Below are positions 1 to 64,000 of a DNA stretch of 64,000 bases, in pieces. This DNA comes from Yuukianura sp. NJ FZ-2021 (lineage: Eukaryota), in the NCBI GenBank assembly GCA_046563655.1, contig CM102289.1, forward strand, positions 5,270,001 to 5,334,000, written 5' to 3'. The position numbers and the translations under genes are program-made. The notes under the pieces were generated by a model that did no database searches, was not told the origin of the DNA, and worked only from the letters and a program-made list of their open reading frames with translations. How positions within the stretch are numbered: the first letter of the stretch is position 1; every line of letters starts with the position of its first letter.

Positions 1-454
1 AAAACTTTTTTGTCACTAACAAATCAAAAGTCGTGTAAAATTTGAAAAGTGGAAATTAAAAGTGCTTGTAAGCTTTTTCTTTAAAGTCGAATGATGTGTA
101 AATTACAAATGAACATTTTGCAACATTTTTAAGAGTAGATTTTGAAGTTGACTTTCTCCAAAGCAGAAACTCTGTTGAAGTGGCATGTGTATTTTTCTTG
201 AAATTTTTTGAAGTTTCTTTGAAATCTTATCTATCACTGTATTGTGAGTGACAGATTTCGTAATAAGCCTTAAAAAGGCCCTCAACCAGGAAGTGAAAGT
301 AGGTTTGTGAGGATTAGGTTTTTGCTTTTAGGATCGATAAAAGCCTATGATCCTACTAACAAAAAGGGGTTTAGGATAGTTAGGTTATGTTGGAGAGAAA
401 GTAGGTTTTCTATTAGGTTGGAAAACGTTAGGCTAGACTTAGTTTCCGTAGTTT

Positions 455-624
455 CTAAAACTCGAGTCTGTAGGCAGAGCATGAAGTTTCATGATCCTGA
501 AGGTTGATGGTACAGCGTGAAGCAGAGGGAGCCAGATCAATACGCCCTTCGGCAAGGGCAACTTCCGAATCCACAACCCAGTAACCCAGAGTGTCCGTGT
601 CATAGGTCGGCACGATCGTTACCT
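455..624 (-). CDS. futsch: futsch coding exon 5 (C-terminus)
   Basis: Acceptor tttgcag|AG. Encodes (E)[55 protein letters not shown], with TAG at 457-455. Confidence 0.95.
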
Positions 625-3600
625 CTGCAAATACAAGTGCATTTGAGGCTAGGTTAGAGTAAAATTGTAAGAAAAAAAAATAGATTAGACTTTACCTAAA
701 TTCTTGTCTTCCCACTCTTGTTTTCCTTGCAGTAGTCCATCAAAGACCTCGCGACTGGGTTCCAATCCACTAAAAACGTAGTAGCGTGATCGAATCAGTC
801 GAAAGAATTCAGAATCCGAGTAATTGGAATTTCCATGATGAGGAACATATGCCAAATCCACATAAATCGGTTTCAAATTTTTCCCTTTGCTGACCGACCG
901 TGCTTTCGGTTTTCCTTTACCGCCGGCTTGTGAACCGGATTTTGGAGTAGATGGCGTTTTTCCGGAAGATCGACCATCTTTACGTGGCGTCAGTCTACCG
1001 TCAACTCCGCTTTCCTTCTCCAGCGTGACGTCATCCGGAGGAATGCCGGGCAGCCCAAGTGGTTTCCCCCACTTTTTCAAAATGTCTTCATCTTCGGCAG
1101 GTAGCGCAGAAGCTGAATCGGAAGTGCCTGGCTTTTGAGATGATGTACCGGTAGATGTGGCAGAAACCTGACTGCTTCCGAGTCCACCGCTGGTAACAAC
1201 TGTTGAGCTTTTGGATTCAGACGAGTCGTCACCTACTTTGGTTGTGGTAGTAGTTGTAGTTTTTGACTCAATGACAAACGTGCCAGACAATTTTGAAAAT
1301 CCCTCGGGTAAATTTGAAAACGCTTCGAGGCTCGGCATGGCACCGGCGTCACTCATGGTCACAAACGTTTTCGTTTCTGCCGGTTCGCTTCCGCCTTGGC
1401 TTGTGAAAGTTCTTGTTTCTGTCACTACAGTTCCTCCCGGTATCAATTTGAATCCTTCCGGTATCTGCGAAAATGCTTCTAAACCTGAGGTACCACTGCC
1501 GTCACTTCGAATTGTGAAAGTCTCTGTTTTGCCAGCTTCAGTTCCACCTTGGGTCGTAATTGTTTTTGTTTCTGTAATTACTGTTCCTCCCGGTATCGGT
1601 TTAAATCCTTCCGGTAACTGTGAAAATGCATCTAAACCGCCACTTCCGTCACTTCGCATCGTAAAAATTTCAGTTTTACCCGGCAACTGTGAAAATTCTT
1701 CAAAACTTGGTAAACCGCTGCTTCTGGTCAAAACAGTTTTTGTTTCTACCGGTTCGTCACCGACTTTTGTTGTCGTCGTCACTGTTTCCGTTACGGTTCC
1801 GGACTGCTGGGAAATCGTTTCCTGAAATTGTGAAAACGCTTCGGATTTTGAAAATCCGCTGTCAGCTCCATCTTTCGACAAAATGCCAATTTTTTCTGTT
1901 GATTTATCTTCATCTTTTGATGAAAATATGCCGGATCCCGCTAATTTTGAAAACATCTCAGGAATTTCAGAAGACGCAGAGAAGGAAGGTTGTCCAGCGT
2001 TTCCGCCGCCGGTGATTATTGTTTCAGTTTTAGCCGGTTCGTCTCCAACTTTGGTAGTAATCGTTTTGGTAGTCATGACCACGGAACCGGGCAATTTTGA
2101 AAAAGCCTCGGACATTTGTGAAAATGATTCCAGGCTGGAAATTCCGCTGCTCCCCGTCTCGGTTATTACTGTTTCAACCGGTTCATCTCCGATTTTAGTC
2201 GTTACGGTTTTGGTGGTTACAACAGTGCCGGGTAATTTTGAGAAAAATTCTAAGCTGGATGGGCCACTTGCATCTCCACTGGTGACCACCGTTTTCGTTT
2301 CTGCCGGTTCGTCTCCAACCTTAGTCGTTGTAGTTACAGTCTTAGTTACTTTCCACTCAGATTCTACCGGTTGTCCAGCGAAATCTTTATCCGTGGAGAA
2401 ATCTGGAAAACTTAAAGGAGATTTTGACTTTTCAAAATCAGCGGGAAGTTCTTTGTGTCCAGAAATGGGCGTGGCTTCTGTTTGACTAAAGTAGGCTAGA
2501 CTAAATGGTTGCGAGTCGCTAAATTCGGAGCTTTCAGGTCCCGATTCGGACTGTTCCAATGGACCTTGACCGGAAATTTGAAATTGAGTTTTGGAGCCAA
2601 TCAAATCACTTTCTCCACTCCCCATGATAAATGTTTCGTATTGATGAGAGGACTCATAGGATGAAGTTGATTGATGATCATCGGAAAGTGGAGGCGGAAA
2701 ATTTGAAAATGGAGCCGGACTTTCTTTTTCATCTAACCCTAAAATTTTACGGGCTTTTTGACTAGTTACTTCCCGCTCGTCAACGCCACACGGCTCAACA
2801 GTTTCAATCAATTCAGTAGAGTGAATTTTTTCATGTTCCAGCGTGGGAGTCAAATGGGGAATTCCAACTATCTCCGAGCCACGACGCTGAACCGTTGCTG
2901 TATGGTGGTACGTCTCTGGTGTGTCCATGGAACTGAAACGTCTTGACGAAGTTATTGACCCCCGCTTGACCCCTGGGCTTTCTGGTATGTCAAGGTCACC
3001 TATACTTTGACCCGGCTCAGCTTGACCTTCAACTTCCTGTTTCCCTCCCTTTTCTTGACTCTTCTGTGAACTCTGACTCTGGGAAGACTCGACGCTAGAG
3101 GAAGACACGGTTCTGACTCGCTCACTTTCCAACTTGAGTTCTCCGCTGCCCAAATATTTGCTTTCATCAAATTTTTCCAGGTCTGCTTCCTCAGGCGGTT
3201 GAATTTGCTCACTTTTGCCTAGATCTGATTCTTCTGGAAAAATTTGCTCAGTTATCCCGTGTTTTGATTTCTCGGGAGATTTCGATTCCAGTTTCGTGGT
3301 TGAAGTGGCTGAGACTTCTCGCGTTACCAAAACATTTTGAGCCTCTGAGACAATTTCTGACGTAAACTGAGACAAATTTTGGCGGAGCGTTTCGTGTTCC
3401 GTGACAAAATGGCCATCGCTGCCTTTTGTGGTTGTTTCTTTAGCTTTGTCTTCAACAGTAGAGAAAGTTTGGGTCTCAACTTTTGTGGTGGTGGTTTCAG
3501 CGGTTGTGGTTGAAATATGATCAGAGCGAGAGGGTTCAAGCGGCTCGTAAATCTTGTCCTCCATGTCCAAAGCAGTTGCAATTATTTCGGTAACTGTTTG

Positions 3601-6600
3601 TTCGGCCGTTCCAACGAGAGCTGGAGGTGGTGAAATGGCTTCATTCTGTGACAGGTCTGTACTTGGAAAGTGTTCCAGAGATTTATCAGCGCAGACTCCA
3701 CCGACTGACTTATGTGTCTCAACTATTGCGCCAAGATCTGATTTCAAATGACCTGAATCGACTTCTGCAGTGCCAGGTTTCGACGAATCTTGGTCAAACG
3801 GAGTTGCTTCTTTTGGTTTGATTTGCATCTTTTCAAATATTGGCTCTTCAATTGATGACTCGCTTTCCTTGCGTGGACGCGTGTCAGTTACAATCTGAGG
3901 TTCGAAAGAATCCAAAGCCGAAGCCATGCTTTCAACAGTTGACAGCATAATTTCTTTAACTTTCTCAAAAGTAGCAACACTTGCTAAACCGCTTTCACTT
4001 TTGACTTCATGCGTCACCGTGGTTTTTTCAAAAATTGGCTCCATGATGGATTCGGCAGAGTCAATTGGATGAACCTCTTTTGATTCTGACTCAGTCGTGT
4101 AACTGGATATTGGCGTTTGCGCAGTAGGTGCCATTTTCACTTTTTCAAAAATTGGCTCTTCAGATGTTGATGGTAGTTTTACTTTTTCAAAAATTGGGGA
4201 TTCAGTTGATGGCGGAGTTTTCACTTTTTCGAAAACTGGCTCCTCTGGCTCAAATGGCATTTTCACTTTTTCCAAAACTGGTTCTTCAGACGTAGATGGT
4301 ATTTTCACTTTTTCAAAAATGGGGGCTTCCGTTGGATGCGGAGTTTTCACTTTTTCGAAATCTGGTTCTTCAGACGTAGATGGTATTTTCACTTTTTCAA
4401 AAATGGGGGCTTCCGTTGGAGGTGGAGTTTTCACTTTTTCAAGAATTGCTTTTTCAGAAGAAGATGGCATTTTTACTTTTTCAAAAATTGGATGTTCAGA
4501 TTCTTTAATTGCTGGTGAAACAGCTACCGGAACAGCTTCGGTTTTTGAAGCTATCCTTTCTGGTTCCGGTGAAGCAGCTTTACCAACTTCTGGCGACTTT
4601 GAAACTGGAATTGGAGATTCGGGTTTATCAGCATCCTTTTGCCCATGTGCAGGAGAAGCGTCGCCTGGAAATTGAAGTCGTTCATCCAAGCCGAATTCAG
4701 ATCCAATCGAACTTCGAGTTGAACCACGTCGATCCGAATCCTGCTTTTCTACTGGAGTTGATAATGGTGGTGAGGAAGAGAGTACTTCAGTTTTTTCTGG
4801 ACTTGCGACTCCTTGCTTGTCGCTGATTGGTTTTTTCTCGTCAGCAGATTTTGATTCGTCTTTTGTTGGAGACGTTGTTGCTCTCACTGGACTTGCGTCG
4901 CGTGAAGACGTAAATGGCTCCACATTTTCTACTTCCGGTTGCTGACGGATAATTGACGCACTCAGGGTCGTCACGGCCGTCAAAAGCCCAGTCTTCACGG
5001 CTGATCCAATGAACGTGAGATCTCCTACGTCCTGCTCCTCTTCTTCCGGTTCCAAGTTCTCGTCTTCAATCAACCCTTCGTCTTCTTCCGACTTGTCTTC
5101 CGATGGATGTCGCTCGTCACTGTCTCCAACGTAGAATTTCGTCTTTTTCTCTTCTTGGGCTGAGGGAGTTGACTCGACCTCCTTCTCCAACTCGTGACCT
5201 TTGACCTCTGCCTCAGCCTTTTCGATTATTTGGGATATGACTGTTATTGCCGAGGAAGACACTGAGGAGTCATCACTGGATCGCTTGAGCAGCTCAGTCT
5301 CTGTTTCATCAGTTCCAGTAGAGAGGGTCAAAGTTTCAGTTGAATCCAACTTCCGAGTAGTTTCCACTACAATGGAGCTTTCTCTAGACACAGAATCCTT
5401 AAGTAGATCCATTGATTCGCTTTCTTCTGAAAATAATTTCTGAGGCTCAGCTTTTGCCCCAAATTCTTCCCTTTCATCTCCCGCCATCGACTTATCGCTT
5501 GAAATCGCTTTCTCATCGCGTTTATCCTCCTCAACGTCATCCTTCTTCTTTCCACCCGTTTCAACGACATTATCTTGCACGTCATCGCCTTTTGCAAGGT
5601 CATACGAAACGTCTTTTGACAGTGGAAGGTCATCTTTTTGTTCAATATTTTTCGGCTCATCTTCGGAGGTCATCTTCTCTAAGAATTCAGTCGGACCATG
5701 CTGAGCATCACGAATTACAGGCGGTGTCGACGGTGTAATTACCACAGACGTATTGGGAGTCTTGACCTGGAGAGGTGACATGACCTCGTTTTCTTCTTCA
5801 ATGACATTGAGCAGATCATCAGCATCTTCCTTATCCAAGTGCTTGAGCATCAGTTCATGAGAACTTGGAGTGGGCACTTTGACCTCTCCATGGCCTTTCT
5901 CAGATGCTGAGGAGTCAGATTCCTTTGCCAAGGGGCCGGGAATTACGACCGCCTTTTCGCTGCTTCCAGTAATGCTTGGAATGTCGTGATCAGTTTTACT
6001 GGTGGTGCCCGGAGGTGACTTGGGTTCAGCTGAAGCCGTTTGCTGCTCCACTTCTGCACAAATATTTGGACAGACCATAATTTCTGTTGGCTCAATTTCA
6101 CCAACTTTTGGTCCGACGCCAATATGGCTTCTGTCCTCGACTTTCTCTGAACTTTCGCCTACTTTCTCGGACTTTGTTGTGCTTTCAGAGGCTTTCTCCT
6201 TCAAATCTTCCCTTTCTTCTGCTTGTTCGTTCATTCCTTGTGCCACAACTGCAAGACTTTCGCCAATTTTCTCCACGTTTTCTTTGTCTGACTTCACAAG
6301 AGCTCCACTCGGCTCAACTGTTTTTTCTGGACTTTCTTTCTGGGCTGTTTTCTCCATTTCATCCAATTTCTCGGACTTCAGTGGACTCTCGGCCACTTTC
6401 TGTGACTTTTCTGTCAATTGTTCCTTTTGATCGAATTCTGTTTTTGTAATTTCGTCTCTTGGAGAAAGTTCTTTTTCTGTTTCTCCAAGTTGCTGAAGTT
6501 CCTGGCTTTTGGTTATTGGAGAATGTGGAGCTGATGAAGGAAATGGAATTCCAATATTCTCAATCCCATGTTCGTCGTCAGTAGACTCTTCGTCCCCACG

Positions 6601-9600
6601 ATGCATTCCAGCTGTGGGTGGCGATTCATAGAAACTTGGAAGTTCTGCAACCTCATCTGGGGTTCTTGGCGTCCGGCCTGGGAGTGGTTGCTTGGCAACA
6701 GGAACGTCGCCAGCAGAGTCGTGCTCCTCCTGTTGATCCACCTTCTCATGAGCAGCAGTCTGTTTGCTTTGCTCATTTGTTCCAGGTGAAGGGGGAAGGT
6801 GTTCATCCAAAGGAAGCATTTGCTCAGGCGAATGTGAGACTGCTTTTACTGGAGAAAGCTGAGACTCGATAGGGTGCGCCACTGGTGGCTCGTCTTCTTT
6901 ATGTTTTGTCACGGGAGCAGAAGAAAGCGTAGAAGCGTAGTCTAATTTGACATCCGGTGTCTCTTTACCTCCAGCCTCTGCAACAGTTTCTAGTAAATGG
7001 ATTTTGTCGTCTTTTGTTACGGGTTCGACACCTTGCTCTTCCTTTGTCTCTGGGAATTCTGTTGCTTCATGTCGCGATTCCTCGGGCACTTCAACCTTTG
7101 TTTTCTGGTTCAATTCAACCACCGATTTGTCTTTGGATTCAATTTTCTCCTCTGCTTTGTGGTCTACTTTCTCCAAAAGTGTCTCTTCCGTTTTATCGAC
7201 AGAGGGAAGTGCTTCCTCCAACACTTTCCCTGCTTTTTCGAAAACTTCCTTTTCCAAAATTTTCTCTAATTTTTCCTCTTTTTCTAAACTATTCTCTTTG
7301 TCTGAAATCTCCACCGGTTTGACTTCTTTTTCAACGATCTTCTTTTCTTTCTCCGCCGGTTCAAAGATTTCCTCAACCTTTTCTAAGACTTTCTCTGAAA
7401 TTTCTTCCGCTTTCTTCCCTTCTTTCTCTAAAATTTTTTCCGCCTTTTCAAAAAGTTCTTGTTCCAAGTCTTTTTCCGTTTTCTCTGGTTGTTCCATTTC
7501 TTTTTCCAAATCTTTTTTAGTTTCCTTTTGTGTCGCTGCTTTGTCGTCGACTACAGCCTCTATTTTTTCTGGTTTGTCTTCTTCTTTTTCCGCTTTTGGA
7601 AGTCCAACAAATGATTCCATTTTGGAAGTAATGAGTTCTGGAAGTGCGAGATCCATTTCTAAAAGTGCTTTCATCTGTTGCTCTGCTTTAAATTCGAGAG
7701 ATTCCAGATCTGCCGCTCTAATGGGCTCGTCTGCCCCTTCTATCTCAATTCCTCCAGCTGGAAAATCTCCCTTGCCAATTTGTTTTTCTTCTGCATGACC
7801 TGCTTCTGGAAGGGTAGAAAGCTCTGGACTCTGTGAAACTAGTGTAGCATCTTCCTGCTGTTTGACAACATCCAGGTCTCCCAGGGATTTGCCAGACACG
7901 GATTCACTAACTTTCTCTTCCAAAACTTTCTCCAGCCGCGAAGAATCGGGGGATTCCCGAACTTCTTGCAATTTCTCGGCAGATGCAAATTCTACTTGTG
8001 GTTCTTCAACTTTCTCTCTTTCAAGCTCTTCTTTTACTTTTTCCGGAATAGAAATAGCGACTGTGTCTGGCTCAGTTTTTGCGGAAGGTGAGACCGCGAG
8101 CTCTTCTTTTACAATTTCCGGTGACTTAGACGTTGGTGGGAATGATGTTACTTCGGTATGCTGATCAGTTTTAGGCTTTTCTTGCTTGTCTTCTTGACTT
8201 GAAGGAAGGGGAGCCTTCGACTCAAGAATTTCAGGAGCTTGACTTTTGACACTTTCGACGGAGGGCTCTGTAACTGCCGTAGCTTGTGCATCTTTAATTT
8301 CCTTGGCTTCAATCTTTTTCTCTGCTCCAGCACTTGCAACTGCGGCTTCATCTTCATCTACTTCTTCACTTTCTTTTCTCGCAACATCTATATCCTTGAC
8401 TTTCAAAGCTGTTGGCACACTTTCCACTTCGGCCGATTTTATGGCTTTTTCAGAATCCGCTGCATCGACAGCCCGTTCAATTGGTTCAGGAGAAAGTTCT
8501 GCTGCGGCAATAGTAGAAGAAATTTTTTCAGGAGAAAGTTTGGGTTCAGCTGAAGTGGTTTGTGGTGTTTCTTCTTTTTCAGCTTGCGTCAGAGATGTTG
8601 GAATTTCTGAGACAACTTCCTTAGAAAGCATTTGTTGTTCAAATTCGGCAGAAGTTTCAAGTTTTTCGAGTTCTTTTGCTTTGGGTGAAGCAGCAGATTC
8701 AGAGGTGGGAGGAGCAGCAAAAGTTTCCGTTTCAATAATTTCTTGTTCCAGTTCGGCCTCCATAACCACTGTATCGTCATAGGTCAATGTCACCTTCTTT
8801 GAAACAACAGGTTTCTCAATGTATCTTCCTTTCTCGTCAACTTCCGGTTCTTCATGTTGCAGTGGAGCTGCCAAGGGGGTGGCAGTTAATACTGACATTT
8901 GAGCTTCTTCAATTAGAGCTTGTTCCAAAGATTTCAAAACTTCTGGGTCTACTTCATCAAAGTCAGTTGAAATTTGAATTTCGTTTTGTTCCATTGCAGA
9001 TGGAGACTTCAAAACTTCTCGTTCTGTGAAGTCATCAAGTTTTCCTGGTTGAATGGGTTCAAACTTTTCGGCTGGGGGCAAAACTTCTTTTGCTTTGGTG
9101 TCAACCAGTTCCTCCAGTTTGGGTTCAGGAGTGGGAGCTTTCTCTTTCAAATTTAAACCGGAAGAAGACATTTCGGCAATCTGATCAACAGATTGTGCTC
9201 CAACTTGTTCTGATAAACTTATGGAAGATGGCGCCAAACTTTCTTCTGTTCCAAACTTTTCGTCAAATGCATCTATAGCAAGGTGGAGGTCTTTTTGCGG
9301 TTCCACTTTTTCTGGTAATTGTTCTACTGGTGTGATCGTCTTTGCTTGCGTAATTTCTTCCACCGGTTCAAGTTTCTCTTGTGTCTTTTTAGGCAATTCA
9401 TCTTTTGGTTCTGCAGCTTCTGTCGTTTTGGTAACAGATTCATCTTTTGCTGGTTTGTCTTCTTCTGGTTGGACTTTCGCTGGTTTGTCTTCTTCTGGTT
9501 GAACTTTAGCCGGTTTGTCTTCTTCTGGTTGGACTTTCGCTGGTTTGTCTTCTTCTAGTTGGATTTTCCCCAGTTTGTCTTCTTCTTGTTGGACTTTCGC

Positions 9601-12600
9601 TGATTTGTCTTCTTCTAGTTGGATTTTCGCTGGTGTCTCTTCTTCTGGTTGCAATTTCCCCAGTTTGTCTTCTTGTTGTTGCACATTCGCCAGTGTGTCT
9701 TCTTCTGGTTGGACTTTCGCTGGTTTTTCTTCTTCTTGTTGGACTTTCGCTGATTTGTCTTCTTCTAGTTGGATTTTCGCTGGTGTTTCTTCTTCTTGTT
9801 GCACTTTTCCCAGTTTGTCTTCTTCTTGTTGGACATTCGCCAGTATGTCTTCTTCTGGTTGGACTTTCGCTGGTTTTTCTTCTTCTAGTTGGACTTTCGC
9901 TGGTTTTTCCTCGAAAACTTCAACTTTCTCCAATTTTTGTTCTGCAGCTTCTAGTTTTTCGAATTTTTCTTCCGCAGCAATTAGTTTTTCTGGTTGTTTG
10001 TCAGTAACTCCCAATGTCTGAGACTTGTCTTCCGTCGTATCAGCTTTTGGCGATTCTTCATATGGAGTACTTTTCTCGGATTCTGCTTCAACCGGTTCAA
10101 CTTTTGCCATTTTTTGTTCGACAGGTTCAATTTCTTCAGTTTTTTGTTGAACAACTTCAACTTCTGCTGGTTTTTGTTCGACTAGCTCAACTTTTTCTGG
10201 CTTCTCTTGCACAACATCTATTTTCTCCACCTTCACTTCTGGCTCCTCAGTTTCTGAACTAACTGCTGCCTCCTTTCCCACAATTTCATTTTCATCATCC
10301 ATTTTTTCAACAGTTTCTACTTTTTCAGCCTCTTTTTCATTTTGAGCTTCAGCTGTTTCATTTTCCACAGAGTCTACTTTGGAAGCAATTTCTTGTAGTG
10401 GAAGTGCCACAATCGGCTCCTTATGCTTTTCTGAAGATTCTGCATCAAAGACTTCTTTCTCCCGTGTTACTTCTACGGATTGAACCTCTCGTTCTGTTTC
10501 CTCCTTTGCTTTCTCCACTTTCTCTTTCAAATCTTCCAATTTCTCTTCCTCTTTTTCCGCTTTAGCCAGTTTGTCTTCATTAATTCGAGATTCATCATCA
10601 GGAACAAGTGGAGGCTGAGCTTCTGCGTCAAGTGGGACTCGATCCTCAGTTTCCTCTTTCTCTTCAGTTGGCCTCAATTCCACTGCCTGTGCTTTGGGTT
10701 CAATTGAAGCTGGGATTTGTGGATGAGAGTCTCCAGGGACAGAAGGCCTTCTTACTTCCTCTTCAACTTCTTCAGTTTGTTGCGGTTCCTTGGCAATTTC
10801 CGAAGGAGCAGAATATAAATCAGAATCAGAAGGCTTAGTTTTGGCTCCTGCCAATTCAACCTTTTCAGCCGATTCGCCTGCCTCCTGAATTCCATAAATA
10901 TCTGATGGCTCATTGTCATATTCGAGCGATTCGGGAAGATTCTCAGATTCAATTTCGTCTCGGTCTCGCACCTCTAGGGAATCCTCAAGCTCGTCTTCTT
11001 TTCCCTCTGACATTTCAAATTCACCAGACTTTGACAATTCTAATTGAGACGCTGGAGGTTCATCTGGAGGAAGTGGAACGGCCATTTGAGTCGATGATTT
11101 TTTCTCGGAAATAATTGTTTCCTCGACTACTTCTTTTTCTAGAAGTTCAGCTTCTTTTTCAATTTTGGAGCTAATCTTGGATTCAGTTTCCGCTATTTCG
11201 GTTGCCTTTTCAATCTCCGCGCCCAAATCTAATTTACTTTCTTCCTTTTCTTCTTCAAGTTTTGTCACTTCTGATTCAGATTTTTCTGGCGACTTTTCTG
11301 AGATTTCTTCCATTTTGGTTTTAGTTTCCGGAATTTTGATTTCTTCAGTCTCATCTTCTGATGTAGACACTGTGGGAAAAGCAGGAAGAGACGAAAACTG
11401 TGGTTGGTCACCTTCAAGGTCAAGCGCTGACGAGCCACGTCCATTTTCATACCTTCGCTCTTCTTCTGGTTCAAACGAAGATTCATCCCCAAGAGACTTT
11501 TCAACAACCAAGTACTCGTCTTCTTCTTCGTCTTCTTCCGGAACGTCTCCGCTCAAGTAAATGTTTGCCTTGGGCGTTTCTCCATCAGTCGTTTCTGTAT
11601 TCGTCGGAGATGGAGTCTCGGTTGTGTATTCAACAGTTGAGTCAGCTTCATCCAAAGAAACTGGTCCAGAGCTTTCAATTTCGGAAATTTGAACTTGACC
11701 TACAGGAGCTTCTTCAGCGTTTTTGGCCAACGCAGAGTCAACTTGGATGATTGAATTCGGTGAGACAGAAGTTTCATCTGAACTGTTCGGAGATTTGGCC
11801 GAACCGTTCGTTTCCTCTGAAGCTTTTTCTTCAACGTCTGCCAGTTTCGAAGAGTCTTTCGGTTTTTCTCCAACGGCAACTCCAGCTGCCACTGCTGCTG
11901 CTCCAACAACAGCTCCGGCCGCAATAGTTTTAATTCCCGCGGTGCCATTCTTGCCTGTTTCTGGTTTCGATGCAGTCGGTTTTGAAGATGGAGGCTTTGC
12001 CGATCCTGGTCGAATTTTACTAACTGGCTTCTCCTCATTTGGTTTTTTAGCTGGTGCCGGTTTGGCAGCAGAAGCCGGTTTCGGTTTTTCTGCTGCTTTC
12101 GGAACTGCTCGGGCAGCCACTGGTTTACTCTCTTTGGTAACCGAAGTTACTTTTGTCTTTTCAGCTTCAGGCTTCGCTGTAGCTTCTTTTGATGGAGCAG
12201 TAGATTTTGGTTTTTCGGCTTCTTTTGGTGCAGCAGCAGCAACCCCGCGAATTACTTTTCGGTTCGAATCTTCCTTTGACTGCTTGGGCGAACTTGTCAC
12301 GGTTTTTGATTCGGTCGCAGCTGTTTTGGTGGCAAGGGATTTTCCAATGCCGTACTTCGGAACTGGAGCTGCTGCCGGTTTCTCCGATACCGGTTTATCG
12401 ATTCCATTGAGATCTTTTTTGGGACTAGATGGACTCGGTTCGGATTTACCTTCAACTTTCTCTTTCTCCTCTGCTTTCACTTTCACCTCTGCCTTTTCTT
12501 TCAGTTCTCCCTTCTCCTCTGCCTTTTTCGCCACGGGAGCCTTGGATACCCGGGTAGTAACTGGAGCCGGAGTTTTGCTTGTGGCTAGAAACTTGGATAG

Positions 12601-15600
12601 GCGACTTTCTCTCATTTTGTTATCCAATGTCGAAGTAGTTGTAGTCGAGATCACTTTTGACACAGTCTTTGTTTTCTCTTTTCGGATCGGTTCCTTCTTT
12701 ATGACATCGTCTCCCTTTATGGCACCGCCGTCTCCAGTAGTGGCTACGCTTGCGGTGGAGTTCGTTTCGGATCGACCACCAGATCCCAGAAGTTGTTGCT
12801 TTTTATTTTGACCTGTCTTGGTTTCTTTCGGTACAGACTTGATCACTTTTGACTCAATTGTAGTGTAGGAGTAGGAACCTTCTTTGGACTTCAATTCCCT
12901 CTTCACCTCAGTAATTATCTTCTCGGACTTTACGGTACTCTTGTGCGCAGCCGCAAGAGTCTTGCCACTACAAACTGGATGACGTAGAAATTCAAGATGT
13001 TTCAATTTCGACAAAGAATCGAATATCTTTTGTTGTGGAGTCGAGCCTGGAAAAAGAATGCGCGTGATTGGAGAATGGGGATTTGCAGGCTGCCAAACGA
13101 GAAGAGCACAGATAGAAACCAGATTCAGAACGGGGAATGGCGTTTCGGGAGCAGAGTTACGCGAACCGGCAGCGCCTGGACGCAAAGCCATGGTTGCTGA
13201 TGCAAAGTGTTTCCCATTTTCACTTTTCCATTTTGATAAAAATTCTTTGAGTTCCTTGGAATCTTTGACTGGATTCAGAATGTACATGTCCAACTTCCCA
13301 TGTCCAACCTTATGGTAGAGGTTAATCGGTTCAATCAAATTTTCGCGGGAACAAAAGTGAGGCTTCATACTGATTCCACGCAGATTTTCATACATTTCAT
13401 AGCCCAGTTCAGTGAGACTAAGGACGAGGTCGTCGTTACTTCCTGCGCATGCGTCTTTGTCTTCCTTGGACTCGCCTTCTTCACTCCCAGAGCTGCCTCC
13501 TTTCTTTTCCAAAACATTTCCAAAAAAGTGACCAATCTGAGGGAAGACCTGAGATGCATTTTTTCGCTCCAGAAGAGCTCCGATACCTCCCATGTCATTG
13601 TTGTTGACGCGCGTCAAAAGAACTGCGTCAAGTCGGTCCAAGTGACGCGTAAAGTCCCAGAAGCAGGCCTTTCGAGAGTAGCCGCCGTCGATGAGCATGT
13701 TGAATCCATTGACTCCAAAGAGGGCAGCATCTCCCTGTCCTCCTGGAAAAATGTACAAGGTTGGGTGACTAAACCGAATGTTCCCGACAATTTCCGAAGG
13801 TTGCAGAATTTCTTTGAGTGGAGAAGGAGTGATGAGAGTCGACAAGTATTCGGAAAAGGCTCCGAGACCAGCGTTGTGTACATTAGCCAATTTCTCGGGT
13901 CCATTGATGCTCAATTGGCACAATTTTGAAAATGGTTCTTTTTTGAATCTCGTGTCGGACCATCCGTTGTCGTGAGCACATTGAAGTGAAACCGTAATGT
14001 CAGACTTGTATGCCGGAAGGAGTCGGTAAACTTCGGGCTCGTCCCACAATTCAGTAAAATCCGCAATGGAAAATGTACCGTCCTAAAAGCAAAAAAAAAT
14101 CAATTAACTTTTTTGTAAAAAAAAATGTAGCTAGAACGTTGTTTCTTCTGTGGCTAACTAAAAGTGAAACGTCGATATGTTTTGTGTCATTTTTTTTAAA
14201 AAAAATGTTGTAAATGCTTTTGTAAAGATTTTTTTTTCTATGGGAATTTGCAATACAAATCATATGAAACTGGAAATCGATTCCTACTTTGAGAACATAA
14301 TTGACAAAATTATTTTCAAAATAAAAGGGCTTCTTCTAAGCACCGAATTTGCCATTTTTGCTGCCTTTGGTATTTATAAATTCTGTGCTAAAGGTTGAAA
14401 TCGATGTACTAACAATCATCAACTTGGCCAATCAATACGAGACTAACGTCTGAATAAGTTATGTAACAACTCGACTGCACTTCATTTGGAAAAACCCAGG
14501 AAATTATGGTATGATTTATTAAAGAAAAGCTTCTAATAACGTTCTTTCTTCTTTATCCAAAATTTATTTCTAAAGTTTTCAAAATTTTGAAAAATGAAGT
14601 CAAACTTTCTGAATTAAAACAATGGATCAACTCTAAACTTCCATTTCTAAGAAAAACTTTTGTCGCTAGGTTTAATCAACTTTGAAATTATGTGTCTGAA
14701 GGGGCCTTTAACTTTCTCCATAACTCAGGTGAGGAAAGGAGATTTATAGAAGCCCGTGTCCTACGACATGGAGCTTTATGGTAATGGCTTTTGTCAATGC
14801 TCCAACTGTTACCATGGTGACATGGTAGTTACAATGACTACCCTTGGTTACGTGGTTACCTGGAGGAGCCAAGATCCACTTCCTTGGTAGGAGTAGCCCG
14901 CATGGATGATGTGTCTGTAGCGTGTGAAACTGGATAGAAGGTTCTTGACGCATTGGATGAGCGTATTCACCTGAGCGTGATACAGCACTTCCACGACCAA
15001 GTTCTCGCTTGCCCACTGAATCAATTTCTCACCTGAAAGAATAATTGAAACACTTGAAACTTTCACCTGCTGAGAGAAAACTTTACGCCGAAACTCTCAC
15101 ATGAAAGAAATAAATTCAAAACTTTGAGACTTACAGACTTCGGATCAAACGGAATGAATTTCTCTGTTTCATTTTGAATTTTAACTTTAAACTTTGGCAA
15201 TCACCAGCCAAAAACTTTTTGAAATCAATTTGAAAATTTTATTTTTCGGCTTTTCTAAATGTATAAGAGCTCATCCGCTCAGAACTAAAGTGTTAAAAAC
15301 TTTGAAGTTTTCTTTGGCAAAAGCGGATGCGCCGCTAAACAAAACTTCTGTAGTTTTGAAATTAATGAATGTTTTTAAAACTAATTTCTGGAATTAGTCC
15401 TCCCGCAGCAGTTTCAAGAACAAAGAAAAAGTTTCGCGTGACAATTACAAGTTCTAATTTTTTTTAAAGAGCAAACTAACAAAGCCTTTGAAGGCGATAA
15501 AGCTCTTGAGAGCTTCTTGAGTACAAGGAATTAACAATCACGGAAATTTTCTATTTGGGATTACAAACTACTTTAGTGAAAGTCCTTGAAAGTGAAAGCA

Positions 15601-18600
15601 AATTAAAACTTTTGTTGCGAAACACTCCAGGGAAAATCTTCTCTTCCACTGGCTTTTTTCGAATAAAAATAATCCCTTTTTTAGAAAACAAAGGAAAATT
15701 GGATTATTATGGATTACGACTTCACATCTTTCCTTACTCAACAATAGAGGAATTTAATCTGCAATATGGGTTACATGTCACACGCAAAGTTTTAGCGAGA
15801 ATTGAGGTAATTTCAAATGTCGAATTTGATCACTCGACGAAGCCTTGACTTGACCTTGGTTGATATTAATTTCCAAATGTATTTTTTTCCTTACCATTTT
15901 TTGCCACATCTCCTTCGGGTGGTGAATTTGTTAAGTTCAAAAGTTCACAGTTCAGATCCACATGTGAAGACTCGACATCCCAGCATAGCAGACCTACAAA
16001 TTCAGAAGGAAAAAATACGTTGAAAACCTAGTTTTTCTGACAATTAATACGGTGTTGTATGACTTCTCAAAGTAGGCACCAATTTCAAAACATTGTAATA
16101 TTCAAAATATACATAAAAAAAATTGAAGTTAAAAAAATTCAAGGCACCACATAAAACAAGGACGCAAAAATGACTTGGGTTTTGAGGAACAACCTGGAGT
16201 AAGCGACACATCTTGTTCATGTTTAGATTTTTTTACTTTAAGTGTTACCTGTATAAATCAAAGCGGGAATTTTCAAAATTTGAATTTTGCCCACATGGAT
16301 TGTTTTGAATTTTGAAACTCTGCCGTGGTTGACATTGTCAAATTTTAATTACAGCGGAAAACACGACGTGGTACCAAATCCTTTGTTCCTTTGTAATAAC
16401 AAGTTTCAACTTTCAGCCTTTTCTTCTGAAAATTGAATACCCGATACTTTTGACATTTGGGCACGCGCCGGATTTGACATTCGAAACAAAGTGAAAAGCT
16501 GTACCAAAGTTTAATGATATCCAATATTGGTTTTGAAGTTTGTTAAAATGCAATTTTCAGCTTTTCCAAAATGTTCAAAACTTTTTCTAACAATTTCTTT
16601 TGTTGTCGTAACCTGTTACGTAACCTGAACTGTTGACATTTCTATTTCAACTTTTAAGATTTGACGCCGCCTGGAGACTTCATGCTGTGAGCTGCTTTGT
16701 CGTCAGATTTTTTGGACAAGTCAAGTCTCATTTCTCCCTCAGTCACATTCCGCGCCAAATTCAAAATAGAACCAAACAACCCAAAATTTAACGTGGCGCG
16801 AAATCCAAAAAATGTCTGCATGTTCTTATACCACCACATAACCCTCTTGGAAGGTTTGGATGAATTTCCAGAAGTTTCTCATGTACTGCTGTAAGAGCAT
16901 ACGTGGAATTTTTAATTTTGGCAATGCTGAAAAAGTGAAAAAGTTTTTGAAATAGAGTCATTTTGAACACACAGCTCGGTGTTCACCGTATTGGACTCAT
17001 GTGAGAAAATTCTAGGAACGACGACACGACCCGAACATTCATTTCATTACGTACTAAGCATTGAAAACGGTAAGGTGAAAGTGTACACTCAAGAAAAAGT
17101 TTGCAGGTCGGGAAAAAAACAATTTTGAAAAAAGTTTTAGGCGGAAAAAATTGAATTATGGTAATGACACTATTTTCTCTAATCTTTTACAGGCCCTGGC
17201 CTCAGTGGTCCAATCTGAGGCATATACAGGTCTGTACTCTCTGGGAAAAACCTTGTTTAAATGAAAAATTTGAAAAACTGGTTGCGCACTTCAGTTTTGA
17301 GTCAATGCGCAACAATGCGCCATTCAACTACGACAAAATTACGGCACACATTGCGCATCTGATGGAATTTTGACATTGTTTGGAAAAGGTAAAGTGGGGA
17401 GTTGGCGGAAAGAATTAAGTGCGGAATCGATTCAAAAATTCGATTCTGGATTATGAAAAATCAAATGGATTGAATTAGGGAAGGCATTTGAAATTGATAT
17501 AAAACGCGAACATCTTCGATTAATTTTTTTTCTAAGATACACAGTGAAAAAATTGTATTCTTAAATTAAACTAAACTCACTCTTATAAAGACTTATTTGA
17601 CTTTACTTATCGTTTATACTCAGTTGTGTACACAACTTTTTACTAAATCTTAAATAATCGCAACTTTTGGTAAATAAAATAGTCAATTGAAAAGCATATA
17701 GTTGCTGAATTTTCGACATTACCATATAATGTATTAATCAGTATACAAAAAATTTCTTTTTGAGATTTTATAAACTCTAAAAAAGTTTCCAAAAGATAAG
17801 TTGTTTACGTTTCAAAATTTTTTAAAACAGAATACCCAGATTGAGTTTTGAATGGCAAAAGTGATTTCAACGTGCGAATCCCATTGTCTGGATTCCCGAT
17901 GACAATACAGGGGCAAAGTTTAGTGATTAGATTAGAGTAAAATTTCATAAAAATTCCAAACACGGAATAAGGTCAGCTCGAGGTCATAATGTACTTCTGC
18001 TAGTACTTTTGTTATTTCTGTCCCATTTCGTCACAAGTGGGTTTATTTGAAAAACCAAACCTTGTGACAATACGGGGCAATTTGGGATTGGCTGATAATT
18101 TTATCAGTAGCTTAACTTTACAATTTTCAATATTTAAAAAGCTCCAAGGTATGATCTAGCGGCACTTCCAAAATTTTTGAAACGTTGAAAGTTGCATACT
18201 TTTTTCTTGAAAGAAAAAACACATTCCAAAATGCTGTACGACGAAATCGAAGACAAAGAAATGGCGGCGAGGTTTTTGTCCCGCCAAAGTCAGCAAATTC
18301 AACCACAGCTCTGGGTTAAGTACAAACCCATGGGAACTTGTCTCCCAAAACATTTCGCAGACATTGTCCCCGAAATTCGCGACTTCGAAATTCGCGAAAG
18401 CGATGTTTTTGTGCTTTCAAACCCCAAATCTGGTGAGTATATTTTTGAAAACCAAAAAACGATATGATTTGTTTGTAATTTAAAAAACACATTTTTTATT
18501 TTTAGGAACGACATGGACACAGGAAATGGTTTGGCTTTTGGGTAACGACCTTGATTACGAAGGAGCCAAAACACTACTCAACATTCGCTTCCCATATTTA

Positions 18601-21600
18601 GAGTAAGAGTTTTTTTTTTCTAAAAACTTCAATTTTCTGATACTTTGAAATAACTTTTGAGACGTTCGTTATTTCATCTGTTGTTTTCGTTTAGATATGA
18701 TGGAATCGCGGGCCCAAGCATCAAGCAGAATCGGCAACTCCATCAAGTCTCGCTTGAGGATATGAAAAACTTACCATCTCCGCGTTTCATTAAGAGTCAT
18801 TTGCATTGGCCACTTTTGCCAAAACAAATCGAAACAAAGAAGCCTAAGATCGTATACGTAGCACGAAATCCAAAAGATCAGTGTGTCTCACTCTACCATT
18901 TTAAAGGACTCCTTTCGGGCTACACAGGCACAATGGAAGAATTCATTGAAGAATTCCTTGAAGGCTACTGTAAGTTTTCCAAGAATGTAAAGTCTTAGCT
19001 GAAATTTGAAAATTGCTTTTTTTTAATCCGTAGACATATGTGGCCCGTACTGGCCCCACATTCGTGAAGCCTGGAACCGACGAAACGAGCCGAACGTTCT
19101 CTTTCTGAAATACGAAGACATGATAAAGGTGGGTGAAATTGAGAGTTTTCGACACTGAGCAGTTGTGTGCAATTTTTCAATTTTTGCTTTTTTTTTGCAC
19201 AGGACTTGGGAGCAGTTGTGCGCCAGACTGCAGCGTTCTTAGGCAAATCGTACACGGACGAGCAATACGCCAAACTGGTTGACCATCTCAGTTTTGCGTC
19301 AATGAAGAACAATCCAGCAGTGAACAGCGAAGATTTGTATGAGGCTCTGTCCAAATATCATGGAAAACCAAAAACGACGAGTTTCATTAGGAAAGGAAAA
19401 GTCGGATCATGGGAAGAAGAATTAAGTCCAGAGTGTATCAAACGGGTGGACGATTGGATTGCCAAAAACAGAATTGACGGAATTTGGGAAAATGTGTAGC
19501 AAAAGCAAATAAACTTTAGCAAGAAAAAGTTATGCTACTTTCAATTTATAACAACAAAAACAAAAATTTCATCAGCGAAATAAACTCTAAAGTTTATAAT
19601 TAATTAAAAAAAATAGAGTTAAGTTTTTAATGATTTAATTATAATCTCATTGGCTGAACTTCAAATGACATGAGCTAGTCAAAATTTAAATTCAGTGGGT
19701 TTTCCAAAAATACAAAATCTGAAAGATAAAATTTTGAAAACCTTAAAAATAAAATTTCCAGAAACGTAAACGTAACTCCAGCTAAAGTGCTTGACAACAT
19801 AATCTTCCTGTCAGCTAATCTCTTCTGTAATTTTAGAATACATCTCAACATTGTGAATTTTCTGAAGTGGTATTCATTTTTCATTGAAACTTATCAGGGA
19901 AACCTATTGAATTTGTAATTAGCTAAGGGGCAAATTGTAAGTTCGTGACACTTTCAAAAATTTCTTTAACTTTCAGGCTTACGACTATTCAGAATTCCTA
20001 TAAAACAAGCAAAAATCAAAGTATTCTTTACCTCAAATTGCACAAAAAAGTCTTTTTTAAATATTCAGTCAGTGTCAAATGTTCGATCATGAAATTTAAA
20101 AATATCATATTCGATTCTACATGACCGACTTTGTTTTGGTATCAATTCTATTGTTTAAAGTTGGACAAATAAACGTTACACTTTGAGTGTGTTTCAAAAT
20201 CAGTTTTAAAGCTGCTATGTGGATTTGGACGTACTAATCTAAACCAATCAAGTTGGTTTTGTCACCGTTGACACTGATGCTCTACAATGTCAAATCTTGT
20301 GACTGGACTCAAGAGGCGGGTTTTCCCTTTATCAGAATTTTGCTAGGTGGATTCTACATTTAAATTTTGTATTTAGCAAGCGCCAAATTTCGACTTTATG
20401 TCAAATTTAAAAGGATTTCCAGTTCAAAAACCAAGTTACAAAAAATTTGAAATACAACTAAAATGCTGTATGAAGAAATTGACGATAAGGAAATGGCCGC
20501 CAAATTTTTGGGTCACCAAAATCAGCTCATGCAACCAAACCTCTGGGTCAAATACAAGCCCGTGGGAACTTGTTTACCAAAGGAATACGCAGAGCTCTAC
20601 GACAGAATTCGCGATTTTGAAGTTCGCGAAAGCGACGTTTTTGTACTTTCGAATCCAAAATCCGGTCAGTAAAAAGTGCTTTGAAAAAATTACTGATATT
20701 ATTCATTTGCTTATTCTTTTTTTGTGAAATATTTAAACTCAAATTTTAGGAACAACGTGGGCGCAAGAAATGGTTTGGCTTTTGGGGAATGACCTGAACT
20801 ACGACGGGGCGAAGCAACTGCTAAACATTCGGTTTCCATGTCTGGAGTAACATTTTGAACATTTCAAACTTTTAAAAATAAAAATTTGAGAACAATTTGG
20901 AAACGTTTTGAAGGTTTTAGTAATTTGCAGGTTTGATGGAGTTGGAAATCCAAGTTTCAAAGACGAGGATCAGTTGAAACAAAATTCACTTGACGTTATT
21001 AACAATACGCCGTCTCCACGCTACATCAAGAGTCATTTGCATTGGCAACTTTTGCCAAAGGAATTGGAAACGAAGAAACCAAAAATCGTTTACGTGGCGC
21101 GCAACCCAAAAGATCAATGCGTTTCATTTTTTCATCACAAAGGACTCACTGCCGGCTACAACGCCACTATGGATGAATTCGTCGAAGAATTTCTGGAAGG
21201 CTACTGTAACTCTTTCGAACCAACTTTTGCTTAGGAGTATATCATATTTCGAATTTTTTTTTCAAATCGACAGACCTCTGCGGACCATACTGGCCACACG
21301 TTCGTGAATTTTGGAACAGGCGGAACGAACCTAACGTTCTTTTTCTCAAGTACGAAGACATGAACAAGGTATGAATTTATTGGAATTGTTTAAAAACATA
21401 TTTGACCCTATGACATTTCTTTAATTTTTATTGATTGCACAGGATCTGGCTTCGGTTGTGCGAAAAACTGCAGCATTCCTAGGCAAAACGTACACGGATG
21501 ACCAGTTTGCTAAGCTCGTTCAACATCTCAGCTTCGACTCAATGAAAAACAACCCCGCAGTGAACAACGAAGAGGTCACTGAAACGTTGGCCAAGTTCCA

Positions 21601-24600
21601 TGGAAAACCCCAAGCTACGAACTTCATTCGAAAAGGAAAAGTGGAATCCTGGAAGGAGGAGCTGAGTAAGGAAGCAATCAAAAAATTGGATGACTGGATT
21701 GCCAAAAATAAAATTGAGGGAATTTGGCAAAACATTTAAAAAGAGCTATATATACCAAAATTAATGAGATATTACACTATTTTGGGGTTACACTAATTAT
21801 GAAAAAAAATATCTGAATTTCTTTTTAAAATGAGTTTTAAAATTTTATATTCCATTGTTAAAAATCTATATTTATATAATTTTTCTCATCATTTATGGGA
21901 ATGATTTTTTTTTCTTTTGGAGCCACAACGGTTTACAGTTTTTGAATTGAAAAATTGCTATTGGGTTAAAAATTTTCTAAAGAAGAAATTCCAACTAAAG
22001 AAATTGATGCTTTTCTGGCGCGTCGAAATCCCATTCAGGATTTCCAACGTCTTGTGAACTAGTGTGAGATACTGTGGTTTGTCTGCACTCGATTTCCATT
22101 TTTCAAGTAAATGAAAATTCTAAAATAAACTACAATTTTTTAATTTGAGTTTTTAAATTTTAAAATGTGAAAATTTTGAAAGACTTATAGAACAAAACAA
22201 AAGTAAACCGTTGTGAACGACATACGGAAGCAGCGAAATGAACATCAACGTATGACGGTGACGTGTATACCTTCAAACCAAGTGGTAAAATCTATGTATT
22301 AGTATATAGTAAGTATACAGTGCTATTGAATTTTCTCACATATGCGAAATGTTTTCTCACATAAGCAGTTTTGCTGTATTACTTAACCTAACCTAACCAA
22401 TTAAGGAGGGGTAATTATTTCGATTGTAGTTAAAAAAAGTATTAGTTTGATAGGCAATACACCGAGACACGGAACAATACTTTTTTGAAAAATCTCTGCC
22501 GTTAATAACCACGTATGAAACGCTGTACGAGATAAATGATAGAAAATTCAGGAACATTTTGCTTGCATTGTTCCGGAAATCTGTTTTTCAATCAATATCA
22601 GTGTTTGCTACAATGCATTTTTACGTACTTTTTGTATTTGTGTTTTTGTGTTATTTGTTGTTGTTTTTTTTGTAGTTTCAAGTGCTACTGGAAAAAATAT
22701 AACACAAGCGAAATAAATCTTTAACATTGCTATTGTACTTACAGCATAACGCAGAGTGACGAGTTCTATTGAGCCATAATTTCTGAGCCAGTTCAAGTTA
22801 ACAAAAAAAAATGTTGTACGAAGAATTTCAAGATGTAGAGTTTGCAGCCAAAATCTCCGCCCGTCACAATCATATTCTGCGCTCCGAGCCTTACGTTAAA
22901 TTTAAACCAACAGGAACTTGTTTGCCAAAATCGTACGTCGAGTGCTACGACGCTATTCGCAACCTGGAGGTGCGGGAAGACGATGTCTTTGTGCTCTCAC
23001 TACCAAAAGCAGGTTAAAAAACATGTAAAAAATTGTAAAGAATCAAATGCTTCCAAAAACTTTCAGTAATTTTTAATTTTTCAAAATGTTGCAAACTAGG
23101 ATCAACATGGGCACAAGAAATGGTGTGGCTTTTGGGACATGACCTCGACTACGAAGGAGCCAAAGTAGATCTCCACGCAAGGGTTCTACATTTGGAGTAA
23201 ACCATTTTAATACGTGAAAGTATAGTTCATTTTTGTATGTCCAATTTTTTGAATTGAATTTGCAGATTAGATGTCATAAGAGTTCACGACGTACAGGATA
23301 TTGTGTACCCTAAGCAAACGGCAGTTGAAATAATCCCAAGCATGGTCTCCCCTCGCTACATTAAGAGTCATTTGCATTGGCAACTTTTGCCGAAGGAAAT
23401 CGAATCCAAAAAACCGAAAATCGTTTACGTAGCGCGAAACCCCAAAGATGTATGTGTTTCGTATTTTCATCACAAAGTACTCATCAATGGATACGAAGGA
23501 ACAATGGATGACTTTGTAGAAGAGTTCCTAGCAGACTACTGTAATGGGCCATTTATAATAGTACAAAAAATTTAATTTTGATAGTAACATGTTGTTTAAA
23601 AATTGTACAGATATTGGCGCTCCATACTGGCCTCATGTATATGAATTCTGGAATCGACGACACGAGCCGAATATTCTGTTTCTAAAATACGAGGACATGA
23701 AAAAGGCAAACGCAGACTTAATATTAACTTAAGACATTCAGTATTTCAATTTCCAATTGTGTGTTTTGAACAAACAAATTGTCCTAATCTCTAAATTTTC
23801 TTTTTTGGTTGTGCAGGATTTGGCGACAGTTGTGCGCAAAACTGCTCAATTCTTAGGGAAATCGTACACTGATGAACAGTATGCCAAACTCATTGATCAT
23901 CTTAGTTTTGATTCAATTCGTAAAAACCCAGCAGTGAACAAGGAAACGATGATTGACCTTCTGATCAAAGTCCACGGAAAACCGAAAACTACAAGTTTCA
24001 TACGTAAAGGAAAAGTGGATTCTTGGAAGGAAGAATTGAGCCCGGAATCAATTAAAAAACTGGATGAATGGATTGCCAAGAATAAAATTGAGGGCATTTG
24101 GGAAAATATTTAAGAAACATTAATAACACTGTTAGCATAATTTTAGTTTTGTTTCAAATAAATCAAACATTTGATATTCCTGCAGTGGATTTTGAAAATC
24201 GCTTACGATTGCAAGTTCAAAAAAACGAAATTTTATAAGCAAAGGAAATATAGGCTATTCGAAAGCAGAACGAATCAGGAACAGGATGCCTGGATTGCCG
24301 AAAACAAAATAGGCTGAAATTGAGATAGAAACATTGCTATTGTGAGCAAGGTTGACGTTTAGTTGCAAGTAAATCAACAATTAGAACATTAACTTTATTT
24401 TAACCTGCGAAGGTCTTTAATGTCAATCTTTGAAATTTCCATAATTTTTTTCATCATCCAAGCGAACTTTTGTACAGATATTTGTGGAAAGCAAAAGCAA
24501 ACACTCTTAAATTATCTTGAACATGAAATTCATAAAGTGGAACGAGATAATTTCAATGATAATTCAATTTTTCAGTAATTTACAGAACTGATTTGAAATT

Positions 24601-27600
24601 TTCAGCAGCTAAATTTTCAGTGTAATTAAACATTTTGAACGATGTTGTACGAAGAACTTCAAGATAAGGAATTTGCCGCCAAACTTTTGGCACGTCAAAA
24701 TCCAAATGTTCAATCTGAACTGTTTGTAAAATTTCCACCCGTAGGAGCTTGGTTACCAAAACCATATGCTGAACACTACGACACTATTCGCAACCTGGAC
24801 GTACGTCAAGATGACGTTTATGTTTTGGGAATCCCAAAGAGCGGTAAAGAAAACTATTAAGTTACGATATTATTTAAATATATTTCAATTTCAATTCATA
24901 TTTTAGTTGTATATTCAAATATATTCTAATCTAACGTTTTTGGTATCACATATGTACATAAGGGTCAACCTGGACACAGGAAATGGTGTGGCTTCTGGGT
25001 CATGACCTTGACTATGAAGGAGCCAAAGTGCTTCTCAGCACTCGATTTCCACATTTAGAGTAAAAGAAATCCAGTTTAAGTTTGCTTTAATTTTTGCATA
25101 CACGTTTTAATTCGCAATTTTTTTTCGATATTGCAGAGTGGATTTTCTTAGAGTTTCAAATGTAAAAGGTGCTGCGCCAACAACGATTGACATAATCAAG
25201 AACGCGCCCTCTCCACGCTACATCAAAAGCCACGTTCACTGGCAACTTTTACCAAAACAAATCGAAACGAAGAAACCGAAAATTATTTACGTGGCGAGAA
25301 ACCCAAAAGATCAATGCGTTTCATATTTTCATTTCAAAGGACTCATCAGTGGATATGAAGGAACGATGGATGACTTTGTAGAGGAATTTATTGCAGACTA
25401 CTGTATGATCCAAATTTCAATTTTCTTTAAAAATGAAATTTTAAAAAGGAGAAATATTGCTGTACTATTTAGATGTTGGTGGGCCATACTGGGCTCACAT
25501 TAGCGAATTCTGGAACCGTAGAAACGAACCAAACATTCTCTTCGTTCGATATGAAGATATGAAAAAGGTATTTTGAAAACATTGCGTTGTGAACTGAAAA
25601 AATCTAACAACATACATTGGTGTTGTATTGTTTTTTAATCTCTCTCGCGCAGGATTTGCCAGGAATGGTGCGCAAAACTGCAGAATTTTTAGGAAAATCC
25701 TACACTGATGAGCAATATGCCAAACTTGTTGAACATCTCAGTTTTGAATCAATGAAAAAGAATTCAGCAGTGAACAACGAAAAACACGTTGAAGCTTTGA
25801 CCAAGTTTCATGGAAAACCAAAAACTACAGATTTCATTCGAAAAGGAAAAGTGGGATCATGGAAAGAAGAACTGAGTCCTGAATCTGTTAAAAAGCTGGA
25901 TGACTGGATTGCCAGAACAAAAATTGATGGAATTTGGGAAAATCTTTAAAAGCAAAATTTTTCAACAATTTCAAATTTGAAATAGTACTATGAATACAAT
26001 TTATGTCATCAAATGGATCCAAATCTGGTGAAATTGAGTTCGGAATTTGAGTGGTTTGCTTATTTCCAAAGTTTATGTCATTCTCGCTTCATCCGAAATA
26101 GCAATGTTAATAATGTGAAGCGGAGCCCTTTCTTTGGAAATCGGAAAAAAAATTCAACACGTTAGACTACTAATCTGCCCAAAAACCCATTTAAAGGACG
26201 TAGAAACTACAGTTTTATTTTTATTCCTTTTATTACTATGTCTTTTTTGACTTCAATGAAAATTTCACACCTATCTGTATCTAGTCGTAATTCCCGGATT
26301 TTATCTAGTTGAATTCATAATACGTCATGTTTTTGAAGTGTACAATTTCCCAGTGTAGATAACACTTCTAAAATTATTCATTTTTGACACTTTTTGAAAT
26401 TTTATTTTCCCAAGCAATTAAAAGCAGCTACATTTGATTCTGTTACAATTCCTCAACAATAATCCAAAACTTTCAAAAAATTGACATTCTCGTTTTGAAA
26501 AATGTCGCTGTATGAAGAAATTCCAGATGACGAATTTGCCGCCAAGTTGCTTGCTCGGCAAAATCCACCGGTGCGTTCAAATCTGCACGTAAAATTCCAA
26601 CCAGTAGGAGCATGCCTACCAAGAATTTACGCGGATCATTACGACGCCATTCGGAACATGGAAGTGCGGGAAGACGATGTTTGGATCATATCGATCCGAA
26701 AAACGGGTAAAACTTAACATTGTTTAAACTCGTTTGTAAGCAAATATTTGTAAACATTTTTACCATGTTTACTTTTGTTCTCTGTAGGAACAACATGGAG
26801 TCAAGAAATGCTTTGGCTTTTGGGTCATAATTTGGACTATGAGGGAGCAAAGGTGTATCTTGGTGATCGATTTCCATATTTGGAGTAAGCTTTCTTTCAT
26901 GATTATAATTCTTCAGAAATGCTAAAATTTAAACAACTTTGCAAAACTTTTTATGTTAGGTTTGACGCAATTACTCACGAGCGAGCACGCAATAATCCGG
27001 AACTTAAGCAAATGCCATTTGAGGATATTAAGAACATGCCGTCTCCACGCTACATCTCGACTCATCTTCACTTTGAACTTTTACCAAAAGAATTGGAAAC
27101 GAAGAAACCAAAAATTCTTTATGTAGCGCGCAATCCAAAAGCTCAATGTGTTTCACATTACCATCATAGAAGACTCATTGAAGGCTATGCTGGAACGCTG
27201 GACGATTTTGTTGAGGAATTTCTCGCAGGATATTGTAAGAAGCTAAAATCGTTAATTTTAGTTTAACCGTAGTTTAGAAATTTTTACATCTAAATTCAAG
27301 CGATTTCTTAGATAATGGCGCACCTTACTGGCCTCACATCCAGCCATTTTGGGATCGACGCAACGACCCTAACATTCTGTTCCTTACTTACGAAGAAATG
27401 AAAGCAGTAAGTAGTTGCATAACGAAGAAAACAAACAAACCTTGTGTACAGACCTCTCTATTTACTTCTTGTATGCTTTTTGCTGAAAGATTTCAAATTT
27501 TCTATTGTAGGATTTGCCGGCTGTAGTCCGAAAGGCTGCGGCGTTTTTAGGAAAATCGTATACGGATGAACAGTACGAAAAATTATACAAACACCTCAGC

Positions 27601-30600
27601 TTCGAGTCAATGCAAAACAATCCTGCAGTGAACTACGAGAACATTGCGAGTGTTGTGGCGAGGTACATGGGGAAAGAAAAACCTGGAAACTTTATGCGAA
27701 AGGGAAAAGTTGATTCGTGGAAGGAAGAGCTAACTTCAGAACAAATTCAAAAATTGGACGAGTGGATTGCTTTGAACAAAATTGAAGGAATTTGGGAAAA
27801 CCTTTAAACATTAATTCAAAAATTAAAATAATTGAAAATAAACTGTAAAAAATTTAAAACTTGCAAAGTCGTTTGGGATGAGTCGTTCAATTACGCTCCA
27901 CTAATTGTAAGTTCCATTGCTTACTAAAAGGCGTGATGTGCCTCAAAATTTTCAATTTCAGACTTAGATCTTATTTTTTTAAACGTCATTAATCAAAATT
28001 TGAATTCCCTCCCAAATTGTTGAAATCCAAACTAAAATCCAACTCCGAGTAGTCGTTAGTTAGCGTAACCTAGCATTCCTTTTTTGTCGGAAGACATGTT
28101 CGGTATCGTGAAAACATTTTCTTTTGAAGTGCTGCGTATATTACTCGGTAACTTCAAAGTTACAGGGATTGAAAACAATATTTTTATTTAATGACCTTTG
28201 CCATTGTCAACACAGCTTTCCTACCTCTAATCACCACTGCCTGACGCATGAAATCTGTTTATTTGGACTTTTCCACCGAGATTAATCTTACTTGGATCAA
28301 AACAAACTTCTATCTTTAATTTAAGTAGAACAGTACATTTCAGACACTATCAAATTATGTGCAGTTCGCCCGACCTAACACAAATCTTTAGCATACCATA
28401 GCCGATTTTAACAATTTTTTTTATAACTGAAAGAAATTTTTAAAATGTTGTACACTGAACTCAATGACAAAGAACTGAGAGCTAGAATTTTGGCTCGTAA
28501 CAACCCGCTTGCGCGCCCAGACCTCCAAGTTTTGTTCAAACCGACTGGAACATGCGCACCGAAAGACTTTGCCGACATCTACCAGACTATCCAAGACATG
28601 CAAGTGCTGGAAGACGACGTCTGGGTCCTGTCAATCCCTAAATCTGGTAAAATTTTGCCAACAATATTCGAATACATTCAAAAAAAGTTAACATTAAGCG
28701 TTGGTTGATTATTCTTAGGTACGACATGGACACAAGAAATGGTTTGGCTAACAGGGCATGAGCTTGATTACGAAGGTGCCAAAGTGCTTCTCAACGTCCG
28801 TTTTCCATGGTTGGAGTAAGTGGAATATTTATCCTATTTCATTTTCGCTACAAACATTAAGTTTAAAATGTAAAATTACAAATCTCAGATTTGACGGACT
28901 TGGAAATGCTAAATTCCGAAAAGACCCTTCAATTCAACAACCTTCGCTTGAGTCCATTATTAACGCACCCTCTCCAAGGTACATCAAGAGTCACCTGCAT
29001 TGGCAACTTTTGCCAAAAGAAATTGATATGAAGAAACCAAAGATCGTTTACGTGGCGCGAAATCCAAAGGATCAGTGCGTCTCACTGTTTCATCACAAGA
29101 GACTTATGGCAGGATACAATGGAACAATGGACGAATTCATTGAAGACGAATATCTCAATGATTTTTGTAAAGGAAAGGACATTAAATTTTTAGGTTGGCA
29201 TTCTCGGTTGTTTAAATTACAAATTTAATTGAAAACAGATAACTTTGGTCCATACTGGCCTCATCTTCGTGAAGCTTGGAACAGACGCAACGAACCGAAC
29301 GTTCTTTTTCTTAAATACGAAGACATGAAGAAGGTAATGAATAATCATAGTCCAAATTCTTTTTTTTTCAATTTCACTTTTTAGGCCTTAAAACATATAC
29401 TGTTTCATAGGACTTGTTGTCCGCCTGCCGCAAAACTGCTGCGTTTCTAGGAAAATCGTACACGGAAGAACAATATGCGAAGTTGGTGGATCACTTGAGT
29501 TTTGATTCGATGAAAAAGAATGCAGCAGTGAACAACGAGCAACTTATGAAAAATATCTGCAAATACTTGGGGACTGACAAGGAATCACAGCAGTTCATTC
29601 GAAAAGGAAAGGTGGACGGCTGGAAAGAAGAAATGAGCCAGGAATCAAGTCAGAAGCTAGATGCATGGATTGCCAAAAACAGAATTGATGCAGTGTGGGA
29701 AAACATTTAAAAAACAATTAAATAAAAACAATGTGCTTAGAATAATTACAACAACCTTAATTACGAAAATTAAATGAAGGTATTTGACTAAAGCCACGAA
29801 AAAAAAATCTCTTCTTTGATGTCATCAACCAAACATAGTTGAAGGTCGCCCTCTTCATTTTGTAAGATACATAATCCAGAATACGTGAACATGTTAGTAT
29901 TTCTAATAGCTCCGGCGATTATGCCTAATGGGAGAAAGTGGTTAAACACATTAAATTTTAAGCTTAAGTAGCGGAGCTCCAAAAGCTGAGCAGACAGCAA
30001 ACAAGTTAAAGCGGTTCAACTTAGAAAAAATAACATTTTTTAGAGAACCAATATCTGAAAACGAAATGTTGTACGAAGAATTTCAAGACAAGGAATTGGT
30101 TGCCAAATTTCTGACCCATCAGAGTCCAATATTTCAACCCGCACCGTTTGTAAAATACAAACCAAGCGGAACTTGTTTGCCGCTGGACTACGCGGCGTAC
30201 TACGACACCATCCGTAACATGGAAGTGCGTCACGAAGATGTTTGGGTAGTGTCAATTCCAAGATCAGGTTAGATACTTATTGTCAATGGTAAACGTTATA
30301 AAATTTTTAGTTATGGAGAAGAGTATTCTAAATAATTTCTAACTTTAGGAACAACATGGACACAAGAAATGGTTTGGCTTTTGAGTAATAACTTGGATTA
30401 CGAAGGAGCTAAGAGGCCTCTGATAATTCGATTCCCATTCTTAGAGTAAACACAAAGTTAAAATTTATGAAATGGATTGTTTGGGTGACTAAACTGAACG
30501 TTTGTTGCTTCATTGTTTTAATGACATTGATTGAAGCTGTTTCTAAAGTAAACTCTTATACAAATTATTTATCAAGGGTACACGCGATAGCAGGAAGTAT

Positions 30601-33600
30601 GCTTGATACTATGAATCAAAGAAAGAAGCCGCCGTCGATAGACACCTTTAAAAAGATGCCATCGACACGCTACATCAAAACTCACCTTCCGATGTCATTG
30701 TTACCAAAACAAATGCTATCGAAGAAACCAAAAATTGTGTACGTAGCGCGAAATCCGAAAGATCAGTGTGTATCACTTTTTCATCATAAAGGAGTCGTCT
30801 ATGGTTATAACGGGACGATGGATGATTCCGTTGAAGAATATTTAGCTGACTACGGTAACATTTTTAGTAACGTGGATTTTACAATTTTTTTTAAATTGCA
30901 AAGGTTAATTCAAAGTTAATTTCTTCAAAAGGATTTTATTTGCCATATTGGTCTCATGTCCGTGAATTCTGGAGCCGCCGCAACGAATCAAACATTCTCT
31001 TTCTCACATACGAGGAAATGAAAAAAGTAACAGTTCAACTTAACCATTCCTACGTTTTGATTTGAAAACTTGGCAAAAAAAAATTCTTGCTCTTTTTTAA
31101 ACTAAGCTTTATTCTTACCTCAAGGATTTGCCGTCGGTCATAAAGAAGACGGCGAAATTTTTAGGAAAAAGTTATACGGATGATCAATGTGAGAAACTCA
31201 CTAAACACCTCAGCCTCGAGTCAATGAAGGGCACTCGAGCAGTGAACAAGGAAGAATCTTCTCAAGCTATGCACAAGGTCCATGGGAAACCAAAAACTAC
31301 AAGTTTCATTCGAAAAGGAAAAGTGGATTCATGGAAAGAAGAACTCAGTCCGGAATCAATCGAAAAACTGGATCACTGGATTGCCAAGAACAAAATTGAT
31401 GGCATTTGGGAGAATACATGAAACGTGAGAACTTAAAAACACATTGCATTTGCATATTGAATAGTCAGAACTATTCATACATCGGCTGTGAAAAATACAA
31501 TGAAACCAAGATAATTCGGAGAAAGTTATAGAGAAAATCATGTTGTTGATGACATTACGACTCTTCGTTATGTGTAACATCCACAATTCAAATTATTCTG
31601 ATAACTTGTAATAGGTCAGGTGATTAAGCTTAATGTGTTCATTACTTAAACCAAATTAAATTTCAGGCTTAAATACTGGAGCACAAGCTTCAATAAATAT
31701 CACACGAGTTTAAGCACTTCAAGCGTATTCTAGTGGAATCACAGTTTTCATAAAAAGCATCTGAGAAACAAATGTTGTACGAAGAATTTCGAAACAAGGT
31801 GTTCGTTGCCAAGTTTTTGACCCATAGCCGATTTTGACAAAAAAGATTTTTTTGTAACTTTGAAAGAAATTTTGAAAATGTTGTACACTGAACTCGAGGA
31901 CAAAGAACTGGGAGCTAGAATTTTGGCTCGTAATAACCCGCATGCGTGCCCAGACCTCCAAGTTCTTTTCAAGCCAGTTGGAACATGCGCACCGAAAGAC
32001 TTTGCCGACATTTATTACACTATCCAAGATATGCAAGTGCACGAAGACGACGTCTGGGTCCTGTCAGTCCCTAAATCTGGTAAATTTTTGCAAACAATAT
32101 TTGAATACATTCAAACAAAAGTTAACATTAAACATTATTTGATTATTTTTAGGTACAACATGGACGCAAGAAATGGTTTGGCTAATAGGGCATGAGCTTG
32201 ACTACGAAGGTGCCAAAGTGCTTCTCCACTTCCGTTTTCCATTGTTAGAGTAAGTGGAATATTTATCCTATTTCAATTTGGCTCCAAACTTTAAGTTCAA
32301 AATGTAAAATTACAAACTTCAGATTCGATGCAATTGGAAATGCCAAATTCCGAAAACATCCTTCAATTCAACATCCTTCGCTTGACTCAATTATGAACGG
32401 ACCCTCTCCAAGGTACATCAAGAGTCATCTGCATTGGCAACTTTTGCCAAAAGAAATTGATACGAAGAAACCAAAGATCGTTTACGTGGCGCGAAATCCC
32501 AAGGATCAGTGCGTCTCACTGTTTCATCACAAAAGATTGATGGCAGGATACAGAGGAACAATGGACGAATTCATTCAAGACGAATATCTCAACGATTTTT
32601 GTAAAAGAAAAGGGCATTAAACTTTTTGTTTGGTTTTCCCATTTGATTAAATTATACAAATTTAATTGAAAATAGACAACTTTGGTCCATACTGGCCTCA
32701 TCTTCGTGAAGCTTGGAACAGACGCAACGAACCGAACGTTCTTTTTCTTAAATACGAAGACATGAAGAAGGTACGAGTAATCATAGTCCAAATTAGTTTT
32801 TTTTTCAACTTCACTTTTCAGGCCTTAAAACCTATACTGTTTCATAGGACTTGTTGTCCGTCTGTCGCAAAACTGCTGCGTTTCTAGGAAAATCTTACAC
32901 GGATGAACAATATGCGAAGTTGGTGGAGCATTTGACTTTTGATTCGATGAAAAAGAATCCAGCAGTAAACAACGAACAACTTATGAAAAATATCTGCAAA
33001 TACTTGGGGACTGACAAGGAATCACAGCAGTTTATTCGAAAAGGAAAGGTGGACGGCTGGAAGGAAGAATTAAGCCAGGAATCAAGTCAGAAATTAGATG
33101 CATGGATTGCCAAAAATAGAATTGATGGAGTTTGGGAAAACATTTAAAAACAATTAAACAAAAATAATGTGCTCAGAATAATTACAACAACCTTAATTAC
33201 GAAAAATAAATGAAGGTATTTGACTAAAGCCTTTGAGAATCTGTAAACTAATTTCAAAAATTACTGTTCCAAAACATATTTTCCACCTTACTATCTGCCG
33301 TGTTGGTCTCATCTCCGGGAATTCTGGATCCGGCGCAATGAATCCAACATTCTGTTTCTAACTTACGAAAAAATGAAAAAAAGTAACCAATTCAAGCGAA
33401 ATTCTTTCTTTCTAAAGTTTAGCAAAAATATTTATATCGCAATTCTTTTTACATAAACCTTCAGGATTTGCCGCATGTCATAGAGAAAACAACGGCATTT
33501 TTGGAAAAAAGTTACACGCATGAACAGCTAGAAAAACTTGCTGAGCACCTCAGTTGTGAGTCAATGAGAAACAATTGTGCAGTGAACAAGACCAAAATAG

Positions 33601-36600
33601 CCGATATTGCGGCAGAACGTCACGGGAAACCGAAAACTACAGGTTTCATTCGAAAAGGAAAAGTTGGATCTTGGAGGGAGGAACTTAGTCCAGAATCGGT
33701 CAAAAAACTGGATGACTGGATTGCCAACAATAAAATTGATGGAATTTGGGAGAGCATTTAGAATTAAAAGCATTTGAAAGAAAAAATATCTTCTCATTTG
33801 TTAAGGTGAGATGCTACATTGTTAAATAAATTGAGTGCGACATGAGTGCTGGTATTACAGTCATTTAGCGAAGAGAAAGGACATGAACTATCGGTTGTAC
33901 TTATTGTTCAGATTCTTTAGACTTTAAGTAATTTCAAAAATTATTGAACACAAGTTCAACTACTCATTTTCTACATTGGCCTATCACCTCAGTGAATTTT
34001 AGACTCGCCAAAATTAATCCAAAGATCTCTTTTTAACTTACGAAGAAATGAAAAAGTGGCCAATTCAAATGAGAACTATTTTTTGTTTCTAAAAGATTAC
34101 ACTCTAATTATATTTTTAAAACCTATTCCAAATTTTAGAATTTATCGTTAGTAAGAAAACCTAACGGATAACATTGAAGATTTAACTGGTCTGGCGACAC
34201 GTCATGGAAGACCGGAAACTAAGGGTTTCATCCAGAAAGAAAAAGAAGATTCATGAAACATGAACTCAGTTAGGGATCTATCAAAAATCTGGATTAGTCG
34301 TATGCAGAGAATAAAGTAGAGCAAAATTCGGAAAACATAAAACCAAAAAATAGAAAACACTAATTTAACTTGTCAAAGTCAAATGCTACGCGTCAAGTCA
34401 AATAAACTCATCAAGTTTCACACAAGTTTGGTTTCAAAAGTGGATTAGCAAAAGCTATAGATTTCATTATGCGGAAAATTGATAAAACTAAAAAAAAAAC
34501 ATTTATCAACTGCTTCAATTCAAAGTTGGTTTAAGTGGCAGATAATAAATTTCACAAGTACAAAAGTAGTTCAGCGGCCTAATTCTGCACTTTCTTTCTG
34601 CACTGCGGTTTTCTGGCTTAACATTATTAACGCAGATTCTATACATTGGTTGCTTTTCTAAAAGTTTTTTTTTTTTTTTGCAAAAGCCGGTAGAATGCTT
34701 TACGATGAACTTGAAGACAAAGAGCTTGCGCAGAAAGTGTTAGCCAGACAGAATCCTGTGGTGTATCCAGAACTTTTTGTGAAATTTAAACCTGACGGAT
34801 ACTGGCTTCCTCGCGACTATGCCCATCACTACGACGATATTCGAAACATGGAAGTACGTGAAGACGATGTCTGGGTGGTGTCGCTCATTAAGGCTGGTAA
34901 ACTGCTCAAGGCAATTCGAAACTTGCATAAGAATGATTTGTTTCGTATTTTGGGTTCTAAAGTTCCAGAACGATATTTTGGGATGGAAAGTTTAATTTTG
35001 ATTTTCTCGCTCTATGTTGCAGGTACAACATGGACACAAGAAATGGTTTGGCTTCTAGGGCATGATCTGGATTATGAAGGCGCAAAAACACTGCTTACGG
35101 TTCGCTTTCCCTACGTGGAGTAAGTTAATCAAAATCCTGTCAGTTACAGGCAAATTTTGAAATTTCAAATTTTGGCGCTTCACCAAACTTTAATTTCCTG
35201 CCTGCCACGTGAAATGTAATCAGTAGCTAATAACAAGGTTGACATTTTGTTACGCTTCAAATTTCCACCTTTCCGTCTCAGAGTTTCAAAATTTTCGGAG
35301 CGGGAAAATTGACTGATTGAAGTTTTTGGCATAACTTCTAAATTTGGAAAAGTGGCGGAAAAAGTACAAATTTAATGATTTTTAGACCATGCTGTATTAA
35401 GGAAAGTACAAAGAAAAAAAAGTATGGCTGCTTGAGACAGCTAACGATGAGCCATTTGGTGCAGAATTTGAAGCTAATTGGATTTTGTTTTTTCCTCAAA
35501 CTTTTTCAAACTTTCTCTCGAGAATTTTTTTATAAATGAAAACTTAGCAAGCAGCTCATTTTTGCCGGTTCATTTTCTCTGCCTAGGTTTGACGCCACTT
35601 GGAAAATTGATGCTGTGAGTGATATACTCAAGGCAGGCGACACGCCCACGTCCATGGAAATTGTTAACCAAATGAAATCTCCGCGTTACATCAAAACGCA
35701 TTTGCCCTTTGACCTTTGTCCGAAACAGTTTGAAACGAAAAAGCCAAAAATTATTTACGTCGCAAGAAACCCGAAGGATCAGTGTGTGTCCTACTACCAT
35801 CATCGAGTTCTGATTGAAGGATACAAAGGAACTGTAAACGACTTTGTCGACGAGTATATACACGACGTTTGTAAGATTTTGATAAAAAGAAAACAATTCT
35901 CGAATAATGTTTCAGTTTTTAAAAATACCAAAAAAATATTCCTTAATCAACAGCAATGTACTGCCCATTTTGGAATCATGTGAAGGGTTTTTGGGACAGA
36001 AGAAACGAACCAAACGTTCATTTTATCACATACGAAGCAATGAAAAAGGTACCGATACCGTGACTTTTTTATAGAAAGACAGAGAATATTTTTTGGAAAA
36101 TTTTATAGTTTAAGAAAATTAAGCCAGGGAATAATTTTCATTATGCTCTGATTATTACTTTTATTTGATTTTTAAAGGACTTGAATTCAGTGGTCCGAGC
36201 TACGGCCAAATTTCTTGGAAAATCATATTCGGATGCAGAATATGAAAAGTTACTTGGCCACTTAAGCTTTGAGTCGATGCGCGTCAATCCATCAGTGAAC
36301 TACGATGAAGCCACAGAGTACATCACCAAGTTGTGCGGAAGCGAACGTAAAACCAATTTCATGCGAAAAGGAGAAGTGGGCAGTTGGCAGGAAGAACTAA
36401 GTGCGGAGTCAATTCAAAAATTAGACGCATGGATTGCCAAAAATCGAATTGACGGAATTTGGAACAACATTTGAATTTCAAAAGGCCAAATAAAATTATG
36501 TTGTCATCGGACAACGTCAAATGACAAGTGATGTCACATGAGTGAGTTAAGAGGTTATGATTAGCCACAATTTATTTACACGTCGACTTTTGATAACAAC

Positions 36601-39600
36601 CACTTCAGAAACAAGCCATATGCGTGAAAACCTTGGAAATTTATGGGTCGTATTGGGTTTAGAAAAAGCATAACAGTTTTAGCAGTTGAATAAACTTAGA
36701 ACTAGAACTCTTTCGCGCGTGTGCCGTGGCAATTAAAATCATAAACGCTACGGTTTGAATCTAAACGTCAGTACTAGACAATCCACAAACAAAGTTTTGT
36801 TGCAAAAATACTAGAAAATGCTTTACGACGAACTTGAAGACAAAGAGCTTGCGCAGAAAGTGCTCGCCAGACAGAACGCAGTGGTGTATCCAGAAGTTTT
36901 TGTGAAATTCAAACCAGGCGGGTATTGGCTTCCGCGGGACTATGCCCAATACTACAACAGTATCCGAAACATGGATGTACGAGAAGACGACATCTGGGTG
37001 ATGTCACTGATGAAAGCTGGTACACTACTGCTTTGATTAGCTCATAACTTCAAAACTTCCGCTCTGCTTCCGCCAAATTTGAAACGAGCTTGGCGCTACC
37101 CAAAGTTTCAAATTTTCAAATTACATTTTAGACTGGAAAGATTAATTTTGACATTTCCCGCACCGTTCTGTTGCAGGTACAACATGGACACAAGAAATGG
37201 TTTGGCTTCTCGGAAATAATTTGGATTATGAAGGGGCAAAAACACTTCTCACGGTTCGCTTTCCATTTTTGGAGTAAGTAATCAAAATGTTGTCAGCTAC
37301 AGACAAATTCCAAAATTTCAAATTTAGAACTTATTTTTAATTTTTTCACTTGACGCCAGTTGGAGAATTAAGATGGTTAGCGACATACTCAAAGATGGCG
37401 CCACGCCCACTTCCATAAGCATTGTCAAAGAAACGAAATCTCCACGTTACATCAAAGCACATTTGCCCGCTGACCTTTACCCCAAGCAAATTGAAACGAA
37501 AAAACCGAAAATTATTTATGTTGCAAGAAACCCAAAAGACCAATGTGTGGCATACTACCACCATAAAGTTCTTATTGAAGGCTACAAAGGCACGCTAGAT
37601 GACTATGTAAATGAACATGTACAAGAGCTATGTAAGATTTAAAATTTCTTTCAACAACAATATTTTAAGAAAACAAATTCTTGAAATTTTGTTTTCGTAA
37701 AACTGTAATTGAATCAACAGCGCTTTTCTTTCCATACTGGAGTCACGTCAAAACTTTTTGGGAAAAGCGAAATGAACCGAACGTTCATTTCATTACGTAT
37801 GAAGCAATGAAGAAGGTAAAAAGAATGTTTTCACTTCAGCTGAAAGCAAATTTTAAAGAAGAAAAAACTTTTTAGCGGAAAAATTGAATTATGGTATAAT
37901 GACACACTCTCTTTTGACTGAAAATTGTGATTGTTTACAGGACTTGCCTTCAGTGGTGCGTTCTACTGCTAAATTTCTTGGAAAATCGTATTCTGATGAA
38001 GACTTGGAAAAGTTGGTTGCGCACTTGAGTTTCGAATCGATGCGGCACAATGCGTCAGTCAACTACGACGAAATCACGGAGTACATCACCAAGTTGTACG
38101 GAGGTCAACGGAAAACACATTTCATGCGAAAAGGAAAAGTGGGCAGTTGGCGGGAAGAATTAAGTACAAAGTCAGTCAAAAAATTAGACTCATGGATAGC
38201 CAAAAACCAAATGAAGGGAATTTGGGATGATATTTAAGTTAATCTAACGCCAATAACTCTAACTTGGTTAGCCTAACAATTGTATTTTAGTCAAAATCTA
38301 GGTCACATCAATGTTGGCCCACCTTTTGTTATGTCTAAAATTTTACGTTTTGAAAAATTCATAAACTAGCTGTCATTTAACGCAACCTATATAAAGATTT
38401 AGAAGCTTTTCAAAAACTTGCTTTTTGAAACGACAGTTTGAAAAAGAAAAAAACTAAACTTTTTTTTAACTAAAAACAAAAGACTTTCACTATGATTGAA
38501 AAGTAGATCAAAGTGAAGTCTTTTTCCTCTTTCTCAAAAAGTACAAAACCGAACTTCTTTCCAGAACCGAAATTACATTTCAGTAAGATTTCCCATCGGA
38601 ATATGCAGAGTTGGGCAAAATGCAAAATAAAAAGACGCTTTCACTCCTTCCTTCCGGGCAAAGGATTTCTAAGATTAAAGTTTCTCTTCCTCTCCAACTT
38701 CATACGTTATGCACACTGTCTAAAATGCCAAAAAAAATCTCTACGAAAGAGAATGTAAAAGTAGCAGCGTAATGGCGTTATTCAACTGCTTTTCCACGTC
38801 TTTTTCCAGACGAAACTTGGAACATGAAAGGGACTCTAGAGACTATCTGGATGTTTAAGATGTTCCAGTAGCTTCTTCTTCTGGAGGGTTTTTCTACCTT
38901 TAGACTTTACTGGTAAGGTAGCTTTCAAAAGTAAAATATTGCCCATAAAATCAATCATTTTGATTCTCCAAAAGTTCTCGGTGGGCAACAGAAAAAAGTT
39001 CTCCATTTCTTAGATTGTGCCAATCCTGGGGGAACGTGCAAAACCAAGCGTGGGAATTCGTGGTGAGGTTACGTAATTTTGAACTAAATTCTGTGAAATG
39101 GAAAATAGTAAGTGGTAAGCTTCGGCGCTAACGTTCAAACACGAACTCACTTTGAGTACATACGAACACTTTTATCGCTCCGTGCACGGAAACTATCTTT
39201 TTTCCTGGAAGTTTCTCGGTGAAGATGCTCTTGTTTTTTTTTACTAAAGTTTGTTTTCTGTTTCTTAAGAATTTTTTTGTTAAAAAATGTTTTGCTTCAT
39301 CTAAAAATCCCGAGAAGCTGCTCTTTTGCACATCCAAAGTTGTTTGGAGATGCAAAAACCCGACCTGTGACCTTTTGGCGTTTCCGACGTGTGTAACATA
39401 ACAACTGGTTTTTTCACATAATATTTTTTCAGCACAAAAATTTTCACACAAAAAAAATCTCATTTGACGAAAAAAAAACTCCTAGGATTTTACATTTTAG
39501 ATGGTTAAATTCTTTCCTTTCCAACAGTGTTTCATTATCCCTGCTGGTTACTTTCTCCGGAAAAGAATAGGTGGAACTTACGTTAGTTGCTGGGTATTAT

Positions 39601-42600
39601 ACAGTGAGCCATAAAAAGGCTGCAACGCTTTCACCGGAAGTTGATTTTTAAATCGTACTTTCACAGGCACAGGACAGCAAAACTTACAGATCTAATATAC
39701 TAGCCGAAGCTGGTTTATGTAGTAGATGCTGCCAGTACTTTCACTTTTTGAATTTTAATTAACAATTGGCTGTGAAAGCACGATTTAAAAAAACAACTTC
39801 CGGAGAAAGCGATGCAGCCTTTTATGGTTCTCTGTATGATTCTATTTACAGTGCAATATAAATAATTATCATTATATTTATGTTTATATTAATATTATAT
39901 TTATAATACATATATAGCTTTTTCTTCAGTGAATTCTGTTCATTGTGTAAACAGCAAAGGCTGTGATCGTTTGAATTTTGCTGATACCCACGGGGGTTGA
40001 CATCCCCAGGGAGAAGAGTCTGGTTTGGAACCGGCGAACCTTGTTTCCACATCTCGATCGAACAGAAAAATGTGACACAAATGTTAGAATTTAAAATTGA
40101 GTAAATTTTGCCCATGCCTGGTGGAGTTTATCTTCTTTGAGGGAGGGGGTTGCATAATTTATGAAGTAGGAGGAGGGGGAGGGGTACTTTGTCATTTTGT
40201 GAACTGTCACCGTCAGCATCTTCCATTGCTAGTGGCCTGATGGCTTAGATGGGATTTGGCAAATGTGTTTCCAAATTTGGCCAAGAGATGCTCAAATTTG
40301 GCCGGGAGACAGGACAATGAGGACTTCCGACTGTGGAAGTTACGTCATGGACGTTTTGTCTCCATCGTTTGTGGGCCTGTCAACGACAGGAGGTAATATG
40401 GGGGGTGGCTTTGGGTGTAAAGGGGTTGGAGCACAATTTCGATTCCAATGAATTAAATTAGAACTGACGTTCCACTTTCTCCGGTTCCATCAAAAAGTGA
40501 AAAGGCGCCCCGAAACGATTATAAATTCACAAAACGTTGAGCAATAAAAACGTCAGAAACTTTCTTCCTCTTGTGACAACCGGCATGAGAGTGATACAAA
40601 TGGTTCAAATGCGAGGCAGGTTCAGCACACGCCTCCATTTACAATTTCAACAGAACTCAAAAACTGGAATTTTCCCTTCATGATATGTTCAAGATGATTT
40701 CCTGTTAGAGGGTATGGAATTGCGCAGAAGCGAAACTTTTCAGAACTCCAAAACTACTTTTTAATAACAAAAAACTGTTGTTTTGACTTGAATAATTTGA
40801 ATTTGATCAAACAAAAGTAGTACGCATGAGTAACCAATATTTTAAATTCAAAAGGTAAAGTTTCAAAGTTACAAGGAAACGTCGAAGTGAACAGAGATGA
40901 GCTTCTGTGGAACTGATTTTTTTCTTTTCCAATGTAACAAAAAAAAGCAAACTAAAATTCAGCAGACCAGAACGAAAACATCCACATCCACGCTCTGCAA
41001 CTTTGTTACTCACTTTGACGCCTCTGGTGTACCATAACTTTCAAAAAAATGCATCACAGATGATGACATCAAATTTTATTCTTATTCAAAGTTTAAAAAT
41101 TTTAAAGGCAAGCCAAATTTAAAGAAATACTTAACTTAATGTAGCAGAAATGTTACTGAATAACAAGTAGTTCTTTGTTTCAACATTTACAAATTAAAAA
41201 ATAGCACGAATTTGTAAAGTGTGTGTTGTTTGTAATTTGGGCTTTTGCCTCCAGATTCTAATTTGACCTCAATTAATTATTGTCTGGGGAAGAAAATTAC
41301 TCAAGAAGCAAAAGAAAAAGCAATTTGCAAAAAGTCTTCGCACTTGCTTAACTGGAGGCAATTTTTGAAAGATTCTTCTTGCCATTTACTTGAATAAAAA
41401 AACGAGTGAAGTGATTTAACAAGAATGATCATCACGTTAGAAAAAAATCTGTAAAAAGTAGAACTTGTTCAAAGTAAAGTGGATCAGCCTTAAACTTTAA
41501 TATCACGTTTTATTTTGCACGAAATTGGCAATTATTTACAACACATCTATTATTACGCACATCCGTTCGGAAACTCACTTTATAACAACTTGCAAGTGGT
41601 CATGGACGTAGTCAATCGAGGCAGAGCGGCAGAGACGCCAAATTCTTAAACTTTCCCACCAGGGAGCACTCAATTTCCCTGTCTAAATGCTCTTGTAAAT
41701 TTTATCGTTATGGGAATCTCTAAAGGATTTGAGACAAGTTAGAGAAAATGCCACCGGGGATCTCATTTGTTGATTTCAATCTCGCACTATTCCTCAGACG
41801 TTAAGAATGTTTAAGTGAACAAAAGAAATTTAAATTTTAGACACTCCTTGAGTGTCTCGTTAGCAGTCACAGAAGTGACATCATAGAGATCTTGAACTTG
41901 ACATTTTTGGCATCTGTGCATATTGTGCACTTTTGTGTGCATGTGCATGACGCATATCGAATGTTACGACATTTGAAAAAACACAAGTCGCCTGAATCCC
42001 CATTTCTGGCAGACTTCCATTTTTTAAAAATTCATTCGATTGCAATTGATGCGTCAACGTAGCTTGTCATCACGTTTCTATTTCTTGTTATGTTCCTTAT
42101 ATTTATGGAGCTTACTATGAACTAACTGGTAATTACGGATGACTCAAACTGTTCAGTTATGTTTTGAATAAGAAAACACGAGTCACGACTACCCGGTTGG
42201 TTAGGCTGGTGAATAAACTCTGGTAATGCCGATGACATGCGAATTGGCACTAAAAACATACCTTTTGAAATCATAAACACGATGCTAAAGGAATGAAACG
42301 AAGTTCAAACCGGTAAATCGACAGAAATAGCAAAATGATTAAAGAAATTTGATTTGGAAATACTACAAACTGGTGAAGCCTAATTGCTGAGAAATTGCGG
42401 TAATTTAAAAATTCCATAATCAATCTCATTCTACGTGATTTGGTCGTGCAAGGAAAAGTTTCACAGAACTATACAGGAAGTTTGTTCGAGTTTAATAAAA
42501 TTGAAACTTGAGTGAAAACATCATTAGGCTACTATTTTGAAAATAAGAAATCCATCCCCTACGGTGAATAACAATGGAACTTTTTTTAACAAGTTTTCAT

Positions 42601-45600
42601 TGTTAATTAAAATTGAATGTTCAGAAATCACAACAAAGCATAAGGAAGCAAACAAAAAATGTTCTTCGCATCTTCGCATTTCATTTCAAAATTCCCATCG
42701 TTTTACAAATTCCTTCCGCCTAGCAGATGATGACTCATTTTTTAGAAACAATTTTTTGTGATTCGTTTTTTAAATAAAAACAAAAAACACAGAAATTGAA
42801 GTGTCTGCTAACGTGTTCCATGTCATTGGTCGTTTATTTTTTGTGTCTCAACACATGGTGTGTTCTTCCAAGCATTTCTTCTGTTCAAATCATTTTGTTC
42901 GTCATGCCTGTTCCCTCAGTCACACTTTACAAAATGTGTTTGAAAGTGACTGAAATGCTCAAGTCGTCGTGACTTATTTCCGGAGATGCTTCCCGAGTTT
43001 TTGTTGCGTTTGTCACTGACTCTAAGGAGTCATTAAAGCCCTCCTATCTTCAAAATCATCTACGATCTGAACAAGCTTCTTTTCCAAAAATTACTCACCC
43101 CTCCGTAACTTTACTTTTCCACCCCAACCAAAATAGGCCAAAAATAGAAGTACTTCTGTTTAAAATTTCAAAAAATTGCTCTTGTCAAAGTCCCCCTTGT
43201 TTTTCCTTGGTAAGAAAAAAGTTCCTTTCCGTTTCAGACTCTTTCAACATTAAAAAGTACCTCCAACATTTCAAATCCGATGACTCCGAAATTTAGCCAA
43301 CCCTTGGTCTAATAATTCATTTAAATGTGACCTCATTCAGGGAAGCAGAAAGTAACTAAATCAGTGTTTTAATATAAATCGAAATTAGAGCTCTAGAATT
43401 AGTTCCTTTCAAAATTTAGAGCCTTTCTCCTGATTTAGTATCTCTGGAACCACACAGTTTGAAATGAAAAAGCCAAGAGAAAGTGAAGAGAAAACACGAA
43501 ATTTTCGTCTTTTGAAATTCCCCGGGCACAACTTTCTCCTTGTTCTATTTCTTATTCTGAAGAGGCTAAACAATTCAATTAATTCAAGTCTTTCCCTTTC
43601 TGTGTTTACTCTAAGCTTCGTCTGATGTACTCTTCCATGAATCTTCAGTAAGGTCTTAATGCTTCTCAAATTTATTTCACTGTTTAAATTTAGTTAAAGG
43701 AAGAACCAAATTTGGGATAGAGTGAAACAAAAGCCGAAACTGATGACTAAAACTTTGTATTGTTTCGGGATTACTAACCGGGTCTTTCTTAACGGAAAGT
43801 GATAGGACAATGTCGTGTCGAGAGAAAGTAAAAGTGAAAGTCCAAATGCGGCTTTAGAGGGCGGTTTTAGTGGGGCTCAAGGGAGAAAGGATCGATATAA
43901 ACCGTCTAGCCACTGCTCGATGACGAAGAAAGTTGAATCAACAGAAAATTTGGGTTTTCTAGGTACACTTTTTGTTGTTCCATAAAAAAATTCTGAACGA
44001 GAAAGGTGACACAGGGTGAGTCCAGCCTCACTTTATGGCAATAAAAAACTAGGAAAAAGAAAAAAGTAATCGCCGGTTTGGGGGCGGAGAAAGTTTGTTC
44101 CATGCCATTTCTTACAGTGTTCTATGCCACTTCATCGAAAAAATTACAACGAAGCCAAATTTTCCGAATGAATTTCCACGAAACCATTTACAACGAAAGT
44201 TGAATTACATCGAAAGTAAAACTACAACGAAAGGAACATCAACCTAACTATCCGAATCACTATTGATCAGTTAGTAATGCAAGTTCGCTATTTCAGCACG
44301 GAAAATATAAGCGAACTCACTGAATGAATGAAACCATATACCTGTAGAAGGTTACCAGAGTGACGTTAAATGCTGTTTCATTCAGTGAATTCAATATTTC
44401 CCTGCGTTGAAGTCACAGTGTTAGGTCACTAACTGGGCCATAGCGATTAAACAGGTTTTTTGTTATGTTAGGTTGCGCGTATCTCTTTCGTTGAATTACA
44501 ACTTTCGTTGTTATTCTACTTTCCTTCTAAATCGACTTTCGTTGTAATTCCGCTTTCGTTGTAATCCAACTTTCGTTGTAATTCCACTTTCGCTGTGATT
44601 CGCTTCGGGGTAATTCAATTTTCGTTGTAATTGGTTTCGGAGAAATTTATTCGGGGAAATTTGCTTCGTTGTAATTCATTCGATGGAATGGCGTGCTCCC
44701 ATTTTACAGGATGATAAATGAAATGATATCATTGTTTTTCTTGTGTTAGGGCTTAGTCTAACATTAGGTTTGGTTAGGCTACATTATTTTTCTTTACAAC
44801 TATGCTATAAAATACTATTACGGTTTTTCTTTCCATATAATCGAAATTCCCCTTTTTTTGAAAAGTGAAAGTGAAATAACTGTCATTGTCACAATGAATC
44901 TCTACAATGCAGGGGGAGAAAGATTATAACTGTCATAATGTTGGATAGCTGAAGTAGAAGTACAGAAGTTCATGTTTTAATTTAAAGCACAAAGTTTAGC
45001 TCATTTCATGGATTCCCCTCGGAGTTTGAATTCGGAATTTAAATTCTCCTGGCGATGAAAGCTTTCTCTTTTGGTTGGCTGAGTTTTAGGTTGAAAAGGA
45101 AGGATTTTGTAACCTCAATCCATCCGTTTCCTAACAAACAGAAGCATTTCTCAACGTAGCCTGGAAGCCTTTACCAGCTAATGTGATTACAAGCGATCTC
45201 TGAAGCGATTGCAGACAAAAACCTCATCAAATAACGTCCAGAGTTGGACATCCGACCATTTCTCATTGTCAACAACTCCGACTTTAGGACTAACCCGTTA
45301 GCTTAGACTATTCGCAAAATTAGACAGCTTTAAATATGATAAAATGATGCGGAAAGTCCTAAAGAATCATTATTCCCACTCAAATAGTAAAGCCCACAAA
45401 ATTTCTCTGAGTGCTCGCAAATCCTTAAAGACTTTGTCTAAAATTACTGTAAATAGTAAATATTTGGGCCAGAATGCATGAATCTTTCTTTGCAAAATTA
45501 AATTGTTAAAAACCTAAAAGTTATTTACAGTCAATTGACCTCAAAGTTGAGGAAGTCTGGACTGCAGTGCAGTAGTTGATATTTGACTTGAAGGTTAAAA

Positions 45601-46523
45601 ACATTATCGTTCCATTACCCCATTGTAAATTCAATGGGGCCATGAAATCACTGGACTTTTGCTCTTCCAGAAAGAGTCACAGGGAGTCCAAACTTTGGCC
45701 TTTTGCATTTGTCAGCCATTTTGAGTCCAGGAGTCATCTACTAGGTAATTTGGAGGCTTCAATTGCTCTTTTGCGTTCATCGCTAATGACTCAGGGAAAA
45801 CTATTTCTGAATTTTGATTCAAAAACTTCCACGCACGCCACTCCAAATTAACTTCCAGATTTCAAAAGTTTACTAATGTCCAAACCTCTAATGACTTTTC
45901 ATCATCTCTAGCTTAAGCTCGGAACTAATTAACACTAATCAAAAAATTAAACGAACAACTACGTTTCATCAACTCAAACCTAATAGGGACTTTTGTTTTG
46001 AAAAAGTTTTGAAAGTTCTGGTAAACTAACAAGTAAGTTAATCTCCGGAGGTTTCTCAATTTGTAGTACTAAAAGTGCCTATTTTTAGACCAAGGTAAAT
46101 TGGAAACTCGTCAAAATATTTTTGACATTTTCAATTTTCCACCGGCCGGTTAAATGCATCAAGGCCGCAATGGTTCGAAGTGGCACAAACACACACACGA
46201 GAGATATGAATTAATGAACCACGCCTCAGTTTGCATGTCATGTTTTTGTGGTCCAATTTTTCATGTTACGAAATATGAAGGTGGGGTGAAACTAAAAGCC
46301 AGAATTATCGGAATTCCCGGAAGAAAATTGATGGTTTGCATTTTTGCTTACCTTTTGTTAGTCTGCGTATGATTTTGTCACGGTCTTCAGCCGAATGTGG
46401 TTCAGACAAAACGATGAGGAGGTACGCCCCGGTGAGGGGTGACATTTGACCTTTCTCTGCATTTTCTGACTGCGGAGATAAAATGTCAGCCTGCTTCTGC
46501 GCAGTCGCCGTGTCCGAGTCCAT
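455..46523 (-). CDS. futsch: Microtubule-associated protein Futsch (MAP1A/1B/1S family), 5 coding exons, 14001 nt, 4666 aa
   Basis: Exons 46523-46352, 15993-15895, 15032-14860, 14082-696 and 624-455 join in frame with GT-AG introns (phases 1,1,0,1). Conserved MAP1 N-terminal motifs: [78 protein letters not shown]-terminal light-chain motifs: [55 protein letters not shown]. Confidence 0.95.
696..14082 (-). CDS. futsch: futsch coding exon 4 (13,387 nt)
   Basis: Acceptor cttttag|GAC GGT ACA TTT ([14 protein letters not shown]) is in frame with the 4454-aa ORF. Donor TTA G|gtaaag at 696/695. Confidence 0.95.
1200..2350 (-). repeat. About 7 degenerate Thr/Ser/Gly-rich peptide repeats (roughly 40-50 aa) in Futsch
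   Basis: Recurring [15 protein letters not shown] and SLExFSxLPxGF motifs in the translation. Confidence 0.75.
4120..4497 (-). repeat. 9 x 42-nt (14-aa) coding tandem repeat, xPIFEKVKxPxxxE
   Basis: Units such as [14 protein letters not shown] and [17 protein letters not shown] motif ttttcactttttcaaaa recurs every 42 nt. Confidence 0.9.
9446..9910 (-). repeat. About 15.5 x 30-nt (10-aa) coding minisatellite, [10 protein letters not shown]
   Basis: ggactttcgctggtttgtcttcttctggtt recurs with a 30-nt period. Units 2-6 and 7-11 form a 150-nt higher-order duplication. Confidence 0.95.
14808..14821. promoter_or_regulatory. Candidate RFX X-box in futsch intron 3
   Basis: GTCACCATGGTAAC on the minus strand fits the X-box consensus GTHNYY-AT-RRNAAC. 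Motif match only. Confidence 0.35.
14860..15032 (-). CDS. futsch: futsch coding exon 3
   Basis: Acceptor tctttcag|GT, donor CAG|gtaacc. Encodes [58 protein letters not shown]. Confidence 0.95.
15895..15993 (-). CDS. futsch: futsch coding exon 2 (99 nt, not in the ORF track)
   Basis: Acceptor tttgtag|GT, donor ATG|gtaagg. Encodes [33 protein letters not shown], matching the MAP1/Futsch G-x-L-x-WD...HVDL motif. Phase 1 at both ends. Confidence 0.92.
16143..17491 (+). pseudogene. Degraded sulfotransferase pseudogene (exon 2-5 relics; SULT-9/10 type)
   Basis: Exon 2 relic (MTWVLRNNL..ctgga|gtaag). Exon 3 relic ([11 protein letters not shown]...[15 protein letters not shown]). Exon 4 relic [27 protein letters not shown] with two stops. 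Frameshifted exon 5 ([14 protein letters not shown]...[18 protein letters not shown]). Confidence 0.85.
18231..19499 (+). CDS. Cytosolic sulfotransferase SULT-1, 321 aa
   Basis: join(18231-18432,18506-18602,18695-18969,19034-19128,19203-19499), all GT-AG. 5'-PSB SNPKSGTTW, catalytic His in IKSHL, 3'-[15 protein letters not shown]-terminal RKGKVGSW. Confidence 0.93.
20463..21739 (+). CDS. Cytosolic sulfotransferase SULT-2, 321 aa
   Basis: join(20463-20664,20750-20846,20931-21205,21274-21368,21443-21739). [34 protein letters not shown]. Confidence 0.93.
22811..24113 (+). CDS. Cytosolic sulfotransferase SULT-3, 321 aa (intron 4 has a GC donor)
   Basis: join(22811-23012,23100-23196,23266-23540,23611-23705,23817-24113). 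[34 protein letters not shown]. Exon 4 donor is AAG|gcaaac. Confidence 0.87.
24176..24335 (+). pseudogene. Small relic of SULT exon 5
   Basis: Fragments read IPAVDFEN...[14 protein letters not shown]...[10 protein letters not shown], against NPAVNYEN...[14 protein letters not shown]...DxWIAKNKIxG in the intact genes. Contains deletions and stops. Confidence 0.65.
24642..25949 (+). CDS. Cytosolic sulfotransferase SULT-4, 318 aa
   Basis: join(24642-24843,24963-25059,25137-25402,25473-25567,25653-25949). [34 protein letters not shown]. Confidence 0.93.
26502..27807 (+). CDS. Cytosolic sulfotransferase SULT-5 (atypical motifs), 322 aa
   Basis: join(26502-26706,26788-26884,26960-27234,27312-27406,27511-27807). 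[34 protein letters not shown]. Confidence 0.92.
28445..29710 (+). CDS. Cytosolic sulfotransferase SULT-6, 323 aa
   Basis: join(28445-28646,28719-28815,28889-29166,29239-29333,29411-29710). [34 protein letters not shown]. Confidence 0.93.
30066..31421 (+). CDS. Cytosolic sulfotransferase SULT-7, 322 aa
   Basis: join(30066-30267,30349-30445,30577-30854,30932-31026,31125-31421). [35 protein letters not shown]. Confidence 0.9.
31772..31837 (+). pseudogene. 5' stub of a SULT-7-like gene, now a 21-codon ORF upstream of SULT-8
   Basis: [21 protein letters not shown] versus SULT-7 [19 protein letters not shown]. Its flank atctgagaaacaaATG matches SULT-7 atctgaaaacgaaATG. Confidence 0.85.
31822..33231 (+). 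repeat. 1.4-kb segmental copy of 28396-29795 (SULT-6 plus short flanks)
   Basis: Similarity covers exons, all four introns, the 5' flank from ccatagccgattt and the 3' flank to gaaggtatttgactaaagcc, and ends abruptly at both sides. Confidence 0.92.
31878..33147 (+). CDS. Cytosolic sulfotransferase SULT-8, recent duplicate of SULT-6, 323 aa
   Basis: join(31878-32079,32153-32249,32323-32600,32676-32770,32848-33147). [34 protein letters not shown]. Confidence 0.93.
33289..33761 (+). pseudogene. 3' remnant (exons 4-5) of a SULT-7-like gene
   Basis: Exon 4 relic [31 protein letters not shown] has no AG acceptor and an extra A before the donor. Exon 5 (33465-33761) is still open, DLPHVIEK...RKGKVGSW...GIWESI*. 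Confidence 0.88.
33929..34340 (+). pseudogene. Second, more decayed SULT exon 4-5 relic
   Basis: Starts taatttcaaaaattattg, like 33249. LFLTYEEMK at 34027, [18 protein letters not shown] at 34200, then further stops. Confidence 0.75.
34695..36474 (+). CDS. Cytosolic sulfotransferase SULT-9, 324 aa
   Basis: join(34695-34896,35023-35119,35587-35870,35954-36048,36178-36474). [35 protein letters not shown]. Confidence 0.92.
36818..38237 (+). CDS. Cytosolic sulfotransferase SULT-10, about 320 aa (exon 3 acceptor shifted)
   Basis: join(36818-37019,37177-37273,37360-37631,37721-37815,37941-38237). [35 protein letters not shown]. The exon 3 start is inferred from a cryptic in-frame CAG. Confidence 0.8.
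39602..39834. mobile_element. 233-bp MITE, Tc1/mariner type
   Basis: About 65-bp imperfect TIRs (cagtgagccataaaaaggctgcaacgctttcaccggaagttg... / ...caacttccggagaaagcgatgcagccttttatggttctctg), with TA on both sides (39600-39601, 39835-39836). No coding capacity. Confidence 0.88.
44117..44700. mobile_element. Foldback/Mutator-like non-autonomous element, almost entirely palindromic
   Basis: Left arm atgccacttcatcgaaaaaattacaacgaagccaaattttccgaatgaatttcc matches the reverse complement of the right end. Pairing continues inward to a spacer of about 40 nt (44335-44374). 17-nt subrepeats actttcgttgtaattcc. Possible degenerate TSD ttcttaca/attttaca. Confidence 0.82.
46352..46523 (-). CDS. futsch: futsch coding exon 1
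   Basis: ATG at 46523. Encodes [57 protein letters not shown]. Donor AAG|gtaagc is phase 1 and joins exon 2 to give RLTKGLLCWD. Confidence 0.9.
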
Positions 46524-49500
46524 TTCTCGTAAAGCGATTGAAAGTGAAAGTCTGTCTCTGCTTATTAAGTTCCGTCGAAGGAGAAAGTTCTAGAAGATCT
46601 AATCCGCCACCCACACCCTGCCACAAGTCCAACCCTCAACCACCGGCTTTCCTCTACTTTCTCCACCAATCAAAATTTCAGTTTTTTAAATTTCCAAACT
46701 TGACTTTTTCAAAATTTTGAAACTGTAATGAGTGAGTTTACTGTTAATAACTAAAGGTCACCGCAATGACGAAGTTCTGGAGGAGGTTGATTAACGACTG
46801 ACGACGTCGATGTTGCTCCGTTGAGTTCCAAGATTCGACTGAAAGAGTCTCAGCGCCGTTTGGCGGCGGGTGGGAAAATTTGAAATGCAGCAAGGGGAAG
46901 TTTTCACTGGCAAGGGAGTGGAGACGACGAGGAAGTACGTAGTAAGTGGTGGTGAAAGAAAGGGAAAAGTCCTTGTAAGGAATATAAAGTGATCTAGTGG
47001 TCGTGGTGCGCCTTTCTACTGCACTTATACTGCATGGGCCCTCTGCCCATGCGCAGACACAAAAATTGCAACAAGCCACACACCAGACTCCAGCCACCAC
47101 CCCGTTTTCCAATATTACAAGCGACGTCTAGCTGGCCAGTCTCAGAAATTAAACCGGCACAAAGCAGAACAGAAAAACACGGAAAAAGTTTTTTGGCACA
47201 ATCATGAGGGGAAAGTTGTTGCCTTGTTCCAACAATTTTGAACGACCCCGCCATTCCCACGCCCTGGTTCGATTTACAAAGCGGTTTTATTTTTAGTCAA
47301 AAATTGATTCTTTTTGCAAATATGAGTAACATAGTCCATCCATTATCCCCCTTTTTACAGTTTTTGTATATGAATCATAGTCACAACGTTTAAGTTAAAA
47401 AGCAACACTTTTGGCGTCTGTTTTGCTCTGACTCATGTAGAGACTGAGGTACCAGTAATTTCCTTATTATGGCACTCTTTTTTTTTAGGGCGCTTATCGA
47501 TAAAACTTCTTTGTTCAACCAAATTACAATTTTACACCACCATCCACCAGAGCCGTTGGGCAAAAAAAAACAGAGCGAGGGTAGATTTGAATCGATTTTC
47601 CATTACATTGACGACGACAACGATGGAGCGACTGCTGCTGCTGCTGCTGCGGCTGGAGAACCTTATAAGAGTTTTCTTTTACAACCCAAAAAAGCAAGCG
47701 TTTTTCTCCGTCTCTGCATGCGAACTTACTAGAACCAGAAAAAGAATTATTATTATTGATATTCCAAAAAAAAAATTCATGCAAAAGGTATAACCTAAAC
47801 CGCGAAAAATTCACATCCATCAAACTCAGCTTTGTTGCTTACATGTTTGCAAAACTGTGCATGAAAAGTGCACTAAACATTTCCAAAAACAATTGGCAGT
47901 TTTAGAGAAGGAAAACACGAATAACCTAAATTCAGAAAATCTACAGAACGTTTTTTGAAAACAACTTTTGAAAACTATTAACGCTTAACTCTGACATCTT
48001 TGGGAATTTTAATTTTTGGCACGCTCAAAATTTTGATTTTGGTTTAATTAATTAGGATAGTTTGCATCAATTAAAACAATCTTTCTCAGGGTGAATTCCC
48101 TGTGCATGAGGGAAAGGAACTTTTTAATGTGGTTTTGTTTATGATTCCGATTAGAAAAATTGCCCATTTCCAGACAGTTTCGATTTGATTTTGAGTTTTT
48201 GTGGTGATAGAATGGGTGGAATAAAAAGTAAAATTGGTTTTTTGGGTGGAAGAGTGATTTTAGAGGAGTTCAAGGCTACTGGGCATGACTTCTTAACAAT
48301 GGAGATGAACAATTTGTTACGGATGAATTCCATTAAAAGTCTCTCTTTCGACTGCGGATGGAAGAATCATCATCATCATCATCACTCTCTGAAATCATCA
48401 TTCATCACATTCACTCTGAGCAGTAAAACAGGCTTCCATGTCTGACAATGAACTTTGCAGAGAGACGCATGACGCAGACGCCACGGGCAACAATTCAATT
48501 TTCACACGGTTTTCCTAGCGGCCATGATCCAATTAAAGGCTCAGCAAGACGCAGAAGGCAAAACCGCGAAGCATTCAAATTTATGTGGTAGTTGTGACAA
48601 AGCCACTTCCCAAAATGGACAATTTTGAATTTTCACTTTGGCCAAATCCGACATTTGAAAATTTGAAATTATTCGAGGTAGCAAGAGATGCTATGGAGGC
48701 TGTAAATTAAATATTTAGACACTTCCTTTCTGACGAGAGCCAACTTCCACGCGTTCTCTACACCAAAACGAAACAAGCTTAGGAAGGCTGTTTAAAAATT
48801 AATTTTGAGTGAACTCGAAAGAAGCTCCGGCTTAGGAAAGACAATTTTCTGGAACATAATTCCTGGAAAATTCATTTTTAAAAAAACTTAATATTTTGAA
48901 AGAACTGCTTTTAAAAACTACTCTAGCATAGTAATTTTTTAGAACCCATTTCTGAAATTTTTTGCTTGCTTGAACAGGTTATTTTTGTTTGACGCTTTTG
49001 CTGCTGTTCATTGTCTTCTTTGCAAAAAGTTTAGTATTGATCCAAACAAGTTCATCGCTCTTTCCACCCCAAAGACTTCAGCAGCCGTTTGTTCCAGTTC
49101 TGCAAAATTGGATTTTCGCAACATCGAAGAAAGTTTGCATTTTTTGAAAGTTTCGTATCAGAATTTCCCGCTTTCACGCCACCTCGCGTCATCTTGTTGC
49201 CGTTTTGAATGCAACTCCAAAAATTCTGCTCTGAAAGCAGGACAACACGCTAGATGGATGCAACAGTCCAGATGTAAGAACCAAGCCAAGGTTTTAGTGG
49301 CTTGAACTTTCCCACGCCGCCTAGACATGACGCTACGCGTTTGAAAATTTTTCCGTCGATTTCATAAATTCAAAACCACAAAAGTTTTTTTAATGGTTTC
49401 ACTGCTTTTGATTTCCGAATTTCCAGTTCGGTCGTTTCATTTTTTCCAATCTTCTTTTTACACTTTTTGTAATCAGCTTTTTAAGTCATTCTGAAATATC

Positions 49501-52500
49501 TAGTCAAGCTCCAAGTTCGTTTTGTGGTTACAACTTCATCCGGATAGCTTTACATGTTCAAGTGTTACAAACCAAACCTGACACATTTGGAAAGTTTTCC
49601 ACAAAAGGTCAAAGGTCAGCCCGACCTAGAAATTTTTTATACTAGTAGTTGAATATACATATATGATGTTCCAGGAGAGAACAATGGTAGGAAGGAATGC
49701 ATGACAGAAGAATTTGGACAAGGGCGTGCTCGGTCCAGTGTCTCAACATGGGCATGGAATGCAGTTGGAGCCCTTGAAGTGTCCAGCGACCATGTGTGGC
49801 TAAGGGTCCCTATGCATTACATTCTGTTACATAATTTCTGTTACACAGAGAGAAGATGATGCTTTATTTTTCTTTTGGATCGTTAAAGCATTCTCAAAAG
49901 AAAGCCTCCTTGTGAGAATTATGTAATTGTAAATTTCCTTTGTGAAGAAGATGCATTATGGTCAGGGGCATGACAGAGTCTCAATGTCAGTTTTACTTCA
50001 CTCGGAGGAACAATGTTAATGGCTCCAAATCCATTCAAAAGTGTAACTTCCATTTCCTTTTCAATTCAACTTTGTTTTTCGTCGTTTTTGCTTGTTTGAG
50101 TAGATTAGTGCTGCTGCGCATCAAGGGTTAGTGAACTCTGAACAAGAAAAAATGGCGCCTCAAACCAACTTTTTGATTTGAGTAGCAAAAAAGTGCAAAT
50201 CCGGAAGGTCATGGCAATTGTTGACTCTTTAGTCCCGCTGCACAGGAGACAACGTAATCCTTTTCCTCTGCAAAATTACAAAAATCACCACTTCCTTGAT
50301 TTTAAACAAAAATTTTTGCACAGCTCGTGTCATTTCCTATTTGCAATTTTCCCATATCCTCCGCACCTCTGCTTAACCATTAGCCCCGTGGCGGCCAATT
50401 AAGAGTCTCGGTCGACAAAATTGTTCAACGACCTTTACAAATCGCTCCAAAGTAATAAAAAAATACAGACAAAAGTAGCGAAAACACGAACACTTACAAC
50501 AAAGAATTTGGTCCAAAAATTTGCAATTTGAGAAGCCCAGACAAATAAATGGATTCGGTGACTTTGAAGTTGTGATCTCCATGATGCATCAAATTCTTTT
50601 TCTGAAAATAATCGCAGCAATGCGCCAAATTTATCTAAAAGTGATCCCATCACTTTCGATTTTTTGTGGGCGCATTTTTCGTTTGGTGCAGAGACTTCGT
50701 CGGTGAAATGTGTTTCTCTAAAAACAGTTTTTGGCTCAGAATCAAAACCTTTTGTTTTTTTGGAACGGAGTAGTGAGTGGATGAAAGAACAAAAAAAAAC
50801 AATCAAAAAAATCTTTCAGAAGTCATTCAAAATTGGCTCAATTTTTCAATTGGAAACAACGATGAGTCTTGTCCTAAATTGGACCATTGTGGTACCGTCA
50901 TCTTTAAAATATGAACTTACACATCTATGATCCATCAGGAGGTTGATGGTGATTACATCGCGCCCAAATTTGGCCACTTCTGTAACTTTTCTTCTGAAAA
51001 ATACAGTTTTTTGGGAACGGATATGACAACATAGCAGTAGCAGTACAAAACAACATAGAATTTCAGATCAGCATGGACAGAGATTCTCTTTGAATTTCAT
51101 GCCCCCTGAAATTAATGGTGGTTTTTCGGATTTGAAACAACTTCCGTTTTTTTCCCGAAAATTGTGGTTGCTCTTTGTAGTTGTACAAAATCAATCATGG
51201 GAGACAATTGTTGTCCGGCAGGAAGCTTCCATTGTTTTTTTTTGTCATCCTCTTCTTTTATTTCTTTTTTGTTCAAAAGTTGCCAATTTTGGTTTAAACA
51301 AACAATGACACAGAGAGGTATACTTTTGCCAAATTTGGTCAAAACACAACACGGAGTTTGTTTTATTGTCTGGAATTTCAATTACATTTGGTCTGTGTAA
51401 GTCTAACATCAGAGAAATTTTCCTTAAACAAAAAAAAACATCATACACAGAGGACAAAAACATACGTATTTGTAAAAGCGATTCTTTTGTAAGGTTTGTA
51501 TTTTGTGTAATACATTTTCAATATTAAAAATGTGAGGTTTTTAAGTGTTTGCAACAAAGGAGCAGTATGGTTTTCAGATGTTTGTAAAAGTTTAAAATGA
51601 ATGGAAGAAAAAGATGAGATGTTCTTCCGGTTATTAAATTTCATCTCCTTCAACTTTCCATATCCTTTTCCTTCACGTTTTTTCCTGCTTTCTATAGTTA
51701 CTCCCTCCGCCGTCTCGCGGATCATCCATCTCCGCTTTTAGAAAATCCGGGTTTTTCAGTTTACTTTTTGTTAAAGCGTAGATTGAAGTTAAGCCAACCG
51801 CAACCGCCATTTATGTGCAAAAGTGCACAAATCCTCCATTATTTATTACGTTATCTGAAACGTTTCAATTTCAAAAAGTTTCCATCAAAAACTGGAGAAA
51901 AATTATCGATATGTTTTGTAACCGTATCTGCTGCGCACAAGCCTTTTCAGATGTTGACGTTAGAAAAGCAAAATTAGTCTTTACCAGAAATCAGTTTTGA
52001 AAATGACGTGAAAAGCAAAAAAGGCGTTTTGTCCAAAACAGACTGGAGTTTGGTTTCAAGTTTTGGCGGTGTCCAATTTCAAATGCAAAATATTTTCAAT
52101 TTTCCAGTTTTGAGTTTAAAAGAACAAAAAAAAACTTGATTTTGCCAAAATTATTTCCAATATCAAATCATTTTTACGGCAAAGCAATCGCCCAGAAATG
52201 GGAAGAAATGAAACCAGTTTGAGCTTACATTTCTTAAATTGATCAAGTCTTGAATTATGACCTTTGACATTGAACAAGGTCATTCACCTTGTGTAAGTCA
52301 AAAAAAAATAAAGTTTAAACATTCAGATATCCCGAAATTAAAATTTTGTTTCTGAAATAAAATTCATTTCACCTCTGGGTTATTCCCAGTCAAATAATTT
52401 TCAACCTGCCTCTTCCGACATGTTTTGTGACCGTATAAGGGGAAAGTTGATTGCTTTTTCCAAAACGTAGAGTGAAAATCCATTTCCCTTTCTACTTCAA

Positions 52501-55500
52501 CTCCGAAATCCAGAAGCCTTTGAGGGAGAGTCATGCATAATTCCTTCAAAAGCTTTTTAGTTTTTTTCCGTTTGAAGTTGATCATCATAAGCCTTCTGCT
52601 CTCATCATGTTTTATTATTCTGGATGGAATTAACACACATTCAATTTTATTACAACCGATTTTCTCAAAATTGCTTTCCTAAAAATATGCCAAATTTTAT
52701 TAGTCACCATTTTTGAAATCGTGCTCATTCCCCGAACCGTTCAAAATTAACGTTTGAACAAAGTTTCAAAAATCTGTGAAACAAAACTTTTCTTGTTCAG
52801 CCCACCAGCTCGAAATTCCAGTTTCACTTTAATTATATTTTAACGTTTTTCCTCTGCTCTTTTTTACAAAAGTTTTAAAAAGAACAATGTTTTTGATTGT
52901 TTAATTTTTACCGCTTTATTCATTAAACTATTTTGATAAATTGCCAAGTTTAGTCTAGGAGTTGTTGGATAATTTTTTGTTGTAATCCATCCACTTTTCT
53001 ACAAAAGTTTGGGCTCACGGTTATTTCTGGCTCGAAATTCAAAAAAATGCTTGGGCGTGGCAAACCAAATAGTTCTAGAAGCGTGTTTTTTTCAATGCGT
53101 GAAGTAGTACACCAGAGAAAAAGCGGAGAAAAGGACCTATGAAATTTGGTGAAAGTGGAAAGGAGAAAGCAGCTCACGGGTGAAAGTATCGACCGACCCT
53201 ATGCGGCAGCGGGCCAAGTTGGGCCCGCCACGCTTCTTTTCTGGCGAGGTCATTGCCCTCCGCAGAAGCTCCCCAACTAATAGCACACTCTGCGCGTCTA
53301 GCAAACCTATTTTGGGGGCGGGGGAGAGTAGAGTGGTGGAGGGGGAGGACTCTAGTACGTCGTAGTAGACGCAAAAGCGACACGAGGCAAAACTACGCTC
53401 CAGCTCCCCTTCCACAGAATCGCTTCAAGCGGGAAGGGAAGAAAACTAAAATCCAGGAAATTCGAATTTACAAGTGAAAGCAGAAAACTGACGAGAAATT
53501 CGAAACAAAAAACCGGAGAATTTAAATTTTTTACAACTTTTAATCCCACACTACCTAACCCAGACACAAAAATTGTCAAGTCGTAGTATTTTGTCCTGTT
53601 TTGTTTGAAAGTTGGCTAATGCTAGAATGACTCCAAAGTTAACTGTCAGTTGGTTAATTATGAAGCATAATTGGTTTAGCTTTTTGGTCCTTTTTGAGAA
53701 CCCGCCGATCGTTACTTTTGCGTGTGTTGAAAGGTTAAAAATATTTTAACTTCAATGAAAAATGAAAAACTGTTTCTTTTTCTTTATATGGAATAACATC
53801 ATTTTTCTAACTCTAATTTTTTAGACTCTTTATGAGTCCTAGTCACGTCAAAAAATAAAACAAAGTGTTGGTGTCAACGCCTACTTTTCCAAGTAAGGCT
53901 ACGTTTTAAGGGATTTCAAAATTTCGACAATTTGAACAAAAAAGATTACAATAAATTCAAAACACCTCACGTACTCTACAACACATACACAACTGCGTGG
54001 ATATTTTTGGACGGAAATGTTGAGCATGATTTTCGATACAAAAACTTTGTTCGAGACATAGAAATCAATTTTTGGAAAAGAGTTGGAGGGCGTGGATGGG
54101 AAAGTGGATGTCCCAAGAGAAAACTGTTTCTGTACATGATAAGTTTTGCTGGTGTCCTGGAGGGCCATGTACTTTCTCCACTTTCACAGAAGTTGGATGG
54201 AAATGAAGACGAAGCGTTCAATATATTGAATCTTTCGAACCTTCCCTCCACCAGTTTCCAGCCATTTTCTCTTCCAGTGTTCCTTTCTCCAGCGATTTTC
54301 TTCTTCTTTCACTAGAATTCTACAAGATGCGACTGAGATTTCCAAAGCCATTTTATTGAGCCCAGGTTTGCCTTTGTGAAAAGAAATGAAAAAGTGGAAT
54401 TGGAAGACACTTTCTCAGAGATTTAAGGATCTTGAGCCACCAGCAGCGTCAAACTCCCTGGAATTGACACTCCGCTCTTGTCTTCTCCACTAAAGACGCT
54501 TCGAGGACAGAAGATCAATAACCTCCATTTTGAATCCTCCATCTGAAAACTCACCTTGTTCAAAAAGATAAAAGAATTAAAAAGGAGTTTTTGAGTTTCT
54601 GCGCAGTAGGGGTGTGGGAACATGCGCAAATGTAACAGAATGCATCCTTGTTTGTTGAATGGGAATTGAAATGTTAGTAATTAGTTGGGTGTAAAATCAT
54701 CTGCATCATCCCATCATTAACGAACTGTTTAATTTCCTTCCTCCCAACGGAGATCACCCCCCTCTTCCTGTCTAAACCAAAATAAACGTCTGATTTTAAA
54801 TAATCCTCCAACTTTACGCGCAATTTAAAGTGTTAACAATTTGCGAAAAGTCGTGCAAAAAGGTAGTTGTCCCTCTTCAAGGACATGGAGGACTCTTGAG
54901 AAAATTGCAACTTGAGACACACAGAAAATGGACAATAAACTTCTGGCTAATGTTGGGGATCGTGGGGAATGAAAAACTTCTATTTTTTTATACCACAAAA
55001 TCCACCGTCTCATTTTGCCATTATTTTACAAAACTTAGCAAATGGATGCTTTGTTAACACGATTTGGTCAACAGCAATTTGGTAAACATAAATCAAAAAG
55101 CTGAAATCCAAACATGCTGCAAATTTAGCAAATTGTCTCAGTTTTGCATTGTTGAGAAAATTACGTGTTGGTCGAATTGTGTTGATCTAATAACCATTAA
55201 AGCCTTTTTAGGAGAGAAAAAACAGACAAAAGGGAAATGGAGTTGATTTTTTCTGTGCTGGCATGATAGTCCTTCATTTTTAATTTGCCAAAGTCATGGA
55301 CAGACAAATGGAGAGGTCATTGTCCAGTACATTTCCTAATTATAACCCAGCCCATCCGCATCCTCTCAATTTAAAAAAATAGCGCCTACGTTGAATTTAC
55401 TAACTTCAAAAAAATTCATCTTCAATTCACACTTCCAGCAGAACCAGATGAATAATTTCCACTCACACGTAGAGATCCATGTAAAAAATGCGCAGAACCA

Positions 55501-58500
55501 AGTCAAAACTCACAGAAAATGGTCCAATTTGTGCCAAAATTCTCATCTCGTCACCTCATGCATATTGAACAAATTTATTCAAAAAATTCCCAACTTTTTC
55601 AGAAAAAGAAAAGAAGATTTTTCTCCTAGTACTACCAAAAATCTTTCAAATTACATAAAGGTCATTTTCATGCAAACTTCGTAGATGAAGAACATGAACT
55701 GAATAGTACTATTTTGTGAAGGGCACGAAATTTTGCAAATTTTGAAAAGTAAATGGTTCATCATTTCTTCAAAAAAAACTTCTTTTTTCTTTAAAAAAAA
55801 TTAGCTTCTCATGTTTTAGTAATTTGAGCCAAGGGCTAAAGTAAAAACCATATCGTGCACTCCATCGTACTTTAAATCACCAATTATTTTCCTATTTCCT
55901 TCCTAACTCCCGTACACTTAAAACCATTTTTTTCCAAATTGCAATTTCGTAATTGGCAATTCAGGTTCCCCGGAAGGGGAATGATCCCTTTATTGGAAAT
56001 TGGCAATTTGGAAATATTATTCAAAAGTTGAAATTTTTTTTTTCAAAGTAACAGGACGCGGGGCCATTTAAAGTGTCATTGGCACTTGGGCTGCGCCGTC
56101 ATCTACCTTCTGTAATTTGCACCTCATTGTTATATTTTTAAAGTCCAAAGCCTTCTCTCTCTGTTGTTGACGCTAACGAGCCAAGGGTGATGATGCAAGA
56201 GACTTTTAGGTGGAAGTGTCAAGAATACCAATTTCCGAAGGCTCAAAAAAGCCTTAGAATTTGCAATTTGCAAATTTTGAAGTGCTTCCTTCCTCTATCC
56301 GTTGTAAGGTTTTTTAAGCCTGTCAATGAGGTCATGCAAGGTCATTTCTTCGAGAAATTTTTGGCTTCGAAAGGTTCCGACTTCCTGTGCTTATGTACAA
56401 ATCACACATAATGTATTACGACTGTGTCCATGTCCCACTTACACTTAATGAATTGAAGGTAGAAAGGTTACTTCACTGCGTGCTAACAGCGGAAACTGCT
56501 GTTGTTCTTCCTTTTCCTTTTGGAAAGTGAAAAACAATTCAGGCATTTTGATGTATTTTGAAAAAAAGATTTGGATCAGTTTGCTATTTTTGAAAGAAGA
56601 AAAATACGAGGAAAAAATTATGAATCGCGCATAAACCTTAAGGCTGGAAGTAAACATAAGATTTTGGAATCTGAAAATAGAATATAGGAAAGTACACAAC
56701 TTTGTACGGCATAATTTGTTTTCCAATTTTGGAAAGTTTTTGAAAATTGCGATTTTGTTTTTGTAGAAAGCAAAAAACTTTCTTAATAACTGAGAGACTT
56801 TGGCTAATTTGGAGACCAAACTTCTCAAAAAATAGACAAAACAAAAACAAGAAAGACGGAAATACAATTCGATATCGACTTTTGAAAACGTTTGTATGAA
56901 TGACATTTTAAACAAAAATGACAAATTAGTGTATAATATTCAAATCAAAACCTTTTTCTTAAGAAAATTTGGAAAACCATATTTACCAAGAGTTTGGATT
57001 TGCTGAAAGTGGAAAATAAACTTGTAAAACATCATAAAGTTCTGGCACAAGAATAGACATGACGAAATTAAAATTTCCTCAATATTTCATTAGTTTTGTC
57101 TCGTGGTGGTTTAGATCGATTTAGCACTTAATTATTCAAAGGTGCTCAACCATAAAACTCTGAAAAATCGGATTTTCGTCTGATCGTTCACGAGGTTTAG
57201 CCCAACATTTTATGGTTTGGTGTTTCATTTCTAAAAATAATGCTTGTTCTGACTTTTGGGTTGCGCATGTTAGTCACTTTCGTTCTCCGTTCTACTGTAA
57301 GTTCAATATTTATGAAAGATTGGATTTTCCGGTGAGGTGAGTTACCTGGGACTCGATTGTAATATAAATTTTTGAGTAAGGTAACCGAGCCATGCCTAGA
57401 GGTTTGAGTGGTTGAGGTTTTGTTTCGTTTTTTCGTAAGGTGTTTTAAACATTTTGTTTTAAAACAAATTAAAAATCCACGATTTTGTCCACTTTTTGTG
57501 AGTCAACATCATGTGACTTTGGCGTTATATTTTTAAAGAACTGAAATTATTGTTATTTCCACCGCGCTAGCATTCCCAGAGGTTCATGTTACATATAAGT
57601 AAGGCTTTGTAAACTTTTTAAAGTCAACTCGCCCATTATAAATTTTGAATCCAAGTGCTCATAATGATAGCAACATTTTGAACAGAGCGCACGGCGCTAG
57701 TTTTCAAACTTTCTCCAGCCGCCGCCACACGCTACTTTTCTCCAGAGGCAAACGACCTATCGACCACTTTCTTTCTGAACTCAGCAAAAAACGGAGGGAA
57801 AATTCAAACGCTTTACTTTCTCCTCCGAAACTCTCTAACCCCATTGTAATCCATCCTACTTAAGCCCATTACAAACTTCAGGAACAGCAAGAAAATATTT
57901 TGGTCCAAGGTTTTGGAACCAAAATTTTTGGATGCCCATGCGTACACCGTCCAAGATGATCCGAATTTGGGGATTTCAGGAGTCATAAAATGTGGTAAAA
58001 AGTGAAAGTGGCAAACCCTTAGCATCCTTGCAGCATCATGCCTCTCGCATAAATAATTTCTTATGGTCCTTTCCCTGTAGAGTTTTAGTAGTTGTAACAT
58101 CTAATTTATTTAAAATTTGAAATCTGCGCGGATCTGGGTTTTCCGAAAAAAACATGCAGGCTTTCTCCAAGGTTTGAAATCCAGATGGAGAAAGTCGATT
58201 TTGTTCCACCGCTGGTAAGTTCTATTTTTGTTCTCTAGCGACCACAGTAGCATAGAAGAAGGGCGAATGAAGATGAAGATTCCACATTTTCATTTGGGAA
58301 AAGAGCGGCGTAAAAGTCATGTCTTTTGATTATGAAACCCCCAAGAGAGTTTTCCGAGAAGAAAATGAAATGGTGACACTCCCTTCCGCTCATGTGGCTT
58401 TCTTCATTTTTCAAAACACTACTCATCCATGTTCACAAATTCCACTGGCATTGGAATATCCGGAAATTCGAAATTTGAAAAACCTTCATTTTTTTGAACC

Positions 58501-59671
58501 GATGCTAGTTAAAGTTAGAATAAAATTTGGAATTTGTTTGAAACTCGCCTCTGGCTCCCATTCAACTCCTAGGTAAGGAGTACTGAGGTGTGACATTTTT
58601 TATGGGAAGACACTCACCCGTTCCTTTTCAAGTGACAAAGTAAATGAGAAACCACTTCTTACATAACCATTGTAAAATTTTATTCACAGTTCTTCATCTG
58701 TTCATGCGCGCCTCTTTTCAAAACTGTTTTCTGTTTTTGTCGTTTATGCGTTGTTGTTTGACTGACTACGACAGTTTCCTGTTCATCGATTGCATAATTA
58801 GACTAAATACGTAGCAAACAAAATTCAAAGTTTCGAAACGCTTCACGGAAGGGTTTTTTTTAGCCAAGGCTTTTTAATAAAAAATTCCCTGTTTCAAAAT
58901 ATTATTTTGGTTAACTTTTTTCCTCCATTCAAAAAGCGGGCCGTCATCAGACAGAAGTAAATTTGATTGTGATTGTATACAATGTTTAGAAGTTTGTTTT
59001 GAGTAGGACACTTTTTTGAAAACTTTTTTGATTCTGTAAGTGAAGTTTTGTTACACAAGGTGCTACTTTGCACAAAGAAAAAAAGTGGGTCCTTGCTTTT
59101 TCAACAAAATAAAAAAAAATACTTTTTTTATTCTGACTGAATTTGGAAGGGTTTGATATTTTTGAAAGTTGAGAAAATGTTGTTGGTTGTGGCAAAGGGG
59201 GAAAGGGCAAAGCGTGTGGCGTGTTCAAGGAAGTTTTTTGAAGAAGCAAAACGGGAGTCGTAGTTAGCGTTGTTCTATCGATCTCCAACTGGAAAACCCG
59301 GGTTTTAGATGGGAGAGGGTAGAACTTTACTTGAAAAAAAAAAGACGGAAATTTCTGGCACGTGGAGATCTCCGTCTTTTGAGCCCCGAGTGAGAGTCGT
59401 AGTCGCGGCAGAATTCTATTTCTAGTTTCTAGCGAAATTGGGAATGTCTAGGACTAGAGAGAGAGAGAGTGAGAGTGGGGTTAGGGGAATTCTAAAGGTA
59501 CAAAACTTTCCTTTTTGGTTAGCCACAGTGAAAGTTTGTTCATCTGAACATATTCGGAAGCCTAACATGCTAAACCTAGCCTAAACGAGAAAGTTCAACC
59601 GAAAATATTGACTGCGTTTGTACTAATGTATTCTCTCCTAACTGGGGGGCTTCGAGCACATTCACAGCTCA

Positions 59672-59960
59672 GTGCATAAAACTGGAGAAAGAACTTTCTC
59701 AGCGAAAATTCCTAACAAGCTACTCCTGCCAGAATGTAATCGGACTTTAGCCTTTTGTACCAAATAATGTAAAAACTAACCTAAAACCTAAATAGCAGGC
59801 CTATACTAACCTAACAAAAACCTAAAGAACGCAGCAGTAACATTTTAGTTGTTACAAAACCTAAAACCTTGTAAAAAGCTTAGCTTCACATTCTAGTTGC
59901 AGAAAATTAGTAAAGCTCCGGTGAAGCTATGAGGAGAAAGCACTTTCTCCTTTTTTGCAC
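59672..59960. mobile_element. Possible decayed inverted-repeat element
   Basis: Ends gtgcataaaactggagaaagaactttctc and gagaaagcactttctccttttttgcac are inverted copies. Inner pairs such as agaatgt/acattct, and an aacctaa-rich core. No clear TSD. Confidence 0.45.
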
Positions 59961-62900
59961 ACCTCATGTCTACTAAAAGCAGCAATGCGGCACTCCCAAT
60001 GCGAAAAATGTGTCATTTCAAACTCAAATCCTCATTGAGTTCTCTCGCGCCAAAAGTCAAAAAAGTGCCCAAATCCCATGAACCTTGAGAACTACTTTAC
60101 TTCAACTTGGAACAGAACGACAGTTGTCTCAACTAAAGCTGATTAGAACAAAGTACTTTTTTGTACAAAGCGGAACTTTTAAAAAGTCATTGAGGTTAGC
60201 ATTGGAGCTAACGAAGGCAGTGCTGATGTGGCGGGGGTTAACGGCAAAAGTTTGTTCGTTCCGTTTATGCTTGAATGAAGTTTTTGGATTTGAAAATTTG
60301 AGTAATTTGGAACTCGCCGGATTGGGAACAGATGAAATTAGTAACTTTTTATGAAAAAGCAAAAAGTTTTGTTTTTAAAGATTTTGAGAAATGAATATTT
60401 TAAAAGAGAAAGCTCCTGCCCAACTTGGAAATTGAAAAGAAAGTTGGAAAGGCCAATTTATTTTCACTTTGATAGCAGCAGAACAAAGACTTTTGTTGGC
60501 ATTAAGTGCCTTTCTACAACGGAAAAAAGAATAAATTCTGGCAAACCGTTGAGTGGTAAGAGTTTAGAGTTGAGCGCCGTAACTTCTGCGCCGCTTTTTT
60601 TCAAAAAAGTACTTTTCGATATCCAAGTTCGTGTCGAGCCAGCTCCCGACGCTTCGGAAGCGTCTGGGTTCCTCCGAGTTCAATGACCTCTTCCTCCTAT
60701 TTTCATCTTGGCACTACCGAAAATATCCGAAACCATGAAGGGGAGCGTGGTGCCTAAAATTCATCTGCCAAAAAAACTCATGAACAAAAAAAAAGCCGAG
60801 TTTCGTCTTCACAAAAATATGTCTTTATCGAAAAAAATACTCTGTTGGAAACTTTCTACTCACAGAAAGCTACAAAAACATTCTAGGTGAAGTTATTTGA
60901 ACAAAATTATTTTGAAATGTTGAAACAGCGCGCGCTTTGTACGTAAATTGACGTCGCATTTTGTCATTCTAGGAACGCGAGGTCACACTAGAGCTACTTG
61001 GGTCGAATGATCCTTGAGTTTTTCCTAGCAGGAGCTGAATTGAACTAATTAAATTGCCAACTCCGCACGACATCCGCGTCTAGCCCTCTGTTTCGTAATT
61101 AACAAAATGCTTTGACATTTTGACTTCTTTGGAAAAGCATTTTATATCCCTCCACCTAAACCACTTTCATAATTTCCAAAATTCCAATTTCCATATTTTC
61201 CCTTCAAAATTTTATCCTGCTTTCACCTTCCTAATTTATTACCTTCTCGCTTTCCTTTTTCGGTTCCAGAGTCACCTTTCTCCATAAACATGAAAACATG
61301 CAATGCATTACTGCCAAAATAGCAAAATGTTCCTGCATATCATGAAAATTTAACTCCTTTGAAGTCTAAATCTAAAATGCTCAACGAAATTCACATGAAC
61401 CGAAAAAAGTCGTTTTTTTGCAACACATGAAATATGAATTTTTATTACATAGATGTTAAAAGGTAATTAATCATAATAATCATTATTGGTTGTTGATTGA
61501 AGTTTCCCCTCACACTTGTTTAGTTAATTTTTTTTACATTAAAGTAGAATATTTACGAATGGAACACACTTCCTTTTGTAAATTCTAACAATGTAAACAA
61601 GATTTTTTTTTAAGTTTTTAGGTGTGACACTTTTATTTCAGGAGGGGAATCAACCTCATCTTTTAGTTACTAAAACTCACTAAAAACTGTTTTTCGAATA
61701 TTTTAATATAATTTTATTTAATAATATTTATATAATGTTTAATACTAAAAACTAAACCTCGCCCCACCGCACCATCTGCATCCTGCAAGAAAACAAAACC
61801 CACAAAACGCCCAAACTTAATACAAAGGGACTCGCCAATTTTTAATATGAACAAAATATAATTTTACAACTTAATAAATTCTTAAATTTAAGTTAACAAT
61901 AATAGTAAAATAAAAGTTAGTTTTTATAGGATCTTTCTGCAAATATAATTTTACTAAAAAATAGTTTAGTTGTAATTAAAATGTAATTAAAATTATAACA
62001 AATTTGCTACACATTCTTGTTTGAGTCCATTAAATATTTTGTAGGAATAAAATTTCCTTTTGAAAGCCTACTAAATTTAAAAATAAAAAATTTCGTAAAA
62101 TTTCTCATCAAAAACTAAAACATTTTTGTGTGTGGCGGATTTAGGTGCAATAGCCTTTGTGTAACATAAATAATAATTTTTTTTTCAATTTTACAAAATA
62201 AAACACCCGCCTCCAATTAGTTTTAAAACTTAGTCAATAATAATACTCATTTGTTTTGTATAGCTTTTGTTTTCAGTTAATTTTTTTAAAATCATGATTT
62301 GGTTAGTTAGGTTAAGTTTTAATTAACCTTACTAACCTCTTTAAAAAGCCAAGGTGAGACTGGGCGGCGGAGATTACTACACAACAAACGTAGGGGGGAA
62401 AAGATGAAGTTTAGCAAATCGCTTTTGCGCCAATTTTGAAAACTTTTTTTTTTCAAAAACTGCACATGCGCAACCTAGCTAAATCTGCTCCATGCGTATG
62501 CCTTTTTATTTGCACTGGGAAATTATTACATTTTTTTAAACTTTCTTTTCATCATGTCAAACCACCTTCGGAAAACTAACACCTTCTTGCACCACTCATT
62601 GCAAAAACTTGTAATTAAATTAATAATTAAGTTTAAAGGTAATTAGTTAAATACTTTTTTTGTTTTAGCATGTTGTCAAGTTTTGATTTTGAGACTGCGT
62701 AGTTAGTAAAACTTGTACAAGGAAGACAATTAAAACTACGAAAAAATTCTGTCATCATCAATTTTCAGTTTAGCATATTTTCATCTCAGATCACAAACAA
62801 ATGACGTTTTTAGCCCGAGGAAATCAATTTTAATTGTAGTTAGTTAATTTTAATAAGGGTATTAAGCTATGATTTATTTAAATTTTCAACCGCTAAAATT

Positions 62901-64000
62901 TTTGTTTTAAAGTTTTAGAACATCACCGACGTTTACGTTATTCTCATATTAATTTCTCACAATAACTTCTTTCCTTGCCATTCATTTTTTAGTTCTGATG
63001 TAGTAAGTTCTCTCCCAGTGCTGCGCAGGGGTGTTAATTTTCTCTACTGCGCATCTCCATTTCAAATCGTTCAAAAATTTGAAGAACCCACGTTCGCCAA
63101 CATTCCACTCCTCCATTGTTCCAAGAAACCCAATTGTTCAAGAATAAGCATTTTTGAAAAACTTGTGTCAATTTAAATACCGAATCGGGAAGTATGTATG
63201 AAACTTTTTTTCGTTACTAAAATTATTGATGATTTACTTTCAATATAAAATTTTTTGGAAACAAAATATACAAATCTCTACTAATTAAAAATAAATCCAA
63301 ATTGGATTTTTTCTTGAATTTCTATTTTTTCCATCTATTATTTTCGGTTGAGCAAAAAAGTGAATTTCAGTTTTATTATGTTTTTTCTTCCTTTCATTTT
63401 TATTGGAGTGGAGAGAGTGAGTGGGAAATAGGCCCTAAATTGCAATTTCCTTATTTAAAACAAAAAAAAGTATTGAAAATTTAAAGAAACTCAGTAAATT
63501 GTCTTTTCAATTTTCAAAAAACCGATTCTAAAAAAAACGTCATCAAAATTTAAAGCTTAAAGAATCAAGAAAGAATTTCGTGATTTTAAAAACCGCCATA
63601 AAAAATTTTCTCCTAATCAACTCATTTTTTTATCCTAATAACGTTTAGCGGGAAAAATAAGATTTTTTCGAAAATCGAATCAAATTCGATAAAAAATCGA
63701 ATTTGTATTTTTATTTCATGATATGAACAAGTCTAAGCCTGAAATTCTCCTTTTTCATTGTGTCTTCTCTACCCACGTGCAGTCTAACCATCAATCACAA
63801 AACAAAAAATGGCTACGAATTTGGTAGGTTTTTTTTTTTTGAAAACTTCGTATATTTCGTATAATGATTTTTCATGATTTTTTAGCTACCCCTCATTGTA
63901 CCAAACCCCTTTCATTTTTGATTACTCTCCCGTTTTCTTCAAGTGATTAAAATCTGTTTAATTAAATACTATGATTACTTTGACTATGTTAACTTTAAAT

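Follow-up and report, generated by a model that had tools for sequence, protein, structure and literature searches.

The futsch/MAP1 host gene

The window (the whole 64,000-nt stretch of DNA analysed) carries on its minus strand a complete futsch/MAP1 gene, predicted to consist of five coding exons and 4,666 codons (CDS total 14,001 nt), and on its plus strand an array of sulfotransferase (SULT) genes situated between the first two of these exons. Coding exon 1 (46352..46523, minus strand) starts with an ATG at 46523, preceded by an in-frame stop at 46590-46592 in the ORF list, and comprises 57 codons plus one base ahead of the donor G|GTAAGC. It is followed by a phase 1 intron of 30,358 nt (15994..46351, minus strand) that holds the SULT array at 16.2-38.3 kb. 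Exon 2 (15895..15993, minus strand; 99 nt, phase 1 at both ends) is bordered by a pyrimidine-rich tract and AG before it and by GTAAGG after it, is matched by tblastn with a best E value of 6.3e-9, and weakly matches positions 24-46 of the Pfam MAPB1_N profile (E 0.03). Exon 3 (14860..15032, minus strand; 173 nt) covers MAPB1_N positions 50-115 (E 1.3e-14). The giant exon 4 (696..14082, minus strand; 13,387 nt), a 4,462-codon open frame within the ORF 685-14082, continues with MAPB1_N positions 116-196 and MBL_MAP1B (E 2.5e-95). The last coding exon 5 (455..624, minus strand; stop at 457-455) encodes a light-chain-like C-terminus recognised by tblastn with homologue C-termini (E 5.6e-48).

The MAPB1_N profile (PF23415) therefore runs colinearly over exon 2 (weakly), exon 3 and exon 4 and is followed by PF25281, and conserved N-terminal and light-chain-like C-terminal segments surround a giant low-complexity middle, as in the MAP1/Futsch layout. 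By its predicted exons, the host is the futsch/MAP1 gene. Exon 1 alone yields no Pfam match even at E 10, and its identity rests on tblastn with homologues. The nearest futsch relative found in the homologue searches (62% aa identity) lies on the metagenome locus L001, in which neither a SULT nor a match to exon 2 or 3 was detected, the locus ending 448 nt upstream of the exon-4 homologue.

Predicted joining of exon 1 to exon 2 across the array

The window was searched by tblastn (E<0.1) with N-terminal pieces of the 48 of 120 futsch homologues that bear the N-terminal motif. Only three places were matched, 46451-46350, 15994-15869 and 15036-14983, all on the minus strand. Exon 1 was the sole exon-1-like match, with a best E value of 2.5e-10, and no second sequence of this kind was detected in the window with these 48 N-termini at this threshold. 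Both facing boundaries are in phase 1, allowing an in-phase join over the whole intron, and in the joined model the exon-1 and exon-2 motifs are 25 residues apart, the spacing observed in 34 of 47 homologues, the other 13 showing 24. From phase and family spacing we infer that futsch exon 1 splices to exon 2 across the array and that the pre-mRNA is transcribed through it, in agreement with the sequence-only reading, which had proposed the same join between 46523-46352 and 15993-15895.

It could be argued that the main futsch mRNA starts at an unrecognised short exon just upstream of exon 2, in which case the array would lie upstream of the promoter and the exon at 46.5 kb would belong to a minor isoform. 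Around 15 of the 120 database futsch models do open with unrelated residues joined to the exon-2 motif, and these could be alternative first exons rather than missed ones. Nevertheless, the open extension upstream of exon 2 (ORF 15866-16027) contains no in-frame ATG, and the beginning of the first SULT relic 162 nt from the futsch acceptor leaves little space for a promoter and an exon. Exon 1, moreover, opens with an ATG preceded by a stop, ends at a consensus donor, and supplies the conserved N-terminal portion of the MAPB1_N region that at least 47 of the 120 homologues possess. A start next to exon 2 is, on this evidence, very unlikely.

Tandem arrays are also prone to assembly errors, by which exon 1 or the array might have been misjoined to the body of futsch. 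The window, however, contains no N, and a chimeric join would need to fall within the featureless 38.3-46.3 kb interval. Connecting exon 1 to exon 2 re-creates both the reading phase and precisely the spacing typical of the family. Furthermore, the SULT paralogues have diverged to at most 77% DNA identity, except for one 91% pair of 1.4 kb (S6/S8), making collapse or mis-joining of near-identical repeats unlikely. We regard an assembly artefact as extremely improbable.

Ten sulfotransferase genes in the first intron

Ten complete five-piece SULT sets were identified by tblastn, all on the plus strand, and none was found in the window outside 16.7-38.3 kb. Each model encodes 318-324 aa in five coding exons (the sense in which "five-exon" is used here, UTR exons being invisible in sequence), with intron phases 1,2,1,0 and no internal stops. 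The donor is GT in 39 of the 40 introns, the exception being a GC donor in intron 4 of S3. The models align colinearly with P0121, a 320-aa homologue, and are free of gaps at the exon junctions; P0121 appears transcript-like, because its 1.1-kb contig is too short for introns of the size seen in the SULT array.

The first gene, S1 (18231..19499), is intact, encodes 321 aa and displays all canonical residues. S2 (20463..21739), likewise intact and of 321 aa, shares 74% aa identity with it. S3 (22811..24113) is an open 321-aa frame whose intron 4 begins with the GC donor AAG|GCAAAC, and its dN/dS against the other copies is 0.10-0.17. The intact S4 (24642..25949; 318 aa) precedes the open S5 (26502..27807; 322 aa), in which the lysine of the catalytic K-x-H pair is replaced by serine. 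S6 (28445..29710; 323 aa) is intact and is the source of a recent copy, the equally intact S8 (31878..33147; 323 aa), from which it differs by a dS of 0.20. Between them lies S7 (30066..31421; 322 aa), open and with the PSB-loop lysine changed to arginine. S9 (34695..36474; 324 aa) is intact and has an intron 2 of 467 nt, and S10 (36818..38237; 320 aa) is open, with a shifted intron 2 acceptor and an alanine at the position equivalent to Ser138. The SULT copies are shown to be under purifying selection: dN/dS amounts to 0.08-0.24 in the 33 of 45 pairs with a defined dS, dS being saturated in the other 12. The earlier description of ten intact five-exon SULT genes, all opposite to futsch and with identical phases, thus holds, with the caveat that S3 uses a GC donor and that S5, S7 and S10 each have one changed canonical residue.

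Predicted function of the array genes

A Pfam scan of S3, to which the other nine SULTs are 55-71% aa-identical, returned PF00685 (Sulfotransfer_1) on exon 3 (73.6 bits, E 2.2e-20) and on exon 5 (65.2 bits, E 8.2e-18), far above the cut-off of 22. As PAPS-binding elements we take the 5'-PSB loop (P-K-S-G-T-T-W type), Arg130/Ser138 and the 3'-PB R-K-G motif. The PSB-loop lysine is present in nine of the ten genes (arginine in S7), the arginine in all ten, the serine in nine (alanine in S10) and R-K-G in all ten. In the register given by alignment to 1cjm, the histidine of the catalytic K-x-H pair is conserved in every gene and the lysine in all except S5. These catalytic residues are described as Lys106/His108 in human SULT1A3 and Lys150/His152 in AgSULT (PMC9356239).

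The PDB relatives of the SULT genes are retinol dehydratase, an Anopheles SULT, SULT4A1 and SULT1. Exon 5 is matched best in the PDB by Spodoptera retinol dehydratase (1fmj; E 3.6e-11) and Anopheles AgSULT-001425 (7r0o; E 7.4e-10), and among named database entries the closest are insect "luciferin sulfotransferase-like" proteins. The PF00685 domain, together with the K-x-H pair conserved in nine of the ten genes, is shared with insect cytosolic sulfotransferases. The homologue search returned only two near relatives, P0121 and P0124; P0121 is 58-67% identical to the window SULTs, whereas the listed representative matches are at most about 50% identical to P0121. In sequence terms, the guests are cytosolic sulfotransferases. 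We further infer that the ten genes are separate transcription units encoding enzymes predicted to sulfate small molecules with PAPS and to belong to the insect "luciferin sulfotransferase-like / retinol dehydratase" group. With one canonical residue missing in each of S5, S7 and S10, some of the ten may have no sulfotransferase activity.

The flanks of the genes were examined for transcription signals. Over the 200 nt that precede each of the ten ATGs, no shared motif was found, nor a TATA-like box in any gene, and Inr-like matches upstream of four of them are scattered at inconsistent positions. Poly(A) hexamers (AATAAA/ATTAAA) are absent within 380 nt after the stop in two SULTs and within 400 nt in one. 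With no promoter motifs found and no near hexamer in three genes, the independence of the SULT transcription units is an assumption. A 5' UTR intron or trans-splice acceptor just before the SULT ATGs was also considered and rejected: scored with a PWM derived from the 40 acceptors inside the models, one of ten genes (S4) exceeded the background 95th percentile, with S6 borderline. Beyond the array, at 38.3-64 kb, 55 of the 56 ORFs of at least 75 aa were scanned (all but the futsch exon-1 ORF), and none of these has a Pfam match above the gathering score, the single match listed being a chance-level one of 16 bits. The distal 8 kb of futsch intron 1 contain no recognised feature, and the whole window produced no Rfam match.

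Relics and duplication history of the array

Broken SULT copies also lie in the intron on the plus strand, three of them clear relics and two of them small fragments, in keeping with the sequence-only reading, which had counted at least four relics. R1 (16155..17515) is a degenerate pseudogene closest to S9/S10; exon 1 is missing, and the remainder, exons 2 through 5, is interrupted by frameshifts and a stop. It was recognised by exon-HMM matches and by blastn, 16155-16201 matching S7 exon 2 (E 3e-6) and 16762-17515 matching S10 (E 8e-64). That reading had placed this first relic about 150 nt from the futsch acceptor; the proximity is real, and the measured distance is the 162 nt given above. 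R3 (31606..31828), directly upstream of S8, duplicates the 5' flank of S7 together with the beginning of its exon 1 (blastn 29901-30119 against 31606-31825, 71%; exon-1 HMM match at 31772-31828, E 1e-3). R4 (33292..~33761) consists of S7-like exons 4 and 5 (HMM E 2.9e-18 and 1e-43), is 73% DNA-identical to S7 at 30937-31413, and retains an open exon 5 behind a spoiled exon-4 donor (AAG|AG). R5 (~33926..34339) retains exons 4 and 5 in degenerate, frameshifted form, matched by tblastn and HMM, and blastn aligns 33246-33416 with 33926-34093. Finally, a weak exon-5 tail fragment lies at 24219-24311 (E 0.39).

The S6 region (28396-29795) is 91% DNA-identical to 31822-33231, which contains S8, and blastn places S8 between two ends of an older S7-like gene, R3 and R4. 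The phylogenetic tree pairs S1 with S2, S3 with S4, S6 with S8 and S9 with S10. These observations support the view that at least the latest SULT duplications happened in place. The ten window SULTs, which are 52-91% aa-identical to one another, form a clade together with P0121 and P0124 (SH-aLRT 98). The radiation of the array is old, because dS is saturated for many pairs and because P0121, from another source, nests within this clade. The proposal that a whole SULT family had radiated inside futsch is thus sustained for the latest duplications, S8 having arisen from S6, while further members may lie elsewhere in the genome and the same saturation and the position of P0121 leave the origin of the radiation outside what the locus supports. 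Retroposition played no part, as all SULT copies keep the four introns at the same positions.

Orientation of the array relative to its host

In surveys of Drosophila and human, nested genes more often lie antisense to their hosts. For the futsch array, the sequence-only reading had suggested that the strict antisense orientation may reflect selection against sense-strand splice and poly(A) signals, and that host and guests may be expressed in different tissues. In a fuller form of this explanation, uniform orientation would be an adaptation, guests in the sense orientation being purged because their splice and poly(A) signals truncate futsch, and antisense nesting would enforce mutually exclusive expression of futsch (in neurons) and the SULT genes. 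All ten SULTs and all relics are indeed antisense to futsch, and in the GMC/flotillin-2 arrangement, as far as it is described by Iida et al. (PMC1891103), nearly every guest, in four insect orders, runs antisense to its host. Nevertheless, tandem duplication alone yields a single orientation and the sample amounts to one founder; because duplication copies orientation, the uniform strand of the array represents one observation, not fourteen. Moreover, the host already tolerates many hexamers on its sense strand: futsch intron 1 contains 23 AATAAA on that strand and 29 on the other, and 30 ATTAAA on the sense strand and 27 on the antisense strand, so that no marked excess of either hexamer is apparent on either strand. 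With one founder and no marked strand asymmetry of hexamers, the selective explanation is not supported, and we consider it unlikely.

We favour instead the interpretation that the locus is a nested gene-family cluster, in which an antisense founder SULT in futsch intron 1 was expanded by local tandem duplication, and we regard this as probable. The SULT genes are all paralogous, arranged in tandem in one orientation, and lie antisense within one host intron, whose junction is deduced from homology and splice signals. In this model, a founder gene for a cytosolic sulfotransferase would have become established, antisense, within the long intron 1 of the arthropod futsch/MAP1 gene, and repeated local tandem duplication, by unequal crossing-over, would have produced a head-to-tail array. 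Since such duplication copies both orientation and exon structure, it would account for the shared strand of the copies and for their identical intron phases. The array is still undergoing birth and death: S8, copied from S6, has overwritten the middle of the older S7-like gene, truncated copies are decaying, and adjacent genes are most closely related to one another. Host and guests may be regulated independently.

Comparison with known systems

The closest parallel is the cluster of 12 GMC oxidoreductase genes that, according to Iida et al. 2007 (PMC1891103), lies in one orientation and antisense in an 83-kb flotillin-2 intron in four insect orders. As far as that cluster is described there, both cases involve 10-12 paralogous small-molecule enzyme genes arranged in tandem and in one orientation inside one large 5' intron, antisense to an unrelated host, and both grew by tandem duplication, the D. 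melanogaster GMC paralogues being 27-69% aa-identical compared with 52-91% here. The present guests, however, are SULT rather than GMC genes and the host is futsch rather than flotillin-2; the array is also more compact (22 kb of a 30-kb intron, compared with 81 kb of 83 kb). Furthermore, the GMC/flotillin-2 nesting is reported as conserved across orders, whereas the futsch array is known here from one locus.

The TipE cluster, which is described as lying in the last intron of CG18675 (PMC3240667), is another group of paralogues nested in a host intron, and its expression is reported there to be independent of the host. According to the same source, it contains four or five genes in mixed orientation, including a retrogene, in contrast to the single orientation and retained introns of the SULT array. 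As regards the guest family, ticks are reported to have undergone a lineage-specific SULT expansion to around 130-200 genes, mostly mono-exonic and arising partly by retroposition (PMC11752866). This expansion resembles the futsch array, as far as the source goes, in occurring in an arthropod, in involving tandem duplication and in leaving many gene fragments, but is far larger and mostly mono-exonic, while the window copies all keep four introns.

Significance of the nested array

A broader interpretation would make the futsch intron both the birthplace and the long-kept home of the SULT clade in a poorly sampled hexapod-like lineage, the nesting having persisted very long, as for the GMC genes in flotillin-2. 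Head-on transcription would then prevent futsch in neurons and the SULT genes from being expressed together, making the intron a tissue switch for a battery of detoxification or signal-inactivation genes. This is distinctly unlikely. In the literature, we found no paper linking futsch to a sulfotransferase cluster, the listed co-mentions being irrelevant by title or by the start of the abstract. Previous work has already documented nested clusters, tandem expansions of SULT genes and antisense nesting, and the futsch array alone leaves that knowledge unchanged.

As a nested cluster expanded by local duplication, the array nevertheless adds a second case, clean and compact, of an entire array of enzyme genes lying antisense in the 5' intron of an unrelated, long, neuron-type host, in which intact genes, datable duplicates and decaying copies can be read together within one 30-kb stretch. 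Should the nesting prove to be conserved in related genomes, the locus would offer a case for asking whether intronic nesting stabilises gene clusters and whether head-on transcription couples the expression of host and guests.

The futsch/MAP1 gene and its first intron

On the minus strand, futsch/MAP1 is complete, with five coding exons, and a 4,465-codon open frame (685–14082, minus strand) in the ORF list dominates the left part of the window. The first 500 residues of this frame match Pfam MBL_MAP1B (E 2.5e-95) as well as positions 116–196 of MAPB1_N, the ORF at 14848–15096 matches MAPB1_N positions 50–115 (E 1.3e-14), and exon 2 gives a weak yet colinear match to positions 24–46 (E 0.03–0.13). 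Sequence reading placed the start of exon 4 at 14082 and, around the MAPB1_N-matching ORF, exon 3 at 15032–14860. Exon 2 lies at 15993–15895, and the last exon (624–455) was located with homologue C-termini (E 5.6e-48). All five exons lie on the minus strand and total 14,001 nt of coding sequence (4,666 codons plus stop). Exon 1 (46523–46352) gave no match by itself in the Pfam scan and was therefore tested through homologues.

The best of the 240 futsch homologues listed shows 62% identity, named insects reaching about 50–55%. The N-terminal test drew on the first 120, of which 48 contain the conserved N-terminal motif. When these 48 N-terminal pieces were compared with the whole window by tblastn, E values below 0.1 were obtained at only three places, all on the minus strand: 46451–46350 (best E 2.5e-10), 15994–15869 (6.3e-9) and 15036–14983 (4.5e-5). 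The proposed donor coincides with the exact end of homology and the proposed acceptor with the exact point where it resumes, both boundaries being in phase 1. The exon-1 and exon-2 motifs are 25 residues apart in the joined protein (our count), as in 34 of 47 homologues, the other 13 having 24. Homologue N-termini revealed no second exon-1-like sequence anywhere in the window, and no ATG was found in the upstream open extension of exon 2. Splice signals, homologue matches and motif spacing agree with the sequence-only reading that a sulfotransferase (SULT) array is nested in futsch intron 1 (15994–46351; 30,358 nt), an anatomy we consider well supported.

About 15 of the 120 futsch proteins predicted in other arthropods (including P0006, P0018, P0019, P0025 and P0044) open with unrelated residues, the exon 1|2 boundary being the exact point where homology starts. 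Futsch models would thus often miss exon 1, and genes of this family would commonly have a long first intron.

Ten intact sulfotransferase genes

Using pieces of one SULT gene as tblastn queries, ten complete five-piece sets were detected. They occupy the plus strand from 18.2 to 38.2 kb, and the rest of the window gave no match. Splice sites were enumerated and models then assembled. The resulting genes, S1–S10, have five coding exons with intron phases 1,2,1,0 in every case and comprise 318–324 codons, every model opening with an ATG, closing with a stop and free of internal stops, in line with the proposal of ten equally phased genes antisense to futsch. Exon sizes are near-uniform (202 or 205, 97, 266–284, 95, and 297 or 300 nt), and introns span 64–157 nt, apart from one of 467 nt. 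GT is present at 39 of 40 donors; S3 intron 4 offers only a GC donor (AAG|GCAAAC), and S3 exons 3 and 5 match Pfam Sulfotransfer_1 (E 2.2e-20 and 8.2e-18). Aligned with P0121, a 320-aa homologue, the spliced proteins show no gaps at exon junctions; since P0121 sits on a 1.1-kb contig, too short for introns of the size found in S1–S10, the splice models are indirectly supported.

Among solved structures, retinol dehydratase, an Anopheles SULT, SULT4A1 and SULT1 enzymes come closest. Canonical residues were registered by structure alignment, their roles being taken in part from PMC9356239. The catalytic His, the Arg130-equivalent and the R-K-G motif are kept in all ten genes. The Lys partner of the catalytic His (Ser in S5), the PSB-loop Lys (Arg in S7) and the Ser138-equivalent (Ala in S10) are each present in nine.

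Relics, duplication in place and orientation

Decayed copies were sought with exon HMMs from the ten genes, in six frames, and sensitive blastn; all lie on the plus strand. R1 (16155–17515), frameshifted, lacking exon 1 and closest to S9/S10, starts 162 nt from the futsch acceptor, close to the 150 nt or so first estimated. A weak exon-5 tail lies at 24219–24311, an exon-1 fragment with an S7-like 5' flank at 31606–31828, and the degenerate R5 at about 33926–34339. R4 (about 33292–33761) retains S7-like exons 4 and 5 but lacks exons 1–3, and its exon-4 donor is spoiled; exon 5 remains open with a dN/dS resembling that of intact genes, and R4 probably lost its front part recently. S8 with its flanks (31822–33231) shares 91% DNA identity with S6 (28396–29795) and is bordered by the S7-like 5' fragment and R4. 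In the simplest reading, a recent S6 copy took the place of the central part of an older S7-like gene. This arrangement shows gene duplication and loss acting in place, inside the futsch intron.

The strict antisense orientation had also been tentatively ascribed to selection against sense-strand splice and poly(A) signals, and this part of the interpretation, unlike the nested anatomy, finds little support. Because unequal crossing-over copies orientation, the ten genes and relics represent a single founder event, which makes the inference weak. Nor do poly(A) hexamers in the intron show marked strand asymmetry (futsch sense versus other strand: AATAAA, 23 versus 29; ATTAAA, 30 versus 27). 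The SULT family may be restricted to this intron and may have started to radiate there, and host and guests may differ in the tissues that express them; the single related locus compared ends before the region that bears on the nesting.

In the 8-kb distal intron (38300–46351) and in a 17-kb stretch (46600–64000) upstream of futsch exon 1, none of 55 scanned ORFs of at least 75 aa was Pfam-recognisable, and no Rfam family was found. Where the intron holds no genes, an imperfect 245-nt palindrome (39596–39840; 72% identity to its own reverse complement) may be a transposon remnant. A tandem repeat of about nine 17-nt units occupies 44485–44647, and the reverse complement of its unit occurs at 44188–44233. 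GC content rises to 41% at 46–48 kb, around futsch exon 1, versus 34–38% in the intron. In a comparison of 1–14000 with 16000–38000, AT skew falls to a strongly negative -0.39 over futsch exon 4 and reaches a mildly positive +0.10 over the SULT array, which fits coding on opposite strands.

Relation to known clusters, age and phylogeny

According to PMC1891103, twelve insect GMC oxidoreductase paralogues in one orientation occupy 81 kb of the 83-kb second intron of flotillin-2, opposite to their host, an arrangement conserved in four orders. The futsch array has essentially this architecture and is a further case of it; the TipE cluster in CG18675 (PMC3240667) is another. In ticks, SULT genes have expanded in tandem and many fragments accompany them (PMC11752866); the tick copies are mostly intron-less, whereas those in the futsch intron keep their introns. 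In the literature searched, we found nothing linking futsch to a sulfotransferase cluster.

S1–S10 share 52–91% amino-acid identity. Among all 45 pairs (Nei-Gojobori), dN/dS is 0.08–0.24 in the 33 with defined dS, synonymous sites are saturated in the other 12, and dS is below 1 only for S6/S8 (0.20) and S9/S10 (0.87). These values indicate purifying selection on all ten genes, S3 included, and an old age for most duplications. A tree was built by quick search, with SH-aLRT support only, from the ten genes and 48 others (P0121, P0122, P0124 and 45 single-domain representatives of 290–360 aa chosen from 150 listed). S1–S10, P0121 and P0124 form one clade (SH-aLRT 98), with P0121 placed among the window genes, and neighbours pair as (S1,S2), (S3,S4), (S6,S8) and (S9,S10). 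Insect 'luciferin sulfotransferase-like' proteins are the nearest named relatives among the matches listed.

Among the representative matches, several database proteins of 600–1,080 aa (P0123, P0125, P0128, P0151 and P0159) hold two to eight SULT stretches each, and one of them comes from a cockroach. They look like tandem SULT genes merged by gene prediction; if so, SULT arrays would occur in other insects too.
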